From positions 17,576 through 81,575 of the forward strand of contig JALGZK010000008.1 of the NCBI GenBank assembly GCA_025774935.1: a stretch of 64,000 nucleotides of DNA, given 5' to 3'. The first letter of the stretch is position 1; every line of letters begins with the position of its first letter. Made by a program: the position numbers and the translations under genes. The stretch is from a bacterium. GTDB taxonomy: Bacteria; Joyebacterota; Joyebacteria; Joyebacterales; Joyebacteraceae. The notes under the pieces were generated by a model that saw only the letters and a list, made by a program, of their open reading frames with translations, was not told where the DNA came from and made no database searches. Shown one piece after another: positions 1 through 64,000 of this stretch.

Positions 1-2
1 CG

Positions 3-182
3 TTCGGCATGGGGTTCATCCTCTTGATCGTCGTCGTCATCCCCTTCTGGAAGATCTTCCAGAAGGCGGGCTTCGCGCCGGCGTTGAGCCTCGTGATGCT
101 CATCCCGATCGTCAACATCGTAGCGCTCTACATGCTCGCGTTCTCGGAGTGGCGCGGCCCGTACGGCGGGTACCGGTCGTAG
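3..182 (+). CDS. C-terminal fragment of a small hydrophobic membrane protein (5' end lies outside the window)
   Basis: The frame is open from the window edge to TAG at 180-182. The translation FGMGFILLIVVVIPFWKIFQKAGFAPALSLVMLIPIVNIVALYMLAFSEW forms two hydrophobic helices. It carries a PFWKIF.KAG / IP.VN motif that I associate with DUF5684-type small membrane proteins. Confidence 0.45.
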   Translation, partial: FGMGFILLIVVVIPFWKIFQKAGFAPALSLVMLIPIVNIVALYMLAFSEWRGPYGGYRS

Positions 183-204
183 CGAGCGTACAGGGGCAGC
201 ATCC

Positions 205-1089
205 ATGTGGGAACAGATCACCGCGAACCAGGTGAAGTCCGGCTTCCTCGTCGGGTTCTTCGTCCTTTTCGTCATCTTCCTCGGCTGGATCTTCGGGGAG
301 TACACGGGCTGGGGCTGGGGCGGCGCCGTCTTCGCGGGCGTGATCGCGTGCGTGGGCGCGCTCACGAGCTGGTACAACAGCGACAAGATGGTGCTCGCCA
401 TCAGCCGCGCGCGTCCCGTCGAGCACACGGAGTACCCCCACCTCCACAACACCGTCCAGGGACTCGCGATCGCGGCCGGGATCCCCGAACCCAAGCTCTA
501 CATCATCGACGACACCGCGCCGAACGCATTCGCGACCGGCAGGGACCCCGAGCACTCGGCGATAGCCGTCACGACCGGACTCCTCCAGAAGCTCAACAGG
601 GTCGAGCTCGAGGGCGTCATCGGACACGAGATGTCGCACATCGCCGACCGCGACACGCTCCTTATGACGATTACGGTCATCCTCGTCGGGACCGTCGCGC
701 TCGTGAGCGACTGGATGTTCCGGAGCTTCATCTGGGGCCGCAGGTCCAGGAGCCGCGAGTCGGGACAGGCGGGGGCGATCATCCTCGTCGTCGCGCTCGT
801 GCTCGCGATCCTCTCCCCCCTGATCGCCCAAGTGATCAAGCTTGCGATCTCGCGGCGGCGGGAGTTTCTGGCCGACGCGAACGGGGCGCGGCTGACACGG
901 TACCCCGAGGGACTCGCGAGCGCACTTGAGAAGATCTCCGCTGACCCGGAGCCGCTCGAGGTCGCCAACAAGGCCACCGCGCACCTCTATATAGAGAACC
1001 CGCTCAAGGACGAGAAGCGCGCCATGAACAAGCTCTTCTCGACGCACCCGCCGGTCGAGGAGCGGATCGCGATCCTCCGGTCGATGTAG
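205..1089 (+). CDS. htpX: M48-family zinc metalloprotease HtpX
   Basis: 294-aa ORF with several hydrophobic segments. It has the HExxH motif GHEMSHIADRD and a C-terminal STHPPVEERI typical of HtpX. Confidence 0.9.
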   Translation: MWEQITANQVKSGFLVGFFVLFVIFLGWIFGEYTGWGWGGAVFAGVIACVGALTSWYNSDKMVLAISRARPVEHTEYPHLHNTVQGLAIAAGIPEPKLYIIDDTAPNAFATGRDPEHSAIAVTTGLLQKLNRVELEGVIGHEMSHIADRDTLLMTITVILVGTVALVSDWMFRSFIWGRRSRSRESGQAGAIILVVALVLAILSPLIAQVIKLAISRRREFLADANGARLTRYPEGLASALEKISADPEPLEVANKATAHLYIENPLKDEKRAMNKLFSTHPPVEERIAILRSM

Positions 1090-1124
1090 GTCGCGGGCCG
1101 CTCGTGAGGCGGGACACAGGAACG

Positions 1125-1156
1125 AAAAAGGGGACGCCGACCGGCGTCCCCTTTCT
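1125..1156. terminator. Bidirectional intrinsic terminator between convergent htpX and polX
   Basis: A 10-bp perfect stem AGGGGACGCC/GGCGTCCCCT (1129-1152) with loop GACC. It is flanked by an A-run on the 5' side and TTT on the 3' side. Confidence 0.6.
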
Positions 1157-1181
1157 CATACCCTCGCGGCATCGCGCCGCC

Positions 1182-2894
1182 CTAGCTCTGCCCGAGCCAC
1201 TTCCTGAGCGCCGCGAGCGTCAGGCAGTTCAGGACGTTCTTCTTCGTGAGCCAGCCGCGACGCGCCGTCCGTACGCCGAGCTCCATCATCCAGAGCTGGT
1301 CGACGTGGTGGGAGTCGGTCCCGATCGCGACCGCGACGCCCATCTCCGCCGCGCGGCGGGAGTTCACGTCGTTCAGGTCGAGCCGCTCGTGGTAGGCGTT
1401 GATCTCGAGCGCGGTCCCCGTCTCGGCGGCGACCTCCATCACCCGCTCCATGTCGACCTCGTACGCGGGCCGCGTGCCGAGAAGGCGACCGGTCGGATGG
1501 CCGATGATGTCGACGTGCGGGTTCTCCATCGCGGAGACGATCCTCCCGGTGATCCTGTCGCGCGTCTGCGTGAACCCGCTGTGGACCGACGCCACGACGA
1601 CGTCGAGCTTCTCGAGGACGCCGTCCGGGAAGTCGAGCGTCCCGTCCGACAGGATGTCGACCTCGGTCCCCGACAGCACCGTGATGCCCTTCACCTTCCT
1701 GTTGACAGCCGCGATCTCCCTGGCCTGCTTCCGGATGCGCTCGATCGACAGCCCGTGCGCGATGCCGAGCGAGCGGGTGTGGTCGTTGATCGAGACGTAC
1801 TTGTAGCCCTCGGCCTTCGCCGCGCGCGCGACCTCCTCGATCGTCGAGTAGCCGTCGCTCCAGTTCGAGTGGACGTGGAGGTCGCCCCTTATGTGCTTCG
1901 TCTCGACGAGGTCCGGGAGGTCCTTCTCGAGCGCGGCCTCGACCTCTCCCCTGTCCTCGCGAAGCTCGGGCGGGATGAACTGGAGCCCGAGCCTCTTCAT
2001 CACAGCCTCCTCCGAGCTCCCAGCGACTCGGCGATCTCCTTTGAAGAGCCCGTACTCGTTGAGCTTGAGGCCCTTCTCCTGCGCGAGCCCGCGGAGCCGG
2101 ACGTTGTGCGCCTTCGAGCCAGTGAAGTACATGAGCGCGGCGCCCGCGGAGTCCGGCGGCACGACGCGCAGGTCGACCTGCATCGCGCCTCCGACCCGGA
2201 CGCTCGCCTTCGTCGAGCCGGCGGCGAGCACCTCCTCGACGCCGGGAAGCGAGGTGAACGCCTCGATGACCGCCTTCGGTCTCTTGCTGAACGCGAGGAC
2301 GTCGATGTCGCCGATCGTCTCGCGGTAGCGCCGGACCGACCCGGCGAGGCTCACGTCCGCGACCCCGGTCGCCTCCTTGAGCGCCTCGACGATCTCCTCG
2401 GCGGTCGGGAGGATCGCGCCGAGCGTGAGGCGCCCCGAGCGCGACTCGTACGCGCGCACCCCGGCTTCGATCTTCTCGACCTTCTTCGCGCCCATCCCGG
2501 GGAGGTCGAGGATCTTCCGGCCGCGGAGCGCGCGCTTGAGGCCGTTCATCGACTTGACCTTGAGCTCCTTCCAGAGGAGCCCGATCGTCTTGGGCCCGAG
2601 GCCTGGGACCTGGAGGAGCTCGATGAGCCCCTTCGGAATGGTCTTCCTCTCCTCCTCGTACCGCTTGATCTTCCCGGTCCGGAGGTACTCCTCGATCTGC
2701 CCCGCCGTCCCCTTCCCGATCCCGGAGATGTCTAGGATCTCGCCGGACTCGACGAGGTCGGCGACATCGACCGCGAGGTCGCCGATGATGCGCGACGAGC
2801 GCCGGTACGAGCTCACTCGGAACGCGTTGTCGCCGCGGATCTCGAGGATGTCGGCGAGCGAGTCGAAGATGGCTGCGATCTCGCGGTTCTTCAT
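1182..2894 (-). CDS. polX: Family X DNA polymerase with C-terminal PHP phosphoesterase domain (PolX)
   Basis: 570 aa. The N-terminal region is Pol-beta-like HhH/nucleotidyltransferase (GIGKGTAGQI, GSVRRYRETIGDIDVL). The C-terminal region carries PHP motifs (GDLHVHSNWSDG, NDH, GTDSHH). Confidence 0.9.
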   Translation of the reverse strand: MKNREIAAIFDSLADILEIRGDNAFRVSSYRRSSRIIGDLAVDVADLVESGEILDISGIGKGTAGQIEEYLRTGKIKRYEEERKTIPKGLIELLQVPGLGPKTIGLLWKELKVKSMNGLKRALRGRKILDLPGMGAKKVEKIEAGVRAYESRSGRLTLGAILPTAEEIVEALKEATGVADVSLAGSVRRYRETIGDIDVLAFSKRPKAVIEAFTSLPGVEEVLAAGSTKASVRVGGAMQVDLRVVPPDSAGAALMYFTGSKAHNVRLRGLAQEKGLKLNEYGLFKGDRRVAGSSEEAVMKRLGLQFIPPELREDRGEVEAALEKDLPDLVETKHIRGDLHVHSNWSDGYSTIEEVARAAKAEGYKYVSINDHTRSLGIAHGLSIERIRKQAREIAAVNRKVKGITVLSGTEVDILSDGTLDFPDGVLEKLDVVVASVHSGFTQTRDRITGRIVSAMENPHVDIIGHPTGRLLGTRPAYEVDMERVMEVAAETGTALEINAYHERLDLNDVNSRRAAEMGVAVAIGTDSHHVDQLWMMELGVRTARRGWLTKKNVLNCLTLAALRKWLGQS

Positions 2895-2933
2895 CGTTGC
2901 TCCGTGCGGCGGTCAGCGCCCGGCCGCCGCGCG

Positions 2934-4412
2934 CTAGCCCTTCACCACGCCGAGCGGCCTCAGGCGGACGACCCTCTTCGCGATCCCCGCCCTCTCCATG
3001 ACGTCGACCACCTCGGTCACGTCCTTGTACGCCTCGGGCATCTCCTCGGCGAGCGTGCGCTTGCCCTCGGCCATGACGAAGACCCCGCGCTCGGACATCT
3101 CCTGCTCGAGGTTCCTCCCCGCCGCCGCTCTCTTCGCCTTTGCACGCGACATGACGCGGCCGGCGCCGTGGCACGTGCTCCCGAACGTCTCGCGCATCGC
3201 AGCACCCGTGCCCACGCAGACGTACGAGCACGTCCCCATGTCGCCGGGGACGAGCACCGGCTGCCCGACAGCGCGATACGCGTCGGGGACGTCCGCATGT
3301 CCCGCCGGGAATGCGCGCGTCGCCCCCTTCCGGTGGACGCAGAGCGTGACCTCGCGCCCCTCCCGGGTGTGCGTCTCGAGCTTCGCGATGTTGTGGCACA
3401 CGTCGTAGAGGAGCCGGAGGCCGAGAGCGCTCTCGCTCGACTTGAGCACCTTAGCGACCGCCCGCTTCGTGAGCGCCATCATGACCTGGCGGTTCGCCCA
3501 CGCGTAGTTCGCGGCGCACGCCATCGCCGCGAGGTAGCGCTTCCCCTCGGGCGACTCGACCGGGGCGCAGGCGAGCTGCCGGTCGGGAAGCTCGATCGCG
3601 TACTTCCGCACGGCCTTCTGCATCACCTCGAGGTAGTCGTCGCAGATCTGGTACCCGAACCCGCGCGAGCCCGAGTGGATCTGAAACGCGACGCCTCCCT
3701 TCTCGAGCCCGAACGCGCTCGCGGTGTAGTCGTCGTAGATCTCGTCGATGACGTCGATCTCGAGGAAGTGGTTCCCGGACCCGAGCGTCCCGACCTGGTC
3801 GAGCCCGCGCTGGATCGCGCGCTTCCCGACCTTCGAGGGGTCCGCCATCCGGAGCCTGCCGCCTTCCTCGGTGTGGTCGAGGTCGGCGTCGGTCCCGAAC
3901 CCCTTCTTCACGGCCCACGCCGCGCCCTCGACCATGAGGTCGTCGAGGTCCTTCCGCCCGAGCTTCCCGATGGCGCCGTGCGAGCCGAGCCCGCACGGGA
4001 CGTCGCGGTAGAGCTGCTTCACGAGAGCGGGGATCCTGTCGCGGACGTCCCCGTGCGTGAGCTTAGAGGCGACGACGCGGACGCCGCAGTTGATGTCGTA
4101 GCCGACGCCGCCCGGGGAGATGACGCCGCCCTTCGCTGGATCGGTCGCCGCGACGCCGCCGATCGGGAACCCGTACCCCCAGTGGATGTCGGGCATCGCG
4201 AGCGACGCGCCGACGATGCCCTGAAGGTGCGCGACATTCGCGACCTGGTCGACGGCCTTCTCCTTCGCGATGTGCCGCATCAGTCGGTCGTCGGCGTAGA
4301 CGCGGCCTGGTACGCGCATCCCTCGCGTCTTCGGGATCTCCCAGACGCAGTCGGAGACGCGACGCATCTCGTGGCTTCCGGCCATCCGGCTCTCTCCCGC
4401 CACCCGTCTCAC
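2934..4412 (-). CDS. rtcB: RNA 3'-phosphate/5'-OH ligase RtcB
   Basis: RtcB signature blocks are present: PDIHWGYGFPIGGVAA, GGVGYDINCG, GSGNHFLE, HSGSRGFG and CHGAGR. The true start may be the ATG at 4385, which has GGGAGAG upstream. Confidence 0.93.
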   Translation of the reverse strand: MRRVAGESRMAGSHEMRRVSDCVWEIPKTRGMRVPGRVYADDRLMRHIAKEKAVDQVANVAHLQGIVGASLAMPDIHWGYGFPIGGVAATDPAKGGVISPGGVGYDINCGVRVVASKLTHGDVRDRIPALVKQLYRDVPCGLGSHGAIGKLGRKDLDDLMVEGAAWAVKKGFGTDADLDHTEEGGRLRMADPSKVGKRAIQRGLDQVGTLGSGNHFLEIDVIDEIYDDYTASAFGLEKGGVAFQIHSGSRGFGYQICDDYLEVMQKAVRKYAIELPDRQLACAPVESPEGKRYLAAMACAANYAWANRQVMMALTKRAVAKVLKSSESALGLRLLYDVCHNIAKLETHTREGREVTLCVHRKGATRAFPAGHADVPDAYRAVGQPVLVPGDMGTCSYVCVGTGAAMRETFGSTCHGAGRVMSRAKAKRAAAGRNLEQEMSERGVFVMAEGKRTLAEEMPEAYKDVTEVVDVMERAGIAKRVVRLRPLGVVKG

Positions 4413-4445
4413 CCCCTCGGTCCCGCGCTCGTTCTGTGCGGCGCG

Positions 4446-4898
4446 CTACGTGTCGAAGATGACTCGCACGGACCAGACCGCGCCGTCCTCCTCGATCCTG
4501 AGGTCGTGGTAGGTCGGGGCCTTGAGCTCGGCCTTGACCGCGTGCCTCCCGGGATCGAACGCTTCGCCGGCGACGTGCGCGCGGATCACGCCCTCGTCCA
4601 TGCCGACGATGTCGAACGAAGACATGAGGACGCGCTCCGTCTCGAAGAGATAGAGGAGCTCCGAGAGCCATCGCACCATCATGTTCTGGAGGTCATCGGC
4701 GCGCGCCTCGACCCGGACCATTTCGCGCCACGTGTCGCCTACCGTGTCGAGGTCGCACACGAGGTCGAACATGCACGCGGCGGCCTTCTCGAACGCCGAG
4801 CGCTCGTCGCGGGCGGTGAGCTCCATCCCCACGTCCGCCGTGTGCTCGATCTCGGTGTACTCGGGTCGTTCGGCCATGTGTCTCGCCCGTCCCGCCAT
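4446..4898 (-). CDS. Archease (RtcB activator)
   Basis: 150 aa with an N-terminal EHTADVG motif and archease-like size. It sits immediately upstream of rtcB on the same strand. Confidence 0.85.
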   Translation of the reverse strand: MAGRARHMAERPEYTEIEHTADVGMELTARDERSAFEKAAACMFDLVCDLDTVGDTWREMVRVEARADDLQNMMVRWLSELLYLFETERVLMSSFDIVGMDEGVIRAHVAGEAFDPGRHAVKAELKAPTYHDLRIEEDGAVWSVRVIFDT

Positions 4899-4904
4899 CG
4901 CGGC

Positions 4905-6797
4905 CTAGCCGGCACCGCCTCCCCCACCGCCGCCCCCACCTCCACCTCCGCCAGTGCCGCCACCGCCGGTGCCGCTCGCCGTGCTCATCGTGCTCCCGGC
5001 GACCGCGACCATGCTCGTCATTCCCTCGGACAGCCCCGCGATGCCGCCGAGCCCCTCGCTCATCCGCGCGGCCGAGCCCGCGTACCATGCCGCCGCGAAC
5101 GGACGCCCGGCGGCGGCCTCCATCTGCGGAATGAACTTCTCGAGCTGCTTCAGGACCTCCTTGGCGACACCGAGCGTGACGGCGTACACCAGGAAGTGCT
5201 CCCAGAGGGCGAGCGCGCCGGGCGGCGCCTCCTCGAGTTGCGAGAAGTGGAGGAGGTACTTCTTGAGCGCCTTCCACTGCTTGAACTCGAGCGCGGCCTC
5301 CGGGCTCCGCCGCTTGATGAGCGACGAGAGGACGATGGTCAGGATCGAGACGCCGAACGCGCCTATTCCCCAGAGGCTCTGAGTGATGATGACCGTCGCG
5401 ATCGAGAGCCCCGCGAACAGGATCCCGACGACGAGCCCGACGATCGCCATCATCGAGCTCTTCTTCTCGAGAAGTCCCTCGGCTTCCGCCGAGCGCTTGA
5501 CGCGCTTCTTCCACTTCTCGAACCAGCGGCGGAACGCGCTCGAGTGCTTCTGCGCGTCCTTCTTGAACGCGTCGAGCGAGAGCGTGTCGCCGACGACGGC
5601 CTCCGACGAGAACATGAAGATGAGGAGGCTCGCCTCGTGCGGGTCCACGCCCTCCAGGTCCTTGTTCGTCCACTCGAGCAGGTAATCGTACTCGGGCTTG
5701 CCGCCGAGCTTGTCGAGGAGCCCGCGGTCCTCGTTGTGGACCTCCTGGATCTTGAGGTACCCGCGGCGCGCGAGGTCCATGAGCGTCGCCACCATGTCGT
5801 CGGCGTTCACGAACCCGGAGCGGACGAGGTAGCCGACCTCGGCGGGCGGGCGCTCGGACGGAAGCTCGCGGAAGTAGTCACCCTCGAACGGTGCGTCGTG
5901 CTCCTTCCCGAACCGCGAGAAGAGGAATGCCCACACGCCGAACGCGAGGACCGCGAGGACGCCGGCGAACCAGCCGCCGGCTCGCTTCCGCTGCTGCAGG
6001 CGCGCGTACTGCTGTCGGGCCTCCCTCCGCCTCCGGTTCGCGTCCTCGACCCACTCCGACTCCTCGCTGAACGCCCGGTCCCAGATCTCACCGCTCGCGC
6101 GGACGCCGGACGCCGGCACGAGCTCCGGCGGGAAGAGGACGCGCATCTCGACGAACTTGCGCGGCCTCAGGTTGTCGACGCGGAACGTGATCGTCTGAGC
6201 GTCGACGATCTCGTACTCGCTCGTGAGCTCCGTGTGGAGCCACGCGCGGACGGCGTCCCTGTCCGCGCCCGGCGGGAGGCGGATCGTACCGGTGACCTGC
6301 CGGACGCCTTTGTCCCAGTCGTCCCCGATGAGCTTCCAGTAGAGCTGGGCGTGGTCGTCGTACACCGTGACCGCGTCGTGGACGAAGTAGTGGATGACGA
6401 ACGTCCGCTCCTCGTCGTCGGCGCGGTAGAACCACTTCCCGTAGACGGAGTCCCCCTCGTAGTCGTAGTCGACCCAGTAGGTTCCGGGCGGCCTGTCGTC
6501 GTCCAGCTCGCGGCGGGTGCCGAGCCTGTACGGCGTGTCCCCCTCGCCGATGACGAAGTCCGTGATGTCGACCCTGCCGCCTCCGGCGACCCTCGCCTTC
6601 TCCACCTTGTAGAAGGCGAACGTGAAGTCCCCGTCGAAGTCGAACGTGCGCCTCTCCATGAAGTGGAGGCTCCCGTCCATCTGCACGTCGACGCTGAGGT
6701 CGACGCGGGGTATCGTGTAGTCCTTCGCGAGCGCTGAGCACGACGTCAGGAGCGCCGCGGCGATGACGAGCGCGAGCGCCGTGAGCGTTCTTCTCAT
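4905..6797 (-). CDS. DUF2207-type membrane protein with poly-Gly C-terminus
   Basis: I trimmed the start to ATG 6797, which has a GAGGAGGTC SD and gives the lipoprotein-like signal MRRTLTALALVIAAALLTSC. A DUF2207-like extracytoplasmic domain is followed by TM helices and a G-rich tail. Confidence 0.75.
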   Translation of the reverse strand: MRRTLTALALVIAAALLTSCSALAKDYTIPRVDLSVDVQMDGSLHFMERRTFDFDGDFTFAFYKVEKARVAGGGRVDITDFVIGEGDTPYRLGTRRELDDDRPPGTYWVDYDYEGDSVYGKWFYRADDEERTFVIHYFVHDAVTVYDDHAQLYWKLIGDDWDKGVRQVTGTIRLPPGADRDAVRAWLHTELTSEYEIVDAQTITFRVDNLRPRKFVEMRVLFPPELVPASGVRASGEIWDRAFSEESEWVEDANRRRREARQQYARLQQRKRAGGWFAGVLAVLAFGVWAFLFSRFGKEHDAPFEGDYFRELPSERPPAEVGYLVRSGFVNADDMVATLMDLARRGYLKIQEVHNEDRGLLDKLGGKPEYDYLLEWTNKDLEGVDPHEASLLIFMFSSEAVVGDTLSLDAFKKDAQKHSSAFRRWFEKWKKRVKRSAEAEGLLEKKSSMMAIVGLVVGILFAGLSIATVIITQSLWGIGAFGVSILTIVLSSLIKRRSPEAALEFKQWKALKKYLLHFSQLEEAPPGALALWEHFLVYAVTLGVAKEVLKQLEKFIPQMEAAAGRPFAAAWYAGSAARMSEGLGGIAGLSEGMTSMVAVAGSTMSTASGTGGGGTGGGGGGGGGGGGGAG

Positions 6798-7008
6798 CGT
6801 GACCTCCTCGTGGGTCTCCCGCAGTAACTGTTCGGTCGTTTCGCACCACGTTACCACTGTGCCGTCCGAGTTCAAGGGCGAGTTCGCGCCGCCTCGCATG
6901 CCGGCGCGGCCTCCGAGGACTCCGTCCACGCAAAAGGGGCCGCATCGGCACGAAGCGGCCCCTCGACTCGCTCTATCCTGCACCCCGCGCCGCCGCGGGG
7001 AACCTCGC

Positions 7009-8364
7009 TTACCCCTTCGTCGCGATCGGCACGTCCTTCATCAGGAGGTACGGGAAGTAGTGGCTCCCGAAGAACCCCAACCGCCCGACGAGCTCGACGT
7101 CGCTCGAGATCTCGAGGAGGTTGTCCCTGAGGAGCTTGTAGATGTTCCCCGAGACCATCGTGTCCTTCACGCGACCGGTGACCTTCCCGCCATCGACCTT
7201 GAGGCCGTACGCGACGTTCCCGGCGAAGTCGCCCGCGGTGAGGTTGCTCATGAGGATGCCCATGATGCGGTCGACGATGACGCCGTCGTGGATGCCCGCC
7301 ACGAGCTCCTCGTGCGGCTTCTCCCCTCCCGCCATGACCCAGTTCGTGACCTCGGGAGCCGGGACCTTGCCCAGGTCCTTCGTGAGGACGAGCCTCTTCG
7401 CGCGGAGCGCGTTGCCGGTCCTCGGGAGGTCGAGCTTCTTCGCCGTCCGGAGGTCGGTGAGGAAGTTCCTGAGGACGCCGTTCTCGACCACGACGGTCGT
7501 CTGCATCGGCACGCCCTCGTCGTCGAACGGCGCCGTCTCGTAGCCACTCGCGAGGAGGCCGTCGTCCATGATCGTCACGCGCTCGTCGAAGACGGTCTCG
7601 CCGATCTTGCCCTGGAGCGGCGAGATCCCCCGGTCGACGATCGAGCCGGAGACGCCGAGGTAGAGCGTCATGAACACGTCGGCCACGGCCCGCGGCGTGA
7701 ACATGACCGTCGTCGATCCCGTCTTCGTTTCGACGTTCTTGCGCCCGAGCTTGAACTGCTGGATGACGTCGTGGACCAGCGCCTCCGGCTTGGCGTCGAC
7801 GACCGTCGAACCGTAGTAGCCGCCGCCGTCGAGCATGTTCGTTCCCTCGATGAGCCGGCCGCCCAGGTAGTGCTTGTAGAGCGTGCGCTTGTACGTCGCG
7901 TCGAACCCCGCAGACGTCGCGACCCGGATCTCCTGAAGGTCGAGGAACGTGCCGCCCTCGGCGTTGATCTCGCCCTCGTAGTCGAGTATCTGCGCGATCT
8001 CGGCCTCGGTCTGCGAGATCGCGGTGTCGATGTCGAACTCCCTCACCTCTCCGCTCGCGGCGCAGACGTCCGGGAGCTCCGCCGCGCCCGCGAAGTCGAA
8101 CGCGGCCTTCTCGCCGTGCGCCGACGTCGCGATCGCGTCGTCGACGATGCGGTCGGTGTCCTCGAGCTTCGTGCTCGTCGCGAGCCCGACCTTCCCGTCC
8201 TTCACGAGCCTGAGCGCGGCCCCTCTCTCCTCCGTGCGCGAGACCCCCTTGAGCCTCCCGGTCTCGAAGTCGACCGACGTGCGGAGCGAGTTCAGGAAGA
8301 AGACCTCGCAGCCCGAGGCGCCCTTCGCCATCGCCTTCTCGATGATCTCCCTCACGTTACTCAC
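7009..8364 (-). CDS. pmbA: PmbA/TldE-family metalloprotease component
   Basis: 451 aa of the TldD/PmbA fold family, lacking HExxxH. It overlaps the upstream tldD by 8 nt. Confidence 0.85.
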   Translation of the reverse strand: MSNVREIIEKAMAKGASGCEVFFLNSLRTSVDFETGRLKGVSRTEERGAALRLVKDGKVGLATSTKLEDTDRIVDDAIATSAHGEKAAFDFAGAAELPDVCAASGEVREFDIDTAISQTEAEIAQILDYEGEINAEGGTFLDLQEIRVATSAGFDATYKRTLYKHYLGGRLIEGTNMLDGGGYYGSTVVDAKPEALVHDVIQQFKLGRKNVETKTGSTTVMFTPRAVADVFMTLYLGVSGSIVDRGISPLQGKIGETVFDERVTIMDDGLLASGYETAPFDDEGVPMQTTVVVENGVLRNFLTDLRTAKKLDLPRTGNALRAKRLVLTKDLGKVPAPEVTNWVMAGGEKPHEELVAGIHDGVIVDRIMGILMSNLTAGDFAGNVAYGLKVDGGKVTGRVKDTMVSGNIYKLLRDNLLEISSDVELVGRLGFFGSHYFPYLLMKDVPIATKG

Positions 8365-9727
8365 CTCCGATCACGACGTTCTGGATTCTGACGTGGGGCG
8401 ACTCGTGGCTCGTCTGGAGCGGGAACTGCCCCGCCTTGCCGCAGCCGCCCGGGCCGTCGTGCGGCCGCCGGTCATTCGCGATCATGTCGATGTTCTCCAG
8501 CGTGACGAAGACGTTCCCGGTGAGCGTCACGTCCCGAACCATCTCGGCGATCTTCCCGTCCCTGATCATGTAGGCGTTCGCCGCGGTGAACGTGAACATC
8601 TCGCCGTTCGTCTGTCCGCCCTGCGCGGAGATCGCGTAGACGCCGAGCTCGATGTCCGCGAGCATGTCCTCGAAGCTGCACGTCCCGTTCTCGATGCACG
8701 TGTTCCGCATGCGGCAGACCGGCTCGAACCGGTAGTCGATCGCGCGCGCGTTCCCGGTCGGCTGCTCCCCCATCTTCCCCGCGGTCTCGCGGGAGTGGAG
8801 ACGCCCCACGAGCGCGCCCTCGCGGATGAGGTAGGTCTTCTCCGTCGGGACGCCCTCGTCGTCGTAGACGAGGTAGCCGCGGAGCCCCTTGTCGAGTCCG
8901 GAGTCGTAGACGTTCAGGATCGGCCGCCCGAACTGGCGGCCGAGCGTCATGACCTCCTGGAGGTTCTTGTCCTCGTAGACGTTGTCGCCCTCCGAGAGGT
9001 GGCCGAAGGCCTCGTGGATGAACGTCCCGCCGAGCCTCGGGTCGAGGATGACGGTGTACTCGCCGCCCTTCACCTTCGGGGCGTCGAGCTTCCCGAGCGT
9101 GATCTCGGCGACCTCGTCGATCTTGCCCTCGAGGCCGAGGGCGACGCCGAAGTCGTCGCTCGACCCGAACGGAACACCGAAGTACTGAGAGTCGCCGTCC
9201 TTCGCGGCGATCGGCGCCACCACCCCTCCGAGGTCGATCCTCTCCTGGTAGACGAGGCTCCCCTCCGAGTTCGCGAACCAGAACTTGCGGTTCCGGTCGA
9301 AGTAACGGGTCGACGTGCTCACGATGCGCTCGTCGTACCCGAGCGCCTGCTCGTTGTAGGCCTTCAGGATCTCGACCTTCTTCTCGAGCGGAACCTCGCG
9401 CGGGTCGTTCTTGAGATCGAGGAGGACGTCGTCCCGCACGGGATCGACCGGCGCGAGCTCGCTCGTCTCCGCGCCCACGAGCTTCGCCTGGTCGATCGCG
9501 TTCTGCGCGAACTCCTCGATGCGGTCGAGGCTGTTGAACGACGCGAACCCCCATCCGCCCTTGTAGAGAGCCCGTACGTTCCCCCCGAAGTCGACCTTCC
9601 TCCCGAGGTCCTCGAGCCTGGGGCCGCTGAACGTGACCCTGGACTCCTCGGTCTCCTCGACGTGCGCCTCGAGGTAGTCGCACTGCGAGGCGAACTTCTT
9701 GACGACCTGTTCCAGTCGGTCCTTCAT
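8357..9727 (-). CDS. tldD: TldD-family metalloprotease
   Basis: 456 aa with the HEAFGH motif (GGTFIHEAFGHLSEGD) and a C-terminal GxC...GG region typical of TldD. Confidence 0.9.
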   Translation of the reverse strand: MKDRLEQVVKKFASQCDYLEAHVEETEESRVTFSGPRLEDLGRKVDFGGNVRALYKGGWGFASFNSLDRIEEFAQNAIDQAKLVGAETSELAPVDPVRDDVLLDLKNDPREVPLEKKVEILKAYNEQALGYDERIVSTSTRYFDRNRKFWFANSEGSLVYQERIDLGGVVAPIAAKDGDSQYFGVPFGSSDDFGVALGLEGKIDEVAEITLGKLDAPKVKGGEYTVILDPRLGGTFIHEAFGHLSEGDNVYEDKNLQEVMTLGRQFGRPILNVYDSGLDKGLRGYLVYDDEGVPTEKTYLIREGALVGRLHSRETAGKMGEQPTGNARAIDYRFEPVCRMRNTCIENGTCSFEDMLADIELGVYAISAQGGQTNGEMFTFTAANAYMIRDGKIAEMVRDVTLTGNVFVTLENIDMIANDRRPHDGPGGCGKAGQFPLQTSHESPHVRIQNVVIGGE

Positions 9728-9761
9728 GACGTCTCCCTGTGTGTGACGGCGCCCGAGCGCG

Positions 9762-10205
9762 CTACTCGTCGATGATCTTGATCTCGTGCGTGATCGTGGT
9801 CGCCTTCGAGAGGACGTTCCCGAGCGTGCAGTACTTCTCCTCCGAGAGCTTCGCGGCCTTCTCGGCCTTGCCGCGGTCGATGTTCTTCCCGGTGATGACG
9901 TACTCGATGTGGATGCCGTCGTACCCGGACGGCGTGTCCTTGATCGGCCTCGCCTCGGCGTTCACCTCGAACGCGAGCACCTCCTGCCGCATCTTCTGGA
10001 GGATCTCGATGACGTTCATTCCGGCGCAGGCCGCGAGCGCCACGATCGGGAGCTCGGCCGGCCGGTACCCCTTACCCTCGCCGCCCCCCTTGACGCTCGC
10101 GTCGAACTTGATCTCGCGTCCCTCGCCGTCCCACCCGTCGAACTCGAACCCCTTCAACCACTTCACCTTCCCGACGAACATGCTGCTCTCCTCTCTGTGA
10201 TTCAC
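9762..10205 (-). CDS. OsmC/Ohr-family peroxiredoxin-like protein
   Basis: 147 aa with OsmC-like layout and conserved Cys residues (LAACAGMN, KYCTLGN). Confidence 0.8.
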   Translation of the reverse strand: MNHREESSMFVGKVKWLKGFEFDGWDGEGREIKFDASVKGGGEGKGYRPAELPIVALAACAGMNVIEILQKMRQEVLAFEVNAEARPIKDTPSGYDGIHIEYVITGKNIDRGKAEKAAKLSEEKYCTLGNVLSKATTITHEIKIIDE

Positions 10206-10286
10206 CAGTGTGCCCGATGGTTGCGTCCGCGGTCGCGCCTGACGCAGTTCGGCCCGGGCGTCGCCCCGGGCCGGTCGTCCTTCTTC

Positions 10287-10955
10287 CTACAGCATCGGGA
10301 TGCGGTACGCGAAGCTCAGCGCTAGGGTCAGGACGCTCCCGTCGATCGAGTCCTCCAGATCGACGGCCGCGAGTCCGATGTTGGCCTCGTCGAACTTCAC
10401 CATCGCGTACTCGGCCCTGAACTCGATGACCCACCGGTTCGACAGTACGTAGTCGACGCCCCCGTAGAAGAAGGGGCCAATCCCGGAGAGCCTGACGAAG
10501 AGGTCCGAGTCGGTCGGATCGTCTGTCTCGAGGGAGAGCTTGGCCCCGCCGATCCCGATGTACGGCTGCCACCGGTCCTCGTGGAGGAAGATGAAGCGGC
10601 CCCCCGCCCAGAAGATGTCGGTGTCCCAGTCCGTCCCGCCGGCGGAGTGGTTGCTCTGCGCCATGTGGGCCTCGATCGCGATGTTGTCGGAGAACCCGAA
10701 CAGCACTCCGAACCCGAACCCCCACCCGGTGTCGATGCTCTTCGACGAACCCTCCGGCCACTCCGGCGGGTTGTCCTGGTCGGAGTACCCGCTGCCGATC
10801 GGGAACGTGAGACGCGGGAAGTCGCCCGACATCTCGGCCCCCGCCCTCCCGGTGCGCGGGGCGGCGTCCGCGTCCGGCGCGAAGGAGGCCGCGATCGCCA
10901 GCGCGGCGACCGCAACGGCGACTGCGCGCGCGTGTGTCCTATCCGCTCGCTTCAT
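10287..10955 (-). CDS. Small outer-membrane beta-barrel protein
   Basis: I trimmed the start to ATG 10955, giving the signal peptide MKRADRTHARAVAVAVAALAIAASFAPDADA. The sequence shows alternating aromatic/hydrophobic beta-strand patterns. It overlaps the cutA stop by 17 nt, so the start is uncertain. Confidence 0.65.
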   Translation of the reverse strand: MKRADRTHARAVAVAVAALAIAASFAPDADAAPRTGRAGAEMSGDFPRLTFPIGSGYSDQDNPPEWPEGSSKSIDTGWGFGFGVLFGFSDNIAIEAHMAQSNHSAGGTDWDTDIFWAGGRFIFLHEDRWQPYIGIGGAKLSLETDDPTDSDLFVRLSGIGPFFYGGVDYVLSNRWVIEFRAEYAMVKFDEANIGLAAVDLEDSIDGSVLTLALSFAYRIPML

Positions 10956-11262
10956 CCTCGATCCACTTCCCATATTCATCCGTTGTCCCCGCGATCTCGA
11001 GCACCACGATCTCCGGCACGTCGTAGGGGTGGTTCTCCACGAGGAAGTCCCTGAGCCTCTCCACGAGGTCGGTTCGCGTCTTGAACATGCAGAGCCACTC
11101 GACCGACGTGTCGATCGAGTCCTTCCACCAGTAGGTGCTCTCAATTGGCCCCGTGATCTGCCCGCAGGCGGCGAGCCTGGCCTCGACGGCGGCGCGGACG
11201 AGCTCGCGTGCCCTCTTGGGGCCGTCGATGGTCGTCTGGAGTTGAACGAGTGCGGCCGGCAC
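10939..11262 (-). CDS. cutA: Divalent-cation tolerance protein CutA
   Basis: 107 aa with CutA1 blocks (ACGQI.GPIESTYWWKD, HPYDVPEIVVL). Confidence 0.85.
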   Translation of the reverse strand: MPAALVQLQTTIDGPKRARELVRAAVEARLAACGQITGPIESTYWWKDSIDTSVEWLCMFKTRTDLVERLRDFLVENHPYDVPEIVVLEIAGTTDEYGKWIEDEASG

Positions 11263-11363
11263 GGTCGCGGCTCCCGGGCGTGTGTGGGGTCGATTCAGGG
11301 GGCTGGAACGATGCGCCCGTCCCCCCCGAAGGGCGGTGCGGGCGCGTCAGTGTCCGATTGCCT

Positions 11364-12710
11364 CTACAGGAAAATGTACCTCAGTACGAAGAGCCCTGCA
11401 AGGACATAGACCAGCCAGTGGACCGAGCGGGCCTTACCGGAGACGGCTTTGATGACCGCGTAGCCGATGAACCCGATCGCGAGCCCGTGGGCGATGCTGG
11501 AGGTGAGCGGCATCACGATGATCGTGAGGAACGCGGGGATCGCGTCCGAGTAGTCGTCCCAGTCGATCCTCGTCACGCACTTCATCATGAGGCAGCCGAC
11601 GACGATGAGCGCGGGCGCGGTGACCGGGTGGAGGAGCGCGCCCGTCGCGCTCGCGTGGCCCCCGCCGAACATCTCCGCCAGCGGCGAGAAGAAGAGCGCG
11701 ACCAGGAAGAGCGCGGCGGTCGCGAGGTTCGCGAGACCCGTCCGGCCTCCGGCCACGACGCCCGCGACGCTCTCGACGTAGCTCGTCGTCGTCGACGTCC
11801 CGACGGCGGCGCCGACCATCGTCCCGATCGAATCGGTCGCGAGCGCCTGGTTCACCCTGGGGAGCTTCCCTTCCTTCATGAACCCGGCGCGCTCGCCGAC
11901 CCCGATGAGCGTGCCCACCGTGTCGAACATGTCGAAGAACAGGAGCACGAAGATCGGCGCCAGATACTCGACCCTGAGAGCCGCGAGCGGCCGCATCTTC
12001 AGGAACGTGGGCTCCATGCTCGGGAGCGCCAGGACCCCTGTGAACCGGATGAGCCCGGTCGCGAGCCCGGCGGCCCCCGTGACGAGGATCCCCCAGAAGA
12101 TCGCGCCCCGCACCTTCGCCGCCATGAGCGCCGACGTCACGAGGAGGCCGAAGAGCGCCAGCAGGACCGGGGGCTCCCTCAGGTTCCCGAGCGCCAGGTA
12201 CGAGCCCGGATCCGCCTGGATGATCCCGGAGTCCTTGAGCCCGAGGAACGCGATGAAGACGCCGATCCCCGCAGCGGTCGCGTACTTCAGGGGCTGCGGG
12301 ATCGCCGTCACGATCATCTCCCGCACGCGCACGACCGTGAGGACGGTGAAGACGACCCCCGAGATGAACACGATCCCGAGCGCGACCTGCCACGGGACGC
12401 CCATCGCGCCGCAGATGGTGAAGCTGAAGTAGGCGTTCAGCCCCATCCCCGGAGCGAGCGCGATCGGGTAGTTCGCGAGGAACGCCATGAGTATGGTCGC
12501 GATCGCGGAGGCGACGCACGTCGCGGCCATGACGGAGCGGAAGTCCATCGCCGCGCCCCCTGGCGCCGACAGGAGTCCGGGGTTCACGAAGATGATGTAG
12601 GCCATCGCCATGAACGTCGTCGCGCCCGCGAGGAGTTCGGTCCGGACGGTCGTCCGGTTCTCGGTGAGCTTGAAGAGCCGTTCCAGCATGGCGTCCTCCG
12701 TCCTCAGCAT
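11364..12710 (-). CDS. NCS2-family purine (adenine/guanine/hypoxanthine) permease
   Basis: 448 aa and polytopic. The N-terminus MLERLFKLTENRTTVRTELLAGATTFMAMAYIIFVNP is typical of AzgA/PbuG-type permeases. The start could instead be the ATG at 12689. Confidence 0.9.
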   Translation of the reverse strand: MLRTEDAMLERLFKLTENRTTVRTELLAGATTFMAMAYIIFVNPGLLSAPGGAAMDFRSVMAATCVASAIATILMAFLANYPIALAPGMGLNAYFSFTICGAMGVPWQVALGIVFISGVVFTVLTVVRVREMIVTAIPQPLKYATAAGIGVFIAFLGLKDSGIIQADPGSYLALGNLREPPVLLALFGLLVTSALMAAKVRGAIFWGILVTGAAGLATGLIRFTGVLALPSMEPTFLKMRPLAALRVEYLAPIFVLLFFDMFDTVGTLIGVGERAGFMKEGKLPRVNQALATDSIGTMVGAAVGTSTTTSYVESVAGVVAGGRTGLANLATAALFLVALFFSPLAEMFGGGHASATGALLHPVTAPALIVVGCLMMKCVTRIDWDDYSDAIPAFLTIIVMPLTSSIAHGLAIGFIGYAVIKAVSGKARSVHWLVYVLAGLFVLRYIFL

Positions 12711-12946
12711 GACAGGTGTCGTGCCTGGCGGTCGCAGCGCCTGCCGCGACGGCGCCCGCGGCGTTCGCGGGCAGTATATGGAGGACGGTGGCGTTCCGAC
12801 AAGTGGAAAGCGGACGGCCCGCCGGTCGCTGGGCCGCCCGCCTACCGAGGGAGGGCGAATCGTCGTGATCCTGCTCGATCACCTCAAAGGGCGCCCGGAG
12901 TCACCGCGGTGCCAACGGCGGCTCCAGGCGCCAGGGGGTCCGATCC

Positions 12947-13708
12947 TTACATCGAATTCGGGTCGACGCCGGGGTGAATCTCGTGGATGTCGATGGAGCC
13001 GTGTTCCTCGTCGTCGTGGTCTTCTTCGTGATCCATGTCCATCTCATCGTCGATGTGCATCTCGATGATGTGCCTCGTGCCGGGCTCGCCCATCATGCCG
13101 CCCATGCCGCAGCCCATCTTGCCCATCATCCTGTGGCCCATCATGCCGCCGCCCATGCCGCAGCCGCCCTTGCCGCCGGTGCCGCAACCCATCCGGCCGC
13201 CCATCATGCCGCCGCAGCCGCCGTGTCCCTTGCCGTGGCCCTTGCCGCCAGCCACGAGATCGCAGAGCTTCATGCAGAGACCGGCGTCGAAGATGGTCTT
13301 CTGGTCCTTGTCGAGGAGCCCGCGGATCTCCTGGTGCTGCTTCAGGCGGAGTTTGACCCTGTCGGTGTGGACCTTCGCGAAGTCGTCGATCTTCTTCTCG
13401 ATGGCCTTGAAGTCGGGCTCGTCCGCGGTGAGGAGCTCCGTCATCTCGATGTTCATCGCCTTCGCTCTGTTCGCGAGGGCGACCCTCTGCGCTTCGTACT
13501 TCTCCTTGATGGCGCCGATCTGCTCCTTCTGCTCGGCCGTGAACTCGGGCATCATGCCCTTGCCGCAACCACCCTTGCCGTAACCGCCCTTGCCGTCGAC
13601 GACGCACATGCGCTTCTCGACGACGCGCTGGGCGACGGCAGGGGCCGCGACGAGCCCGGTGATCGCTACGGTCAGCACGACCGCGATGAGGATGCTCTTC
13701 GTTCTCAT
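12947..13708 (-). CDS. Periplasmic Spy/CpxP/ZraP-family protein with Gly/Met/Cys/His-rich metal-binding-like tail
   Basis: I trimmed the start to ATG 13708, giving the signal peptide MRTKSILIAVVLTVAITGLVAAPAVA. The helical LTxxQ-like core contains FTAEQKEQIGAIKEKYE and LLDKDQKTIF. It has GKGGCGKG and MGGMMGHRMMGKMGCGMGGMMG repeats and an acidic His-rich end (DHEEDHDDEEHGSIDIHEIH). Confidence 0.75.
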   Translation of the reverse strand: MRTKSILIAVVLTVAITGLVAAPAVAQRVVEKRMCVVDGKGGYGKGGCGKGMMPEFTAEQKEQIGAIKEKYEAQRVALANRAKAMNIEMTELLTADEPDFKAIEKKIDDFAKVHTDRVKLRLKQHQEIRGLLDKDQKTIFDAGLCMKLCDLVAGGKGHGKGHGGCGGMMGGRMGCGTGGKGGCGMGGGMMGHRMMGKMGCGMGGMMGEPGTRHIIEMHIDDEMDMDHEEDHDDEEHGSIDIHEIHPGVDPNSM

Positions 13709-13841
13709 GACCTTCTCCCTTACTGGTGGTCGGGTCCCCCGTCTCCCTACTCCTGCCCGACCCTTCTCACACTCTGTCTGATGGACGTCTTCTGTCTTCG
13801 ATTCGGTGAACTCGTTCCGTCGTTCGCACACCCCCCATTCG

Positions 13842-13857
13842 AGCAACCGGTATGCCA
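13842..13857 (-). promoter_or_regulatory. Sigma-54 (-24/-12) promoter for the ZraP-like gene
   Basis: The minus strand reads TGGCAT-ACCGG-TTGCT, with exact GG-N10-GC spacing. It lies ~134 nt upstream of the ATG at 13708 and just downstream of a sigma-54 activator gene. Confidence 0.7.
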
Positions 13858-13972
13858 GCTTCGGTCGCGCCCGTTCCGGTTTCTTGCGAGAGCGACAACG
13901 AGCGTCCGGACTTCACCTTACGCGAGCGTGCGGTGCCGCCGGGGGCCGCCGGTCGTCCTCGGACGCGGCCGC

Positions 13973-14013
13973 CGGTGCGCAGGTCGTTCCCAGAGACCAC
14001 CAGCGGTGCGCAG
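13973..14013 (-). promoter_or_regulatory. Candidate enhancer (UAS): 10-bp direct repeat CGGTGCGCAG x2
   Basis: Identical 10-mers occur at 13973-13982 and 14004-14013, 31 bp start to start. They lie ~120-155 bp upstream of the -24/-12 element. Confidence 0.25.
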
Positions 14014-14039
14014 ATTCTTCACACCCCGCGCTGGCCTCG

Positions 14040-15380
14040 CTAGAGATCGATCCCGTACTCCTTGATCTTGTTCTGGAGGGTCCGCCTGGCGATCCCGAGG
14101 ATCTCGGCCGCGCGCGTGCGGTTGCCTTCGGTCTGTTTGAGGGTCTTCACGATGATGTCGCGCTCGACCTCGCGGATGGTCTTGCCCTCCCCGATGCTGT
14201 CGGCGTCGCCCTCCCCTCCCGCCGCCCGAACCTTCGCAGGAAGATGCTCGGGGAAGACGGTCTCGCCGCGGGAGAGGACGATCGCGCGCTGGATGGCGTT
14301 CTCGAGCTCGCGGACGTTGCCCGGCCAGTCGTAGTTGAGGGCCAGGCGCATGGCCTTCGGTGACATCTTCTTGGGCTTCGTGCCCTGCGAGTGGAGCCTG
14401 AGGAAGTGCTCTACCAGAAGCGGGACGTCCTCGGAGCGGTCGCGGAGGGGCGGAATCGTTATCGACACGACGTTCAGCCTGAAGAACAGGTCCTCTCGGA
14501 ACCGGCCCTCGGCGACCTCAGCCTCGAGGTCCTTGTTGGTCGCGGCGACAACGCGGACGTCGACGGTGATGTCGTTCCCTCCGCCGACGTGCTGGAACGT
14601 GTGGTCCTGCAGGAACCGGAGGAGCTTCGCCTGGAGCGCCGACGACATGTCCCCGATCTCGTCGAGAAAGACCGTCCCGCCGGAGGCGAGCTCGAACCGT
14701 CCCTTCTTCTGGCGGACCGCGCCAGTGAACGCGCCGCGCTCGTGACCGAAGAGCTCGCTCTCGAGGAGCCCCTCGGGGATCGCGGAGCAGTTGACCGCGA
14801 CGAACGGCTTGCGCGCTCGGTTCCCGGAACGGTGGATCTCCTGCGCGACGACCTCCTTGCCCGTCCCGCTCTCGCCGAGAAGGAGGACGCTCGCGTCGCT
14901 GTCCGCGACGCGGTGCGCGACCTCGATGACCTCGCGGAACCCTTCGCTCGCGCCGATGACGCCCCTCGACGGCTCCGCTTCCTCCTCCGCGCTCTCGTCC
15001 GGGGCCGCCGACGCCTCGGCGAACCTCGCGATCACACGGCGCACCTCGTCGATGTCTATGGGCTTGGTGATGTAGTCGAACGCCCCGAGCTTGAGCGTCT
15101 TCACCGCCGTCTCGACCGACGCGTACGCCGTCATCATCACGACCCCGGTCTGGGGCGCGAGCTCGACCATCTGCTCGAGCGCCTGGACTCCGTCGATCCC
15201 GGGCATCCGGATGTCCATGATCACCAGGTCGTGGTAGCCGGACCTGAGCTTCTCGACCGCGGACTCGCCGTCGGGAGCCGTCTCGATCTCGTGCCCGTCC
15301 TCCTCGAGCACGGCCGTCAGGAGCTGGCGCACGCTCGACTGGTCGTCGACGACGAGTATCCGGAGCCGTCCGGCTTCCAT
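14040..15380 (-). CDS. NtrC-family sigma-54-dependent response regulator (ZraR/AtoC-like)
   Basis: Receiver domain (ILVVDDQ...DLVIMDIRMPG), AAA+ domain (GESGTGKEVVA, canonical GAFTGA, FLDEIGDM) and a C-terminal Fis-type HTH. Confidence 0.92.
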   Translation of the reverse strand: MEAGRLRILVVDDQSSVRQLLTAVLEEDGHEIETAPDGESAVEKLRSGYHDLVIMDIRMPGIDGVQALEQMVELAPQTGVVMMTAYASVETAVKTLKLGAFDYITKPIDIDEVRRVIARFAEASAAPDESAEEEAEPSRGVIGASEGFREVIEVAHRVADSDASVLLLGESGTGKEVVAQEIHRSGNRARKPFVAVNCSAIPEGLLESELFGHERGAFTGAVRQKKGRFELASGGTVFLDEIGDMSSALQAKLLRFLQDHTFQHVGGGNDITVDVRVVAATNKDLEAEVAEGRFREDLFFRLNVVSITIPPLRDRSEDVPLLVEHFLRLHSQGTKPKKMSPKAMRLALNYDWPGNVRELENAIQRAIVLSRGETVFPEHLPAKVRAAGGEGDADSIGEGKTIREVERDIIVKTLKQTEGNRTRAAEILGIARRTLQNKIKEYGIDL

Positions 15381-17164
15381 CAGGCCTCCTTCGGGGCTCC
15401 CGCGGAGGGGAGCCGGATCGTGAACGTCGTGCCCTCGCCCTTCGCGCTCGACACGGAGATGTGCCCCCCGTTCCTCTCGACGATCCTCGAGACGATCGTG
15501 AGACCGAGCCCCGTCCCTTCCGGCTTCGTCGTGAAGAACGGGTCGTACAGCTTGCCGAGCTCCTCGTCGGTCATCCCCGCGCCGGTGTCGGAGACGGAAA
15601 CCGCTACCTCGCCACCCGCGATCTTTGTCTCGACCGAGAGCCTGCCCCCGCCCGACATCGCCTCGATCGCGTTCAGGATGACGTTCAGGACCGCCTGCTT
15701 GATCTGCCCGGGGTCGACGAGGGCGTCGGGAAGCTCGCTCCCGAGCGCCGCGGCGAGTTCGACCTTCCGGAACTGCGCGTCCTCGGAGACGAGAGAGATC
15801 ACCTCCCCGACGACGTCGTTGACGTCGGATGGTCTCCGGTCGGGCGCGACGGGCTTCGCGAAGTCGAGGAGCTCTTGGACGACGCGGTCGAGGCGCTCGA
15901 CCTCCTCGATCATGATGTCGGCGTATCGCTCTTCCTGCGAGCCGGGCGTGAACTTGCTGCGCAGGAACTGCGCGAACCCCTTGAGGGAGCTCAGGGGGTT
16001 GCGGACCTCGTGCGCGACGCCGGCCGCCAGACGGCCGAGCGAGGCCAGGTGCCGCTCGCGCTCGACCTCCTCCTTCAGGGCCTCCATCTCCCGCAGGTCC
16101 TGGAAGAGGACGACGGTCCCCGACCTCTCACCGTCCTCGTCGGTGAGCGACGACGCGGCGAGCGCCACTGGGATCGCGTCGCCCCGGCCGCCGATCCTCG
16201 CCTCGGTCTCGAACGTGTCGTCGGCGCCGCCCATCACGCCGTGGACGCCGGCGCGGTCGCCGTCCGCGTCGAACGTCACGACCTCGTCGAACGCCTTCCC
16301 CTCGACGTCGTCGCGGGCGAGCCCGAGCAGGGACCTCGCTCGGGTGTTCACCGTCACTACGCGCGCGTCGGAGTCCACCGAGACGAGCCCGCTTCCCATG
16401 CTCTCGATCACGTTCGTCGTGTACGAGCGCATGTTCGCCAGCGCGGTCCGCACCGAACGGTAGTGCGCCATCAGGAACAGGAAATAGATCGCGATCCCGC
16501 CGACCAGAAGGAGGATGCCCGACATCATGAACGTGTGGTTCCTCGATGCGAGGAACGCGGCCTCGAGCTCGGACGCGTCGAGACCGACGACCATGAACAG
16601 GTCGACCGGGGCGCCAGGCGGGACCGGCGTGCTGAGGAGGCTCCTCAGACGCTCGTGGATGATCTCCTCGGCCTGGATCCGGAAGAGGGACGGCGGACGG
16701 AACCTCGGGCCGCGCCTCGGGAGAGCGCGGAGGAGGGACGCGTACTCGTGGACGTTTCGCCCGTCTTCCTCGGACACGATGCTCGCCATCCGCCGGTCCT
16801 CGGGCGCGGCCAGGAGGACCTCGCGACCCGCCCAGATGGTGCCGACCCGCTCGGGATCGCTGTGCGAGACGATCGTTCCGTCCACGTCGACGATGCCGAT
16901 GTGCGCGATCTCCTCGTGCTCCGCCGCCTGCTGGAGCATGAGGTCGAGCCGCGTGCGGTCCCAGTCGGGCGCCAGGAGGCTCGCCCGGAAGGCGCCCCCG
17001 AGCGACCCGATCGCGAGGCGCGCCTGCCGGCTGAGGACGTCCTCGACCTGCCGCCTCCCCCGCTCGATGTCGCGGAAGGACGTGAAGCCGACGACGAGGG
17101 CGACCATGATGATGCCAACGACGATGGAGGTGATCGGAAGGTAGCTCGACCTCTTCGCGGGCAT
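15380..17164 (-). CDS. Sensor histidine kinase (periplasmic sensor-HAMP-PAS-HisKA-HATPase)
   Basis: I trimmed the start to ATG 17164. It has two TM segments, an H-box (GVAHEVRNPLSS), and N/G boxes (NAIEAM, DTGAGM, GTGLGL). Its stop overlaps the regulator's start codon by 1 nt. Confidence 0.9.
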   Translation of the reverse strand: MPAKRSSYLPITSIVVGIIMVALVVGFTSFRDIERGRRQVEDVLSRQARLAIGSLGGAFRASLLAPDWDRTRLDLMLQQAAEHEEIAHIGIVDVDGTIVSHSDPERVGTIWAGREVLLAAPEDRRMASIVSEEDGRNVHEYASLLRALPRRGPRFRPPSLFRIQAEEIIHERLRSLLSTPVPPGAPVDLFMVVGLDASELEAAFLASRNHTFMMSGILLLVGGIAIYFLFLMAHYRSVRTALANMRSYTTNVIESMGSGLVSVDSDARVVTVNTRARSLLGLARDDVEGKAFDEVVTFDADGDRAGVHGVMGGADDTFETEARIGGRGDAIPVALAASSLTDEDGERSGTVVLFQDLREMEALKEEVERERHLASLGRLAAGVAHEVRNPLSSLKGFAQFLRSKFTPGSQEERYADIMIEEVERLDRVVQELLDFAKPVAPDRRPSDVNDVVGEVISLVSEDAQFRKVELAAALGSELPDALVDPGQIKQAVLNVILNAIEAMSGGGRLSVETKIAGGEVAVSVSDTGAGMTDEELGKLYDPFFTTKPEGTGLGLTIVSRIVERNGGHISVSSAKGEGTTFTIRLPSAGAPKEA

Positions 17165-17308
17165 GCACGCGGCTCCGTGGCGGCGGAGACCCGCGGCCGC
17201 GGGTCCCCTGACTGAACGGGCGTTCTCTTCATTAGACACCACGCGGCGAGCCGAGAGCAAGAGCAAAGCCGGAAGGAGGAGCGAAGCCGGGCGCGGGTGT
17301 CGCGGGCG

Positions 17309-18169
17309 TCAGTACTCGCCGAGCGTGCCCGCGCGCCTCGCGTGGCGATATCCCCACCCGAGCGTGAGGAGCCCGGCCACGAGCGCGGCCGATGCCGTGA
17401 GACCGAGGAGGACGAGCGGACGGACGAGGGACGCCGGGTCGTGGTATCCGGAGAGACCGGCGCGGGCGACGCGGAGGGCGTGCGTGGTGGGAATGAGGGC
17501 GGAGAGCCCCCGGAGCCACGGCGGGAGGATGTCGACTGGGAAGTAGACGCCGCCCAGGAGGCCGGCCGCCGCGCCGAACACCCACGAGACGGGCTCGCCT
17601 TCCTTGGAGACAAGGATGACTCCCGCTGAGACGAGCCCGAAGCCGCACATCGCCGCCGCGTAGAGCACGACGGCCGCCACCGCGGCCAGCGAGAGGCAGA
17701 GCCGAACATCGAGAACGGCCGAGGCGAGAGCCAGAAGCGCCGCTCCTCCCGCGCCTGCGATCGCGAGTTCGCCGAGCCCCGACAGAACCAGGAGCGCCGG
17801 GACCGGGACGCGCGACGTCACGAGGAGCTCGAGCGTACCCTGAAGCTGCTCCCTTCTCACGGTCGCGCGGAACGACGACAGCCCGGCGGCGGCGATGCCG
17901 TGGACGATGACGCCGACGATCACGAACGACGTGTAGCTCGTCCCGTACCGGTCGAGGAACCCGCTGCCGGCGGCGTCGACGACGCGGCCCACGAACGAGA
18001 AAGTGACGAGCGAGAGGACGAGCGACGCGAGCCCGAGCGAGAGCTTCGCCCGGTAGCTCGCGTAGGTCGCAGCGCTCCTGACGACGAACGCCCACGCGAC
18101 GCGGAGGACGGCCGCGAGGGTGGAACCTCTCCAGAGGGCGAGCGCGTCGCCGTGCCCGGCGGCGCTCAC
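17309..18169 (-). CDS. ABC-2-type transporter permease
   Basis: The GTG start at 18169 overlaps the ATPase stop (GTGA). The ~286-aa product has about six hydrophobic helices. Confidence 0.8.
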   Translation of the reverse strand: MSAAGHGDALALWRGSTLAAVLRVAWAFVVRSAATYASYRAKLSLGLASLVLSLVTFSFVGRVVDAAGSGFLDRYGTSYTSFVIVGVIVHGIAAAGLSSFRATVRREQLQGTLELLVTSRVPVPALLVLSGLGELAIAGAGGAALLALASAVLDVRLCLSLAAVAAVVLYAAAMCGFGLVSAGVILVSKEGEPVSWVFGAAAGLLGGVYFPVDILPPWLRGLSALIPTTHALRVARAGLSGYHDPASLVRPLVLLGLTASAALVAGLLTLGWGYRHARRAGTLGEY

Positions 18170-18831
18170 GACCGCATCCCGCTGCCGATGCGGACGACGC
18201 TGTCGCAGCTGGAAGCCTCGGCGAGATCGTGCGTCGCGAGGAGGACCGTGCCGCCGCGCGCTGCCCATCGTGCGAACGCGCGCCGGAGGAGCGTCCGGCC
18301 ATGCGCGTCGACCGACGCGAACGGTTCGTCGAGAACGAGGATCCGGGGCCGAGCGATCATCGCCCGCGCGACCGACAGCCGGGCGAGCGCTCCCCGCGAC
18401 AGCCTCCTCGTGGGCACGCCGAGGCACGCGACGAGTCCGAGCTCGTCGGCCACGCTCTCGATCGCGAGCGCGATCCTCTTTCTCGGGACGTTTTCGAGAG
18501 TCGCGAAGAAAGCGAGGTTGTGGCGCGCCGTGAGCCGCCAGTAGAACGACCGCTTGGTGCCGAGGGAGACGCCGATCATCCTGCGAACGTGCAGGGACTC
18601 CGAGACGACGTTGTGCCCCGCCACCATCGCGAGACCCTCGGTCGGCTCCACGAGCGTCGCGACGATTTTGAGCGCGGTGGTCTTACCGGCGCCGTTCGGT
18701 CCGACGAGCGCCGAGGTCTCACCCGCACCGACGGATAGAGAGAAGGGCGCCAGCGCTTCGGCGGGGCGCCCGCTCTTGCGGTAGACCTTGCGGACGTCCT
18801 CGAGCCTGACCGCGTCGGCGCTGCGGCTCAC
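18166..18831 (-). CDS. ABC transporter ATP-binding protein
   Basis: The GTG start at 18831 overlaps the FG-GAP stop (GTGA). It has Walker A GPNGAGKTT, signature LSRGALARL and Walker B ILVLDEP. Confidence 0.9.
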   Translation of the reverse strand: MSRSADAVRLEDVRKVYRKSGRPAEALAPFSLSVGAGETSALVGPNGAGKTTALKIVATLVEPTEGLAMVAGHNVVSESLHVRRMIGVSLGTKRSFYWRLTARHNLAFFATLENVPRKRIALAIESVADELGLVACLGVPTRRLSRGALARLSVARAMIARPRILVLDEPFASVDAHGRTLLRRAFARWAARGGTVLLATHDLAEASSCDSVVRIGSGMRS

Positions 18832-20249
18832 GAGCCCTCCCCGGCCGTGCGGACGGTCAACCCCGTCGACCAGACGCCCACCCGGCCCTCCCGGAGAGAC
18901 GCGACCACGATCTCCAACCGCCCGTCGCCGTCGAGATCGACGACCGCCACGCCGCCCGAGCCTCCCGCACCGGGCAGGCCCAGCACGTCGACCACGGTCC
19001 CGTCCGCGCCGTCGACCACGAAGACGCGGTCCTTCACGTACGCGACGAGCGCCGAGGCCGCCCCCCCGCCGCTCCCGTACCGCGGCAGTCCGACGGGAAC
19101 GCACCGCTCGACGATCTTGCCGTCCACGTCGAGCCGCCAGAGCTCGCTCCCGGTGCGCGGGTTCCACGCGTACAGGAACCCGTCGCTGCATCCGAAGACG
19201 AGCTCTCGCCCGGGCCCGTCCCGGAGGTCGGCGTCGGCCATGGCGATGACCGGCTCTCCCGTCCGCGCGAGCACCTCCTTCATGCCGCAGGGCACGTCGT
19301 TCCGGGCGACGTGCGCTGCGTGGGACTCCGCGCCGAACGGCACCGTGCGCGCGAGCATCTCCCCGGTCGCTCCATCGAGAAGCACGACCGCCCCTGCGAA
19401 GCACCCGACCGCCACTTCGCGAGCGCCGTCGCCGAGAAGATCGGCGACCACCGGATCGCTGCTCGCGGCGCCTTCGGGGACGAGCGTCCCCTTCTCGCCG
19501 AGGACCGTCCGCCAGAGCGGCTCGCCCGAGGGGGCGAAGCACGCGAGGACGTTCATGTTCTCGACGACGAGCACCTCGTCGAGACCGTCACCGTCGACGT
19601 CCTCGAGCACCGGGCGGCTGAAGCCGTTGTCGAACCGGCCCTCGGCGGCCGCCGCCTCGTTCGTCCAGAGCTCGAGAGACCCGATGACGCCGGCCCCGGC
19701 GCCGTCGCGCATCCCCGCGCCGGACAGCGCGACCAGCGTCTCGTTCCGCTCCTCCCCGACCGTACACACGACGTCCGGGACGCCGTCGCCGTCCAGGAGC
19801 CCGACGGCGATCTCGCCGGCGACCCCGGGCAACCGTTGCTCGGACATCACGTTCCCGCTCGCACCGTCGAGAACGAGGAGCTCGTCCCCGACCGCGGCCA
19901 GGATCTCCGCGCGCCCGTCCGCGTCGAGATCTGCGACGTCGACCACCGCGCGTGTTGCGAATTCCCTGCGCCAGATCTCGACGCCGTCCGCGCCCACGAG
20001 CACTAGATCGCTCGGTTCCTGCCTGCAGCGCCTGACGACGAGGAGATCGACGCCGTCCGAGGCGAACCGCCCCAGCGTGACGACGGTGACCCCGCGGGCG
20101 GGCAGCCCGAGGGGCGTCTCCCGCACGAGCTCGCACGGCGGGAGCCGTAAGGACGAGGCCGCCGCGGCACTCCCCACGGGCGCACCGCCCGCCGCCCCCG
20201 CGGCGACCGCGACCGCCAGGACCGCCTGAACCAGTCTCGCGCGTCTCAT
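18828..20249 (-). CDS. Secreted FG-GAP/VCBS-type beta-propeller repeat protein
   Basis: I trimmed the start to ATG 20249 (SD GGAGGAGGGAG), giving the signal MRRARLVQAVLAVAVAAGAAGGA. It has repeated Ca-binding-like DxDxDG motifs: DLDADGRAEIL, LLDGDGVPDVV, DVDGDGLDEVLV, DLLGDGAREVAV and DLDGDGRLEIVV. Confidence 0.8.
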   Translation of the reverse strand: MRRARLVQAVLAVAVAAGAAGGAPVGSAAAASSLRLPPCELVRETPLGLPARGVTVVTLGRFASDGVDLLVVRRCRQEPSDLVLVGADGVEIWRREFATRAVVDVADLDADGRAEILAAVGDELLVLDGASGNVMSEQRLPGVAGEIAVGLLDGDGVPDVVCTVGEERNETLVALSGAGMRDGAGAGVIGSLELWTNEAAAAEGRFDNGFSRPVLEDVDGDGLDEVLVVENMNVLACFAPSGEPLWRTVLGEKGTLVPEGAASSDPVVADLLGDGAREVAVGCFAGAVVLLDGATGEMLARTVPFGAESHAAHVARNDVPCGMKEVLARTGEPVIAMADADLRDGPGRELVFGCSDGFLYAWNPRTGSELWRLDVDGKIVERCVPVGLPRYGSGGGAASALVAYVKDRVFVVDGADGTVVDVLGLPGAGGSGGVAVVDLDGDGRLEIVVASLREGRVGVWSTGLTVRTAGEGS

Positions 20250-20284
20250 GGTTCTCCCTCCTCCGCCGGCGCCGAGGGGCGGAC

Positions 20285-20455
20285 TCAGTAGTCGAGGTGA
20301 CAGAGGTCGTCGGAAGCGCACCCGGTGACGTCGGACCCGCAGTAGTCGACCGCGCTGCATCCTCCCCAGTCGATGAAGACGCGGCAGATCTCCGTGCCCC
20401 CGGTCCGCCCGGCGCCGCGCCGCGCGACCCCGTTCACCTGCTCGAGATGTCTCAT
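20285..20455 (-). CDS. Putative RiPP precursor peptide P3 (56 aa, 5 Cys)
   Basis: ATG at 20455 is preceded by GGAGAGGGG. Translation: MRHLEQVNGVARRGAGRTGGTEICRVFIDWGGCSAVDYCGSDVTGCASDDLCHLDY. It is a paralogue of P1 and P2. Confidence 0.7.
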   Translation of the reverse strand: MRHLEQVNGVARRGAGRTGGTEICRVFIDWGGCSAVDYCGSDVTGCASDDLCHLDY

Positions 20456-20488
20456 GCGTCCCGCCCCTCTCCTGCCGTCCGTGCCGAC

Positions 20489-20662
20489 CTAGTAGTCGAT
20501 CAGACAGATGTCGTCGTGGCTGCAGTCCGCGAAGTCGAACGCGCACTGATCGATGCTGTCGCAGTCGCCCCAGTCGATGAAGATGTAGCAGGCGAACGGG
20601 ACGCTCGCCATCTGCGTCGTTCCCGTCTCCCGCCCCCCGTTCGCGAGCCTGAGATGCTTCAA
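20489..20662 (-). CDS. Putative RiPP precursor peptide P2 (57 aa, 5 Cys)
   Basis: TTG at 20662 lies 8 nt after GGAGG. Translation: MKHLRLANGGRETGTTQMASVPFACYIFIDWGDCDSIDQCAFDFADCSHDDICLIDY. In the track it is hidden in the tail of shadow ORF 20489..21118. Confidence 0.7.
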   Translation of the reverse strand: MKHLRLANGGRETGTTQMASVPFACYIFIDWGDCDSIDQCAFDFADCSHDDICLIDY

Positions 20663-20700
20663 CCGCACCACCTCCTTCCACTCATCGTCCCCCGCCGAAC

Positions 20701-20880
20701 TCACGTCGTGTCGACGATGCACCCGTCGTGACTGACGCAATCGCTCTCGAAGTCCAGCAACCAGCAGGTGTCCGACACCGCACATCCCGAGTAGTCGACC
20801 AGGCACAGGTCGCGCTTGGAGCGGCCGGCAGTCGGCCCGCCCCCCGGACCCCTGCCGTTCGCAAGCCTCAGGTGCTTCAC
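20701..20880 (-). CDS. Putative RiPP precursor peptide P1 (59 aa, 5 Cys)
   Basis: GTG at 20880 is preceded by GGAGGGGAGGTGG. Translation: MKHLRLANGRGPGGGPTAGRSKRDLCLVDYSGCAVSDTCWLLDFESDCVSHDGCIVDTT. In the track it is hidden in the tail of shadow ORF 20701..21204. Confidence 0.7.
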   Translation of the reverse strand: MKHLRLANGRGPGGGPTAGRSKRDLCLVDYSGCAVSDTCWLLDFESDCVSHDGCIVDTT

Positions 20881-20921
20881 GTTCCCCACCTCCCCTCCAC
20901 GTTCTCCACCCCGGTTCCCTG

Positions 20922-23426
20922 TCACCTCCGCGCACGTGACGTCCGCGACTCGCGCCCTGTCGCGATCTCCGGCCTGGCGCTTCCTCTGGCCGCCGCCGCG
21001 AGCGCGCTCCGCTGCTCGTCCGGAAGCGACGCGTAGATCCACATCGAGAGCTCGAAGATCCTCCGCTTGAGCCTGCACCGCGGGGAGTCCGGGCCGACCG
21101 CGTCCGGTCCGACGGCATCCGGCCCGGCGGCGTCCGCGCCGGCCGCCTCGAGGTCGTGCACGCAGGGGCCGCCGCAGAGGTGGACGGCCCAACAGCCGGC
21201 GCATACGTTCACTGCATCTCGGAACCTGCGGAGGATGTTGCCGACCCTCTCGCGGTCCAGACCGCGCTCCACGTCCCCCACCGCGAACCCCGGGTTTCCG
21301 GCGAACCGGTGGCAGAACGAGAGGGCGCCGGAGGGATCGACCGAGACGTACCTCGTCCCCGCGCCGCAGGGCGTCCGCCGGCGCGCACCGGTCTCGAGTG
21401 CGAGTACCGTCTCGGTGAAGTTGCCCGTCGACGGCCGGTCCCCACGCGCGACGGCAGCGAGCTCTCCCTCCGCGAGCTCCTCGAACTCCAGCGCGAGTCG
21501 GTCAGCGAACTCCCGGCTCATCGCGGCGCCGCTCACTGGAGCGAAGTGGACGACGTACAACCCGAGACCGCGAAGGTGCTCCGCGATCTCCGCGAGCGGC
21601 CGCGAGTCCGGCGTGACCGTCGCCCGGGCGCCGACTCTCATCCCTACAGGGAGCTCCCTCAGGTTGCGGACGATCGTGTCGTACGATCCGGTGCCGTCAC
21701 GGAAGACGCGATGGGCGTCGTGCTCCGCGGCACCCCCGTCGACGCTCACAAGAGCGCGCACGCCACTTCCGTGAAGGAACGAAGCGTTCTCCGGCGTAAG
21801 GAGCGTCCCGTTCGTCGTCATGTGGAAGGAGACGGAGCGGCCCTCGGCTCCCGCGCGCCGCCTCGCGTAGTCGACGATCTCTCCGATGAGCGCGGGCTCG
21901 AGGAGCGGCTCCCCGCCGAAGAACACGATCGAGACGCGGGCCTCGCCCGCCGACTCGGAGAGAAGGAGGTCGACGGCGCGGAACGCAGTCGTCCTAGACA
22001 TGCTCGAACCGTCGCGGGCTCCGGGCCTGCCCTCGCGCACGCGTCCCCCCGACGAGAGGTAGCAGTAGTCGCAGCTCAGGTTGCAGCTGTCGGTGAGGCC
22101 GAGGGCGACGGCGGTCAGACCGGACGAGGCTCCGGCCGCGGCCCAGGCGTCGCACGGAGACCTGAGGTCCCCCGGACCGCTCCCCTTCGGCCACGGCTCC
22201 GGGCGCGCGAGCGCCCGGAGCTCACCCAGGACCTCGCCCACGACGTTCTTCCCCGCGTTCATGTTGAGCACGCCGAGCCCGCCGGGATCAGAGCCGGCTC
22301 GGAGCCACTCGACAACGTCCAGGACCGCGGCGTCGGCCTCGAAGAAGAGCCCCGAGTCGACGTCCAGCACGAGACCCCGACTGCGGACCTCGAACGCGTG
22401 GACCTTCCGGGCGAGCTCGGGAGGAACGCGTGCGTCTCGGGTGGGCACGGCCGGCGCGGCGTTCCCCGAAGCGGCCGCGGTCACCGATACGCGTCGCGTG
22501 ACCCATCCGAGCCTCTCCCTCGACTCGTCCCGCCGACGCTCGAGGTGGGAGGCGAGCCCCTCGGCCCCGAAGGCCAGCGCCGCCTCGGCCGCCATCGCGT
22601 AGTGACGGTCGATCTCGCCGGCGACGAGCGCGAGCGTCGCCGCTCCCGCCTGCGAGAGGAGGACGTCCCCCACCCGGCTCGCGGGCGGCGGTTCTTCGAG
22701 GCGCGCCGCGGCGGCGAGCAGCCACGACGGTACGGACCACCGTCCCGCCTCCAGGTCGGCCTCGAGATCCTCGAGGTCGTCCGCGAGCTGGTAGGCGGTG
22801 TGGAACCTGTCGATCACGCTCTCCATCGCGGGAAGCGCGTCGTTCCTCCCGGACAGCGCGGCGACCGCAGCGGGGCACACCTTGAGCGGCGACATCCCAC
22901 GGCCGAGCATCTCGAGCGTCGCGGGAAGCGCGCCCCCCGAGACCGCGTCCCGCCCCTCCGGTGACTCGAGGACCTCCTTCCGCCACTCGAGGCTGGCGAA
23001 ATACTCGCGCAGATACCCCACGAGCGGCTCGACGAAGGAGAAGGCGAACGAGCCGTCCCCGCGGAAGAGCCTCCCGTACTCGAGCATGAAGAGGATCAGC
23101 GAGCGGTCGGAGAGACAGCAGTCCGACGGCGAGGGCCGAGCGTCGCCGTCCATCTCGTCGTCCTGCGCGAGGAAGTGGGCCGCGCCGAACGCGTTCCCGA
23201 GTGCCATGGTCCTCGCGGCGTCGAGAGCGCCCTCGAACGGAAGGGCCTCCGCGAGGAAGAACGGAAGCCTGAGAACGAAGTTGTCCCTCGTGATCCCGCG
23301 CTCGAACGCCGGCGCCCCGGCGGAACCGGAGAGCTCCGGCATGGCGGATCTGAAGCCGATCGCAACGCGGCGCAGTTCGGCGCGGTGGTCGATCGCCGAC
23401 GAGATCGCTTCCGTGGTCGAGCGCAT
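20922..23426 (-). CDS. Radical SAM/SPASM peptide maturase fused to an N-terminal isoprenoid-synthase-like (two DDxxD) domain
   Basis: 834 aa with CxxxCxxC (TDSCNLSCDYC, residues 448-455). The full SPASM pattern is present: CGAGTRYVSVDPSGALSFC, then CAGCWAVHLCGGPC, then a final C. The N-terminal ~330 aa carry FLAQDDEMDGD (res 85-95) and YQLADDLEDLEAD (res 212-224). The start codon is uncertain because no clear SD is present. Confidence 0.88.
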   Translation of the reverse strand: MRSTTEAISSAIDHRAELRRVAIGFRSAMPELSGSAGAPAFERGITRDNFVLRLPFFLAEALPFEGALDAARTMALGNAFGAAHFLAQDDEMDGDARPSPSDCCLSDRSLILFMLEYGRLFRGDGSFAFSFVEPLVGYLREYFASLEWRKEVLESPEGRDAVSGGALPATLEMLGRGMSPLKVCPAAVAALSGRNDALPAMESVIDRFHTAYQLADDLEDLEADLEAGRWSVPSWLLAAAARLEEPPPASRVGDVLLSQAGAATLALVAGEIDRHYAMAAEAALAFGAEGLASHLERRRDESRERLGWVTRRVSVTAAASGNAAPAVPTRDARVPPELARKVHAFEVRSRGLVLDVDSGLFFEADAAVLDVVEWLRAGSDPGGLGVLNMNAGKNVVGEVLGELRALARPEPWPKGSGPGDLRSPCDAWAAAGASSGLTAVALGLTDSCNLSCDYCYLSSGGRVREGRPGARDGSSMSRTTAFRAVDLLLSESAGEARVSIVFFGGEPLLEPALIGEIVDYARRRAGAEGRSVSFHMTTNGTLLTPENASFLHGSGVRALVSVDGGAAEHDAHRVFRDGTGSYDTIVRNLRELPVGMRVGARATVTPDSRPLAEIAEHLRGLGLYVVHFAPVSGAAMSREFADRLALEFEELAEGELAAVARGDRPSTGNFTETVLALETGARRRTPCGAGTRYVSVDPSGALSFCHRFAGNPGFAVGDVERGLDRERVGNILRRFRDAVNVCAGCWAVHLCGGPCVHDLEAAGADAAGPDAVGPDAVGPDSPRCRLKRRIFELSMWIYASLPDEQRSALAAAARGSARPEIATGRESRTSRARR

Positions 23427-23580
23427 GGATGTCCCGAAGGGGATCGTGCCGGGGCGTTCAGCTGGTGGGGACTGGGAAGTGTCGTTTCTGGATGAGGACC
23501 GGCCGGCAGGGCAGTTGCGGGAGAATCATCTGCGTTCCTGCCGGCCGTTGTGGGCCAGCTCCATCCCCAGAAAGGTGAGA

Positions 23581-23596
23581 AGCAAGACGCTGACCA
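23581..23596 (-). promoter_or_regulatory. Candidate sigma-54 promoter B for the rSAM operon
   Basis: The minus strand reads TGGTCA-GCGTC-TTGCT. GG/GC spacing is correct, the -12 element is good and the -24 element is weaker. It lies ~155 nt upstream of ATG 23426. Confidence 0.35.
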
Positions 23597-23978
23597 GAGT
23601 TGCTGCTTAGGATGGAGCCCGCGGAGAACCGCGTTGTGGTGCTGCTTGTGTGCGCGCCTTTCGGTGGGCGCTGACCGTATTCGAATCCTCTGTCTATGTT
23701 GGTTACAGCTCCGGTGCTGATCGAGCTGTGGAGTTCTCAGCCGAGCACGGGCGATGCGATACCGATGAGCAGGATCACGACCATTACCTTTATTCTCACT
23801 CTCGCCGCGCTCGGCATAACTGCTACCTCTATGTCATCTCCCCTGTACTGCTCGAGGAGCCCTAGAGTCCGGAAGAGAGAAGCGAACCAAAGAGCGACCG
23901 GACTCGCCCCCCCTGCTTTGTTAACACCCTGGCCGCCTCTCCCTTCCATATTTAGTTGTCAACTACACCCCCCTCTAC

Positions 23979-23994
23979 CGCATAGGTCGTGCCA
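23979..23994 (-). promoter_or_regulatory. Candidate sigma-54 promoter A
   Basis: The minus strand reads TGGCACG-ACCT-ATGCG. The -24 element is perfect and the -12 element has the conserved GC but flanking mismatches. It lies ~555 nt upstream of ATG 23426. Confidence 0.4.
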
Positions 23995-24288
23995 GAAACG
24001 GGTGAATGAGTCCTCAGCCACTCGAAAATCGCTCAGTTCTAACTGCCACACCTACAGCAGGTTACAGAGGTGGCCCGAGATTCACTCAGGTTCGTGACCG
24101 GGCCTCATGGCAAAGATTCGACGGTAATTGAGGTGCCCATGTGGACAGCCACCGTAACTTGCTCATGTATAGGGAGTTGTGGAACCGTCGAGATTTTGAC
24201 GCCTCGTCTGGTTTTGGACGCGCTGGAAGGCCTGACGAGGGGAGGGTCGGGGCGCCGCGGGGCTGCGCTGGAGGCGCCCCGCGGACAC

Positions 24289-24314
24289 GAAAACGCCCCG
24301 GTCAAGCCCGGGGC
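24289..24314 (-). terminator. Intrinsic terminator downstream of the TPR-sigma-54 activator gene
   Basis: The minus strand has stem GCCCCGG, loop GCTTGA and stem CCGGGGC, followed by GTTTTCG. It lies ~60 nt after the stop at 24374. Confidence 0.6.
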
Positions 24315-24373
24315 CGCGTGGTGGGATCTGGTGTGAACTCGGCGCAGCCGGCGCCGGGCCGGGGTCTCCGCCC

Positions 24374-27300
24374 CTACCCGAGACCGTACTTCTTCATCTT
24401 CGCGTGGAGGCCGGTCCTCGAGAGACCGAGGACGTCGGCCGCCGCCTGCTTGTTCCAGCCGGTCCGGGAGAGCGCTTCCAGGATGCGGCTCTTCTCGAGC
24501 GCCTCGACCTCGTTCTTGAGCGAGCGGCGGTGCGGCTCTTCGTCGCCCAGGGTGATCTCATAGCGGTTCCGGAGCTCCGGGCTGATCTTGTCGATCCCGA
24601 TCATCTCCCCGTCGGCGGCCAGCGCGACGCCGCGCCGCACTTCGTTCTCGAGCTCCCTCACGTTGTTCCCGCGCCAGTCGTACCGCTGGAAGATCTCGCG
24701 GACCTCGCGGCTGAACCCGGGGATGTGCTTCCCCTCGCGCTTCGCGTAGAGCTCGCGGAAGTGCTCCATGAGGACCGGGACGTCGTCCGGGCGGTCGCGG
24801 AGAGGCGGCACCTGGATCACGACCGCGCAGAGGCGGTAGAAGAGGTCGCGCCTGAACCGCCCGGCCTTGACCTCCTCCGCCAGGTCCTTGTTGCTCGCGG
24901 AGATGACGCGCGCGTCGCTCGTCCTCGTGACGCTCTCCCCCACCCGGCGGTACTCGCCGTTCTGGAGGAACCGGAGGAGCTTCACCTGGAGCTGCTGGCT
25001 CATCTCGCCGATCTCGTCGAGGAAGAGCGTTCCGCCGGCCGCGGCCTGCACGAGGCCCTCGCGGTCGCGGTCCGCGTCGGTGAACGCGCCCTTCACATGA
25101 CCGAAGAGCTCGCTCTCCTGCAGGTTCGGAGGGATCGCACCCGCGTTCAGCGCGACGAACTTCCCCGTCCGGCTGCGGCCGTCGACGTGGACGGCGCGCG
25201 CGATGAGTTCCTTACCGGTCCCGGACTCGCCGCGGATGACGATCGGGACGTGGCTGTCCTTTAGGCGGTCGATGCTCGAGAGGATGCGCAGCATCTCCGC
25301 GTCGCGGGTGATGAGGCCCGCGTGGTTCGGCGAGTCGCCGAGCTCCTGTGCGAGCTCCCCGTTCTCCCTCCACGCGACCGACTCGCCGACCCTGGAGAAC
25401 GCGAGGCCGAGCATCCGCGACGCTGCGGCGACGAACTCGACGTCACTCTGCGTGAACGGCGCGGGCCGCTCGGACTTCATCCGGTCGGCGTAGAGCAGAT
25501 AAGTCGTGCCGCGCGCACCGCTGATCTCGGCGGGAATGAGGGCCACGGCGCCGACGCCCGGCGCGAAGTAGGCGTCCGCGGAGCGCGGGTCGCTCACGAT
25601 GAGCGGCCTCGTGTGTCCGCGGTTCCCGACGGTCGTGCGCACGAAGCGGGTGACCTCGGCCACCCCGCGTCCCGTGCGGTCGACCGACGTGGCGACGGCG
25701 GGACCGGTCTCCTCCGTGAGCGAGTAGAGGACCAGGCGGTTGGCCGGGACCGACGCCGCGATCTCGTTCGCGAACTCGTTCAGGTCCTCCGGCTTCGGCT
25801 CGGTCGTCTCGAGGAACCGGTACCCCTCGGCGATCGTGGAGTAGCGTCCCTGGCGCGAGACGCCGGCCTCCTCGAGCTCCGCGTCGAGCTCCTTCAGGAT
25901 GGCGTCGATCTCGGCGAGGCCCTCGCTGTCGTGGCTCACCTCCATCTTGAGGCGCGCCCGGTCGAGCCACGTCCTCGCCCGGTCGAGCTGGCCGCCACGC
26001 TGGAGTGCCTTGCCGCGCTCGAGCTCGCAGCGAGCCACCCAGTCGCCGGCGCCGATCCTCGTGAAGATGGCCTCGGCGGCGGAGAACCGCGCCTCGATCC
26101 TGTCCACGGGGAGGTCGCCCGGAGGCGACGAGTCGCGCATGCCGACGGCGTCGGCGAACGCGGTCTTGGCGGTCTGGAACGACTCGCCGGTCCTGCGAAG
26201 CATGTCCTCGGCGCGGTTCACGAGGACCTCGGCGGCGGTCCGCTCGCCCTTGGCGTAGCAGATGCTCGCGAGGACCCTCAGGAACGCCCCCTCCTCGAGC
26301 CTGTCGCCCAGCTCGCGGGAGAGCTTCACGCCGTCCGAGCAGTCGCGCTCGGCGTCCTCGATCCTGCCGAGCGTGAGGAGCGCCTCGGCGCGCCTCCGGA
26401 GGACCTCCCCGACGACGTCGCCGTTCGAGGCGAGGCGGTACGCGCAGCCGAGCGCCCTGTCCAGCGTCGCGAGAGCCTGCTCGTACTCGCCCTGGTCCAT
26501 CTCCAGCTCGCCGATGTACTCGAGCGCGAGCGCCTCAGCCCTGAGATACCCCTTCTCCCTCGCCACGCGGAGCGCGTTCTCGAAGAGCTCGCGCGCCCGG
26601 CCCGTTTCGCGGCGTACGCGGTACACGTTCCCGAGCGCGGTCTTCGCGGCGACGAGTCCTCGGACGGCGCCGATCCGCGAGTACGTCTCCTTGGCCTCGG
26701 TGAGCATCTCCTCCGCTTCCGCCCATCGAGACAGGCGGTAGAGCGTGATGCCCACGTTCGTCAGGCGATCGGCGATCGCCATCGAACGCCCCTGCTTCCG
26801 GTCGAGCTCGAGCGCGCTCTCGAGGTACTCGAGGGCGCCGTTCAGGTCGCCGGTACGCTTGGCGAGAATGCCGAGGTTGTTGTAGGCCGCAGCGAGGCCT
26901 GACTCGCTCGCGAGCCTCTTCTGGGAGACGAGATAGTCGGTGAAGTAGTCCCTGGCGGCCTCGGTGTTCCCGATCTCGGCGTTCGCGATGCCGAGCATCT
27001 TGCCTGCCTCAGCCAGAAGATGGCTGTCGGGACTGGTCCTGAGTGCGTCGTACGCCTTCTGAGCCGCGCGCAGCGCTTCTTCGTAGCGCCCGCTCTCGAT
27101 CTCGATCCTCGCGAGGACGACGTTCGCCTCGGCCCACGACGTCGCTTCCTCGTCCTCGAGCTCCAGATCGTCGAGCTTCGCGCAGTGTGCTCTCGCCTTG
27201 ACGTAGTTGCCGAGCCCCAGGTGGCACTTCGCGATCCGGACGCAGAGCCCCGCTACCTCGTCGTCGGAGAGCGTGGAACCCAGCTCTTCGCCGGCGGCGC

Positions 27301-27466
27301 GGCTGAAGTACCCGAGCGCGTCCGTGTAGCTGTCGGACTCGAGATAGACGTCGCCGAGTCGGATCGCGGTCAGCGCGGCTTCCCGCGCGCTCCGCGACTC
27401 CATTGCTCGGCGAAACGCCTCGAGCATCTCGCGTTCGGGCTTATCGTCCGGTCGTCGTTCAGCCAC
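24374..27466 (-). CDS. TPR-repeat / GAF / sigma-54-interaction-domain transcriptional activator
   Basis: 1030 aa. The ~500-aa N-terminus is TPR-like repeats, followed by a GAF-like segment. The AAA+ domain has GESGTGKELIA, a variant GAFTDA loop and FLDEIGEM. The C-terminus has a Fis-type HTH (AADVLGLSRTGLHAKMKKYGL). Confidence 0.9.
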   Translation of the reverse strand: MAERRPDDKPEREMLEAFRRAMESRSAREAALTAIRLGDVYLESDSYTDALGYFSRAAGEELGSTLSDDEVAGLCVRIAKCHLGLGNYVKARAHCAKLDDLELEDEEATSWAEANVVLARIEIESGRYEEALRAAQKAYDALRTSPDSHLLAEAGKMLGIANAEIGNTEAARDYFTDYLVSQKRLASESGLAAAYNNLGILAKRTGDLNGALEYLESALELDRKQGRSMAIADRLTNVGITLYRLSRWAEAEEMLTEAKETYSRIGAVRGLVAAKTALGNVYRVRRETGRARELFENALRVAREKGYLRAEALALEYIGELEMDQGEYEQALATLDRALGCAYRLASNGDVVGEVLRRRAEALLTLGRIEDAERDCSDGVKLSRELGDRLEEGAFLRVLASICYAKGERTAAEVLVNRAEDMLRRTGESFQTAKTAFADAVGMRDSSPPGDLPVDRIEARFSAAEAIFTRIGAGDWVARCELERGKALQRGGQLDRARTWLDRARLKMEVSHDSEGLAEIDAILKELDAELEEAGVSRQGRYSTIAEGYRFLETTEPKPEDLNEFANEIAASVPANRLVLYSLTEETGPAVATSVDRTGRGVAEVTRFVRTTVGNRGHTRPLIVSDPRSADAYFAPGVGAVALIPAEISGARGTTYLLYADRMKSERPAPFTQSDVEFVAAASRMLGLAFSRVGESVAWRENGELAQELGDSPNHAGLITRDAEMLRILSSIDRLKDSHVPIVIRGESGTGKELIARAVHVDGRSRTGKFVALNAGAIPPNLQESELFGHVKGAFTDADRDREGLVQAAAGGTLFLDEIGEMSQQLQVKLLRFLQNGEYRRVGESVTRTSDARVISASNKDLAEEVKAGRFRRDLFYRLCAVVIQVPPLRDRPDDVPVLMEHFRELYAKREGKHIPGFSREVREIFQRYDWRGNNVRELENEVRRGVALAADGEMIGIDKISPELRNRYEITLGDEEPHRRSLKNEVEALEKSRILEALSRTGWNKQAAADVLGLSRTGLHAKMKKYGLG

Positions 27467-27526
27467 TTGTCGGCCTCGCGTAGCAGGGATGAAACGCTTC
27501 GGCTCCCGACGCCCCTGCGCCGGCTG

Positions 27527-27880
27527 CTAGTACAGAGTGGCGAGAATGTACTTCAGGTGCGTGAACGCGAAGCGGAGCTGCGCGTACATCGACGCGAGCC
27601 TCAGCTTCCGTCCCGTGACGTTCCCGTCTCCTTCGCCCTCGCCGTCTTCCTCGGGAGGCTCAGGGACGTCGCCTTCGTCCTCGTCGCCCCCAGGGTTGTT
27701 GTGGCCCCAGCGATCGTCGTCGCCTTCGTCACCGTCGTCCCTGAGCGCGACCTGGCCGCATGCGCCAGAGCCGTTCCAGGAATTCCGGTATGCGCTCCTC
27801 GCCGAACTCGTCGTTGCCGTCAGCAAGACCAAGCCCAGCACGAGGACCACAAGCAGAGCAAGGGTGCGCCTCTTCATCAT
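27527..27880 (-). CDS. Small secreted, highly acidic hypothetical protein
   Basis: ATGATG at 27880/27877 lies 7 nt after AGGAGG. It has the signal MMKRRTLALLVVLVLGLVLLTATTSSA, a D/E/G-rich middle and an amphipathic C-terminus LRLASMYAQLRFAFTHLKYILATLY. I recognised no family. Confidence 0.55.
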   Translation of the reverse strand: MMKRRTLALLVVLVLGLVLLTATTSSARSAYRNSWNGSGACGQVALRDDGDEGDDDRWGHNNPGGDEDEGDVPEPPEEDGEGEGDGNVTGRKLRLASMYAQLRFAFTHLKYILATLY

Positions 27881-28033
27881 CGGGGTCCCTCCTTGTGGCC
27901 TGCCCTCTCGGGTCATCCTCCACGATTCGAATCTGTGCCGCCGGGAGTTCGCGTCATAGATACTCGCCCGGCGGCGAGTGACGCTGGTACTAGGGGGGTA
28001 TCCGGTGGGAAGGCCGGGGAGCCTTCCAACGTC

Positions 28034-28062
28034 ATTCTACCATTCAGGGGCAAATCCGTCAA
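28034..28062 (-). promoter_or_regulatory. Near-consensus sigma-70 promoter (TTGACG-17-TAGAAT with TG extension)
   Basis: The minus strand reads TTGACG (28062-28057), a 17-nt spacer ending in TGG, then TAGAAT (28039-28034). It lies ~150 nt upstream of the small secreted protein and activator genes. Confidence 0.5.
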
Positions 28063-28103
28063 TATCCAACCCCGGGCGACTGAACTGCATAAATGATGCC
28101 CGG

Positions 28104-28880
28104 TCACGAACTGCCCTCCCCCATAGTACCCTTGACAAACCGCGTCATCGATTCCAGACACCGCTCGAAGATCGCGGCGCCCTTCGCGGCCGTGGCCGCC
28201 CCCGGATGCCCCTCTGCGCCGGTCCAGCCGTCTGCCGGCGGTCCCGTCCCCACACCCTCCGGATAGGCCCTGAACCGCTCTTCCTGCTCTTCCGCACCGC
28301 TCTCCGGAATCCGCTCCTTCCTCACTCGTTCGGGGAACAGATGCAGAGCGAGGGACGTTTCGACCTCGCCCGCGTGCTCTACCCCTGTCTGATGAGTGAG
28401 AAGGTCCCCCGTTTCCACCCAATATGGGAAGACGACGAAGACCTCGCAAACATTCGCTTCGAGGAGCGGGAGGGCGGCCTGCTTGATGGCCTCGTGGTGG
28501 GCGAACCCGTAGCCGTCTGTGGCGCACCCGTGTGCGGTCACGAGGAAGAACCGGCGGAACCCGTATCTCGACCAGTCGGCCAGTAGGGACCCTAGCCCCT
28601 CGCGCAGCCCGTCGAAGGAGAACCCGGCCGTGCCTGGAACGAACCGGTCGCACGGGAGGTTCACGCCGTACTCGAGGGTCGGGGCGAGCGGGATGCCGGT
28701 CTCCCTCGCGATTCCCGCTGCGAAGGCCTCGGCGATGAGCGTGTCCGTTGAGAGTGGAAGATGGGGGCCGTGCTGCTCGCAGGTCCCGATCGGCAAGATG
28801 AGGGCGTCCGAACCCTCGAGCCAGGTCCGGACCTCCTGCCACGTCATGTCGGCGAGCTTCCTCGTCCGGTCGGGCACCAC
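28104..28880 (-). CDS. Creatininase-family amidohydrolase
   Basis: 258 aa with ILPIGTCEQHGPHLPLSTD and HAGEVETS motifs typical of the creatinine amidohydrolase / MftE-like family. Confidence 0.85.
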   Translation of the reverse strand: MVPDRTRKLADMTWQEVRTWLEGSDALILPIGTCEQHGPHLPLSTDTLIAEAFAAGIARETGIPLAPTLEYGVNLPCDRFVPGTAGFSFDGLREGLGSLLADWSRYGFRRFFLVTAHGCATDGYGFAHHEAIKQAALPLLEANVCEVFVVFPYWVETGDLLTHQTGVEHAGEVETSLALHLFPERVRKERIPESGAEEQEERFRAYPEGVGTGPPADGWTGAEGHPGAATAAKGAAIFERCLESMTRFVKGTMGEGSS

Positions 28881-28900
28881 TCCCCCTAAGTCGCGTCCCG

Positions 28901-29365
28901 TCAGAGCAGGAAGTCGTCCATGTCATCGTCGGCCGGCGGCCGCTCGACGACCGGGCGCTCCTCTTCTTCTGACCCGCGAGGAGCGCGTGGGGTTGGTTTC
29001 CGCGAGGAAGGTGCGGGTGGCCCGGAGGCGGTCCCCGGGCGCCGCGAGGCTCCGGATGCCCTCGGCGGCATCTCCCGGGGCGTCACCACGAGCCCCGTCC
29101 AACGCGCGGTCAGGTCGAGGAGCTCCCGGACCGACGGGTCTTCCGTCTCCCAGTTCGCCTGGTAGTAGACCCAGCGGCCCTCCCTCTCCTCGACGGCGAG
29201 CCCGGCCTCGCGGAGCCTCCTCAGATGGTAGGAGACCTGCGGCTGCGAGAGCCCCAGCTGGGAGACGATCTCGGTGACGTTGCGCCGCCCGCCGAGAAGC
29301 ACGACGAAGACCTGGAGGCGAGTCGGATCTCCGAGTTCGCGGAAGGCCTCGATCGCCTGCGTCAT
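28901..29365 (-). CDS. ArsR-family transcriptional regulator with long Pro/Arg-rich, acidic-ended C-terminal tail
   Basis: I trimmed the start to ATG 29365. The wHTH core reads LGDPTRLQVFVVLLGGRRNVTEIVSQLGLSQPQVSYHLRRLREAGL. The tail ends in DDDMDDFLL. Confidence 0.8.
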   Translation of the reverse strand: MTQAIEAFRELGDPTRLQVFVVLLGGRRNVTEIVSQLGLSQPQVSYHLRRLREAGLAVEEREGRWVYYQANWETEDPSVRELLDLTARWTGLVVTPREMPPRASGASRRPGTASGPPAPSSRKPTPRAPRGSEEEERPVVERPPADDDMDDFLL

Positions 29366-29610
29366 GGTAGCGGTCCCGTCACGCGCGGCTCCCGGAGGTT
29401 CGATGGAGGGCCATTCTCCGAAGTTCGTTCGGTGGAGGGCCGTCCGAAAGAAGGTCCTTCGAACCACGACCCCTCACCCACCGACAGTGCTAGCACCGCG
29501 CCCTCCCGCAGTCAAGCCCGGAGGCTCGCGGAACGCGTCTTCCTCCGAGCGGTCCGACCGGCTACAATGGAACCGGACGCTCCGACGTCGTTCAGGATGG
29601 GAGAGCACGC

Positions 29611-30681
29611 GTGACGAAGCCTGCGAAGGACGCGCGACGCGACGGGCCGATCGATCTGCGGGGACTCACCCTCGACGAGATCGAAAAGGTCCTCGCGAAG
29701 CTCGGCGAGCCGAGGTACCGCGCCGACCAGGTGGCGGCGTGGGTCTTCCAGCGTGGCGTTCGGACGTTCGACGAGATGACCGACCTCCCGCTGACGCTCA
29801 GGGAGAAGCTCGCAGGGGACTTCAAGCTCGCCGGAGCGGAGGTCGTGCGCCGGGAGTCGTCCGCGATCGACGGCACCGAGAAGTTCCTGCTCGAGTACGG
29901 CGACGGCTCGGCCGTCGAGGCCGTCATCCTCAGGGACTCGGGCCGGACGACCGGGTGCATCTCGACCCAGATCGGGTGCCGATTCGGATGCAGCTTCTGC
30001 GCGACGGGCGCGATGGGGTTCGTCAGGAACCTGACCGCCGGAGAGATCGTCGAGCAGATCCTCGCCCTGCGGCGCAGCGTCGACCCCGAACGCGTGTCGA
30101 ACCTCGTGTTCATGGGCATGGGCGAGCCGCTCGACAACTACGACGAGACCCTGAAGGCGATCCGGATCGCCAACGCGCCGTGGGGGCTCGGGATCGGCGC
30201 GCGGAAGATGACCGTCTCGACGGCGGGGATCGTCCCCGGCATCCGCAGGCTGGCCCAGGAGGACCTCCAGCTCAACCTCGCGGTCTCCCTCAACTCCCCG
30301 AAGCAGCGCCTCCGCTCCCAGATCATGCCGATCGCCGAACGGTACTCCCTGAACGAGCTCATGGACGCCCTCGGCGACTACGCGCGCACCACGGGACGGC
30401 ACGTAACCCTCGAATACCTGCTCCTCAAGGACATCAACGATTCCCCCGAAATGGCCGGGATGCTGGCGGACCTTGCCCGCAAACTGCCTTGCAAGGTCAA
30501 CCTCATCTGCTATAATGAGACTGAGAAGTCAGCGTACGCACCCCCCTCTGATAAGACAGTTGAGCGGTTCCTCGCGCTCCTGAGGACTCGTTGCCCGACG
30601 GTGGTGAGGAGAGTCAGCCGCGGCAGCGACATCGCCGCCGGCTGCGGCCAGTTGGCCGTGCCGAAGAAGAGGTCGCGGTAG
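29611..30681 (+). CDS. rlmN: 23S rRNA/tRNA adenine-C2 methyltransferase RlmN (radical SAM)
   Basis: GTG start. It has the N-terminal RYRADQVAAWVF block, a CxxxCxxC motif (GCRFGCSFCATG) and the C-terminal GSDIAAGCGQL. Confidence 0.92.
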   Translation: MTKPAKDARRDGPIDLRGLTLDEIEKVLAKLGEPRYRADQVAAWVFQRGVRTFDEMTDLPLTLREKLAGDFKLAGAEVVRRESSAIDGTEKFLLEYGDGSAVEAVILRDSGRTTGCISTQIGCRFGCSFCATGAMGFVRNLTAGEIVEQILALRRSVDPERVSNLVFMGMGEPLDNYDETLKAIRIANAPWGLGIGARKMTVSTAGIVPGIRRLAQEDLQLNLAVSLNSPKQRLRSQIMPIAERYSLNELMDALGDYARTTGRHVTLEYLLLKDINDSPEMAGMLADLARKLPCKVNLICYNETEKSAYAPPSDKTVERFLALLRTRCPTVVRRVSRGSDIAAGCGQLAVPKKRSR

Positions 30682-30773
30682 GCGACCGTGAGGCGCGGAA
30701 GGCCGCGGGATCCGGCAGCGATCGAGAGCGACCGCGCGGGGGATGCTCAGTCCATCGATTGGCAGCAGGGGTT

Positions 30774-31568
30774 ATGGTCCTAACGAAATCAGCAGTCGTC
30801 ACCGCAACGGCAGTGATCCTCGCAGTTTCGGCAACGTGTCTTCTCGCGGAAGAGCCTCCCGTCAGCCAGGACGACATATTCTCGGACCTCTCGGCGTTCG
30901 TCGAGAAGGTGGAGGGCGCGCTCCCCGCCGGGTGGCACGTCGTAGAGACCGACACGGGCGGGACGCCGATCGGCTGGACGGGAGAGAGCGCGGGGTTCTA
31001 CGTGATGGTCGAGGACACCGCGACGCGGTTCTTCCACCCGAAGGGCTTCCACTATTTCTCGTTCTACCGTCTCTGGCTCATGCCGTCGGACTGGGAGGGC
31101 GAGATGAGGCGCACGCCGTACGTCTCCGATTCGAGCCCCGCCTACCTGCTCGGAGTCAGCGACAGCTTCCTCGCGCTCTACCACTCGGCCGGCGGAAACG
31201 TATGGGAGGACGGGCCGGGAGAGCTCTGCGAGGCGCTCGAACTCGACAGGATCTGCTACACCGACCTCACGAGACGGACCGTCGACCTCGAGATCGAGGA
31301 GAAGCTCAAGCAGAAGCTCGACGAACTCCCGGACGCATCCACGTCGATCTCCCCGCGCCGCATCATCGGCCTCACGGGTGACGGTGCGAACCTCTACATA
31401 GAGTACCTCTTCTCACCCGACGACGAGCGCACGCCCGGGGAGCAGCTCGCGGCTCTGACCGACGCGCTCGCTGGGGACGTCTTTCTGTCGCTCCCCGAGA
31501 TCGAGTCCCTCTATCTTCGGCGTTGCACGGCCGACACTTACACTGATACCATCGTCCATCGGAACTAG
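30774..31568 (+). CDS. Secreted hypothetical protein
   Basis: I trimmed the start to ATG 30774, giving the signal-like MVLTKSAVVTATAVILAVSATCLLA. GC3-rich codon usage is consistent with coding. I recognised no family. Confidence 0.55.
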   Translation: MVLTKSAVVTATAVILAVSATCLLAEEPPVSQDDIFSDLSAFVEKVEGALPAGWHVVETDTGGTPIGWTGESAGFYVMVEDTATRFFHPKGFHYFSFYRLWLMPSDWEGEMRRTPYVSDSSPAYLLGVSDSFLALYHSAGGNVWEDGPGELCEALELDRICYTDLTRRTVDLEIEEKLKQKLDELPDASTSISPRRIIGLTGDGANLYIEYLFSPDDERTPGEQLAALTDALAGDVFLSLPEIESLYLRRCTADTYTDTIVHRN

Positions 31569-31664
31569 GCGAAACCCGTCTCCCCTTCCCGGTCGTCCTA
31601 TTGGTGAGCTCTGCAACTGCGAGCGTCGCCGACGGCCGCTTCCTGCTGCTTGCGGAGGGTTTCC

Positions 31665-32855
31665 ATGTCTGCCCGGAGAGTCGCGCTTCTCGTCCTGATC
31701 GTCGTCACTGCAGCCTCCACCCACGTGTTCGCGCACGAGATCCCAGACGCGTTCCTCGAGGTCGACGCGTCCGACTTCACGAGCTTCTGCCTGGACGACG
31801 GGGGATGTATCGGCCCCGCCGGCAGGTACTACTACAACCGCGTCGACGGGATAAACTTCTACCTCGGCCTCCGCTACCGGTCCGACATGCACCTCCACCC
31901 CCGGGTCCTCGCGCTCTGGGGCTGGCCGTCGGCGCGGAGCGGCAGCATGTACCAGCTCGAGTTCGAGCAGCCCCTCATCGACCAGAACAGCCTGTCGTTC
32001 GGGGTCGGCTTCTACGACAAGACCAACACGTCGCGGCAGGACGCGGAGCGGGTCCAGGACCTCGACAACAACCTCCGCGCCATGTTCGCCCGCCGCGACC
32101 TTCGCGACTACTTCACGTCGGAGGGCGGGAACTTCTTCGTGAACTACGTCGTGACGCCCCAGCTCAGGTTCCGTCTCGAGTTCAAGAGCGAGAACCTCTC
32201 GTCGCTCGACACGGCGCAGAGCGTCTGGTCGCTCTTCCGGAACGACGAGGACTGGCGCGAGAACCCGCCTCTCACGGTGGGCATCGAGAACGGGCAGCGC
32301 GAGTTCGAGGGCAAGATGAAGAGCTGGGTCGGGTCGTTCGAGTACGACACGCGGGACGAGTTCGAGTACTCGGGGTGGCGCCTCCGCGGGTACTACACGT
32401 ACTCCGGCGAGAGGTCGGGCGGGGACTACGACTTCCGGAGGATCGACTTCGACGTCATGCCTTACTGGCGCATCACCGAGACCCAGACCCTGACGCTCAA
32501 GGCGTGGTGGGGACTCGGCAGCGGCACCGACTACCCGTCGCAGGAGATGTTCTACCTCGGCGGCATGGAGAACATGGCCGGATACGGTGACAAGGAGTTC
32601 TCCGGCAAGAACGTGTTCTGGGGTAGAGTCGAGTACGGCGTGCACGTCTGGGAGGAGTTCGAGGTCATCTACTACGGTGATCTCGGCGAAGCGTGGAACG
32701 GATCGACGGGTTTCGACTCGAGCGAGATCCTGTACGATCTCGGTATCGGGTTCAGGTGGGATTTCCCGGGACTCGGCGACTTCAGGATCGACGCGGCGCA
32801 CGCGCTCGAGGACGGGCGCGACCTCCAGGTCGACTTCAGGCTGTACGTCTACTAG
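31665..32855 (+). CDS. Omp85/BamA-family (surface antigen D15) outer-membrane beta-barrel without obvious POTRA repeats
   Basis: ATG at 31665 follows GGAGGG. It has a signal peptide and barrel motifs: YNRVDGINF, FYLGGMENMAGYG and DLGIGFRWDFPGLGDFRIDAA. Confidence 0.7.
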   Translation: MSARRVALLVLIVVTAASTHVFAHEIPDAFLEVDASDFTSFCLDDGGCIGPAGRYYYNRVDGINFYLGLRYRSDMHLHPRVLALWGWPSARSGSMYQLEFEQPLIDQNSLSFGVGFYDKTNTSRQDAERVQDLDNNLRAMFARRDLRDYFTSEGGNFFVNYVVTPQLRFRLEFKSENLSSLDTAQSVWSLFRNDEDWRENPPLTVGIENGQREFEGKMKSWVGSFEYDTRDEFEYSGWRLRGYYTYSGERSGGDYDFRRIDFDVMPYWRITETQTLTLKAWWGLGSGTDYPSQEMFYLGGMENMAGYGDKEFSGKNVFWGRVEYGVHVWEEFEVIYYGDLGEAWNGSTGFDSSEILYDLGIGFRWDFPGLGDFRIDAAHALEDGRDLQVDFRLYVY

Positions 32856-33023
32856 CTGAGGCGCCGACGAGGCGCGGAGAAACACATACATCCAGAGATG
32901 GCCGTCAGAGAACGGTCCCGTCGCGCGGGCGGACCGCGTCCCCTCTCGTGGGGATGCGTTCGTCCGCGTGAGTGTAGGAGGGGTCGCCCGGACGGTCGAC
33001 GGAAGGCAAAGGGGGCAGGTCTC

Positions 33024-35567
33024 ATGAGAGTGCTCGCGGCGATACTCACGGCGGCCGTGGCGACGGCGCTTCTTCTGCCGGGAACCGCGCAGGCGGACGT
33101 CCTCGGCAACACGTGGCTCCGGGGCGCGAGCTCGGTCGCGCTCAACGACGACGCGACGGCGATCTTCCTGAACCCGGCGGGGCTCGCTCTGTACGGGGAG
33201 ACCAGCGGCTACGGCTCGCTGTCGACGGCCGGCGGCAACAGCGAGGGCGCGGCGTTCGCGTTCAAGGGCGGCGGCTTCGGGTTCGCCTGGAACAGGCAGT
33301 ACATGTGGGAGCCGTACGGCGACTCGGAGAGCAACGGCTACCGTCTGACCGGCAAGATGGTCGACACCTACACGCTCGGGCTCGGGTTCGGAGAGGCCCG
33401 GAAGTGGGGACTCGGGTTCGACTACCGGTGGTTCCGCCAGCGATACGGAGACTACGCGAAGTCGGGCACGTGGGACGTCGGGTTCATGTACCGCCCGTTC
33501 AACGGCCTGTCGCTCGGGTTCGCCGCGAGGAACCTGTCCGAGCCGACGCTCCCGACCAGCATGACCGGTTCCGCCGGGGGCGTCCGCGGCTGCGAGTGCG
33601 AGACGACGACGTCCTACGTCTCAGGCATCGCCATCCGGCCCTTCGGGAACCGCCTCACGATCATGGCCGACATGAGCGTGCCCCGGGACAACGGGTTCGA
33701 CGACGCCGTCTACTCCGGCGGCATCGAGACCGAGATCATGAACGGCCTCGTCCTCAGGGCCTCGGTCCTCGACCACAAGATCGACGGCGAGCGCCAGGAC
33801 GACTGGAGCGTCGGGCTCTGGCTGAACGGTCTGCACTTCGGAGCCGGGTACAACAGCAAGAGCTTCACGGGCGCCACCGATCACATCAGCACCTACGAGG
33901 CGCTCGTCACGGCCGAGCGCATGCGAACCGTCATCAAGCCCACGGGCCAGATCGCGGAGATCAAGATCGCAGGCCAGCTCGCCGACGTCGCTCCTGGATG
34001 GAGTTTCTTCGGTGAGCCGAGGAGCAGCGCTCAGCGCATCGTCAGGAACATCAGGACGGCTGCCAACGAGAGCGGGGTGGAGTGCATCGTCGTCAGGATC
34101 GGGGACGTCGGGCGCCCGTTCCTCGGAGGACCCTCGGGACTCATCCAGGACATCCGCGATGAGCTCGAGTGGGCCCGCGACGTCAAGGGGAAGAAGATCG
34201 TCGCGTACTTCGAGTACTTCGTGGGCACGCAGGAGTACTACCTCGCCACCGTCGCCGATCAGATCGTCCTGAACCCGATCTCGGGACTCGAGGGTATCGG
34301 GAACTACGTGAACGTCCAGCGGTTCACCGAGTCGACCGGGAAGCTCGGGATCGACTGGGACTTCATGTCCGCGGGGAAGTACAAGAGCACCTTCCACTCG
34401 ATAGGGGCGGGTCCGCTGACCGACGAGCAGCGCGAGGAGGTCCAGTCGCTCGTCGACGCGAACTACGCGGTCGTCCTCTCGGGGCTCACCGAGGGACGGG
34501 GCATGAGCCTCACGGAGGCCGCCGGACTGAGCGACGGCCGCATGCTCACCGCGCCACAGGCGCTGGAGGCCGGGCTCGTCGACCGGCTGGGGCACTACGA
34601 GGACGCCAAGACCGCGGCGAGGGAGCTCATAGGCGGGGAGATCCCCGACGATCCCGAGAAGATCGACGTCGTCGACGTCGGGAAGTGGAAGCACAAGACG
34701 TACGACTGGAACTACGGCCCGGTGGTCGCGGTGATCGGCGCCTACGGCAGCATCCACACTGGCAAGGGCGGGACCGATCCGATGTCCGGCGACCAGTCGA
34801 TCGGCTCCCAGACGATGGTCAAGACGCTCCGGCGCGCGCGGAAGGACTCGCGCGTCAAGGCCGTGATCTTCAGGGTCGACAGCGGCGGGGGCGGCGGTCT
34901 CGCGACCGACGAGATCCGACGGGAGACGAAGAAGCTCGCCGAGAAGAAGCCGTTCATCGTCTCCATGGCAGACGTCGCCGGTTCGGGCGGCTACGGAATC
35001 TCCGTCGAGGGCGACAGGATCTTCGCCCAGCCGCCGACGATCACGGGGAGCATCGGCGTCGTCGCGATGAAGCCGATCCTCGAGGAGCTCTACAACAAGA
35101 TCGACGCGACGAGCGAGACCTTCAAGCGCGGCGAGCACTCGGACCAGTGGTCACTCATGCGGGGAATGACGGAGGAAGAGCTCGAGATGGCGCGCGAGGT
35201 CATCGACTGGTTCTACGAGGACTTCCTCAAGAGCGTCGCCGAGGGTCGGGGCATGGAGGTGGACGAGCTTCGCGAGCTCGCGGAGGGCAGGGTCTACACC
35301 GGCACCCAGGCGCTCGAGGTCGGTCTCATCGACGAGCTCGGCGGGCTCTCGGCCGCGATCGACTACGCCTGCGAGACGATCGACGTCGAGAGGGAGAAGG
35401 CGGCGATCGTCTTCTACAGGAAGAAGAGCTCCTTCTGCGACATGATGATGTCTCAGGCAACGAGAACTCTGGGCCTGCACCGCTTTATCAGCATCGACGA
35501 GGGCGGGCTCGAGGACCTCTACCAGCTGGAGATGACGAACGACGTGCTGGACGCTCTGGTGGAGTAG
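33024..35567 (+). CDS. sppA: Signal peptide peptidase SppA (tandem S49 domains) with ~330-aa beta-barrel-like N-terminal extension
   Basis: I trimmed the start to ATG 33024, giving the signal MRVLAAILTAAVATALLLPGTAQA. The C-terminal two-thirds carry two ClpP/S49 modules (SAGKYKS..., GSGGYGIS...). The N-terminal region begins ...ALNDDATAIFLNPAGLA, which resembles FadL/PorV-type barrels. Confidence 0.8.
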   Translation: MRVLAAILTAAVATALLLPGTAQADVLGNTWLRGASSVALNDDATAIFLNPAGLALYGETSGYGSLSTAGGNSEGAAFAFKGGGFGFAWNRQYMWEPYGDSESNGYRLTGKMVDTYTLGLGFGEARKWGLGFDYRWFRQRYGDYAKSGTWDVGFMYRPFNGLSLGFAARNLSEPTLPTSMTGSAGGVRGCECETTTSYVSGIAIRPFGNRLTIMADMSVPRDNGFDDAVYSGGIETEIMNGLVLRASVLDHKIDGERQDDWSVGLWLNGLHFGAGYNSKSFTGATDHISTYEALVTAERMRTVIKPTGQIAEIKIAGQLADVAPGWSFFGEPRSSAQRIVRNIRTAANESGVECIVVRIGDVGRPFLGGPSGLIQDIRDELEWARDVKGKKIVAYFEYFVGTQEYYLATVADQIVLNPISGLEGIGNYVNVQRFTESTGKLGIDWDFMSAGKYKSTFHSIGAGPLTDEQREEVQSLVDANYAVVLSGLTEGRGMSLTEAAGLSDGRMLTAPQALEAGLVDRLGHYEDAKTAARELIGGEIPDDPEKIDVVDVGKWKHKTYDWNYGPVVAVIGAYGSIHTGKGGTDPMSGDQSIGSQTMVKTLRRARKDSRVKAVIFRVDSGGGGGLATDEIRRETKKLAEKKPFIVSMADVAGSGGYGISVEGDRIFAQPPTITGSIGVVAMKPILEELYNKIDATSETFKRGEHSDQWSLMRGMTEEELEMAREVIDWFYEDFLKSVAEGRGMEVDELRELAEGRVYTGTQALEVGLIDELGGLSAAIDYACETIDVEREKAAIVFYRKKSSFCDMMMSQATRTLGLHRFISIDEGGLEDLYQLEMTNDVLDALVE

Positions 35568-35622
35568 ACGGGGCGTTCGATGGGGCGTCCCGCGACGAGT
35601 CGGGCGCGACGTGTGAGACGCG

Positions 35623-35654
35623 AGAGGGCCGTGGCGATGATGCCGCGGCCCTCT
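35623..35654. terminator. Bidirectional hairpin between convergent sppA and the beta-helix gene
   Basis: A 13-bp stem AGAGGGCCGTGGC / GCCGCGGCCCTCT with one mismatch and loop GATGAT, followed by TT. Confidence 0.45.
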
Positions 35655-35708
35655 TCATGTGTCGTGCGACTGTCGCCGGCAAGCGAGCCCGACCTCGAGC
35701 ACCGTCGG

Positions 35709-36974
35709 TTACCGGTACATGGACTTGATCACTCCCCACGAGGAGTCCGTCGCGATCCAGGTCGTGGCGCAGCCGAAGCCGCGCGCACCGATAAGCTCGC
35801 CCCATATGTTGTTCTCGGGGAGGCACTGCGACGCGCCGTCTACAGTCACGTCCCCCATCGGGAGGCTGCAGAACATCGGGTCGACGAAGAGATTGTCGTA
35901 GTAGACACCGCACAGATCATCGCCGCCGGCGTTTCCGAAGATGTCCGAGCGCGTGATCGTCGGGATTCCAGCAGAAGCGGCGCAGTGGACTCCCTTCCCT
36001 TCGGTGCTGAAGGCGACGATCGTGTTCGTGATCTCGGCGCTCCCCGACGGCCCGCGGATGAAGAGGCCGCCTCCGAGCAGAGCGGCGTTCCTCACGAACG
36101 TGCAGTTCTGGAACACCGCCGGGGTCCCGTTGTCGCACCCGCCTCCCGCGTGATCCGCCGTGTTCCCGAAGAACGTGCAGTGCGAGAACGTAGGCGAGGC
36201 GCCGACGTCGGTGCTGACGCCGCCGCCCAGCTCCGTCGCGTGGTTCCTCAGGAAGAGCGTGCTCTCGAGCTCAGCGGCGCCACCATCGAAGAGGATACCG
36301 GCGCCCATCTCGGCGGTGTTGTCATCGAACACGCAGTCGGTGAGCGTCGGGTCGCAGCCGGTCCCGGAGATCATCCCGCCACCGTAGTAGCTCTCGTTCC
36401 CGAAGAAGATGACCCGCGTCAGTTCCGGGGACGAGTCGTAGGCGACGCGGAGGCCGCCGCCCAGGTACTCAGACCAGCAGTTGGTGATGACGCAGTCCTC
36501 GAAAACCGGGAACGAAGAATCTACGATGTTGACACCTCCCCCGGCGTGCGCCTCGCACGAGGAGATGCGGCAGTTCCTGACCGTCGGGGACGACCCGATG
36601 CACGTGATGCCTCCCCCTTCCGATCTGAACCCGTTCACGATGTCGAAGCCGTCTGCGACCGTGCCCGGCCCCTCGCCGTTCGAGAAGTCGAAGCCTCGCC
36701 CGGAGATCTCGCAGTCGATGACGACGGCACCGCCTTCGGACATGGCCCGGAGGAGGAGCTCCTTTCCCCCGAATGTGAGGTTGCGGTTCTCGCCGCCTGT
36801 GTAGGTGCCCGGCGCTACGAGGATGGTGTCCCCCGGCGCCGCGGCATCGAGCCCGGCCTGAATGGTGAGGTAGTCGCCCCCGCCCGACCAGTCGACGGTG
36901 TGCGTCGTCGCGGGCGAGGTGGCGGGAAGCGCAAGACAGAAGGCGCCGAGGAGCACAGCGGTAGCGGCTCGCAT
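35709..36974 (-). CDS. Secreted right-handed parallel beta-helix repeat protein
   Basis: I trimmed the start to ATG 36974 (SD GGGAGGGAGG) with a signal peptide. It has repeated ~22-aa units of the form GGG...C...F..N.A..GGG. The C-terminal motif is SSWGVIKSMYR. Confidence 0.8.
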   Translation of the reverse strand: MRAATAVLLGAFCLALPATSPATTHTVDWSGGGDYLTIQAGLDAAAPGDTILVAPGTYTGGENRNLTFGGKELLLRAMSEGGAVVIDCEISGRGFDFSNGEGPGTVADGFDIVNGFRSEGGGITCIGSSPTVRNCRISSCEAHAGGGVNIVDSSFPVFEDCVITNCWSEYLGGGLRVAYDSSPELTRVIFFGNESYYGGGMISGTGCDPTLTDCVFDDNTAEMGAGILFDGGAAELESTLFLRNHATELGGGVSTDVGASPTFSHCTFFGNTADHAGGGCDNGTPAVFQNCTFVRNAALLGGGLFIRGPSGSAEITNTIVAFSTEGKGVHCAASAGIPTITRSDIFGNAGGDDLCGVYYDNLFVDPMFCSLPMGDVTVDGASQCLPENNIWGELIGARGFGCATTWIATDSSWGVIKSMYR

Positions 36975-37171
36975 AGTGCCTCCCTCCCGCGGACACGGCA
37001 TCCCGCCGTCCGCCGCGGCTGCGCCGAGAGACGGGTGTCGGCGGAGTTTCTGACCGCAGTTCATTGTACTCCCTGTGGCGGTCATTCGTCAAGAAGGGAG
37101 AGCCGAGATCGGGCTCTGATCCCTCCTGCGGCCCTCCTGATACCGGAGGAGAGCCGCCTCCCGGCCGCCGC

Positions 37172-37200
37172 TTGACTTGCCGCACACGCGCGCCTATCCT
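37172..37200 (+). promoter_or_regulatory. Candidate sigma-70 promoter for the hdr supercluster (TTGACT-17-TATCCT)
   Basis: TTGACT at 37172-37177, a 17-nt spacer, then TATCCT at 37195-37200. It would give a ~370-nt leader. Confidence 0.35.
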
Positions 37201-37580
37201 GTAGTCTACGGAAGGTAGCTGTCCTTCCTCAGGGGTGTTGCGCGCCTCCCGAAGCCACGCGCGCCTGCACGTTGAGCAGAAACCGGAGCTCCCCGCCGCT
37301 CTCGCCCCGACCAAGCCAGAGACACGGAAGTGCAGATGGGACCGTCGTTCCCGGAAGGTGAGCGGCGGCGCCCTTGCGTATTTCCCGTTCGGCGTCTCAC
37401 GACGGATCCACTCACAGCCGGCATCCTGTCGGCACGACCCCGACCGCAGCGTGACCGACTCACGAGCGGGCAGAGCGTCGTGTCGAGACGTTCTGTTCCG
37501 GGCGGACCCCACTTCCGCGGCAACCGCCGCCCCGCGGGAGCATCTTAAGGCATCGGAAGGACCCGCTCACCGGAGACCTC

Positions 37581-38513
37581 ATGGAGACCGACAGCCCTCA
37601 TCCCGATCCGTATGTCCCCGAGAGGAACGAACCGCTCGTCGCGGGCGTGAGCAACAAGATCGGCTCCGTCCTCGTCGTCGGCTCCGGCATCTCCGGCATG
37701 CAGGCGGCGCTGGATCTCGCCGATGGCGGCTACTACGTCTACCTTCTCGACAGCGAGCCCGCGATCGGCGGCCTCATGTCGAAGCTCGACAAGACCTTCC
37801 CCACCAACGACTGCGCGATGTGCGTCATGAGCCCCAAGCTCGTGGACTGCGGTCGCCACCTCAACATCGAGCTCGTCACCTACGCTGATGTGAAGAACAT
37901 CGACGGCGTTCCCGGCAACTACAACGTCGAGATCGTCCGGAAGGCGAAGTCGGTCGACGAGGAGAAGTGCACCGGGTGCGGTGACTGCGTGACGGGCTGC
38001 CCGTCGCGGTACGTGGTCCGTCCCCCCGCCGAGGGCGCCCTCTACGAGCCGGAGACCACGGCGGACGAGAGAGATTTCATCGACCGGCTCCTCCGTGAGG
38101 AGGAGGACGTCGAGGGCAACCTCCTCTCGGTCCTCCAGGACGTGAGCGAGTACTCCCGCTACCTTCCCGAGCACGTCCTCAAGTACCTCTCGGACAAGAC
38201 CGGGATCCCCCTGGCGAGGATGATCTCGGTCGCGACGTTCTACGACGCGTTCTCGCTGGAGCCCAGGGGCGAGCACACGATCTCGGTCTGCATGGGAACC
38301 GCATGTCACGTGAAGGGCTCGGGCCTCCTCCAGTCGAGGCTCGAGGACATCCTCCAGATCCAGAGCGGCGAGACCACGGCCGATGGCAAGTTCACACTCC
38401 AGACCGTGAGGTGCATCGGCTGCTGCGCTCTCGCGCCGGCCGTCCGCATCGACGAAGAGACCTTCGGGTTCGTGATGGTGCGCGGGCTCGAGAAGATACT
38501 CAACAGGTTCTAG
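37581..38513 (+). CDS. Fusion protein: HdrA N-terminal FAD-binding fragment + NuoE-like thioredoxin-fold [2Fe-2S] domain
   Basis: Residues ~27-150 align by eye to HdrA (49354) residues ~143-265: VLVVGSGISGMQAALDLA..., TFPTNDCAMCVMSPK and CTGCGDCVTGCP. The C-terminal half has the NuoE/HoxE pattern (VCMGTACHVKG...CIGCCALAP). Confidence 0.85.
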   Translation: METDSPHPDPYVPERNEPLVAGVSNKIGSVLVVGSGISGMQAALDLADGGYYVYLLDSEPAIGGLMSKLDKTFPTNDCAMCVMSPKLVDCGRHLNIELVTYADVKNIDGVPGNYNVEIVRKAKSVDEEKCTGCGDCVTGCPSRYVVRPPAEGALYEPETTADERDFIDRLLREEEDVEGNLLSVLQDVSEYSRYLPEHVLKYLSDKTGIPLARMISVATFYDAFSLEPRGEHTISVCMGTACHVKGSGLLQSRLEDILQIQSGETTADGKFTLQTVRCIGCCALAPAVRIDEETFGFVMVRGLEKILNRF

Positions 38514-38516
38514 CGC

Positions 38517-40424
38517 ATGGCACGCATCAACACACAGGCGGAGTTCGAGCGCGTCGCGAGGGAGGCCGCGGAGCGGTACTGGGGCCGAGGGCTCACGATC
38601 CGGATCGGCATGGCCTCGTGCGGGCTCGCGGCGGGGGCGGGCGCCCTCTACGACGTTGCCGCCGAGCGCGTGAAGGCGAACGGGAACGGTCTCGCCCTGA
38701 CGAGGCTGGGATGCCGGGGAAGCTGCGTCACCGAGCCGATGGTCGACGTGGTCTCCCCGGACTTCCACCTGACCTTCGGGAACGTCACGAAGGCTGGGCT
38801 CGAGGCCATCATGGACGCCGCGGTGGCCGACGACTTCAGTTCGTTCGAGGACGCGGACGCCGTCTGGCAGGAGCGCGAGGAGCTCCGAACCGACGGGACG
38901 GTCTACCGCACCCGGCGAGGCACGCCGTCGCGAATCCCGGACATATCGGAAGTCCCTTTCTACACGCCTCAGCGGAAGATCATCACTCGGAACTGCGGCC
39001 TCATCGACCCCTTCAGCATCGAAGAGGCCCTGGCGAGGGACGGCTACGCCGCGCTCGTCAAGGTGCTCACGGAGAACGACCCGGCGGGTGTCATCAAGAC
39101 CGTGACCGACTCGGGCCTCAGGGGACGAGGCGGCGCCGGGTTCCCGACGGGCCGGAAGTGGGCGTTCGCGAGAGAGGCGGCCGGGGACGAGAAATACGTC
39201 TTCGTGAACGCGGACGAGGGCGACCCCGGTGCGTTCATGGACCGGTCGGTCCTCGAGAGCGATCCCCACGCCGTCCTCGAGGGCCTGGCCATCGGCGCGT
39301 TCGCCGTCGGGGCCTCCAAGGGCATCATCTACGTCAGGGCCGAGTACCCGCTCGCGGTGCAGACCCTGAGGAACGCGATCGTCCAGGCCCGCGAGTACGG
39401 GTTCCTGGGAGAGAACATCCTCGGCTCGGACTTCAGCTTCGACGTCTCGCTCCGCATCGGAGCGGGCGCGTTCGTCTGCGGCGAGGAGACCGCGCTCATC
39501 GCCTCCGCCGAGGGCAGGGTCGGAGAGCCGAGGCCGCGTCCCCCCTACCCCGCGCAGTGCGGGTACAAGGGAGCGCCGACGGTCATCAACAACGTGAAGA
39601 CCTGGTCGGCCGTCGCTCCGATCATCCTGAACGGGGCGGAGTGGTTCGCCGAGGTCGGCTCGGAGAACAGCAAGGGCACGGCTGTCTTCTGCGTCACGGG
39701 CACGATCAAGAACACGGGGCTGGTCGAGGTCCCGATGGGCATGAGCCTGAACGACATCATCCACGACATCGGAGGAGGACCCGAGCGCGAGGGGGCCGAG
39801 CTCAAGGCCGTGCAGACCGGCGGGCCGTCCGGCGGCTGCCTGCCGAAGGAACAGTTCGACCTCAGGGTCGACTACGAGCAGCTCACCGAGGCCGGGTCGA
39901 TGATGGGCTCGGGCGGGATGATCGTCGTCGACGACAGAACGTGCATGGTCAACCTCGCGAAGTTCTTCCTGAACTTCACGATGGACGAGTCGTGCGGGAA
40001 GTGCACGCCGTGTCGGGAGGGAACGCGGAGGATGTACGACCTCCTTGAGAAGATCACGTCGGGGAAAGGCACGGAGGAGGACGTCAGGCTCCTCGAGGAG
40101 CTCGCGGTCTACGTGAAGGACACGTCGCTCTGCGGTCTCGGGGCGACGGCGCCCAACCCCGTGCTCTCGACGCTGAGGTACTTCCAAGACGAGTACGACG
40201 CGCACATCAAGGAGCACCGGTGCCCCGCCGGGGAGTGCGAGGCCCTGATCAGCTTCCACGTGGTCCCCGACAAGTGCACGGTCTGCGGGGCGTGCGCGAA
40301 GGTCTGTCCGGTGAACGCGGTCCTCGAGGCCGGCGAGGCTCCCCCGACGATCGAGCAGGACGCGTGCACCAGGTGCCGCACGTGCTTCGAGGTGTGTCCT
40401 TCGGACGCCATCCGAATCGACTAG
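38517..40424 (+). CDS. NuoF-like NAD(P)H-binding flavoprotein with N-terminal thioredoxin-like domain and C-terminal 2x[4Fe-4S] ferredoxin domain
   Basis: It has the GLRGRGGAGFPTGRKW and ADEGDPGAF motifs, the N3 cluster motif ESCGKCTPCREG, and C-terminal CTVCGACAKVCP / CTRCRTCFEVCP. The architecture resembles the beta subunits of bifurcating hydrogenases and formate dehydrogenases. Confidence 0.9.
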   Translation: MARINTQAEFERVAREAAERYWGRGLTIRIGMASCGLAAGAGALYDVAAERVKANGNGLALTRLGCRGSCVTEPMVDVVSPDFHLTFGNVTKAGLEAIMDAAVADDFSSFEDADAVWQEREELRTDGTVYRTRRGTPSRIPDISEVPFYTPQRKIITRNCGLIDPFSIEEALARDGYAALVKVLTENDPAGVIKTVTDSGLRGRGGAGFPTGRKWAFAREAAGDEKYVFVNADEGDPGAFMDRSVLESDPHAVLEGLAIGAFAVGASKGIIYVRAEYPLAVQTLRNAIVQAREYGFLGENILGSDFSFDVSLRIGAGAFVCGEETALIASAEGRVGEPRPRPPYPAQCGYKGAPTVINNVKTWSAVAPIILNGAEWFAEVGSENSKGTAVFCVTGTIKNTGLVEVPMGMSLNDIIHDIGGGPEREGAELKAVQTGGPSGGCLPKEQFDLRVDYEQLTEAGSMMGSGGMIVVDDRTCMVNLAKFFLNFTMDESCGKCTPCREGTRRMYDLLEKITSGKGTEEDVRLLEELAVYVKDTSLCGLGATAPNPVLSTLRYFQDEYDAHIKEHRCPAGECEALISFHVVPDKCTVCGACAKVCPVNAVLEAGEAPPTIEQDACTRCRTCFEVCPSDAIRID

Positions 40425-40442
40425 CAGGAGCGACCGAGCGAC

Positions 40443-43400
40443 GTGAAGGAACACGAAGAAACCAGATGCTCAGAGCATGACGTGTGCGTGAACGCGGTGC
40501 GGATCACGCTCGACGGCGTGCCCATGGAGGTGGAGCTCGGGACGACGATCCTCGCGGCGGCCACGTCGGCCGGCGTGACGATCCCCACGCTCTGCCACTA
40601 CGGCGGGCTCGAGCCGGCGGGCGCCTGCCGCATCTGCGTCGTGGAGCTCAAGACCGAGCGGGGCAGCAGGCTCGTGCCGGCGTGCCACTACGCCATCGAG
40701 GCCCCCGCCGACATCTCCACGAGCTCTGAGCGCGTCGTCTCGTCGAGGAAGATGACGATCGAGCTCCTCCTCGCCCGCTGCCCGGAAGTGCCGGCACTCC
40801 AGGAGCTCGCCGCGGAGTACGGCGTCGAGACCACGCGCCTCCCGTCGGACGACGACGACTGCATTCTCTGCGGGCTCTGCGTGCGGACCTGCCGCGACCT
40901 CATGGACACCGAGGCGCTCTCGATGGTCGGGCGCGGGCACGGCCGCCGGGTCGCCCCGCCGTACGACAAGAAGTCGCTCGTCTGCATGAGCTGCGGCGCC
41001 TGCGCGTTCGTCTGTCCGACGAACAAGATCAAGATCGCCGATCTGTACGCCGGCAGGACCAGCGAGAACCTCTCGACCTACGACGAGAGGCTCGTTCCCG
41101 TCGGGAACATCCGCCTGAACTACTCGCAGCAGATCCCGAAGGTCCCGGTGATCGACCGCGAGAACTGCGTCCACTTCGTGACAGGCGCGTGCGGCGCGTG
41201 CGAGAAGATCTGCAACGTCGGCGCGATCGACTACGACCAGGAGGACCGCGAGGAGACCCTGAACGTCGGCGCGGTAATCGTGACGCCGGGGTACGACTCG
41301 TACGACGCGTCCCAGAAGGGCGCGCTCGGCTACGGGCGCTACGAGAACGTCCTCACGAACCTCCAGTTCGAGCGGATCCTGAGCGCATCGGGTCCGTGCG
41401 AGGGCGAGATCCGGCGCCCCTCGGACGGCGCGCATCCGAGGAAGGTCGCGTTCCTCCAGTGCGTCGGCTCGCGCGACACGAACGAGGAAGGGAAGCCGTA
41501 CTGCTCGTCGATCTGCTGCATGGCCTCCATCAAGGAGGCGGTCATCGCGCGCGAGCACGACTCGAACGTCGAGCCCACCATCTTCTACATAGACATGCGA
41601 ACGCAGGGCAAGGAGTTCGAGCGGTACTTCGAGGGCGCCAGGAACGACCACGGCATCGTCTTCAAGAGGAGCAGCGTAGCGAAGCTCTACGAGAAGCCGG
41701 CCACGAAGAACCTCGTGGTCCGGCACGTGGACGAGGAGACCGGCGAGATCGCTGAGGAGGAGTTCGACCTCGTCGTCCTCGCCGCTGGCCTCGTCGCGCA
41801 CGAGAGCAACGCCGGTCTCGCCGAGAGCCTCAACATCACGCTCAACGAGCACGGGTTCTGCGAGGGACACACGTACCAGGTGCCGGGAAGCGGTGGTGGG
41901 AACGGCGGTGGGAACGGCGACGGGACGGCCGGGCAGGGCGCCGGGGCGACCGCCGGGTCGGCCGCCGGCATCTTCACGGGCGGCGCCTTCACCGAGCCCC
42001 GATACATCCCGGAGGCCGTCGTCGAGGGGAGCTGCGCCGCCTCGGGCGCCGCGAGGCTACTCGCGGAGGCGCGCGGGACGCTCGCCAGGAAGAAGAAGTA
42101 CCCGAAGCAGCTCGACGTCGCGAAGGCCGTGCCGCGCATCGGCGTGTTCATCTGCCGCTGCGGGATCAACATCGCGGGAACGGTCAACGTCCCGGACGTG
42201 GTCGCCTACTCCGCGACCCTCGGGAACGTCGTCCACGCGTCCGAGTTCGTCTACTCGTGCTCGCAGGACTCGCTCGAGGTCATCAAGGAGACCGTCGCCG
42301 AGCACAAGCTGAACCGCGTGGTGGTCGCGTCGTGCACGCCGAGGACTCACGAGTACCTCTTCGCCGACACCATCCGCGAAGCGGGTCTCAACCGCTACTA
42401 CTTCGAGCTCGCTTCGATCCGGGAACACTGCTCCTGGGTCCACATGCAGGAGCCCGAGCTGGCGACGCAGAAGGCGAAGGAACTCGTGGAGATGATGGTG
42501 AGCAAGGTCCGGGGCGCGCGCCCCGTGAGCCTCGAATACTCGCCGGTCGTCCACCGCGGGCTCGTCATCGGGGGCGGCGTGAGCGGGATGAACGCCGCGC
42601 TGAGCCTCGCCGAGCAGGGCTACGAGGTCGACCTCGTCGAGAAGGAAGGGAAGCTCGGAGGTAACTACCTCAAGCACCGACGCCCGGTCTGGAACCTCTA
42701 CTCCCCGACATACCTCGAGGACCTCGAGGCCGCCGTGCGGGCCAACTCGAACGTCACGCTCCACCTGAACTCGGAGGTGATCCTCTTCTCCGGGGTCGTC
42801 GGGAACTTCTACGCCGAGGTCTGCAACCGCGAGACGGGAGAGGAGCACGAGATTAGCTGCGGCGCGGCCGTCGTCGCGACCGGCGCCGTCGAACGCGAGC
42901 CCGTGGAGTACGGATACGGCACCGACGAGCGGATCATGACGCAGCTCGAGTTCGAGAGCCTGCTGGGCGGCGAGGACGAGCCCGCGCCGGACATCAAGAG
43001 CGTCGCCATGATCCAGTGCGTCGGCTCCCGCGAGGAACCGAACCTCTACTGCAGCAGGATCTGCTGCACGCAGGCCATCCAGAACGCGATGGAGCTCAAG
43101 CGGAGGAACCCCGACGCCACCGTCCACATCATCTACCGCGACATCAGGACGTACGGGGTCCGCGAGGAGCTCTACCGCGAAGCCAGGGAGGCAGGCGTCC
43201 TCTTTCTGCGGTACGACGTCGACCGGAAGCCGGAGGTGACGACAGGCCCGGACGGTCTCAAGCTCAAGGTCTACGACCGGATATCCCGGCGCGAGGTCGA
43301 GCTCGGCCCGGACGCGGTCGTCCTCTCCACCGGCCTCGCCCCGAGACCCGACAGCGAGGAGCTCAGCAAGGTCCTCCGCGTACCGCTCACGCGGGACGGG

Positions 43401-43832
43401 TTCTTCCTCGAGGCGCACGCGAAGATCCGCCCCGTCGACTTCACGTCCGAGGGGCTCTTCCTCGCGGGTCTCGCCCACTCGCCTCGCTTCACGAACGAGT
43501 GTGTGACGCAGAGCCTCGGCGCCTCGGCGCGGGCCGCGACGATCCTCTCGAAGGACAAGGTCGAGTCGAAGGCCGAGATCGTCGAGGTCAACCTCGCCCG
43601 CTGCTCAGGCTGTGCGCTCTGCGTCGGGATGTGCCCGTACGAGGCGAGGCAGCTCGACCCCGAGAGCGGGAAGGCCACCGTGAACGACATCCTGTGCCAG
43701 GGCTGCGGCGCCTGCGCGGGCATCTGCCCGAACAAGGCGACCGTCCAGCACCTGTACAGACAGACACAGATCATGCACATGCTTGAACCCGTCGGCGCGC
43801 AGGCGGGAACGGAGGCGGAGGCGTCGGAGTAA
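40443..43832 (+). CDS. Giant fusion: NuoG-N-terminal-like [2Fe-2S]/[4Fe-4S] module + C-terminal remainder of a split HdrA + a second HdrA/QmoB-like unit
   Basis: 1129 aa. The N-terminus reads ITLDGVPMEVELGTTILAAA...CHY...GACRICVVE, followed by CILCGLCVRTC and CMSCGACAFVCP. Residues ~235-540 align to HdrA residues ~280-570 (QCVGSRD, CSSICCM). Residues ~560-1110 form another HdrA-like unit (GVFICRCGINIAG, GGGVSGMNAAL, QCVGSRE, CSRICC, CSGCALCVGMCP, CQGCGACAGICP). GTG start; the exact start is uncertain. Confidence 0.85.
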   Translation: MKEHEETRCSEHDVCVNAVRITLDGVPMEVELGTTILAAATSAGVTIPTLCHYGGLEPAGACRICVVELKTERGSRLVPACHYAIEAPADISTSSERVVSSRKMTIELLLARCPEVPALQELAAEYGVETTRLPSDDDDCILCGLCVRTCRDLMDTEALSMVGRGHGRRVAPPYDKKSLVCMSCGACAFVCPTNKIKIADLYAGRTSENLSTYDERLVPVGNIRLNYSQQIPKVPVIDRENCVHFVTGACGACEKICNVGAIDYDQEDREETLNVGAVIVTPGYDSYDASQKGALGYGRYENVLTNLQFERILSASGPCEGEIRRPSDGAHPRKVAFLQCVGSRDTNEEGKPYCSSICCMASIKEAVIAREHDSNVEPTIFYIDMRTQGKEFERYFEGARNDHGIVFKRSSVAKLYEKPATKNLVVRHVDEETGEIAEEEFDLVVLAAGLVAHESNAGLAESLNITLNEHGFCEGHTYQVPGSGGGNGGGNGDGTAGQGAGATAGSAAGIFTGGAFTEPRYIPEAVVEGSCAASGAARLLAEARGTLARKKKYPKQLDVAKAVPRIGVFICRCGINIAGTVNVPDVVAYSATLGNVVHASEFVYSCSQDSLEVIKETVAEHKLNRVVVASCTPRTHEYLFADTIREAGLNRYYFELASIREHCSWVHMQEPELATQKAKELVEMMVSKVRGARPVSLEYSPVVHRGLVIGGGVSGMNAALSLAEQGYEVDLVEKEGKLGGNYLKHRRPVWNLYSPTYLEDLEAAVRANSNVTLHLNSEVILFSGVVGNFYAEVCNRETGEEHEISCGAAVVATGAVEREPVEYGYGTDERIMTQLEFESLLGGEDEPAPDIKSVAMIQCVGSREEPNLYCSRICCTQAIQNAMELKRRNPDATVHIIYRDIRTYGVREELYREAREAGVLFLRYDVDRKPEVTTGPDGLKLKVYDRISRREVELGPDAVVLSTGLAPRPDSEELSKVLRVPLTRDGFFLEAHAKIRPVDFTSEGLFLAGLAHSPRFTNECVTQSLGASARAATILSKDKVESKAEIVEVNLARCSGCALCVGMCPYEARQLDPESGKATVNDILCQGCGACAGICPNKATVQHLYRQTQIMHMLEPVGAQAGTEAEASE

Positions 43833-43866
43833 CGCGGCGCCACTCCCCTCCCCGAAAGGAGCAGAG

Positions 43867-44352
43867 GTGGAAGCGACGGTAGAAGGGAAGACACCGACGG
43901 AAGACGGCACCCCGACCACGAGCCAGGGCGCAGGGCCCTTCGAGCCCAAGATCATTGCGTTCGTGTGCAACTGGTGCACGTACGCCGCCGCGGACCTGGC
44001 GGGGACCTCGAGGATCCAGTACCCGCCGAACGTGAAGATCGTGCGGCTCATGTGCAGCGGCGCGATCGATCCGATCTACGTGCTCCGCGCGATCACGGGC
44101 GGGTTCGACGGGGTCCTGATCGGCGGATGCCATCCCGGCGACTGCCACTACCAGACTGGGAACTACAAGGCGCGCAGGCGCGTCACGATCCTGAAGGAGA
44201 TCCTGAAGTCGGTCGGGTACGACGAAGAGAGGGTGTGGCTCCGCTGGATCTCCGCGAGCGAGGGAGGCGCGTTCGCCGCCACGGTGAGCGAGATGGTCGA
44301 GGCACTCAAGTCGCACGGCCCCAACGTTCTCACGACCAACTGGAACAAGTAG
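43867..44352 (+). CDS. mvhD: MvhD-like (methyl-viologen-reducing hydrogenase delta subunit family) [2Fe-2S] protein
   Basis: I chose the GTG start at 43867 after AAAGGAG. It has the blocks IIAFVCNWCTYAAADLAG, VRLMCSG and GGCHPGDCHY. Confidence 0.85.
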   Translation: MEATVEGKTPTEDGTPTTSQGAGPFEPKIIAFVCNWCTYAAADLAGTSRIQYPPNVKIVRLMCSGAIDPIYVLRAITGGFDGVLIGGCHPGDCHYQTGNYKARRRVTILKEILKSVGYDEERVWLRWISASEGGAFAATVSEMVEALKSHGPNVLTTNWNK

Positions 44353-44358
44353 AGACCA

Positions 44359-45480
44359 ATGAAGAAGAGACTGAAGCTGGATTCGAACGGGCACGGGATG
44401 GAGGAGGCGCTGGGGCGCCTCGCGAGGCTCATGATCTCGACGGGAGGGGTGGACCGGGTCTTCATCCCGCAGCACGACGAGACGGGCGAGGCGGTCTACG
44501 CGACGCTCGTCGCCGACGTGGACGCCCTCAAGGACCCCGCGCCGCTCGTGCCGTACATCAACGGCAACAAGGGACGGGAGGCGGGTCTCTCCACGCCGAA
44601 GAACGGCGAGAACAAGACCGCCGTCTTCGTGCGTCCGTGCGAGGCCCGGGCGATCATCGAGCTCTCGAAGCTCATGCAGGCGCATCGGGAGAGCATGCTC
44701 CTGATCACGTCCGACTGCCCGGGGACCCTCACGCTCGAGGACTACAAGCGCCTCCGCGAGGAGCACCCGGACCACCGCGAGGAGGTCGCGGCGTTCTACG
44801 CGCCGTTCCACGGAGGAGAGCGCCTCGAAGGACACGAGGTCCGCGAGTGCTGCACGTTCTGCGAGTCGCTCGCGCATCCCATGAGCGACATCCGCCTTCT
44901 CCTCGTCGGAGCGCCGGAAGGAACGGTCGTCGTCGAGGCCACGTCGGAGGCCGGCGAGCGGGTGCTCTCGAAGCTCGAGATGGAGGAAGCGGCGGAGGTC
45001 GACGAAGCCGTGCGGGAGAAGTTCACCGAGGGTCAGAAGTCGCGCCACGCCGAGATGGAGGCACACTGGGACGAGGTGGTCCACTCGGTCGAGGACTTCA
45101 TGCACCTCGTCCAGCACTGCCGCAGGTGCTACAACTGCCGGGCCGAGTGCCCGATCTGCTACTGCCGCGAGTGCGTGTTCCAGACGGCCACGTTCGAGGT
45201 GACGCCCGACGCGTTCGGGAGGCGAGCCGACCAGTACGGCGTCGTCAAGATGCCGCCCGACACGCTGGTCTTCCACCTGACGAGGATGAACCACATGGTG
45301 ACGTCCTGCGTCTCCTGCGGTCAGTGCACCGAGGCCTGCCCTCAGAAGATCCCCGTGGGGAAGATCTTCTCCGCGGTGGGCAGGAGGGTTCAGGACGTCT
45401 TCGACTACAGGGCCGGCGCCGATACGGCCGACGAACTGCCGCATGCAGTCTTCCGTGAGGACGAGCTCGAGCCGCGCTAG
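44359..45480 (+). CDS. Iron-sulfur protein, FrhB/FdhB-like N-terminal region + 2x[4Fe-4S] dicluster domain
   Basis: 373 aa with VFVRPCEARAIIEL (FrhB-like) and the cluster motifs CRRCYNCRAECPIC and CVSCGQCTEACP. The family assignment is tentative. Confidence 0.65.
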   Translation: MKKRLKLDSNGHGMEEALGRLARLMISTGGVDRVFIPQHDETGEAVYATLVADVDALKDPAPLVPYINGNKGREAGLSTPKNGENKTAVFVRPCEARAIIELSKLMQAHRESMLLITSDCPGTLTLEDYKRLREEHPDHREEVAAFYAPFHGGERLEGHEVRECCTFCESLAHPMSDIRLLLVGAPEGTVVVEATSEAGERVLSKLEMEEAAEVDEAVREKFTEGQKSRHAEMEAHWDEVVHSVEDFMHLVQHCRRCYNCRAECPICYCRECVFQTATFEVTPDAFGRRADQYGVVKMPPDTLVFHLTRMNHMVTSCVSCGQCTEACPQKIPVGKIFSAVGRRVQDVFDYRAGADTADELPHAVFREDELEPR

Positions 45481-45509
45481 GCGCGCCGGGCTTCTCCTGG
45501 AGAATCGCG

Positions 45510-46229
45510 ATGGCAACAGAACTGAAAGAGAAGGACGTCACAGAGGCCGGCGACGACGGCATGGTCAGCATCTTCGTGATGGGCAAGGAGTACCGGGTGC
45601 CCGACGCGCTGACCATCATGAAGGCGACCGAGTACGCGGGCTACCGGTTCATCCGCGGCTGCGGGTGCCGGGGCGGCGCGTGCGGGGCGTGCGCGACCGT
45701 CTACCGGACGGGCGACGACTACCGGATCAAGGTGGGGCTCGCGTGCCAGACGCTGATCGAGCCGGGGATGCACCTCACGCAGATCCCGTTCTATCCGGCG
45801 AACAAGGCGATCTACGACCTCGATCTGGCCGAGCCGACGGTCGAAGAGGTACTCAAGCACTACCCCGAGATCGCCAGGTGCCTCTGCTGCGAGGTCTGCA
45901 CGCGGGCGTGCCCGCAGGACCTCGAGGTCATGTACTACATCCAAGCGGCGCTCCGGGGAGACGTGAAGGAAGTGTCCCGGCTCTCGTTCGAGTGCATCAT
46001 GTGCGGGCTCTGTGTGTCTCGGTGTCCCGCCGAGCTCATGCACTACAACGTGGCCATCCTCTGCCGGAGGCTCTACGCGAGGTACGGCATGAAGAGGGCC
46101 GAGCACGTCGCTGAGCGCGTCCGCGAGATCGAGGAAGGGAAATACGACTCGGAACTCGACGAGCTGGTCGGGATGGACGAGAAGGACCTCGTGAAGGCCT
46201 ACGAGGGCCGTGACTTCGAGGAAGCATAA
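45510..46229 (+). CDS. Succinate dehydrogenase/fumarate reductase iron-sulfur subunit-like protein
   Basis: 239 aa with an N-terminal 2Fe-2S-like GCGCRGGACGACA, followed by CLCCEVCTRACP and CIMCGLCVSRCP. Confidence 0.75.
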   Translation: MATELKEKDVTEAGDDGMVSIFVMGKEYRVPDALTIMKATEYAGYRFIRGCGCRGGACGACATVYRTGDDYRIKVGLACQTLIEPGMHLTQIPFYPANKAIYDLDLAEPTVEEVLKHYPEIARCLCCEVCTRACPQDLEVMYYIQAALRGDVKEVSRLSFECIMCGLCVSRCPAELMHYNVAILCRRLYARYGMKRAEHVAERVREIEEGKYDSELDELVGMDEKDLVKAYEGRDFEEA

Positions 46230-46240
46230 GGAGACGTGAC

Positions 46241-47869
46241 GTGCCGTATTCCAGGGAGATGATGGAGTCGGTCAGGAAGGTCGTGGAGACGCGCCCGGCC
46301 AGGATCGCCGAGGCGAAGGAGGGGAAGCACTTCCCCCGTCTCGGCCAGGACGACATCGAGGCCATCCTGAAGAAGTACCACCCGGACTACAGGGACGGGA
46401 CGAAGCGGGAGGTCAGGGTCGGGGCCGGGAAGGGCACGATCGTCCCGAACGAGCTCGCGGATCTCCTCGAGGCGCGACCGATGATCCGGCCCGAGGACGT
46501 GGAGCTCGGCACCGTCGACGTCGACACCGACGTCCTCGTGATCGGAGGCGGTGGGGCGGGCGCCGCGGCGGCTCTCACGGCGGCCGCGGAGGGGGTGAAC
46601 GTCACGGTCGCCACGAAGCTCAGGCTCGGGGACGCGAACACGATGATGGCCGAGGGAGGCATCCAGGCGGCCGACAAGGCGAGCGACTCGCCGGTGCTGC
46701 ACTTCCTCGACATCCTCGGCGGAGGGCACTTCACGAACGACCGCGAGCTGGTACGCACGCTCGTCAGCGACGCGCCGTCGATCATCGGGTGGCTCGAGGA
46801 TCTCGGCGTCCTCTTCGACAAGGAGGAAGAGGACGGCACGATGCAGACGCTGCACGGCGGCGGGACGTCGCGCAAGCGCATGCACTCGGCGGGCGACATG
46901 ACCGGAGCCGAGATCATGCGGACGCTCCGGGACGAGGTCAAGAACCACCCGGACGAGATCCGCGTGCTCGAGTTCTCCCCGGCGGTCGAGCTCATCCTGG
47001 GCGACGCAGGCGGAGTGGCGGGAGCGGTGCTCTACAACATGGAGACCGAGCAGTACATCGTCGTGCGCGCGAAGACCACCATCATCGCGACAGGCGGGTT
47101 CGGCAGGCTCCACATCCAGGGATTCCCCACGACGAACCACTACGGCGCCACGGCCGACGGCATCGTCCTCGCCTACCGCGCGGGAGCGGCGCTCAAGTTC
47201 CTGGAGGCGACGCAGTTCCATCCCACGGGAGCGGTCTTCCCGGAACAGAACGTCGGCCTCCTCATCACGGAGAAGGTGCGGGGCGCCGGCGCGCAGGTCG
47301 TCAACGTCGAGGGTGAGCAGTTCGTCTATCCGCTCGAGACGCGCGACGTGGAGTCGGCGGCGATCATCCGCGAGTGCGAGGAACGCGGGAAGGGCGTCGT
47401 GACGCCCACGGGGCGCAAGGGGTGCTGGCTCGACTCTCCGATGGTCGAGGTCCTGCGAGGCGCGGGGACCATGCAGAACGATTTCCCCGCCAAGTACAGG
47501 CAGTTCATGCGGCACGACATCGACATCAGCAAGCTCCCGATGCTCATCTACCCGACGCTCCACTACCAGAACGGCGGCGTCGCGATCAACGCGGAAGCCG
47601 AGGCCGAGAGGGAGAACCTCTACCTCGCCGGAGAGGTCACCGGGGGCATCCACGGCACCAACCGGCTGATGGGGAACTCGCTCCTGGACATCCTGGTCTA
47701 CGGACGCCGCGCCGGACTGAACGCGGCAAGGAAGAGCAAGGAGACGCAGCCGGGCAGGCTGACGCTCGAGCATCTGAGCGAGTACGCAGCCGAGCTCGAG
47801 AAGGCGGGGATCGGGAGCGAGGCAGTCTCTCCCATGCTCCTCCCCGACTACGCCGGCAAGCTCGGATAG
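46241..47869 (+). CDS. FAD-dependent flavoprotein of the SdhA/FrdA/NadB/AprA superfamily
   Basis: GTG start, 542 aa. It has the dinucleotide fold DVLVIGGGGAGAAAAL plus the blocks AEGGIQAA, TQFHPTG and GTNRLMGNSLLD. Confidence 0.85.
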   Translation: MPYSREMMESVRKVVETRPARIAEAKEGKHFPRLGQDDIEAILKKYHPDYRDGTKREVRVGAGKGTIVPNELADLLEARPMIRPEDVELGTVDVDTDVLVIGGGGAGAAAALTAAAEGVNVTVATKLRLGDANTMMAEGGIQAADKASDSPVLHFLDILGGGHFTNDRELVRTLVSDAPSIIGWLEDLGVLFDKEEEDGTMQTLHGGGTSRKRMHSAGDMTGAEIMRTLRDEVKNHPDEIRVLEFSPAVELILGDAGGVAGAVLYNMETEQYIVVRAKTTIIATGGFGRLHIQGFPTTNHYGATADGIVLAYRAGAALKFLEATQFHPTGAVFPEQNVGLLITEKVRGAGAQVVNVEGEQFVYPLETRDVESAAIIRECEERGKGVVTPTGRKGCWLDSPMVEVLRGAGTMQNDFPAKYRQFMRHDIDISKLPMLIYPTLHYQNGGVAINAEAEAERENLYLAGEVTGGIHGTNRLMGNSLLDILVYGRRAGLNAARKSKETQPGRLTLEHLSEYAAELEKAGIGSEAVSPMLLPDYAGKLG

Positions 47870-47905
47870 CCGAAGGCCATCCGGCGAGCGGCCGAGAGGA
47901 ATGCG

Positions 47906-48319
47906 ATGAAACTGGTTCTTGAACGCGGGGACTTCACGAGGACCTTCCACGAGAGGCTGAAGGAGCTCTCGGGGCAGGACCTCTTCACCTGCTATCAGTG
48001 CGGGAAGTGCTCGGCAGGCTGTCCGAGCGCCGCCGTGATGGACGCTCCCCCGCACGCCATTGTCCGGCTCGCGTGGTTCGGCCAGGAGGATGACCTCATG
48101 AAGCTCAACTCCTACTGGCTCTGCGCGGCGTGCCTGACGTGCGACCTCCGTTGCCCCAAGGGCATCGACATATCGCGGATCATGGAGGCGCTGCGCGTGA
48201 TGTTCCTGCGCCCGAGAGAAGAGCCCGACATGGTGCCGCCCGAGTCCCTTCCGAAAGACATGCTCTCGAGGATCCCGCAGCAGGCGCTCGTGGCGGGAAT
48301 GAGGAAGTACACGAAATGA
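47906..48319 (+). CDS. hdrC: Heterodisulfide reductase subunit C-like (copy 1)
   Basis: 137 aa with CYQCGKCSAGCP and CAACLTCDLRCP. Its stop overlaps the hdrB start (ATGA). Confidence 0.85.
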   Translation: MKLVLERGDFTRTFHERLKELSGQDLFTCYQCGKCSAGCPSAAVMDAPPHAIVRLAWFGQEDDLMKLNSYWLCAACLTCDLRCPKGIDISRIMEALRVMFLRPREEPDMVPPESLPKDMLSRIPQQALVAGMRKYTK

Positions 48320-49329
48320 GGACCTTCTACTACCCCGGCTGCACACTGCCAGACAAGGCGCGCGACTTCGACACGTCCGCGCGCACGACCTGCGACCTCC
48401 TCGGCATCGAGCTCGAGGAGATGGAGAGGTGGGTCTGCTGCGGCTCCGCGTTCAAGCTCGACCGCACGAACGTGATGCAGCACCTGGCGCCGATCAGGAA
48501 CCTCGCGGAGGTGCACAAGGAGGGCGGGAGGCTCATGACCCTGTGCGTCTTCTGCTACAACTCCCTGAAGCGGGCGAACTACGCGTTCAACGCCGCGTCC
48601 GACCGACAGGAGATCCTGAACGACTTCATCGAGTCCGACTACGACGGCAAGGTCCAGGTGGTCCACCTCCTGGAGATGCTCAAGGACGACGTGAGCTTCG
48701 AGGCGCTCGCCGAGCAGGTGAAGCGTCCGCTTACGGGTCTCAAGGTCGCGGTGTTCTACGGCTGCCTCCTCATGCGCCCGTTCAAAGAAGTCGGGTTCGA
48801 GGATCCGGAGAACCCCTCCGTCCTCGAGAGGCTGTTCGAGGCACTCGGCGCCGAGGTCGTCCCGTACCCCCACCACCTCGAGTGCTGCGGGTCGTACCTC
48901 TCGCTCAAAGACCCCGAGCACACGACAACGTGCGTCACGAAGATCCTCGGGTCGGCCGTCGCCGAAGGCGCCAACGCGATCGTCACGAGCTGCCCGATGT
49001 GCAACTTCAACTTCGAGTTCTTCGGCGGAGACCTCGTCTCGAGAAACCAGATCCACACGTTCTACTTCACGGAACTCCTGGCGCTCGCGCTGGGCGCCGA
49101 CAAGGAGCTGTGCGGGCTCGAGCAGCACGAGACCGACGTCGATGGCTTCCTCCAGGACCTCTTCGCCGGACGCGCGGCAACCGAGCCAGTGGCCCCAGAG
49201 CCGGCGACGGAGGAACCGCCCGCCGAGGAGCCCGAGGCCGCCGCGCCCGAGGCGCCCGAGCGACCGGCGGCGAAAGAAGTGCCGGCTGAGAAGGAAGGAG
49301 TCGCCGGGGAGCGCGATCCGAGCGAGTGA
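48316..49329 (+). CDS. hdrB: Heterodisulfide reductase subunit B-like (copy 1) with Pro/Glu/Ala-rich C-terminal tail
   Basis: I trimmed the start to ATG 48316. It has two CCG domains (VCCGSAF, LECCGSYL) and the N-terminal YYPGCTL. The tail reads AATEPVAPEPATEEPPAEEPEAAAPEAPERPAAKE. Confidence 0.85.
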   Translation: MRTFYYPGCTLPDKARDFDTSARTTCDLLGIELEEMERWVCCGSAFKLDRTNVMQHLAPIRNLAEVHKEGGRLMTLCVFCYNSLKRANYAFNAASDRQEILNDFIESDYDGKVQVVHLLEMLKDDVSFEALAEQVKRPLTGLKVAVFYGCLLMRPFKEVGFEDPENPSVLERLFEALGAEVVPYPHHLECCGSYLSLKDPEHTTTCVTKILGSAVAEGANAIVTSCPMCNFNFEFFGGDLVSRNQIHTFYFTELLALALGADKELCGLEQHETDVDGFLQDLFAGRAATEPVAPEPATEEPPAEEPEAAAPEAPERPAAKEVPAEKEGVAGERDPSE

Positions 49330-49353
49330 CGCCGCCCCTGGCGCGCTGAACGG

Positions 49354-51309
49354 ATGACGAGAATCGGAGTGTTCTGTTGCTGGTGCGGGTCGAACATCGG
49401 CGGGGTCGTGGATCTCGACCGGGTGAACGAAGCTGCTTCGAAGATGCCCGGGGTCGTCCACGCGGAGTGCTACCGCTACTTCTGCTCGCAGCCCGGCCAG
49501 AATATGATCGAGGACGCCATCCGGGAGCACGAGCTCACGGGAGTGGTCATCGCGGCCTGTTCTCCGAGCATGCACGAGGGTACGTTCCGGAAGGCGGCGG
49601 AGCGGGCCGGGCTCAATCGGTATCAGGTGGAGATCGTCAACACGCGCGAGCAGGTCGCGTGGGTGCACCAGGACGAACACGAGGCGGCGACCGAGAAGGC
49701 GATCGCGCTCATCGCCGCCATGGTCGAGAAGACGCGGCAGGACAAGCCCCTCTCCCCCGGCCGCGCTCCGGTCGTAAAGCGGGCACTCGTCATCGGGGCC
49801 GGGATCAGCGGCGTCCAGACCGCGCTCGACATCGCCAACGGGGGCTGCGAGGTGATCCTCGTTGAGAAGGAACCGTCGATCGGCGGACACATGGCGCAGC
49901 TGTCGGAGACGTTCCCGACCCTCGACTGCTCGCAGTGCATCATGACGCCGAAGATGGTCGACGTCGCGCAGCACGAGCGCATCAACCTCCTCACGTACTC
50001 GAACGTGGAGGAGATGTCGGGGAGCGTCGGGAACTTCCACGTGAAGATCAGGCGATTGGCCGCGTACGTGGACCGCGACAAGTGCACGAGCTGCGGCGTC
50101 TGCATCGAGAAGTGCCCAGTCAAGGTGTCTTCGGAGTTCGAGATGAACCTCGTCGAGAGGAAGGCCATCTACGTGAACTCGCCGCAGGCCGTTCCGAGCA
50201 CGCCGGTCATCGACGCGGGGAACTGCCTGTTCCTCACGGAGGGGAAGTGCGGCGTCTGCAAGAAGGTCTGCGAGATCGAGGCTGTCGACTACGAGCAGAC
50301 GGACGAGGTCCTCGAGTTCGACGTCGGGGCCGCGGTCGTGGCGACGGGGTTCGACGAGTTCGACCCGAACCTGAAGCCCGAGCTCGGCTACGGGCGCTAC
50401 GAGAACGTCATCACCGGGCTCGAGATGGAGCGGCTGTGCTCGTCGTCTGGTCCGACGGGCGGCGAGATCCTGCTCAACGGGAAGAGCCCGAAGGACGTCG
50501 TCTTCCTCCAGTGCGTGGGCTCGCGCGACGAGTCGGTCGGGAACGAGCACTGCTCGAGGATCTGCTGCATGTCGACCGCGAAGCAGGCGTTCCTGGTCAA
50601 GGAGAAGATCCCGGGAGCGACGGCGACCGTCTTCTACATGGACATCCGCGCGTTCGGGAAGGGCTACGAGGAGTTCTACGACCGCGTCCGGAAGATGGGC
50701 GTCGACTACCGGCGCGGGAGCGCCTCGGAGATCTACCGGCGGAAAGACAGGCTCGTCGTCCGGGCGGAGGACACGCTCGCGGGCGAGCCGGTCGAGGTCG
50801 AGGCGGATCTCGTCGTCCTCGCCGCGGGGCTCGTTCCGCGACGGGACGCAGACGAGATCGCGCAGACGATGAAGCTGTCGCGCTCGACCGACGGGTTCAT
50901 CAGGGAGTCGCACCCGAAGCTCCACCCCGTCGAGACCACGACGGCGGGCATCTTCCTCGCCGGCTGCAGCCAGGGCCCGAAGGACATCCCCGATGCGGTC
51001 GCGCAGGCGGGATGCGCGGCGGCCAAGGTGTTGAGCCTCCTCGCCGCAGGCGAGCTCACCTCCGAGGCAGCGATCGCGGAGGTGAACGAGGAGCGGTGCG
51101 CGGCGTGCGGGATGTGCGAGACGGCGTGCCCGTACGACGCGAGGACGCTCGACGAGGAGAGGAGCGTCGCCGAGGTCGACGAGCTCCTCTGCCAGGGATG
51201 CGGCGCGTGCGTGGCGGCGTGCATGAACAAGGCGTGCGAGCTCAAGAACCTGACGACGCGGCAGATCGGCTCGATGGTGTCGCAGCTTGGCGAGAGAGGA
51301 CGGCACTGA
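49354..51309 (+). CDS. hdrA: Heterodisulfide reductase subunit A (full-length, copy 1)
   Basis: 651 aa. It has the N-terminal Cys domain GVFCCWCGSNIGG, the FAD fold VIGAGISGVQ, an inserted ferredoxin (CTSCGVCIEKCP, CGVCKKVC), the blocks QCVGSRD and CSRICC, and a C-terminal ferredoxin (CAACGMCETACP, CQGCGACVAAC). Confidence 0.92.
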   Translation: MTRIGVFCCWCGSNIGGVVDLDRVNEAASKMPGVVHAECYRYFCSQPGQNMIEDAIREHELTGVVIAACSPSMHEGTFRKAAERAGLNRYQVEIVNTREQVAWVHQDEHEAATEKAIALIAAMVEKTRQDKPLSPGRAPVVKRALVIGAGISGVQTALDIANGGCEVILVEKEPSIGGHMAQLSETFPTLDCSQCIMTPKMVDVAQHERINLLTYSNVEEMSGSVGNFHVKIRRLAAYVDRDKCTSCGVCIEKCPVKVSSEFEMNLVERKAIYVNSPQAVPSTPVIDAGNCLFLTEGKCGVCKKVCEIEAVDYEQTDEVLEFDVGAAVVATGFDEFDPNLKPELGYGRYENVITGLEMERLCSSSGPTGGEILLNGKSPKDVVFLQCVGSRDESVGNEHCSRICCMSTAKQAFLVKEKIPGATATVFYMDIRAFGKGYEEFYDRVRKMGVDYRRGSASEIYRRKDRLVVRAEDTLAGEPVEVEADLVVLAAGLVPRRDADEIAQTMKLSRSTDGFIRESHPKLHPVETTTAGIFLAGCSQGPKDIPDAVAQAGCAAAKVLSLLAAGELTSEAAIAEVNEERCAACGMCETACPYDARTLDEERSVAEVDELLCQGCGACVAACMNKACELKNLTTRQIGSMVSQLGERGRH

Positions 51310-51351
51310 CGAGGTGAGGTTCCGAGAGACGACATCGGACGGGAAGGCTCG

Positions 51352-53298
51352 ATGAATCGCATAGGGGTATTCTGCTGCTGGTGCGGCTCCAACATCGCGG
51401 GGGTCCTCGACCTCGACCGGGTCCTCGAGGAGACCGCTAAGATACCCGGCGTGGCGCACACGGAGTACTACAAGTACTTCTGTTCGCAGCCGGGCCAGGA
51501 GATGGTCATCAACGCCATCCGCGAGCACGAGCTCGACGGCGTGGTCATGGCCGCCTGCTCCCCCAGCATGCACGAGGGCACCTTCAGGAAGGCCGCCCAG
51601 CGCGCCGGGCTGAACGAGTACCAGCTCGAGATCGTGAACGTCCGCGAGCAGTGCTCGTGGGTCCACCAGCTCGAGAAGGACGCCGCGACGGACAAGGCTA
51701 TCAAGCTCATTGCCGCGATGGTCGAGAAGACGAAGCAGAACGAGCCGCTCACGGCCGGGACGGCGCCGGTCGTCCAGCGGGCTCTCGTGATCGGCGCCGG
51801 CATCAGCGGGATGCAGGCCGCGCTCGACATCGCCAACGGCGGGTGCGAGGTTGTCCTCGTCGAGAAGGAGCCCTCGATCGGCGGACACATGGCGCAGCTC
51901 TCCGAGACGTTCCCGACACTCGACTGCTCGCAGTGCATCATGACGCCTAGGATGGTCGAGGTCGCCCAACACGAGAACATCAGGCTCATGACCTACTCGA
52001 ACGTCGACGAGGTGACCGGCAACGTCGGCAACTTCCACGTCAAGGTCCGGACGAAGGCGGCGTTCGTCGACCGCGACACGTGCACGGGCTGCGGGCTCTG
52101 CATCGAGAAGTGCCCCGCGAAGACGAGCTCGGAGTTCAGCCGGGGGCTCGAGAACAGGAAGGCGATCTACGTCAACTCGCCTCAGGCCGTTCCGAACCAG
52201 CCCGTGATCGACGCCGAGCACTGCATGTACCTCCTGAACGGGAAGTGCGGGGTCTGCAAGAAGGTCTGCGAGATCGGCGCGATCGACTACGAGCAGGAGG
52301 ACCGCTTCGAGGAGATCGACGTCGGGGCGATCGTCGTCGCGACGGGGTACGACCTCTACGACCAGAAGGAGTTCCCCGAGTTCGGCGGCGGCGAGATACC
52401 GGACGTCATCGACGGGCTCCAGTTCGAGCGCCTGAACTCCGCCAGCGGTCCGACCCTCGGCGAGATCCGACGCCCCTCGGACGGGAAGATCCCGAAGCAG
52501 ATCGTCTTCATCCAGTGCTGCGGGTCGCGGGACCCGGAGAACGGGGTACCGTACTGCTCGCGCATCTGCTGCATGTACACGGGCAAGCAGGCGATGCTCT
52601 ACAAGCACAAGGTCCACGACGGCCAGGCCTACGTCTTCTACATGGACATCCGCGCGGGCGGAAAGGGCTACGAGGAGTTCATCCAGCGGGGCATCGAGGA
52701 GACGAACACGATCTACTTCCGGGGACGCGTGTCGCGTCTCTACCGGCAGAACGGGAAGGTGATGGTCTCCGGTGTCGACACGCTGTCCGGACAGACCATC
52801 GAGATACCGGCGGACATGGTGGTCCTCGCGACGGCCATCGTGCCGAGCGAGGGCGCCGCGCAGGTCGCCGAGACTCTCAACGTCGCCACGAGCGAGAGCG
52901 GGTTCTTCGCCGAGGCGCACGTGAAGCTCCGCCCCGTCGAGACGCAGCGGCGCGGCATCTTCCTGGCGGGCTGCGCGCAGGCGCCGAAAGACATCCCGGA
53001 CGCGGTGTCGCAGGCGGGATGCGCCGCCTCGAAGGCGCTTGCCCTCCTCGCGTCGCGGCAGCTCAAGTCCGAGGCGCAGGTCGCGATCGTCGACGAGGAA
53101 CGGTGCGCCGCGTGCGGCATGTGCGTCGCGGCGTGCCCCTACGGAGCGAGAACCCTCGACGAGGAGCGGAACGTTGCCGAGGTCGACGAGAGCCTGTGCG
53201 AGGGATGCGGAGCGTGCGTGGCGACGTGTCTCAACAAGGCGTGTGAGCTCAAGAACCTGACGTCTCGACAGATCAGCACGATGGTCGGGGAACTGTAA
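51352..53298 (+). CDS. hdrA: Heterodisulfide reductase subunit A (full-length, copy 2; tandem paralogue)
   Basis: 648 aa, collinear with copy 1 and highly similar by eye (MNRIGVFCCWCGSNIAG..., CTGCGLCIEKCP, QCCGSRD, CSRICC, CAACGMCVAACP, CEGCGACVATC). Confidence 0.92.
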   Translation: MNRIGVFCCWCGSNIAGVLDLDRVLEETAKIPGVAHTEYYKYFCSQPGQEMVINAIREHELDGVVMAACSPSMHEGTFRKAAQRAGLNEYQLEIVNVREQCSWVHQLEKDAATDKAIKLIAAMVEKTKQNEPLTAGTAPVVQRALVIGAGISGMQAALDIANGGCEVVLVEKEPSIGGHMAQLSETFPTLDCSQCIMTPRMVEVAQHENIRLMTYSNVDEVTGNVGNFHVKVRTKAAFVDRDTCTGCGLCIEKCPAKTSSEFSRGLENRKAIYVNSPQAVPNQPVIDAEHCMYLLNGKCGVCKKVCEIGAIDYEQEDRFEEIDVGAIVVATGYDLYDQKEFPEFGGGEIPDVIDGLQFERLNSASGPTLGEIRRPSDGKIPKQIVFIQCCGSRDPENGVPYCSRICCMYTGKQAMLYKHKVHDGQAYVFYMDIRAGGKGYEEFIQRGIEETNTIYFRGRVSRLYRQNGKVMVSGVDTLSGQTIEIPADMVVLATAIVPSEGAAQVAETLNVATSESGFFAEAHVKLRPVETQRRGIFLAGCAQAPKDIPDAVSQAGCAASKALALLASRQLKSEAQVAIVDEERCAACGMCVAACPYGARTLDEERNVAEVDESLCEGCGACVATCLNKACELKNLTSRQISTMVGEL

Positions 53299-53900
53299 TG
53301 GCGACGAAGACGACGGCGACCATCATAGACACGACACAGGCCGGAACCGCTGGCGGCGAGCTCTGCTCCGCCGTGATCGAGTCGAGCGGCCAGCCGGTTC
53401 TCTCCTGCTACCAGTGCCAGCGGTGCGGTGGCGGGTGCCCCGTGGCCGTCGCGAGCGGGACCACTCCCAGCGACTTCCTCCGGCTCCTGTCCCTCGGCCT
53501 CGCCGACGAGGCGCGGAAGAGCCCACTCCTCTGGCTGTGCGCCGGGTGCGGGACCTGCGGCGCGCGATGCCCGAACAAGATCTCGACGAACGAGGTCATC
53601 GACGAGCTGAGGGCGGTGACGGCAGGGCGCGGGAGCGCTGCCGAGGGAACTGGCGACATCCCGGTGTTCCACCGGCTGTTCCTCAAGCAGATCCAGTACC
53701 TCGGCCGCCAGCACGAGCTCTTCCTGATCGGCGCGCTCAAGATGCGTACGCGGAAGTTCCTCAAGGACATCGATCTCGGCTATCAGATGTTCCGGAAGGG
53801 GAAGCTGCCGCTCCTGCCCCACAGGGCGTCCGGCATCCCGGAGGTGCGGTCGATCTTCAAGGCGAGGGCGAACGCGAGGAAGGGGGCCGGCGAGCGATGA
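53298..53900 (+). CDS. hdrC: Heterodisulfide reductase subunit C-like (copy 2)
   Basis: 200 aa with CYQCQRCGGGCP and CAGCGTCGARCP. Its start overlaps the hdrA stop and its stop overlaps the hdrB start (ATGA). Confidence 0.8.
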   Translation: MATKTTATIIDTTQAGTAGGELCSAVIESSGQPVLSCYQCQRCGGGCPVAVASGTTPSDFLRLLSLGLADEARKSPLLWLCAGCGTCGARCPNKISTNEVIDELRAVTAGRGSAAEGTGDIPVFHRLFLKQIQYLGRQHELFLIGALKMRTRKFLKDIDLGYQMFRKGKLPLLPHRASGIPEVRSIFKARANARKGAGER

Positions 53901-54760
53901 ACCGATACTGCTATTACCCCGGCTGCTCCCTCACCTCCTCGGCCGTCGAGTACGACCGGTCGTGCCGGTCGGTCTGCGAGGCGCTCGGGATCAGGCTCGA
54001 CGAGCCCGCCGACTGGAACTGCTGCGGCGCGTCATCAGCGCACGCGCTCGACCGTGACGTCGACCTGGCGCTCTCGGCGAGAAACATCTCACTCGCGCAC
54101 CGCGAGGGGCTCGAGATGGCGATCCCGTGCGCCGCGTGCTACTCGCGCACCGCGCACGCGTGGCAGGTGCTCAGAGACGACCCGGACGAGAGACGGAAGC
54201 TCGAGAGCGAACTCGGCTTCGAGTTCCGCGAGGACCTCCCGGTCCATCATCTCCTGCAGATCGTCGATGAGGTGACGGCGGTCCGAGGCCTGGCCAGGCC
54301 CGCCGACGATGGGGCCGAGCCCGGCGACGGGTCCGGTGACGTGACCCGGATCGTCCCCGGCGTCTCGAAGGTCGCGTGCTACTACGGCTGCCTCATCAAC
54401 CGGCCGCGGAACATCAACCCAGGCGACGACATGGAGAACCCGCAGGCGATGGAGAGGATTCTCGCCCGCGCAGGATACGAGTCCGTGCCGTGGTCGTTCG
54501 CGACGGAGTGCTGCGGTGCCTCGCTCTCGTTGACGCGCGACGACGTGGTCCGTGATCTCGTCGGGCGCATCGTCGACGCAGCGCGGGAGGCGGGCGCCGA
54601 CGCGATCGTGACCGGCTGCCCGCTCTGCCAGGTGAACCTCGAGTCGCGGCAGGACGGGGGGTTCCCCGTGTTCTACTTCACTGAGCTTCTCGGCGTAGCG
54701 CTGGGGCTTCCCGAAGCGAAGGACTGGCTCAGGATGCACCTCGTGGACACGGGCGCCTGA
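53897..54760 (+). CDS. hdrB: Heterodisulfide reductase subunit B-like (copy 2)
   Basis: I trimmed the start to ATG 53897. It has the N-terminal YYPGCSL and two CCG domains (NCCGASSAH, TECCGASLSL). Confidence 0.85.
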   Translation: MNRYCYYPGCSLTSSAVEYDRSCRSVCEALGIRLDEPADWNCCGASSAHALDRDVDLALSARNISLAHREGLEMAIPCAACYSRTAHAWQVLRDDPDERRKLESELGFEFREDLPVHHLLQIVDEVTAVRGLARPADDGAEPGDGSGDVTRIVPGVSKVACYYGCLINRPRNINPGDDMENPQAMERILARAGYESVPWSFATECCGASLSLTRDDVVRDLVGRIVDAAREAGADAIVTGCPLCQVNLESRQDGGFPVFYFTELLGVALGLPEAKDWLRMHLVDTGA

Positions 54761-54796
54761 CCCGAAGGTAGACGCCCGTGGGAATCGCGAGCAATC

Positions 54797-54818
54797 GGCT
54801 CCTCCGAAAGGGGGAGCC
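54797..54818. terminator. GNRA-loop hairpin between convergent hdrB2 and the FMN-binding gene
   Basis: Stem GGCTCCTCC, loop GAAA, stem GGGGGAGCC. It has no clear U-tract. A paralogous hairpin sits at 55708-55733. Confidence 0.35.
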
Positions 54819-54837
54819 GTCGTACGTCCGGGAGCTG

Positions 54838-55572
54838 CTACTCCGCGGTGTCCTCGACCGGAGGCTCGGTGTCGACGGGAGCATCGGTCTCCGCCGGCGT
54901 CTCTTCCGCCGGCTCCACCTCCTCCATGGGAGCGTCCTTCAGGCAGAACTCCTTGCACAGAACGACCGCCTTCGTCACTGCCGCACACGCGCTCCGGGAC
55001 GAGACCGTCGCGCCGCTCACCGCGGTGACGTTCTCCCCGATCTCGACCTCGGTCTCAGCCGTCATCCCTTCGAACTGGGTGAGGAACGTCTGGCGTTCGA
55101 TCCCCTTGCCACGTCGCTCGCCGTGCTTGAGAATCTCCACGTGCGTGACCGCGCCTTCGGAATCCAAGCCGACCAGGTAGTCGACCATGCCCCACTTCCC
55201 GGGGGCGTCGACGACGACCGCGGTCCCCAGGTCCTCGCCGTCCTTCGAGGCGTGGAAGAACAGGAAGACAGTGGTCGGTTGGTACTCGGCCGCCTCAAGC
55301 GCGACCATCGTCTCCTCGTAGTCCTCGGCCAGGGGGCAGCCCCACGCTTCCTTCTCGGCCGTCGTGAGGAGGACGTGCCTGTGCTCCTCCTCGAGCCTGA
55401 GAAGAGTCTCGGCCGAGAGCTCGTACTCCTTGGGTGTGATCGTCACGCCCTCCCCGAACGTGAGCGCCAGGGCTTCCTCGACCGTGGCGACGGTCTTCGC
55501 GTGAGAGACGCCCGAAGCCACGACCACTGCGAAGGCGAGCGCGGCAGCTGCAACGATTCCTCGCTTCGTCAT
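54838..55572 (-). CDS. Secreted FMN-binding-domain protein (ApbE substrate-like), paralogue A
   Basis: I trimmed the start to ATG 55572 (SD GGAGGTG), giving the signal MTKRGIVAAAALAFAVVVASGVSHA. It has the flavinylation-type motif TAVSGATVSS and an acidic Pro/Glu/Thr tail. Confidence 0.8.
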   Translation of the reverse strand: MTKRGIVAAAALAFAVVVASGVSHAKTVATVEEALALTFGEGVTITPKEYELSAETLLRLEEEHRHVLLTTAEKEAWGCPLAEDYEETMVALEAAEYQPTTVFLFFHASKDGEDLGTAVVVDAPGKWGMVDYLVGLDSEGAVTHVEILKHGERRGKGIERQTFLTQFEGMTAETEVEIGENVTAVSGATVSSRSACAAVTKAVVLCKEFCLKDAPMEEVEPAEETPAETDAPVDTEPPVEDTAE

Positions 55573-55585
55573 CCTGCAGCACCTC

Positions 55586-55685
55586 CTGGTGGTTTCCCGG
55601 CGGGGACCTGGCTCGGCCCCCACCCCGCTCGTGTAGAGCACATCATCTGAACCGTCGCCATTGTAGCATCGAGGTCGGCCGTCTA
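55586..55685 (-). pseudogene. Remnant of an apbE 3' end left by a tandem duplication
   Basis: The sequence is collinear with 56514-56615, the end of apbE. The encoded MLYTSGVGAEPGP matches the ApbE C-terminus VLHTSGMGTELKSP. The stop TAG (cta at 56514-56516) is CAG here. Confidence 0.55.
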
Positions 55686-55707
55686 CTCGGTGAATCTAAG
55701 AACATCA

Positions 55708-55733
55708 GCGGCTCCGCCGGAAGGGGGAGCCGC
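55708..55733 (-). terminator. Hairpin downstream of FMN-binding paralogue B
   Basis: An 8-bp stem GCGGCTCC/GGAGCCGC. It is paralogous to the hairpin at 54797-54818. Confidence 0.35.
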
Positions 55734-55750
55734 CGTGTGTCACGGACCGG

Positions 55751-56500
55751 CTACTCGCCGGTGCTCTCGGCCGGCGGCTGAGACTCCTCCGCGGCGCCTG
55801 TCTGCGACGGAGCGTCCGCCTCCGGTGGCGGCGCTGTCTCCGTGGGAGCCTCGGTCTCTTCCGGAGTGTCCTTGAGACAGAACTCCTCGCACAGGACGAC
55901 CGCTTTCGTCACGGCCGCACACGCGCTTCGAGACGAGATCGTCGCGCCGCTGACGGCGGTGATGTTCTCCATGACCTCGATCGAGGAGGTCATCCCCTCG
56001 AACTGAGTCAGGAAGGCGCGACGCTCGATTCCCTTGCCGCGTCGCTCATCATGCGCGAGGATCTCCACGCGCGTGACCGCGCCCTCGAGGTCGACCCCGA
56101 CCAGGTAGTCGACCATTCCCCACTTCCCGGGGGCGTCGACGATCACTGCGCTGCCGAGATTCTCGCCGTCCTTCGAGGCGTGGAAGAATTCGAAGCTCGT
56201 GGTCGGCTGGTACTCGAGTTCCTTGAGCTCCGCCATCGCCTCCTCGTAGTCCTCAGCGAGAGGGCACCCCCACGACTTCTTCTCGTCTGCAGTGAGGAGG
56301 GTGTGCTTGTGCTGCTCCTCCAGACTGATGAGCATTTCGGCCGTGAGTTCGTACACTTCCGGCGTGATGGTCACTCCTTCGCCGAACGTCAACGCCAGTG
56401 CCTCCTCGACGGTGGCGACGGATTTCGCGTGGGCAAAGCCCGACAGCGCGACAGCCGCGATCGTGAACGCGATGGCGGCAGCGGTTCCTCGCTTCGTCAT
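55751..56500 (-). CDS. Secreted FMN-binding-domain protein (ApbE substrate-like), paralogue B
   Basis: 249 aa with the signal MTKRGTAAAIAFTIAAVALSGFAHA, the motif TAVSGATISS and an acidic tail. By eye it is roughly three-quarters identical to paralogue A. Confidence 0.8.
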   Translation of the reverse strand: MTKRGTAAAIAFTIAAVALSGFAHAKSVATVEEALALTFGEGVTITPEVYELTAEMLISLEEQHKHTLLTADEKKSWGCPLAEDYEEAMAELKELEYQPTTSFEFFHASKDGENLGSAVIVDAPGKWGMVDYLVGVDLEGAVTRVEILAHDERRGKGIERRAFLTQFEGMTSSIEVMENITAVSGATISSRSACAAVTKAVVLCEEFCLKDTPEETEAPTETAPPPEADAPSQTGAAEESQPPAESTGE

Positions 56501-56513
56501 CCTGCTGCACCTC

Positions 56514-57626
56514 CTAGTGGTCTCCGGGCGGGGACTTGAGTTCGGTCCCCATCCCGCTCGTGTGGAGCACCTCGCCAGATACCGTCACCATTATAACCTC
56601 TAGATCAGCAAGCTGCTCGGCGAATTGCAGGCCCCTCTGAGGTCCCATCACGAACAACGCCGTGGCCCAGGCGTCGGCCATCGTCGGGTCGGGAGATATG
56701 ACGGTGATGCCGGACAGCTCTTCAGCCGGGTACCCCGTCCTGGGATCGAAGATGTGATGGTAGCGCTTCCCCTCGTGGATGAAGAACCGCTCGTAATCGC
56801 CGGAGCCCATCACTGCCGTGTCCTCGACCTCGAGGTATCCGAGAAGGCCCTCCCCCCGCGTGGCCCTGATGCCGACCTTCCAGGGGCCCCCGTCGCGCAC
56901 CCCCAGGGCGTAGATGTCGCCCCCGGCATCGATGAGAGCCTCGGTCACCCCCATCTCCTCGAGCACCCGCACACCCTCGCCGACCGCGTAGCCCTTGGCG
57001 ATCCCGCCGAGGTCGATCCTGACATCTTCCCGGGTCTTCGTGAGCGAGCCTTCTTCGAGAGTCAGGTACTCGTACCCGACTCTTTCCAGACACTCCTCGA
57101 CCTCCTGGCGCTCGGGGAGCTCCGGGGCCTCATCGTAGAAACCCCACAGCTCGATCAGGGGTGAGATGCTTACGTCGAACGCCCCGTCGGTCGAGCGAGA
57201 CATCTCGAGCGCAGGACCGACGATGCCGAGAATCTCCGTGTCGGTCACGGGGATTCCATTGTGGTTGAACGCGTGGAGGGGGCTCTCGGGGTTCAGGATG
57301 TTGAACTTGTCGTCGACCTCCTCCATCCGGTCGAGCGCGGCGTTGAGGGCGGCGACCGCGCTCTCCTCCGGACCTCGCGCGTGGATTGTGACGTAGGTCC
57401 CCATCATGAAGCGGGTCTTCTCGAATACTTCCGCCGGGGCTCCCTCGCCAACGCCTGACGTGCACGACGTGAGCACCGTGACACTCAGGGGAGCAAGCAC
57501 TATCGCGGCAACAGCGGCTCGGGCTGGTCGTCTCACGGGGATTCCCCGGCTTTGGGCCTTGTCGTGGTTGAGCGGTACCGGCGGGAACCGGATCGCGTGA
57601 CACATTCTAGCAGACTCGCACATCAA
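56514..57626 (-). CDS. apbE: FAD:protein FMN transferase ApbE (lipoprotein)
   Basis: 370 aa with lipobox-like VLTSC and ApbE blocks (FMMGTYVTI, DLGGIAKGYAV, IDAGGDIY, SGDYERF, HIFDPRTG). The start may be an internal ATG. Confidence 0.9.
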   Translation of the reverse strand: MMCESARMCHAIRFPPVPLNHDKAQSRGIPVRRPARAAVAAIVLAPLSVTVLTSCTSGVGEGAPAEVFEKTRFMMGTYVTIHARGPEESAVAALNAALDRMEEVDDKFNILNPESPLHAFNHNGIPVTDTEILGIVGPALEMSRSTDGAFDVSISPLIELWGFYDEAPELPERQEVEECLERVGYEYLTLEEGSLTKTREDVRIDLGGIAKGYAVGEGVRVLEEMGVTEALIDAGGDIYALGVRDGGPWKVGIRATRGEGLLGYLEVEDTAVMGSGDYERFFIHEGKRYHHIFDPRTGYPAEELSGITVISPDPTMADAWATALFVMGPQRGLQFAEQLADLEVIMVTVSGEVLHTSGMGTELKSPPGDH

Positions 57627-57704
57627 GGCAAATCAAAGGCCCCGAGTCCAGAGGACCCGGGGCCTTCGGTCTTCGTACATCTGTCGGCGACATCACACTA
57701 GTCG

Positions 57705-58823
57705 CTAGAACGTCGCCCTCACACCGACGTTGATGCGGCCGTACTTGAGGGCGGTCTCGTCTCCGGGCGGGTATCTGTCGCCGCTCGGATCCGTCCGCTC
57801 GGCGTCGATGGAGTCGTAGGCGAACATCACGCTGACGCCGTCCGCCGGTCGCCAGTTCGCGCCCAGCGTCCACTGCGTGTAGTTCTCGTCCATCTCGGCG
57901 CCGGCAAAGAAAAACCCGGCCCAGTTCATGTCGGTAACCGAATAGCCGCCCATCAGCTCCCACGTCGGCGTGACATCGTAGAACGCCTTCACGTACCAGC
58001 CCGAAGGCTCCCCGTCCACGTCGTCGCTGACCAGCTTCTCGTAGGTCCCGCCCAGGTACTCGCCGCGGACGTTGAACGCCGCCATGGTGTAGTCCACACC
58101 GAGGGCGTAACGGGTCATGTTGTTGCCGTCGTCGTCGTACTCCCCGTAGCCGAACGAGCCCAGGAACTTCAGGTTGCCGTTCATCAGCTCCGGCGCCGTG
58201 TGGAACATGAAGGTCCACGCGTCGTCCGTCTGACCGCTGACATCGGACGTGGGGCCGTTCGTAAGGTAGAGATACGCCGGGATCGCGTAGCCCTCGCCCT
58301 CGAAGTTCTTGTAGAACTCCACTCCCACATCGTGCCAGGAGCCGAGCCACGAGTTAGCCGAAACGACGTACGCGTTGTACTGCTCGTCCCAGAAGAGCTC
58401 GTAGCCGTAGTCCCAGCAGAACAGCGGCTTCAGGTAGCCCGCCTTCATCTCGTAGTCCGCCGGCATGTACCAGATCACCGCGGCCCTGAGAATCTCGACG
58501 TGCGCCTCGCTCGACGGGCTCCTCGTGATCTCCTCGGAGCCGAGTCTCGGCGTAGCGCCTGCCGAGAACCGGATCTCCGGCTGCGCCTCGACGGCCCAGT
58601 CGTCGGCGATCTCCCTGTAGAAGTTGAGGATCACCTGGCTCAGACCGGCCGACGCGCCGTTCTTGGAACTCGTCGTCTCGTCGTCGTACGTGATCTCACC
58701 GTCGCTCGAGTCGTAGAGGAAGAACTTGACAGTTCCGCCGACGGTCGTCTCCTGAGCGTTCACAAGCCCTGCACACATGAATACGAACATGCAGGCAGTG
58801 ACCAGGATCAGGATTGGCCTCAT
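57705..58823 (-). CDS. Outer-membrane porin-like beta-barrel protein
   Basis: I trimmed the start to ATG 58823 (SD GGGAGG), giving the signal MRPILILVTACMFVFMCAGLVNA. It has abundant alternating aromatic strands and the C-terminal INVGVRATF. Confidence 0.7.
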   Translation of the reverse strand: MRPILILVTACMFVFMCAGLVNAQETTVGGTVKFFLYDSSDGEITYDDETTSSKNGASAGLSQVILNFYREIADDWAVEAQPEIRFSAGATPRLGSEEITRSPSSEAHVEILRAAVIWYMPADYEMKAGYLKPLFCWDYGYELFWDEQYNAYVVSANSWLGSWHDVGVEFYKNFEGEGYAIPAYLYLTNGPTSDVSGQTDDAWTFMFHTAPELMNGNLKFLGSFGYGEYDDDGNNMTRYALGVDYTMAAFNVRGEYLGGTYEKLVSDDVDGEPSGWYVKAFYDVTPTWELMGGYSVTDMNWAGFFFAGAEMDENYTQWTLGANWRPADGVSVMFAYDSIDAERTDPSGDRYPPGDETALKYGRINVGVRATF

Positions 58824-58923
58824 ACCTTTACCTCCCTGCTGTGTCCGTCTTGGTCGAAACAATCGATCCGCACTGCTTCCGGTCCGATCCACCTCCTTCC
58901 CCGGCTGAAAGCCGTGCTCCAGT

Positions 58924-60165
58924 TCACTTGTGCTGCGTTGAGCGATCCGCGCTACCGCCGCCCCCGGCTACCCGGGCATCCGCCCCGGCAGACTCGAGGT
59001 ACAGCGCGGCGATGAGGTCCGTGAGAAGGGGAACGAAGTCACGGACGCCCCGGAGCTTCTTCAGGTTCCGCACACGAAACGTGTCAACAACGGTCTCCCA
59101 GAATGTCGGAATCGCGAGCCACGCCTCTGAGAGGACCGCCGCTACATCGTGGACGGGAATACCAAAAACCCTCAGCGGTGACAAGAGTTTTGTTACTCCA
59201 TGTGTCATGTCCGCCGGAGAGGTCGTTCGCACCCAGAGCGCACTTGCCATCATGAGCAAGAGTATCCTCGTGGCATAGAGCGCTCCCGTGAGGATCCCTT
59301 CCCGCGTGATCCGGACAGCACCAATTCTGACAATCACCTCCGCGCCGTCGTTGAAGAGGACCGGCAGGAGAAACGCGACCGCGAGCAGGAAGAGGTACCG
59401 CCTCATCCTTGACAGTAAGTACACGGGGGACGCGCCGGAGACGGCACCCAGGGCGAGGAGTGCGATGAGGATCCCGATGTAGAGGCGGGTCTCCGTGAAG
59501 ACGAGGACCACGATCGCGAGGACGACGATAGCGGCGACCTTGACGACGGACGGCGTGCGGTGCAGGACGGACTCGCCCGGCGCGTAGTCCCTCGGGGAGA
59601 AGGACCCGATGTCTCCGGTCGCGTGGACCGTCCCCGCCTCCTCCGCGTGGGCGTCCCGGATCCGAAGGCAGACGTTACCCGCGACGATGCCGGTCACCCA
59701 GCCCGTGACGACGGCGCCGATCACGAGCCACGGGTAGAAGATGAAGATGCCCGGATGTCTCACGAGAAGGATGTAGGCCAGGAGGAGCTGGACGGTGTTG
59801 TGGGCGATCGCCCCGACGACGCTCACGCTCACGATCGACAGCCGGGTCCGGGGAAGGGAGAGGACGACCCAGTAGACCGCGCCCATCACGAGTGTGCTCG
59901 CGATCCCGGCAGAGAAGCTCAGGATGAACCCGGGCGCCATGAACGTCCCGATGATGAACGAGCTCAGGATGGTCCGGAGGATCGTGATCTGGAGAGCGTA
60001 GCCGAACCCGTACGTGACGAGTGCGATCAACGTGAGCGTGTTGGCGAGACCCAGCCGCAAGCCGGGGATGGGATGCGGGAGAAGCGACTCCGCGATCTGG
60101 AGCACGCACGCCACGGCCACCAGGAGCGCGAGCCTGCGTGTCTTCGTGTCGGTGTGCTGTTCCAT
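58924..60165 (-). CDS. Fusion membrane protein: Gx-transporter (heptaprenyl-diphosphate-synthase-component-I-like) domain + EcfT/CbiQ-like domain
   Basis: 413 aa. The N-terminal half, LLVAVACVLQIAESLLPHPIPGLRLGLANTLTLIAL..., resembles the PF07456-type Gx family. The C-terminal half has EcfT-like helices and an Arg-rich coupling region. This is recognised by eye only. Confidence 0.65.
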   Translation of the reverse strand: MEQHTDTKTRRLALLVAVACVLQIAESLLPHPIPGLRLGLANTLTLIALVTYGFGYALQITILRTILSSFIIGTFMAPGFILSFSAGIASTLVMGAVYWVVLSLPRTRLSIVSVSVVGAIAHNTVQLLLAYILLVRHPGIFIFYPWLVIGAVVTGWVTGIVAGNVCLRIRDAHAEEAGTVHATGDIGSFSPRDYAPGESVLHRTPSVVKVAAIVVLAIVVLVFTETRLYIGILIALLALGAVSGASPVYLLSRMRRYLFLLAVAFLLPVLFNDGAEVIVRIGAVRITREGILTGALYATRILLLMMASALWVRTTSPADMTHGVTKLLSPLRVFGIPVHDVAAVLSEAWLAIPTFWETVVDTFRVRNLKKLRGVRDFVPLLTDLIAALYLESAGADARVAGGGGSADRSTQHK

Positions 60166-60190
60166 CCCACTCCCGCGCCGGGGCCCGTCC

Positions 60191-60643
60191 TCACCGCACG
60201 ATGGCGTCGAGGAACGGGGGTTCCTCCGACTCGATCGTGACCAGGGTCTTGTTGGGAACGCAGGCGATCACCTGCCTGGGACGCCGGATCCACCCGCCGT
60301 TGACGCAGATCTGCTGGGGGCAGTCCGAGGCGAGAACCCGGATCGCGCCCTCTTTGACCTCGAGCCTCACTGATGAGCCCGGCAGCTCGACGACGCGGTC
60401 GACATCGAGACCGATGGTCTCTACGAGAGCCTCGCCCTCGTAGACCTTCGCTACGGCGGGACCGGCGGCCTCCCTGCTCTGGGCCCGTCCGACCCGGATG
60501 ATCGCCGCCGTGGCCAGGACGAGCACCACGGCGATGAGGACCACGTCGGCCACCGAAGGCCGGAAGAACCGGGGATTGTCGAAGGGATCACGCCTCATGG
60601 CGGGAGGGTCCTCGCGGCCCGTGCGGGTCAGTGCCGCTCTCAT
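60191..60643 (-). CDS. NusG domain II-containing membrane-anchored protein
   Basis: 150 aa with one TM helix, followed by VYEGEALVETIGLD...LEVKEGAIRVLASDCPQQICVNGGWI...ACVPNK, typical of the NusG_II family. The start may be the ATG at 60598. Confidence 0.75.
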   Translation of the reverse strand: MRAALTRTGREDPPAMRRDPFDNPRFFRPSVADVVLIAVVLVLATAAIIRVGRAQSREAAGPAVAKVYEGEALVETIGLDVDRVVELPGSSVRLEVKEGAIRVLASDCPQQICVNGGWIRRPRQVIACVPNKTLVTIESEEPPFLDAIVR

Positions 60644-60665
60644 CGGGCCTGAGGCCGCGGGGCCG

Positions 60666-61673
60666 CTACGTCAGCCCGGACGTCGCGAAGCCTCTCTCGA
60701 GCACGAAGTCCGCGAGCCCGAGGAGGCTCACCTTGTACTGCGACTCCGCGAGCACGTCCAGGCTCTTCTTCGCGGACTCCACGTAGGCTATGGCGGTGTC
60801 CTGCGTCTTCCGGGCGGCGCCCGAGGAGAGGAGCTTCTCCCGGATGACCCCGAGCGCATCCTCTCCGGACCGCGAGTCCAAGAGGGCCGCGAGCGCCTGT
60901 CGCTCGTCCTCAGGGACGAACTCCCAGAGAACGAGGATCGGCAGGGTCGCCTCTCCTGCCGCGATGTCCTGCCCGGGCTCCTTCCCCATCCGCACCTCGT
61001 CGCCGATGAGATCGAGGTAGTCGTCGACGATCTGGAATGAGACCCCGAGGCTCAACCCGTAGTCGCCGAGGCCACCGCGGAACTGCTCGTCCTCGCTTCC
61101 GAGCGACGCGCCAACCTGCGCGGACGCGGCGAAGAGCGCGGCCGTCTTCTTTTCGACGATGTGGACGTAGCGCTCCATCGAGAGCTCGAGGTTCTTTCGC
61201 TCCCAGATCTGCAGGAGCTGTCCCTCGCACATCGACTTGGTCGCCGCGCTCATGCAGCGGACAATGCTCGAATCGTCACACCGGGAGATGAGCTCGAACG
61301 CGACGGAGTAAAGGTAGTCGCCGAGCGCGATCGAGACGTCGTCCCCCCACTTCATGTTGATCGTTGGGTTGTGGTGGCGGAGGCGGGCGTTGTCGACGAC
61401 GTCGTCGTGGAGGAGCGACGCCATGTGGATGAGCTCGACGGCGCACGCGAGGTCGACCATGTGCTCGCCGCAGGACGCCGGGCTCGCACCGCCCGACGCC
61501 TTCGCAGAGAGGAGCACGAGCGCCGGCCGGACCCGCTTGCCGCCCGACTCGAGTACGTAGCGTCCGACCTCGCTCATCGATGTGTCGGCGGTGGCAGTCA
61601 GGCACTCGTGGAGAACCGACTCCACCGTGTCGAGGTCCTCGCGCACGGGTGCGTAGATCCGCTCGAGCTCCAT
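60666..61673 (-). CDS. Long-chain trans-polyprenyl diphosphate synthase (IspB/HepT-like)
   Basis: 335 aa with FARM LLHDDVVDNARLR, SARM FQIVDDYLDL and KEPGQDI. Confidence 0.9.
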   Translation of the reverse strand: MELERIYAPVREDLDTVESVLHECLTATADTSMSEVGRYVLESGGKRVRPALVLLSAKASGGASPASCGEHMVDLACAVELIHMASLLHDDVVDNARLRHHNPTINMKWGDDVSIALGDYLYSVAFELISRCDDSSIVRCMSAATKSMCEGQLLQIWERKNLELSMERYVHIVEKKTAALFAASAQVGASLGSEDEQFRGGLGDYGLSLGVSFQIVDDYLDLIGDEVRMGKEPGQDIAAGEATLPILVLWEFVPEDERQALAALLDSRSGEDALGVIREKLLSSGAARKTQDTAIAYVESAKKSLDVLAESQYKVSLLGLADFVLERGFATSGLT

Positions 61674-61694
61674 TCCCTCCCCTTCCGCCCGGGA

Positions 61695-62147
61695 TCAGAA
61701 GTAGTCCAGCGCCTTGATCTTCTTGAGCTGGATCTCGTCGCGCTCTTCCATGCGAACGAGACTGTCGAAGAGATCCTTCACGTCGGGATCGATGTCCTGC
61801 TGCGCCACCTGCTTGTAGATCGAGATCAGGCACTCGTCGAGCTCGATCGCGATGTCGAGCACGTCCTCTGCCGTGGCGTCGGGATCGAGCGTCCGTCCCG
61901 CGAAGCGATCGCACTCCGAGGAGACCGGCTCGTATCGGATGGGGAGCACCGAGATTCGCTTGTACGTGTCGCCGGGGAACCTCGACAGCGCCTGCTGCAG
62001 GCGCCGCCGGTGCCGCGCCATGTAGTCCGTGAGGAGCCTGACTCCCTCGCGGTGCGTCTGCTCCGCGAGGCTCAGGTAGTAGTCCATCAGCAGGCACTCG
62101 AAGTCGGACGCTCGCCTCAGGACGCAGGCAACGGTCGTGACCGACAT
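61695..62147 (-). CDS. Hypothetical helical protein
   Basis: 150-aa ORF with host-like GC3 bias, packed between nqrF and the polyprenyl synthase gene. I recognised no family. Confidence 0.5.
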   Translation of the reverse strand: MSVTTVACVLRRASDFECLLMDYYLSLAEQTHREGVRLLTDYMARHRRRLQQALSRFPGDTYKRISVLPIRYEPVSSECDRFAGRTLDPDATAEDVLDIAIELDECLISIYKQVAQQDIDPDVKDLFDSLVRMEERDEIQLKKIKALDYF

Positions 62148-62158
62148 CAGACCCTCCT

Positions 62159-63253
62159 CTAGAACTCGTCGTAGAAGATGTCTTTGCCCTTGAGACCCTT
62201 GTCATCGAGGACCTTCATCACGGCCTCGATCATCGGAGGAGGTCCGCACAGGAACGCCTGCCGGTTCTCCCCGTTCTTGTCGATGTGCTTGTCGACCGAC
62301 AGGTGGATGAACCCGGTCTCCCCGTCCCACTCCTCGTCCTCGCCCAGGGGGTCGGAGAGCGCGTAGATGACCTTGAAGTTCGGGTGCTTACCAGCGAGCT
62401 CCTTGAACTCGTCGAGGTAGAAGACGTCCTGCGTCGTCCGCGCGCCGAAGAAGAGCCACAGCTTCCTGTCGGGCCAGCGGTCGTAGACGGTGTAGATGAT
62501 GTTCTTCATCGGCGCCATGCCGCAGCCGCCGCCGACGCAGATGATCTCGACCTCCGGGTCCTCGTTCAGTCGGAACTCGCCGTACGGGCCGGTGAAGATC
62601 ACGGGGTCATCGACCGAGAGGTTGTGGCAGTACGTCGAGCCGATGCCGCCCGGGACGAGCCTCACGATGAGCTCGACGTCGTTCATCTCGTACGAGGGCG
62701 AGCTGATCGAGTACGCGCGGTAGACCGGTCCCTCGGGAGAGGGAGCCTGAAGCTGGACGTACTGGCCGGGGCGCTGCTCGATCTCGGCGGGCTCGTTCAG
62801 TCTGAAGTTGACCTCGACGATGTCGTGCGTGAGCGCCTGCGTTCTCGAGACGTTCGCAGAGAACATCTTGACGTTCAGGATCTCTTCCGGGACCTTGATC
62901 CTGATGTCCTCGCGGATCTTCACCTGACACGCGAGGCGCACGCCCTGCCGCACCTGAACGCGCGTGAGGAACGGGGTCTCGGTCGGGAGGACCGGTCCGC
63001 CGCCCGCGAGAACCGTGACCTTACAGTGCCCGCACGACCCTCGCCCACCGCACGCCGAGGGTATGAAGACCTTGACCTCGTTCAGTGCCGACAGCAGCGT
63101 CTGCCCGCCGTCGACCTCGAACTCACGGTCGCCGGCGTTGATGTCGAGCTTGCAGACGCCGTAGTTGATGAGGACGCGCTCCGCCACTGTCAGGGCGATC
63201 GTGAGCCCGACCAGGAGTCCGCCGAAGACGAGTATCGGAAGAAGGAAGACCAT
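62159..63253 (-). CDS. nqrF: Na+-translocating NADH:quinone oxidoreductase subunit F
   Basis: 364 aa with an N-terminal TM helix, a 2Fe-2S ferredoxin motif (CGGRGSCGHCKV...LACQ), an FAD motif (RAYSISS) and an NAD-binding motif (GGGCGMAPM). Confidence 0.9.
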   Translation of the reverse strand: MVFLLPILVFGGLLVGLTIALTVAERVLINYGVCKLDINAGDREFEVDGGQTLLSALNEVKVFIPSACGGRGSCGHCKVTVLAGGGPVLPTETPFLTRVQVRQGVRLACQVKIREDIRIKVPEEILNVKMFSANVSRTQALTHDIVEVNFRLNEPAEIEQRPGQYVQLQAPSPEGPVYRAYSISSPSYEMNDVELIVRLVPGGIGSTYCHNLSVDDPVIFTGPYGEFRLNEDPEVEIICVGGGCGMAPMKNIIYTVYDRWPDRKLWLFFGARTTQDVFYLDEFKELAGKHPNFKVIYALSDPLGEDEEWDGETGFIHLSVDKHIDKNGENRQAFLCGPPPMIEAVMKVLDDKGLKGKDIFYDEF

Positions 63254-63260
63254 CGTTCCC

Positions 63261-63851
63261 CTACTGGATCCTCACCATTCCTGCGAAGCCCATGAAAGCC
63301 ATCGCCATCACGCCCGTGATGATCATCGCGATCGCGACGCCCCGGAACGGAACGGGCACGTCTGAGTAGCGCATCTTCTGCCTGAGCCCCGCGATCAGGA
63401 CGATTGCGAGCGTCCACCCTATTCCGCCGCCGAAGCCGAACGCAATCGACTGCCAGAACGTGTACTCGCGAATGATCATGAAGAGCGAAACACCCAGAAT
63501 CGCGCAGTTCACCGTGATGAGCGGGAGGAAGATGCCGAGAGCGTGGTAGAGCCCGAGGCTGAACCGCTCGACGAACATCTCCACGAACTGTACGAACGCG
63601 GCGATGACCGCGATGAAGACGATGAACGAGAGATACGTGAGCCCGAACGGAACGAGCACGTGGTGGTAGATGCCGTAGTTGATCGCCGTCGTGGCCGTCA
63701 TGACGAAGATGACGGCAGCGCCCAGCCCGGCCGCGGTCTCGATCTGCTTCGAGACGGCGAGAAACGAACACATCCCCAGGAAGTTCGCGAGCAGGATGTT
63801 GTTCGTGAATATGGCCGCGATCAGGATGACGAACGGCGAGAGCTCGCTCAT
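63261..63851 (-). CDS. nqrE: Na+-translocating NADH:quinone oxidoreductase subunit E
   Basis: 196 aa and polytopic, with NqrE/RnfA-type blocks NNILLANFLGMC and ITVNCAILG. It lies adjacent to nqrF. Confidence 0.88.
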   Translation of the reverse strand: MSELSPFVILIAAIFTNNILLANFLGMCSFLAVSKQIETAAGLGAAVIFVMTATTAINYGIYHHVLVPFGLTYLSFIVFIAVIAAFVQFVEMFVERFSLGLYHALGIFLPLITVNCAILGVSLFMIIREYTFWQSIAFGFGGGIGWTLAIVLIAGLRQKMRYSDVPVPFRGVAIAMIITGVMAMAFMGFAGMVRIQ

Positions 63852-64000
63852 GGCTGAGTCCCCTCATCCTCCTCGTTCGCGCCGGAGAGTGCGTTGAAGA
63901 GCGCGATCAGGAACCCGAGAGCGACGAACGCGCCGGGCGCCAGGATCGCGAGCTGGTTCGGAACGTACCACTCGGGCATGACGACGTGCCCGAAGACCGT
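63848..64000 (-). CDS. nqrD: NqrD C-terminal fragment (5' end lies outside the window)
   Basis: The frame is open to the window edge. The translation ends ...LAILAPGAFVALGFLIALFNALSGANEEDEGTQP. The stop TGA overlaps the nqrE ATG (ATGA). Confidence 0.75.
   Translation of the reverse strand, partial: TVFGHVVMPEWYVPNQLAILAPGAFVALGFLIALFNALSGANEEDEGTQP

Follow-up and report, generated by a model that had tools for sequence, protein, structure and literature searches.

A 13-gene Hdr-Bfu operon with a fumarate reductase-like pair: a candidate soluble, NADH- and ferredoxin-linked fumarate reductase

Which terminal acceptor is served by a 17-kb string of 13 genes that joins modules of heterodisulfide reductase (Hdr), of Bfu-type electron-bifurcating enzymes and of fumarate reductase (Frd)? 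The string (G1 to G13, positions 37581-54760, all on the + strand) lies in a 64,000-nucleotide stretch of bacterial DNA, hereafter the window. Its co-directional layout and domain order, as listed in an earlier sequence-only reading, were confirmed by an ORF check and by Pfam, NCBIfam and PDB matches, and the identical 13 genes were called independently in a public record of this contig (NCBI GCA_025774965.1, JALGZJ010000010.1). The spacing, given there as 3-40 nt gaps or ATGA overlaps, is essentially right, with distances of -4 to 42 nt (from G1 to G13: 3, 18, 34, 6, 29, 11, 36, -4, 24, 42, -1 and -4 nt). GC3 is 0.83-0.94 in stop-to-stop frames, the values for the frames of G9 (0.83) and G13 (0.74) being diluted by 5' non-coding sequence. 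Upstream of G1, the sole + strand sigma-70-like promoter match, a weak consensus match (37172-37200, + strand), sits within a 495-nt divergent intergenic region. The tight or overlapping gaps, and the fact that the only + strand terminator-like site inside the string is a weak one within G13, give an operon layout that supports the reading favoured below. Downstream lie quinone-related genes, namely for a polyprenyl synthase and an Nqr-like locus.

As had been proposed, the products are predicted to be soluble: none of the 13 has a predicted transmembrane segment (maximum KD19 1.69, at the FAD fold of G7). Cys-motif counts and homology predict approximately 38-44 Fe-S clusters and 6-7 flavins, so that the earlier figures of over 30 clusters and at least six flavins are plausible. 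Homology to flavin-based (HdrA) and Bfu-type (NuoEF-like) bifurcating modules was likewise borne out, as was the absence of hydrogenase, formate dehydrogenase (FdhA included) and MetF genes from the window. All of these component types occur widely and have in part been treated in the literature, which makes the cluster less exceptional than first thought. The terminal substrate had been left unknown, with a disulfide, fumarate and a sulfur carrier as candidates. That open-endedness can be narrowed: residue conservation in G7, the genes around its homologues in other genomes, and published work all favour fumarate, which we consider the most likely substrate.

The first three genes contain an HdrA-like gene interrupted by a Bfu cassette. 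G1 (37581-38513, 310 aa; Pfam, NCBIfam and PDB matches, Cys map) is an HdrA-N::NuoE/BfuC fusion. Its residues 17-143 (nt 37629-38009) make up the beginning of an HdrA FAD domain, equivalent to about HdrA residues 130-255 (NCBIfam HdrA2 positions 139-256; residues 141-266 of HdrA in 8rvu), carrying one CxxCxxCxxxCP motif and a CxxC in which C81 corresponds to Cys197. A NuoE/BfuC-type thioredoxin-like [2Fe-2S] domain occupies residues 165-308 (nt 38073-38504; Pfam 2Fe-2S_thioredx, 1.7e-41; HydC/BfuC of 8a6t, 9bov and 9mqx). G2 (38517-40424, 635 aa; Pfam Complex1_51K and NADH_4Fe-4S) carries FMN and NADH sites, an N3-type 4Fe-4S cluster, a conserved RCPxxxC and a C-terminal 2x[4Fe-4S] domain, with only 3 Cys in its N-terminal extension. 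Its PDB scores (702 bits to HydB of the A. mobile NiFe-Bfu enzyme, 7t2r_B; 698 bits to NfnB, 9n5u; 378 bits to Nqo1, 2fug) mark it, by homology, as a BfuB-type subunit and not a plain NuoF. G3 (40443-43832, 1129 aa; PDB, Pfam, NCBIfam, Cys map) opens with a NuoG-N/BfuA-like part (residues 19-202, nt 40497-41048; 9mqx_A, 1e-42) that has a 2Fe-2S motif and two 4Fe-4S motifs and, on the Cys map, no His-ligated cluster motif. The remainder of HdrA unit 1 follows (residues 181-560, nt 40983-42122), comprising the inserted ferredoxin domain and FAD domain, with a Gly-rich stretch not present in G10 and without the C-terminal ferredoxin domain. HdrA' unit 2 (residues 564-1129, nt 42132-43829) has a cluster domain at its N-terminus and a 2x[4Fe-4S] domain at its C-terminus, and its FAD domain has neither Cys197 nor an inserted ferredoxin domain. 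Chain 5odc_A aligns to G3 in three pieces (181-454, 564-795 and 957-1115), and 6tjr matches too. The cassette sits inside the inserted ferredoxin domain, which in canonical HdrA is the low-potential, ferredoxin-facing port (PMC9012536).

G4 (43867-44352, 161 aa), with a GTG start in agreement with the public gene call, is an MvhD/FlpD-type [2Fe-2S] protein (Pfam FlpD, 4e-52; matches to VhuD and the HdrA2 C-terminus). G5 (44359-45480, 373 aa; Pfam FrhB_FdhB_C and Fer4_8) is an FdhB/FrhB-like Fe-S protein matching FdhB of Fdh-Hdr complexes (8rvu_E, 9t1s_M and 7bkb_E; 1e-26 to 1e-18). It shares 22-32% identity (tblastn) with the gene that follows mvhD in loci of the Flx type, and we regard it on this similarity as a distant FlxC relative, possibly flavin-binding. 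The split core of HdrA-N::BfuC, BfuB, BfuA::HdrA-C::HdrA' and MvhD is widespread, with other partners elsewhere (MetF, LDH-like or Fdh/Flx) and without FrdBA.

The evidence on the substrate comes mainly from the next two genes. G6 (45510-46229, 239 aa; Pfam Fer2 and dicluster domains, weak TfrB and dhsB matches) resembles FrdB/SdhB. Besides one plant-type 2Fe-2S motif it has the CxxCxxCxxxCP motif twice, complete both times; the second has four Cys, where classical SdhB has three and binds a 3Fe-4S cluster. The match to mitochondrial SdhB is weak (9fq7_2N, 4e-6, residues 30-177), and so distant a likeness counts against fumarate reduction. G7 (46241-47869, 542 aa; Pfam FAD_binding_2, 3e-72) is an FrdA-like flavoprotein of the Sdh/Frd/NadB type. 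Four of the five dicarboxylate-site motifs (HPT, TExxRG, HYxxGG and NRLxGNSL) align with SdhA (7d6v) and NadB (5kxj); the fifth, the RD in 'ETRDVES', was located by eye and is taken as the catalytic Arg site. At the position of the covalent-FAD His there is Asn, as in soluble fumarate reductases and NadB. Gly takes the place of the Asp-specific Glu121 of NadB. The N-terminus is extended by about 95 aa that are specific to this family. Succ_DH_flav_C, the C-terminal domain of SdhA/FrdA/TfrA, is absent, which counts against fumarate as well. It also weighs against the fumarate assignment that G7 falls under every curated NCBIfam cutoff, including all Frd/Sdh/NadB models (best match TfrA, 325 bits, cutoff 718; nadB, 276 against 453).

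The G6-G7 pair is 56-63% conserved at 80 genome loci in >10 phyla, G6 homologues adjoining G7 homologues in 75 of them. Of the 70 loci that are informative, 59 have HdrC-HdrB ahead of FrdBA, whether HdrA-MvhD is there as well or not. A class I fumarase, succinyl-CoA synthetase or 2-oxoacid:ferredoxin oxidoreductase adjoins the pair in 20 of 61 loci; such TCA-branch neighbours occur in all four architecture types (A to D), and SucCD genes stand downstream of FrdA in the four loci nearest to the window's layout. Electron-input modules around the same FrdBA differ between genomes and appear to be interchangeable: NiFe hydrogenase in 11 loci (in type B, mvhD stands on one side of frdBA and the hydrogenase genes on the other), FlxC-FlxB-FlxA in Sporomusa and Clostridium (in type C, flxDCBA is directly upstream, as in Sporomusa rhizae and the Clostridium loci), an NfnB/GltD-like insert in one FrdBA-linked cluster (L053) and, in the window and its relatives, the Bfu NuoE/NuoF/NuoG-N cassette. 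The order MvhD-G5-FrdB-FrdA is fixed in 13 type D loci and the window's relatives. The synteny check suggested with the sequence-only reading found that the core modules recur, but the 13-gene order differs even in relatives with a 79% identical G7. In these G8-G9 do not follow G7, which counts against one fumarate-reducing machine, and in L081, where the sequence covers the upstream side, an HdrA-HdrC-HdrB set precedes G1. The string is thus an assembly of modules also found apart.

The remaining genes encode Hdr subunits, none reaching the curated HdrA, HdrB or HdrC equivalog cutoffs. G8 (47906-48319, 137 aa; Pfam and NCBIfam CoB_CoM_SS_C) is HdrC-like, a 2x[4Fe-4S] protein, and belongs to the lineage seen beside FrdBA in architecture types A, B and C (an "FrdF"-like position). 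Overlapping it by ATGA, G9 (48316-49329, 337 aa; Pfam CCG x2; full-length match to HdrB 8rvu_b, 1e-36) is HdrB-like and ends in a Pro/Glu/Ala-rich tail. G10 (49354-51309, 651 aa; NCBIfam HdrA2, 815 bits, cutoff 1100) is a complete HdrA with N-terminal cluster, FAD (with the Cys197 equivalent), inserted ferredoxin and C-terminal ferredoxin domains on the Cys map, and G11 (51352-53298, 648 aa; NCBIfam match, Cys map), another complete HdrA, is 68% identical to it. HdrA proteins of type B, C and D loci are 50-60% identical to G11 and 46-55% to G10, G11 on these values being the paralogue nearer to the HdrA of other FrdBA-linked loci. G12 (53298-53900, 200 aa; Pfam/NCBIfam) and G13 (53897-54760, 287 aa) are HdrC and HdrB of the type D lineage. 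What had been called a duplicated HdrABC is better seen as a conserved HdrA-HdrA tandem together with HdrCB pairs of two lineages. These pairs are no recent duplicates (identity 40% for G8/G12, 35% for G9/G13), and they differ in their synteny partners.

Taken together, we consider it about evenly balanced that the operon encodes a soluble, NADH- and ferredoxin-linked, Hdr/Bfu-coupled fumarate reductase. In a single complex, fumarate would be reduced to succinate at G7, with non-covalent FAD and G6 as Fe-S partner. This strongly exergonic reduction (E0' ~+30 mV) would be coupled to NAD(H) and ferredoxin through modules of three types: HdrC/HdrB (G8/G9 and G12/G13), bifurcating flavoproteins of the HdrA type (G10 and G11, and G1 with G3 as a split pair), and a Bfu-type NuoE/F/G-N module (the G1 C-terminus, G2 and the G3 N-terminus). 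We infer the direction and stoichiometry of the net reaction as 2 NADH + fumarate + Fd(ox) -> 2 NAD+ + succinate + Fd(red). If so, part of the ~350 mV drop would be conserved as reduced ferredoxin, which could serve, for example, the 2-oxoacid synthases of a reductive TCA branch. No TCA gene (kor and acl included) occurs in the window, which counts against this proposal. The probable wiring counts against it too: if the parts are placed as in canonical HdrA, the Bfu cassette occupies the low-potential exit and MvhD-G5, encoded next to FrdBA, the donor entry (PMC9012536), an arrangement that a straightforward route from NADH to fumarate does not fit.

Another explanation, which we hold to be rather unlikely, is that two enzymes are linked by a diffusible or protein-bound dithiol/disulfide, as a bacterial analogue of the methanogen Tfr and Hdr cycle. 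G6-G9 would be a four-subunit thiol:fumarate reductase oxidising the dithiol at the CCG clusters of G9, and G1-G5 with G10-G13 an NADH/Fd-linked disulfide reductase re-reducing it at G13. Both G9 and G13 retain two complete CCG motifs, the disulfide-site motifs, and a thiol/disulfide intermediate therefore fits as well as direct wiring; the two distinct HdrCB lineages also agree with it, as do the free-standing G8-G9-G6-G7 units of 25 loci and the fact that G6, G8 and G9 together span the archaeal TfrB layout (NCBIfam NF004898 matches to G6 and G9). However, no gene for a DsrC/TusE-like or lipoate-binding carrier was found in the window, and type B and D loci have a single HdrCB pair beside FrdBA, which leaves no in-cluster shuttle between two CCG sites. 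To our knowledge, CoM and CoB (CoM-SH, CoB-SH) are not expected in the source bacterium. In favour of a shuttle, a DsrC link has been suggested for FrdABEF of Syntrophobacter fumaroxidans (PMC5947623), and the Riftia model considers a carrier that is DsrC-like (PMC11636981).

Distinctly unlikely, in our view, is that G6-G9 form a separate, peripheral type-E-like quinol:fumarate reductase/succinate dehydrogenase inside an Hdr-Bfu operon that serves some other substrate, or that G7 acts on L-aspartate or another enoate. G9 scores equally against the MFR SdhE anchor model (2.7e-46) and HdrB (2e-46), and the quinone-related genes downstream, the HdrA::Bfu cores without FrdBA and the sub-cutoff scores of G7 would suit such a view. 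Against it stand the fixed MvhD-G5-FrdB-FrdA order and the frdBA genes flanked by mvhD and hydrogenase genes in type B; no membrane or amphipathic anchor is predicted among the products, no nadA or nadC was noticed among the neighbour genes examined, and G7 lacks the NadB-type Glu. Quite improbable, finally, is a Bam-like tandem in which Bfu would confurcate NADH and Fd(red) to electrons of ~-400 mV entering the HdrA units, and HdrA, with fumarate as high-potential sink, would make very low-potential electrons for an acceptor encoded elsewhere: the same Bfu role (BamGHI feeding HdrA-like BamE) was proposed by Schut et al. 2022 (PMC9304861), the BfuA part of G3 resembles Type 2 (Bam- and Wor-Bfu) in its cluster motifs, and three or four HdrA-type flavin sites go beyond the need of one bifurcation, but the Bam proposal itself remains a proposal, no low-potential reductase (BamB-like, Fwd-like or similar) occurs in the window or the related loci examined, and spending Fd(red) on fumarate has no evident physiological purpose.

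The Hdr/Bfu-coupled fumarate reductase proposed here would consist of known electron-bifurcating parts, in an arrangement that we did not find described in the literature. In the methanogen MvhAGD-HdrABC and FdhAB-MvhD-HdrABC complexes (5ODC, 7BKB, 8RVU), HdrA, HdrC, HdrB, MvhD and FdhB have full-length homologues in G10-G13, G4 and G5, and NiFe hydrogenase genes recur in type B loci; the window lacks hydrogenase and FdhA and adds FrdBA, and a heterodisulfide is an unlikely substrate here. HdrA-NfnB fusions (HdrL of Desulfobacterium autotrophicum; HdrA9-11 of ANME-1) take the same form in L053, whereas the insert in the window is a three-gene Bfu cassette and not an in-frame NfnB/GltD-like domain, so that HdrA is physically in two polypeptides; the G1/G3 break lies ~30 residues off the NfnB-type insertion point. 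In the Bam-Bfu class II benzoyl-CoA reductase, BamE and BamGHI are separate subunits, whereas the window's Bfu genes interrupt the HdrA gene and give HdrA-N::BfuC and BfuA::HdrA-C fusions. This is the only described system we found that combines Bfu (BamGHI, NuoE/F/G-like), a double HdrA-like protein (BamE), MvhD (BamF) and an HdrBC/D-like protein (BamD) (BamBCDEFGHI; PMC9304861), but the window has no BamB/BamC tungsten reductase, and its FrdBA end is high-potential while the Bam substrate lies at -622 mV. The complementary loss described for the fused double HdrA of Moorella MetFV-HdrABC-MvhD (PMC9012536) is seen in G1/G3 too, unit 1 keeping Cys197 without the N-terminal domain and unit 2 the reverse.

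On the fumarate side, Methanothermobacter TfrAB is a soluble fumarate reductase in which TfrB combines HdrB-type CCG domains with an SdhB-like portion. In the window these functions are spread across G6, G8 and G9, scores are far under the equivalog cutoffs (TfrB 28-32 against 385, with TfrA as given above), and the G7 match stops at TfrA model position 423 of 546, the C-terminal part being missing. FrdABEF of S. fumaroxidans (Sfum_4092-4095), likened to G6-G9 by description and not by sequence, has no membrane subunit, is abundant and up-regulated on fumarate and has Hdr-like partners (PMC5947623). It is a stand-alone set of four genes, not purified, in a genome with two further SdhAB-like clusters; five Syntrophobacteraceae loci carry the unit G8-G9-G6-G7 as in the window, where it is embedded in an Hdr-Bfu operon. 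In tubeworm symbionts with the reductive TCA cycle, tfrAB is interleaved with flxABCD-hdrABC and korABCD, and flavin-based bifurcation from NADH to fumarate and Fd has been proposed (PMC6315080, PMC11636981). This Flx-Hdr and TfrAB system (Endoriftia, the Escarpia symbiont and Thioflavicoccus mobilis; a model only, its tfrAB likened to G6/G7 by description, not sequence) shares with the window a cytoplasmic Frd/Tfr, HdrABC, MvhD/FlxD and an NADH-oxidising module. The window differs in having no kor, acl or other TCA genes and no FlxA/FlxB, in adding two full HdrA genes and a second HdrCB pair, and in its NADH module, a Bfu NuoE/F/G-N cassette fused into a split HdrA.

The cluster at 37581-54760 on the + strand consists of 13 co-directional ORFs (here G1 to G13), which bears out the single-strand string described in the sequence-only reading, and an identical set of 13 genes is called on a public contig with this sequence (NCBI GCA_025774965.1, JALGZJ010000010.1). 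In order, the genes encode an HdrA-N::NuoE fusion (G1), a NuoF (G2), a NuoG-N::HdrA-C::HdrA' fusion (G3), MvhD (G4), an FdhB/FrhB-like protein (G5), an FrdB/SdhB-like protein (G6), an FrdA-like flavoprotein (G7), HdrC (G8), HdrB (G9), two full HdrA proteins (G10 and G11) and a second HdrC and HdrB (G12 and G13). Assignments were based on Pfam, NCBIfam and PDB sequence searches; HMM annotation of each product with Pfam and NCBIfam established the same module identities as had been proposed earlier, and no product of the string reached a curated NCBIfam equivalog cutoff. Intergenic distances range from -4 to 42 nt, with two ATGA overlaps (G8/G9 and G12/G13). GC3 is 0.83-0.94 for the 13 ORFs in stop-to-stop frames; the frames of G9 and G13 have values of 0.83 and 0.74, lowered by the inclusion of 5' non-coding sequence. 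On the + strand, a single sigma-70-like match was found, in the 495-nt divergent region that precedes G1, and a single terminator-like match within the string, inside G13; both are weak consensus matches, which are little informative at 67% GC. As one homologous locus (L083) has a Rex gene upstream of its core, the region upstream of G1 was searched for a Rex operator, with a single three-mismatch match at chance level, inside the neighbouring gene. No membrane segment is predicted in any of the 13 products, for which motif counting gives approximately 40 Fe-S clusters and six to seven flavins.

By homology, G2 is a BfuB-type NuoF. In the PDB search, its residues 138-632 align with 7t2r_B, HydB of the A. 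mobile NiFe-Bfu enzyme (702 bits), and it scores 698 bits against NfnB (9n5u), with an alignment beginning at residue 28, and 580-690 bits against HydB and related chains of six further PDB entries, several of which are named electron-bifurcating hydrogenases, versus only 378 bits against Nqo1. This NuoF-like protein shows characters of BfuB, namely the sites for FMN and for the N3-type 4Fe-4S cluster, an additional 2x[4Fe-4S] domain at the C-terminus with both ferredoxin motifs conserved and, preceding it, the Cys pair (RCPxxxC). In Bfu-family BfuB an N-terminal [2Fe-2S] domain brings the number of clusters to five (Schut et al. 2022, PMC9304861); the N-terminus of G2 (residues 1-137) contains three cysteines only, C35, C66 and C70. 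Residues 165-308 of G1 match HydC/BfuC chains in the PDB (1e-38 to 1e-30), which identifies this part as BfuC, and residues 19-202 of G3 match 9mqx_A (1e-42), which identifies BfuA. Since the BfuA-like part of G3 carries a 2Fe-2S motif and two 4Fe-4S motifs and has no His-ligated cluster motif, its motif content matches Type 2 of the scheme of Schut et al. (PMC9304861).

The remaining parts of G1 and G3 belong to HdrA. In the homologous loci designated type D below, the gene upstream of mvhD encodes a single protein of approximately 1000 residues. Residues 29-141 of G1 align to residues 12-130 of the giant double HdrA of locus L039, and residues 181-1117 of G3 to its residues 119-1008; that gene is thus present here in two pieces, G1 and G3. 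NuoE is joined to the end of the first piece and NuoG-N to the beginning of the second, and NuoF (G2) is encoded between them. The HdrA part of G1 comprises the first ~125 residues of the FAD domain, matching residues 141-266 of the 8rvu HdrA, the rest of this first HdrA occupies G3 residues 181-560, and the break point is inside the inserted ferredoxin domain. Only as a complementary split pair do G1 and G3 supply the full set of HdrA domains. One CxxCxxCxxxCP motif is found at the end of the HdrA piece in G1 and three in G3, and as the middle one of these three can be aligned with the first HdrA motif as well as with BfuA, two dicluster domains are probably built across the G1/G3 interface. 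C81 of G1 is equivalent to Cys197, and an N-terminal domain is present in the second HdrA unit only. In fused double HdrA proteins, Cys197 and the N-terminal domain have been described as lost in a complementary manner (PMC9012536), and in the alignments G1 and G3 fit this pattern exactly. A Gly-rich low-complexity stretch (GSGGGNGGGNGDGTAGQGAGATAGSAAG; window ~41900-42020, G3 residues ~487-525) is located late in the FAD domain of the first HdrA unit, at a position where G10 has a short PVETTT segment.

In canonical HdrA, electrons leave at low potential for ferredoxin via the inserted ferredoxin domain and at high potential via HdrC-HdrB (PMC9012536, PMC13518236). Because the cassette sits in this low-potential exit domain, the Bfu core would by homology replace free ferredoxin as the partner of the split HdrA unit. 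Another insert occurs in a Gemmatimonadota genome (bin29, CP070758.1; locus L053, 1585-6018), in which the homologue of G1 plus G3 is a single chain of 1477 aa with a GltD/NfnB-like Fer4_20 + Pyr_redox_2 module at residues 161-552. The insertion point is in the same HdrA domain, ~30 residues beyond the break made by the Bfu cassette, so that this looks like a second, independent insertion of an NAD(P)H module in an FrdBA-linked cluster (FrdBA being the G6-G7 pair and its homologues). Forms with an NfnB/GltD-like insert are HdrL (PMC2702500) and the ANME-1 HdrA9-11 (PMC9012536).

The two full HdrA proteins, G10 and G11, are 68% identical to one another and match the HdrA2 and HdrA models over their whole length with all Cys groups present, and so have the domain set of HdrA: an N-terminal cluster domain, an FAD (TrxR-like) domain with Cys197, an inserted ferredoxin domain and a C-terminal ferredoxin domain; their NCBIfam HdrA2 scores (815 and 772) are below the cutoff of 1100, as are those of the two HdrB (159 and 112 vs 345) and the two HdrC (62 and 65 vs 160). 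Two complete C..CC..CxxC (CCG) motifs are present in each of G9 and G13, and two CxxCxxCxxxCP motifs in each of G8 and G12. G9 (48316-49329) matches PDB HdrB at 1e-36 up to about residue 282, and its last 50 residues, beyond this match, form a Pro/Glu/Ala-rich tail (…PVAPEPATEEPPAEEPEAAAPEAPERPAAKEVPAEKEG…). A recent duplication of the two HdrC-HdrB pairs was rejected, as they are 35-40% identical and belong to different synteny lineages. G4 is MvhD (FlxD), and G5 is related over its full length to the FdhB of Fdh-Hdr complexes (8rvu_E, 7bkb_E). A plain Flx-Hdr system was also rejected, as neither FlxA (FAD_binding_6/NAD_binding_1/2Fe-2S) nor FlxB is encoded in the window.

G7 has, by alignment, an Frd-type active site. 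The dicarboxylate and proton-transfer residues HPT, TExxRG, HYxxGG and NRLxGNSL are conserved in PDB alignments (7d6v, 5kxj), and an RD motif in 'ETRDVES' was assigned by eye to the catalytic Arg. Asn replaces the covalent-FAD His, which in the Sdh/Frd/NadB-type family goes with fumarate reduction and not with succinate oxidation. At the position of Glu121 in 5kxj, the aspartate-specific residue of NadB, G7 has Gly. Compared with SdhA, FrdA and TfrA, the protein has a conserved N-terminal extension of ~95 residues and misses the C-terminal domain: there is no match to PF02910 (Succ_DH_flav_C), and the chain stops ~45 residues after the FAD domain. All NCBIfam Sdh, Frd, Tfr and NadB scores of G7 are under their cutoffs. 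Its assignment as NadB was rejected on the basis of the TIGR00551 score (276 vs a cutoff of 453), the Gly at the Glu121 position and the constant presence of the G6 partner; no nadA or nadC was noticed among the neighbours of the G7 loci examined. G6 resembles SdhB weakly (4e-6 in the PDB search) and contains the motifs of an Fe-S subunit, i.e. CxxxxCxxC...C (2Fe-2S) and two 4-Cys motifs.

More than 8000 proteins match G7 at E<1e-30, named only as "FAD-binding protein" or "Sdh/Frd flavoprotein", and a scan of one genome per species gave at least 577 confirmed loci. Eighty of these, with G7 identities of 56-63%, were kept for mapping; they come from Spirochaetota, Planctomycetota, Bacillota, Chloroflexota, Thermodesulfobacteriota, KSB1, Zixibacteria, Gemmatimonadota, Acidobacteriota and other phyla. 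When the 13 window proteins were mapped onto the 80 loci, 70 were informative: 25 have the order HdrC-HdrB-FrdB-FrdA (type A), 14 HdrC-HdrB-HdrA(-MvhD)-FrdB-FrdA (type B), seven HdrB-HdrC-HdrA-MvhD-FlxC-FlxB-FlxA-FrdB-FrdA (type C) and 13 HdrA-HdrA-HdrC-HdrB-[giant double HdrA]-MvhD-G5-FrdB-FrdA (type D), with no upstream Hdr genes in the remaining 11. FlxA, FlxB and FlxC were confirmed with Pfam in the type C locus of Sporomusa rhizae. Related clusters occur in cultured strains, of the Flx type in Sporomusa rhizae DSM 16652 and Clostridium lacusfryxellense DSM 14205 and of the 4-gene type in Desulfofundulus thermobenzoicus. Locus ORFs were then clustered and representatives run against Pfam, and the recurrent neighbours beyond the Hdr set were large and small subunits of NiFe hydrogenase (11 loci), alpha and gamma subunits of 2-oxoacid:ferredoxin oxidoreductase (eight), beta and alpha subunits of succinyl-CoA synthetase (eight) and class I fumarase (six). 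At the level of gene neighbourhoods, the comparison demonstrates the coupling of FrdBA to Hdr subunits and to enzymes of a TCA branch, with input modules for H2 and NAD(P)H that replace one another between loci.

At least one of fumarase, SucCD and 2-oxoacid:Fd oxidoreductase was found in 20 of the 61 loci with enough downstream sequence, in all architecture types; the window itself contains none of the three. Mainly because these loci carry fumarate-making or succinate-using enzymes, we consider G6/G7, with moderate confidence, to be a fumarate reductase. The sequence-only reading had left a disulfide, fumarate or a sulfur carrier as terminal substrates; on the residues of G7 and the gene neighbourhoods, the choice narrows, at the same level of confidence, to fumarate. 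In agreement with this, FrdABEF of S. fumaroxidans lacks a membrane subunit and is induced by growth on fumarate (PMC5947623); these proteomic data are the indirect support for a putative fumarate reductase activity of G6/G7. Directly upstream of the HdrC-HdrB-FrdB-FrdA unit of Desulfofundulus thermobenzoicus (L003, 2261-7221) there is a set of genes for a phosphoserine-aminotransferase-like protein, SerA, a His_Phos_1 phosphatase and seryl-tRNA synthetase. This serC-serA-phosphatase-serS set was dropped as a hint to another substrate, as it does not recur in other loci.

The 13-gene order was conserved in part. A relative with a 92% identical G7 keeps G3 to G8 in unchanged order; relatives with a 79% identical G7 have unrelated genes after G7, and the one with its upstream side present (L081) reads HdrA-HdrC-HdrB-G1-G2-G3-G4-G5-G6-G7. 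The string of the window therefore looks like a rotated type D + Bfu cluster with a gained HdrC-HdrB pair (G8/G9) of the type A/B/C lineage.

The split core is not confined to FrdBA loci. A search with G1 yielded 5053 proteins at E<1e-20, and all 120 among the matches listed have 280-334 residues and cover at least 86% of G1, 119 of them with recorded Pfam matches to both FAD-fold and NuoE families; hosts among these matches include Planctomycetota, Dehalococcoidia, Thermoplasmata archaea and others. The order HdrC-HdrB-[HdrA-N::NuoE]-NuoF-[NuoG-N::HdrA-C::HdrA']-MvhD was found in three distant contexts with differing partners: with a Rex gene upstream and FlxCBA and a molybdopterin enzyme downstream; with LarA, GlcD/GlcF-like lactate enzymes and an FrhB-like protein; and with MvhD, MetF and GltB-like proteins. 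On a Thermoplasmata archaeon contig (L084, ENA ERZ23498665), two tandem DUF1016/YhcG-family nuclease-like genes (7938-9999) between hdrB and the G1 homologue interrupt the otherwise conserved HdrC-HdrB-G1-G2-G3-MvhD core; upstream are LarA, a GlcD-like dehydrogenase, a GlcF-like CCG protein and a lipoate-protein-ligase-like gene. A literature search, limited in reach, found no description of an HdrA::NuoE/Bfu fusion, and for an Hdr-linked bifurcating fumarate reductase it found genome-based models only and no enzyme; nothing was found on the source assembly. What makes the cluster most interesting is this widespread HdrA::Bfu split core, apparently undescribed so far.

Other loci of the window were also observed. 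Directly downstream of the string, on the - strand (54838-63851), a flavin/quinone electron-transfer locus comprises two FMN_bind lipoprotein-like genes, ApbE (flavin transferase), a porin, a fused Hpre_diP_synt_I + CbiQ membrane protein, a NusG_II-domain protein, a polyprenyl synthase, a rubrerythrin-like protein, an NqrF-like Fer2/FAD/NAD protein and an Rnf/Nqr membrane subunit; we take it to resemble the Listeria-type locus of flavin-based extracellular electron transfer, here in a diderm context. At 16000-24000, where GC reaches 0.70-0.72, gene calls are uncertain because long ORFs overlap on both strands; an FG-GAP/PQQ beta-propeller protein (18828-20681) and a radical-SAM protein of 834 aa (20922-23426) are located here, and a TPR + sigma-54 activator protein of 1030 aa (24374-27466) just downstream. 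PolX/PHP-like, RtcB-like RNA ligase and archease-like genes, recognised by eye from translations, stand in a row on the - strand at 1182-4898.

The cluster had been read as an NADH/ferredoxin-linked bifurcating or confurcating machine, and module homology makes the bifurcating form reasonable. We infer that the products form a complex coupling fumarate reduction to NAD(H) and ferredoxin, with a net reaction of 2 NADH + fumarate + Fd(ox) -> 2 NAD+ + succinate + Fd(red). With standard textbook potentials this would be thermodynamically easy, with a mean acceptor potential of approximately -210 mV vs -320 mV for NADH. Two layouts, that of type B (mvhD-frdBA-mvhGA with a single HdrCB) and the fused one of TfrB, suggest that FrdBA is attached to the high-potential HdrC-HdrB arm; from the fixed order MvhD-G5-FrdB-FrdA, its position would be on the canonical donor arm. 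A serious rival is a Tfr-like enzyme linked to an Hdr-like enzyme by a dithiol carrier, because both HdrB copies (G9 and G13) retain the disulfide-site motifs. We think it rather unlikely that the split core hard-wires two mechanistically different bifurcation sites in series, the Bfu flavin/Fe-S site and the HdrA FAD, via the ferredoxin port of HdrA, as a cascaded double bifurcation with fumarate as a very positive sink; each fumarate would then yield more than one pair of reduced ferredoxin, or else electrons far below -500 mV would be produced. The confurcating form survives as a Bam-like scheme, quite improbable in our judgement, in which Bfu would confurcate NADH and Fd(red) and feed HdrA. 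A benzoyl-CoA reductase of the Bam type itself was rejected, as the catalytic end is Frd-like and neither an AOR-family gene (BamB tungsten subunit) nor BamC was found in the cluster or its annotated flanks (18.8-63.9 kb).

Without coupling, ~350 mV is lost when a soluble enzyme reduces fumarate with NADH. To our knowledge, an Hdr/Bfu-coupled fumarate reductase that saves part of this energy as reduced ferredoxin has been proposed from genomes and never demonstrated. The genome comparison supports this proposal, since one conserved FrdBA pair spans more than 10 phyla, nearly always behind Hdr subunits, with the H2 or NAD(P)H input modules swapped. The pair looks like a large enzyme family of possible importance in reductive or branched TCA cycles, in syntrophy and in anaerobes of gut and sediment. 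For the joining of the two known non-quinone bifurcation mechanisms, the split HdrA::Bfu fusion offers a structural hypothesis, with a bearing on how the Bam complex and Moorella-type methylene-THF reductases work. If the double bifurcation were true, this widespread core would serve generally as an energy-conserving plug-in for cytoplasmic reductases of high potential, among them fumarate reductase, methylene-THF reductase and lactate/pyruvate enzymes.

Among known systems, a combination of Bfu with HdrA is given by Schut et al. for Bam-Bfu only (PMC9304861). In rTCA clusters of tubeworm symbionts, tfrAB is interleaved with flxABCD-hdrABC and korABCD, and bifurcation from NADH to fumarate and ferredoxin was proposed (PMC6315080, PMC11636981), in agreement with G6/G7 as a fumarate reductase. 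With FlxABCD-HdrABC the window shares only FlxD (MvhD) and the distantly FlxC-like G5, whereas type C loci have FlxA and FlxB. Compared with these systems, the cluster is a new arrangement of known kinds of modules, in which the split core is joined to an Hdr-linked family of putative soluble fumarate reductases.

Follow-up and report, generated by a model that had tools for sequence, protein, structure and literature searches.

The DNA stretch that we analyzed (64,000 nucleotides, hereafter the window) carries a 17-kb cluster of co-directional genes that extends from 37581 to 54760. At its beginning, an HdrA flavoprotein is encoded in two pieces, with NuoE, NuoF and the start of NuoG occupying the break. 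The open reading frames of the three genes concerned (P1, P2 and P3) were found where the original prediction had placed them. The cluster contains the following genes and features:

37581..38513, + strand: P1 (310 aa), N-terminal half of HdrA module I fused to a NuoE/BfuC [2Fe-2S] domain (alignment, Pfam)
38517..40424, + strand: P2 (635 aa), NuoF/BfuB-type flavoprotein (Pfam, solved-structure matches)
40443-43832, + strand: P3 (1129 aa), NuoG(N)-HdrA(C)-HdrA module II
40443..41057, + strand: N-terminal part of P3, NuoG-N/BfuA-like, with a [2Fe-2S] site and an 8-Cys 2x[4Fe-4S] domain (Pfam)
41076..42107, + strand: middle part of P3, C-terminal half of HdrA module I (alignment to HdrA, HdrA2 model)
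41886..41969, + strand: Gly-rich low-complexity stretch in module I (P3 aa 482-509)
42129..43832, + strand: C-terminal part of P3, HdrA module II (P3 aa 565-1118; alignment to HdrA)
43783..44352, + strand: MvhD/FlpD [2Fe-2S] protein (Pfam FlpD, 4.1e-52)
44359..45480, + strand: FrhB/FdhB-C-like protein with 2x[4Fe-4S], a FlxB/C-like iron-sulfur partner (Pfam FrhB_FdhB_C, 7.6e-09; Fer4_8)
45510-46229, + strand: TfrB-like iron-sulfur protein (NCBIfam TfrB, 6.7e-07)
46241-47869, + strand: TfrA-like fumarate-reductase flavoprotein (NCBIfam TfrA, 1e-96, below the cut-off of the model)
47906-48319, + strand: HdrC (domain searches)
48316-49329, + strand: HdrB with CCG domains (domain searches)
49354-51309, + strand: full-length type-I HdrA, first of two in tandem (NCBIfam HdrA2, 4.5e-245 over aa 3-647)
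51352-53298, + strand: full-length type-I HdrA, second of two in tandem (read from the ORF translation)
53298-53900, + strand: second HdrC-like gene
about 53900-54760, + strand: second HdrB-like gene with CCG domains

The MvhD reading frame as listed overlaps with the end of P3, so its true start is probably later; P3 itself may start at 40488, and its gene call in the database is 15 aa shorter. The TfrAB-like genes were seen in none of the related loci and are a lineage-specific addition to the operon. Read from the sequences, the order of the cassette is HdrA(N)-NuoE, then NuoF, then NuoG(N)-HdrA(C)-HdrA module II. This order had been predicted correctly, but the second HdrA module at P3 aa 565-1118 had been overlooked.

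The HdrA parts of P1 and P3

As predicted, P1 starts with an HdrA FAD segment and the first ferredoxin motif and then changes to NuoE. Its aa 15-143 align to aa 129-257 of the full-length HdrA encoded in the window at 49354-51309 (47% identity, E 6e-40), and aa 29-142 to residues 145-258 of the HdrA from M. thermolithotrophicus (5odc_A). Three motifs were located in the HdrA part: GSGISG (aa 34-39), which is the Rossmann motif for FAD, DCAMC (aa 77-81), and CTGCGDCVTGCP (aa 130-141, nt 37968-38003), which is the first motif of the ferredoxin domain. NuoE sequence occupies aa ~160-310 and has a Pfam 2Fe-2S_thioredx match at aa 169-309 (E 1.7e-41). In an alignment of 14 members, the HdrA residues G34/G36/G39, D77/C78/C81 and C130/C133/C136/C140 were invariant, as were the NuoE cysteines C237/C242/C278/C282.

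In P3, HdrA homology restarts at about aa 213 (DERLVPVGNIRLNY, the counterpart of HdrA EMNLVERKAIYVNS). The restart had been correctly expected before the second ferredoxin motif, but it lies ~14 residues upstream of the point that had been named. The region of aa ~213-525 corresponds to aa 262-547 of the HdrA of the window (37% identity, E 3e-65) and includes the second ferredoxin motif (C242, C250, C253, C257), QFER (E310), QCVGSRD...CSSICCM (aa 339-360), K364 and the C-terminal FAD motif GIFTGGAF...PRYIPEAV (about aa 509-525), so that the homology indeed runs on to the end of the FAD domain as proposed. E310 and K364, present in 25 of 25 family members, are the equivalents of Glu356 and Lys409, whose roles at the flavin of M. 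thermolithotrophicus HdrA have been described (PMC12054007). The Gly-rich insert was confirmed at nt 41886-41969; about 22 of its residues are an insertion seen in none of the 24 other family members aligned, and the stretch was modelled with pLDDT < 50.

Module II aligns to residues 3-237 and 315-646 of the HdrA of the window and to residues 4-236 and 487-647 of 5odc_A. The N-terminal 4-Cys domain and the C-terminal 2x[4Fe-4S] ferredoxin domain are present, and the module has a GGGVSG of its own (aa 710-715), with the N-terminal and C-terminal FAD motifs in one chain, whereas the inserted ferredoxin domain was absent in the alignment to full-length HdrA. The claim that the N-terminal 4-Cys domain is missing is thus correct for the split module, but not for P3 overall. 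The cluster motif QCVGSRE...YCSRICC of module II is conserved family-wide, like QCVGSRD...YCSSICCM of module I. In the window protein, module II keeps the Glu but has Gln880 at the position equivalent to Lys409, which makes a second bifurcating flavin doubtful in this protein.

Pairwise and HMM alignments to full-length HdrA, including methanogen HdrA, showed that the two fragments are adjacent, in agreement with the proposed break point. On the NCBIfam HdrA2 model, P1 matched positions 139-256 and P3 positions 260-514 with no overlap; on 5odc_A, where the P1 half covers 145-258, the P3 half covers 246-499. The HdrA FAD domain with GxGxxG and the C-terminal FAD motif is present only in the two proteins jointly (GSGISG in P1, GIFTGGAF in P3), as is the inserted 2x[4Fe-4S] ferredoxin domain (motif 1 in P1, motif 2 in P3), and all HdrA cofactor motifs are conserved across P1 and P3. 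The N-terminal 4-Cys and C-terminal ferredoxin domains, which HdrA has on one polypeptide, are missing from module I and are both found in module II. A fold model of P1(1-146)+P3(212-560) gave one HdrA-like fold (pLDDT 74, pTM 0.75, low confidence at the junction aa 141-170). Its superposition with solved HdrA chains spanned 466-479 columns, at TM scores of 0.74-0.75 (query) and up to 0.85 (target), but this is no independent test, since HdrA structures were part of the training of AlphaFold and the alignment included two HdrAs that are not split.

The module located in the break

In P2, a ~160-aa N-terminal extension accompanies the features of BfuB, which are an SLBB domain, a NuoF-like site for FMN and NADH, the [4Fe-4S] region of NuoF and, at the C-terminus, a 2x[4Fe-4S] ferredoxin domain (Pfam: Complex1_51K, 2.2e-44; NADH_4Fe-4S, 1e-34; Fer4 x2). 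Its top solved relatives were the BfuB/HydB subunits 7t2r_B (702 bits), 9n5u_B, 7q4v_B and 8a6t_B. The BfuB/HydB-type subunits of 7t2r, 9n5u, 9bov, 7q4v, 8oh5, 8a6t, 7p5h and 9mqx scored about 584-702 bits, with alignments reaching aa 632-634. The alignment to BfuB (~700 bits) extended through the C-terminal ferredoxin domain, compared with ~380 bits for complex I NuoF. The N-terminus of P2 aligns to NfnB (9n5u_B) from aa 28, but it has no Pfam 2Fe-2S_thioredx match and just three Cys can be recognized in aa 1-80, so the full Bfu cofactor set is not assured.

The NuoE domain of P1, whose closest solved relatives were HydC subunits, corresponds to the NuoE-like [2Fe-2S] protein BfuC, fused here to HdrA(N). 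The predicted NuoG-N-like opening of P3 was also found: aa 18-95 matched Fer2_4 (6.8e-16), Fer4_16 and Fer4_21 were matched as well, and a NuoG-N-type 8-Cys domain is located at aa 136-211. The Cys motifs of this part were kept in 25 family members, and its closest solved relative was the NuoG-like protein 9mqx_A (E 1.2e-42). P3 has neither the molybdopterin-like domain nor the His-ligated-cluster motif of NuoG; the NuoG-like part stops at about aa 210, and the region expected to hold the motif reads LLLARCPEV. P3 aa 18-211 therefore resemble the N-terminus of BfuA, in which [2Fe-2S] and [4Fe-4S] clusters lead to a third-substrate module, and the third-substrate module of this BfuA-like chain is HdrA itself.

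These features suggest that the inserted module is of the Bfu type (HydBC-like, NADH and ferredoxin). The original prediction of an inserted NADH-oxidizing module was right in that the cassette lies exactly in the break, but the insert is not simply an NADH dehydrogenase. The split cassette would join two different electron-bifurcating machines. Of the four electron-bifurcating families known, HdrA- and Bfu-type enzymes make up two (PMC9304861), and four flavoprotein groups were already distinguished in a 2018 review (PMC5861303).

Relatives of the cassette and alternative explanations

The architecture had been suspected to be unfamiliar, yet it turned out to be widespread. The complete cassette was present in ~25 of the ~30 loci or MAGs bearing the fusions, in at least 12 phyla of bacteria and archaea (Acidobacteriota, Desulfobacterota, Chloroflexota, Planctomycetota, Spirochaetota, Cloacimonadota, Latescibacterota, Fibrobacterota, Thermoplasmata, Altiarchaeales and others), and the architecture recurs, under generic names, in hundreds of protein clusters. 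Where the contig extends far enough, nearly all related loci have an MvhD gene behind the P3-type gene, and an FrhB-like homologue stands behind MvhD in nine loci (L001, L002, L012, L014, L015, L026, L030, L033 and L046). In many loci an HdrC homologue is found upstream of the cassette, with HdrB (CCG domain) beside it in L001 and L002; in some, the HdrBC adjacency is absent. A second subfamily has a type-I HdrA split at the same site (L083). In L001 and L083, FlxC/B/A-like genes directly follow the cassette and include a FlxA-type NAD(P)H flavoprotein, beside which a second NADH entry would be hard to rationalize.

Two groups of relatives bear on the origin of the cassette. Unsplit tandem HdrA paralogues, in which the same two HdrA pieces are joined by a loop of 18-30 residues, adjoin the split copies in L015 and L005, which fits an insertion into a formerly continuous gene. 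Single-chain relatives (L029, L044, L047, L054, L082 and P0146) carry a GltD (GltD/NfnB) insert between the same two motifs, and P0146 shares 64% identity with P3 in the HdrA parts of the latter. Either the three-gene cassette was inserted as such, or a fused insert was split later.

The most serious alternative, which we nevertheless consider unlikely, is that NuoE, NuoF and NuoG-N are a plain, non-bifurcating NADH input, as in Hox hydrogenases, NAD-dependent formate dehydrogenases and the complex I N-module. In that case we would be dealing with an NADH:disulfide or NADH:fumarate reductase, and bifurcation, if any, would occur at the HdrA flavin only. Indeed, NuoF homologues are present in many non-bifurcating enzymes (PMC5861303), GltD of HdrL is usually taken as a simple NAD(P)H entry (PMC12054007, PMC2702500), and the N-terminal domain of P2, with three Cys and without the [2Fe-2S] thioredoxin-like match in Pfam, would suit such a role. 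However, P2 has retained the C-terminal 2x[4Fe-4S] domain, and with BfuB of proven bifurcating enzymes it reaches almost double the score obtained with NuoF of complex I or formate dehydrogenase. Furthermore, the module sits on what is the low-potential arm of HdrA in methanogens and not at the MvhD/N-terminal-cluster entry.

The other explanations concern the reality of the split HdrA. Gene decay, in which a nuoEFG-like operon inactivated hdrA and left non-functional appendages on NuoE and NuoG, is highly improbable. An operon landing in a gene normally destroys that gene, and the Gly-rich insert of module I could be read as relaxed constraint; but both remnants are in frame with 45-55% identity across at least 12 phyla and both domains, the FAD and Fe-S ligands and the Glu/Lys pair are all invariant, and the insert is limited to the window lineage and located in a low-confidence surface loop of the model. 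We regard as equally implausible that the pieces are independent, overlapping pyridine-nucleotide-disulfide oxidoreductase domains, the case that had been named as refuting the original prediction. This description does apply to module II, a complete independent FAD domain with GGGVSG, whereas module I of P3 lacks its own GxGxxG and Rossmann beta-alpha-beta, the HdrA homology of P1 stops at the first ferredoxin motif, the HdrA matches of the pieces abut, and the unsplit paralogues link the same pieces by their short loop. The probability of an assembly or frameshift artefact is close to nil: beyond the general risk with MAG contigs nothing specific points to it, the three-gene layout and its junctions recur on contigs from unrelated genomes and samples, and 87-88% identical copies exist on other contigs (P0002, P0139).

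Predicted assembly and comparison with known systems

The best explanation, which we consider probable on the basis of sequence, is that the three genes encode one obligate assembly, an NADH/ferredoxin-linked Hdr-type oxidoreductase. As the sequences show, P1 provides the first half of the HdrA FAD domain (GxGxxG, DCxxC and the first inserted-ferredoxin Cys motif) and P3 the second half (the second Cys motif, CxGSRD...CSxxCC, the Glu and Lys that face each other at the flavin, and the FAD motif of the C-terminal side); the FAD site and the two inserted-ferredoxin clusters can form only with both chains. A probably complete Bfu-type module, consisting of NuoE/BfuC, NuoF/BfuB with FMN and NuoG-N/BfuA, is spliced into the loop between the ferredoxin motifs. 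Electrons would move between the BfuBC core, where NAD(H) and ferredoxin react, and the FAD of HdrA, passing the clusters of BfuA first and the rebuilt inserted ferredoxin domain next. The latter domain is, in HdrA of methanogens, the arm that reduces free ferredoxin. The split module is the first of two HdrA modules, with module II adding the N-terminal cluster domain and the C-terminal ferredoxin domain, and MvhD, the FrhB-like iron-sulfur protein and HdrBC are the conserved partners. The high-potential partner would be a disulfide on HdrB, or in the window possibly the TfrAB-like reductase instead. The most likely function that can be predicted is that of an HdrL analogue with a Bfu module in place of the GltD NAD(P)H module, and the Bfu site and the HdrA flavin may be coupled in series, as proposed for BamGHI/BamE of class II benzoyl-CoA reductase.

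More tentatively, we propose as a possibility that the cassette represents an unrecognized, widespread enzyme class, in which a two-polypeptide ferredoxin domain would covalently connect two bifurcating sites in series, the FMN/iron-sulfur site of Bfu and the FAD of HdrA. By tandem bifurcation/confurcation, it would link NADH and ferredoxin to a disulfide and one more partner, and the inserted-ferredoxin loop would be a modular docking point that has been filled repeatedly (GltD, polyferredoxin, NuoEFG) in type-I and tandem HdrAs. The question of serial action of HdrA and Bfu sites has been raised for class II benzoyl-CoA reductase; Bfu fused into the HdrA ferredoxin arm would fix the connection between the two sites, and the fused system should be simpler for cryo-EM and kinetics than the 1-MDa Bam complex. 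The cassette parts are annotated, for example, as 'NADH:ubiquinone oxidoreductase subunit E' or 'FAD-dependent oxidoreductase', and with such generic names the metabolic reconstructions of many uncultured anaerobes probably misread the cassette as a stray NuoEFG module plus HdrA. For protein evolution, it appears to be a clean case of one domain rebuilt from two genes with a third between them. A limited literature search found no published description of a split HdrA.

Module I has the same TrxR-like FAD and inserted ferredoxin domain fold, cofactor motifs and E356/K409 equivalents as methanogen HdrABC-MvhAGD (5ODC) and related solved Hdr complexes. The differences from 5ODC are that the chain is split, that module I lacks the N-terminal and C-terminal ferredoxin domains and is followed by module II in tandem, and that the ferredoxin arm is taken by the Bfu module in a system without hydrogenase. 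The complex I N-module (NuoEFG) is characterized by full-length NuoG and membrane-arm genes, whereas P3 has only the N-terminal part of NuoG and the cluster contains neither nuoA-D nor nuoH-N. FlxABCD-HdrABC, which sulfate reducers and various other anaerobes possess (Ramos et al. 2015, cited in PMC12054007 and PMC5947623), is another soluble NADH-linked Hdr system with MvhD-like FlxD, FeS subunits and HdrABC. There, HdrA is an ordinary single chain and the entry of NADH is through FlxA, a small flavoprotein, and MvhD, while the operon in the window has no FlxA.

The Bam complex (BamB-I) likewise brings together MvhD, a Bfu module and a module of the HdrA type, and Bfu has been proposed to feed HdrA (PMC9304861). 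In the Bam-Bfu clade, BfuA has one [2Fe-2S] and two [4Fe-4S] clusters, and the BfuA/B/C-like parts of the window have matching cluster content. However, BamE (HdrA-like) and BamGHI are separate subunits (PMC9304861), whereas BfuC and BfuA are fused to the HdrA halves in the window. Bam also has the tungsten AOR BamBC and an HdrD-like gene, and the operon of the window has HdrBC instead; no BamB (tungsten AOR-type), BamC or HdrD-like BamD is encoded in the 37581-54760 cluster. The layout is not among the Bfu types named in the main text or in one supplementary file of PMC9304861.

The closest parallel is HdrL, an HdrA/glutamate-synthase fusion followed by mvhD (PMC2702500). Examples of HdrL or type III HdrA are Desulfobacterium autotrophicum HdrL (PMC2702500) and ANME-1 HdrA9-11 (PMC9012536), and in this type the NfnB/GltD insertion interrupts the inserted ferredoxin domain of HdrA (PMC9012536, PMC12054007). 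A cluster of HdrABC/HdrL with an FeS protein and MvhD (Sfum_0819-0824) was abundant under sulfidogenic growth (PMC5947623). As in HdrL, the inserted ferredoxin domain would have its two Cys motifs separated by an NAD(P)H-oxidizing flavoprotein module; the HdrL-like single-chain relatives share the tandem of a module I without N-terminal domain and a module II; and, as in Sfum_0819-0824, mvhD lies behind the gene with HdrABC and an FeS protein nearby (in the window, MvhD, FrhB-like FeS, HdrCB and two HdrA genes downstream). The two differ in that HdrL is a single chain with GltD (FAD), whereas no GltD domain was found in P1, P2 or P3 with Pfam, and NuoE, NuoF and NuoG-N (FMN, Bfu type) occupy its place in three genes, with HdrA itself on two polypeptides. 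The break immediately follows the first motif, whereas GltD of the HdrL type is inserted ~30 residues further downstream. The locus is thus best described, as far as sequences can tell, as an HdrL-type tandem HdrA whose NAD(P)H module is a three-gene Bfu cassette.

The split HdrA and its complementary halves

All of the originally predicted ORF coordinates were confirmed. The three cassette genes belong to a run of 14 co-directional genes (37581-54760), whose spacing ranges from 42 nt to short overlaps, and encode the proteins referred to here as P1, P2 and P3:

37581-38513, + strand: P1, 310 aa; HdrA part, then a NuoE/HoxE-type [2Fe-2S] domain from about aa 160 (Pfam, 1.7e-41)
38517-40424, + strand: P2, 635 aa; NuoF with SLBB domain, NuoF [4Fe-4S] region and C-terminal 2x[4Fe-4S] domain
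40443-43832, + strand: P3, 1129 aa; N-terminal NuoG-N/BfuA-type [2Fe-2S] domain and 8-Cys 2x[4Fe-4S] domain, then HdrA sequence

The HdrA part of P1 includes the FAD Rossmann motif, DCxxC and, from the inserted ferredoxin domain, the first motif (CxxCxxCxxxCP). Its residues 15-143 correspond to residues 129-257 of the full-length HdrA encoded at 49354-51309 of the window (47% identity, E 6e-40), and residues 29-142 to residues 145-258 of the solved M. thermolithotrophicus HdrA (5odc_A). In P3, HdrA homology restarts at about aa 213, equivalent to about HdrA residue 262, and the resumed stretch (37% identity to residues 276-547 of the window HdrA, E 3e-65) contains the second ferredoxin motif, QFER, QCVGSRD...CSSICCM and the C-terminal FAD motif. 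The closest solved relatives of P2 are the BfuB/HydB subunits of proven electron-bifurcating enzymes (about 700 bits, aligned to the last residues), whereas NuoF of complex I scored about 380 bits.

The two fragments had been predicted to be complementary halves of one HdrA with an NADH module in the break, and the core of this proposal was borne out: on the NCBIfam HdrA2 model, P1 occupies positions 139-256 and P3 the abutting positions 260-514. The HdrA sequence of P1 stops with the first ferredoxin motif, and the P3 share of this split unit (module I) has no Rossmann beta-alpha-beta. Since the HdrA2 matches do not overlap and each half lacks the motifs of the other, we rejected the reading of the two pieces as overlapping domains; readings of the split as gene decay or as an artefact were rejected as well. 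In the 2x[4Fe-4S] ferredoxin fold, both Cys motifs supply ligands to each cluster. Therefore, the FAD site and both clusters of the inserted domain require both polypeptides.

Invariant positions in the P1 family alignment are GxGxxG, D77/C78/C81, C130/133/136/140 and the four NuoE cysteines; in the P3 family alignments they are C250/253/257, E310, R311, C340, C354, C358, C359 and K364, and C242 of P3 is kept in at least 90% of the rows of alignment A2. In M. thermolithotrophicus HdrA, the equivalents of E310 and K364 are E356 and K409, a pair proposed as a mark of bifurcating HdrAs (PMC12054007). We also modelled a chimera of P1(1-146) joined to P3(212-560) with AlphaFold, using a 30-row alignment in which the halves were unpaired, plus the two window HdrAs. 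The model (pLDDT 74, pTM 0.75; pLDDT 29.7 when predicted from the single sequence) could be superposed on solved HdrA chains, with 466-479 columns matched and TM values of 0.74-0.75 (query-normalised) and up to 0.85 (target-normalised). It agrees with a single HdrA fold, an agreement that is no independent test because the alignment included unsplit HdrAs and the junction was poorly modelled.

Residues 565-1118 of P3 form a second HdrA module (module II) with an N-terminal 4-Cys domain (RIGVFICRCG..., SCTPRTHE, HCSWVH), a Rossmann motif of its own (GGGVSG) and, at the C-terminus, a 2x[4Fe-4S] domain, but without an inserted ferredoxin domain. Thus, the true architecture is HdrA-I(N)-NuoE / NuoF / NuoG(N)-HdrA-I(C)-HdrA-II. 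The original interpretation, right in its core, was incomplete on this second module, on the Bfu type of the insert (Bfu being the electron-bifurcating family with a HydABC-like BfuABC core) and on its wide distribution. The Gly-rich insert that it described is real and lineage-specific, approximately 22 of its residues being missing from 24/24 other members aligned. In module II, Gln880 (window 43080-43082) stands at the position of the flavin Lys409 of M. thermolithotrophicus HdrA; Lys is kept there in most family members, while six other loci (L005, L019, L020, L023, L030 and L033) differ too.

Distribution and gene order of the family

Protein searches returned 5134 relatives of P1 and 5632 of P3. 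The best 120 P1 clusters (90% identity) of the 5134 were all about 290-330 aa long with both FAD_oxidored and 2Fe-2S_thioredx present, and among the best 120 of the 5632 P3 relatives, more than 110 had 1075-1130 aa and the same Fer2_4 + Pyr_redox layout; their identity was 45-50% and their coverage 97%. The closest relatives of the window proteins share 79-88% identity with them, and clustering at 50% identity reduces the family to a handful of representatives. Judged by these searches, the family is compact, highly conserved and spread across phyla. Its database names are generic ('NAD(P)H-dependent oxidoreductase subunit E', 'NADH:ubiquinone oxidoreductase subunit E', 'FAD-dependent oxidoreductase', 'heterodisulfide reductase subunit A').

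In species-representative genomes, the full-length fusion occurs in Cloacimonadota, Desulfatiglandales and other Desulfobacterota, Eubacteriales, Spirochaetota, Melioribacter, Acidobacteriota, Latescibacterota, Sedimentisphaerales, Fibrobacterota, Dehalococcoidia, Altiarchaeales and one uncultured archaeon; protein searches and locus reading added Thermoplasmata, Planctomycetota, TA06 and Chitinispirillaceae. By tblastn mapping, about 30 loci carry the fusion, and in about 25 of them we found the complete order [HdrA(N)-NuoE]-NuoF-[NuoG(N)-HdrA(C)-HdrA2]. The recurrent neighbours of the cassette are MvhD, HdrBC and an FrhB-like FeS protein: MvhD comes next in the mapped loci wherever the contig extends far enough, HdrC/HdrB are often upstream, and an FrhB-like gene is often downstream.

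Three split cassettes encode a NuoF-GltD fusion of 1020-1060 aa (L006 10307-13399, L012 7017-10088, L026 9810-12989), in which a C-terminal GltD/NfnB-like NAD(P)H domain replaces the 2x[4Fe-4S] tail; L025 matches them in spacing. These complexes would have the NuoF FMN site and a GltD FAD site together. Two further loci (L004 12033-15913, L007 12083-14905) have five to seven ORFs separating NuoF from the P3-type gene. Judged by eye, these ORFs include one that looks CBS-like, and similarity to DRTGG, histidine-kinase-like ATPase and PHP domains is seen in others, as in the regulatory blocks of some HydABC operons.

Relatives at the same insertion site

In L015 and L005, unsplit paralogues adjoin the split copies, with HdrA-I(N) continuous with HdrA-I(C) and HdrA-II; the unsplit junction of L015 reads ...KCTSCGSCEAVCPVSLPNAFEYGLVKRKAIYKPFPQAIPNAYVIDKEGDGKHRGCVDCMRCVKEC.... 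In the unsplit L005 copy (L005 16694-18945), NDCAM is followed by an in-frame TGA in place of the second Cys codon of DCxxC, which is most simply read as selenocysteine. These unsplit tandem HdrA paralogues are mostly from Desulfobacterota, and the ORF caller breaks such genes: ORFs begin at about residue 81 in L036, L049, L052, L059, L060, L067-L069, L072, L078 and L079. For these loci beyond L005, we infer the TGA/selenocysteine only from ORFs that start about 80 residues in.

Other relatives carry different modules in this place. In single-chain proteins of 1480-1690 aa, the same two Cys motifs flank a GltD/NfnB-like domain, a layout described before as HdrL or type III HdrA (PMC2702500; PMC9012536; PMC12054007). 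They were found in L029 (Gemmatimonadota), L044 (the cultured Desulfotruncus arcticus DSM 17038), L054, L082, the protein relative P0146 and, with MvhD fused at the C-terminus, L047 (Hodarchaeota). The single chain of L061 (8941-11160) has an approximately 200-aa polyferredoxin/NuoG-N-like insert between HdrA-I(N) and HdrA-I(C), without NuoE or NuoF, and could be an intermediate or a deletion derivative. In a second subfamily (P0260-P0263), a type-I HdrA with its own N-terminal domain is broken at the same point. Its locus L083 (5973-16832) has the order HdrA - [HdrA(N)-NuoE, 418 aa] - NuoF - [NuoG(N)-HdrA(C)+C-terminal ferredoxin, 590 aa] - MvhD - FlxC/B/A-like genes, followed by a second MvhD and HycI, with hyp maturation genes upstream.

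Given the GltD, polyferredoxin and NuoEFG inserts, the loop joining the two Cys motifs of the inserted ferredoxin domain recurs as a site where redox modules are inserted. NuoEFG breaks the chain directly after the first motif, and the GltD insertion point is about 30 residues further on. P0146 and the HdrA parts of P3 share 64% identity, against 45-50% for other split P3 proteins. A neighbour-joining tree of the module-I C-halves, drawn to ask whether the split had a single origin but too weak for counting events, intermixes split, unsplit and GltD-insert forms.

Genomic context, proposed electron route and known systems

Further features of the window, within and outside the hdr cluster, are as follows:

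32898-35567, + strand: 889-aa protein with two S49 (SppA) peptidase domains and an approximately 300-aa N-terminal region with a weak TraF_2-like match (E 1.7e-4)
45510-47869, + strand: TfrB-like and TfrA-like genes inside the hdr operon, directly 5' of hdrC-hdrB
49354-54760, + strand: two tandem full-length type-I HdrA genes, then a second HdrC-like/HdrB-like pair
54838-57626, - strand: two FMN_bind-domain proteins adjoining an ApbE flavin transferase, just past the hdr cluster on the opposite strand
62159-63253, - strand: Fer2 + FAD_binding_6 + NAD_binding_1 oxidoreductase of FlxA/FNR-like domain content, distant from the hdr cluster, which is on the opposite strand

With two more full-length HdrAs and two HdrCB pairs downstream of the cassette, the window cluster encodes four HdrA FAD modules and two HdrBC sets. 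The TfrB-like iron-sulfur protein (2Fe-2S plus 4Fe-4S) lacks CCG domains, and the TfrA-like protein is a fumarate-reductase/aspartate-oxidase flavoprotein; both genes are absent from related loci. Their layout resembles thiol:fumarate reductase with the CCG half supplied by HdrB, and since they lie in the operon, fumarate or a similar acceptor may take part. No match to the Rex operator TGTGAN6TCACA (at most one mismatch) was found anywhere in the window.

The alignments show that the three cassette proteins would have to assemble to make one FAD domain and one 2x[4Fe-4S] domain, and that the module between the HdrA halves bears the sequence hallmarks of a BfuABC core. Electrons would pass from the FMN of P2 over the NuoF cluster to the BfuA [2Fe-2S] and two [4Fe-4S] clusters at the P3 N-terminus, then through the rebuilt inserted ferredoxin domain to the module I FAD, and from there over the flavin-adjacent HdrA cluster to HdrC/HdrB; by way of module II and MvhD they would arrive at the FeS partner. 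Electrons leave methanogen HdrA for free ferredoxin through the inserted ferredoxin domain, so that on this arm the Bfu core would stand in for free ferredoxin. With NAD+ and ferredoxin, Bfu enzymes exchange electrons of about -400 mV carried on the BfuA arm (PMC9304861). Read most simply, the Bfu side would be reversible, taking in electrons from NADH and reduced ferredoxin or giving them to NAD+ and ferredoxin, and would be coupled at the HdrA flavin to a high-potential acceptor on HdrB and, through MvhD, to a further partner. The architecture would surprise a specialist and is a tractable object for the study of two putative bifurcation sites in series.

We found no description of an HdrA split by NuoEFG in the searched literature, an earlier mention elsewhere being possible, and no HdrA(N)-NuoE or NuoG(N)-HdrA fusion among the solved chains in the structure comparison. 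The Desulfotignum phosphitoxidans genome paper gives 'nuoEFGmvhD' and 'nuoGEFmvhDhdrA' clusters with no split remarked; the nuoEFGmvhD clusters may be the same cassette read as plain NuoEFG. An identity as complex I was rejected, as NuoG ends at about aa 210 and membrane-arm genes are absent from the cluster. The coupling suggested here follows the logic proposed for class II benzoyl-CoA reductase (Bam), with BamGHI feeding the HdrA-like BamE (PMC9304861). The window operon lacks the tungsten AOR and is therefore not Bam. By sequence the window system has the Bfu core, and the Bfu classifications examined (PMC9304861) contain no type with BfuC and BfuA fused to HdrA halves. HdrABC/HdrL of Syntrophobacter (PMC5947623) has the same genomic setting as the window cassette. 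The window system is related to HdrL and would work like it, but it lacks the GltD insert in a single chain that defines HdrL. It is filed as an HdrL-type tandem HdrA with a three-gene Bfu insert.
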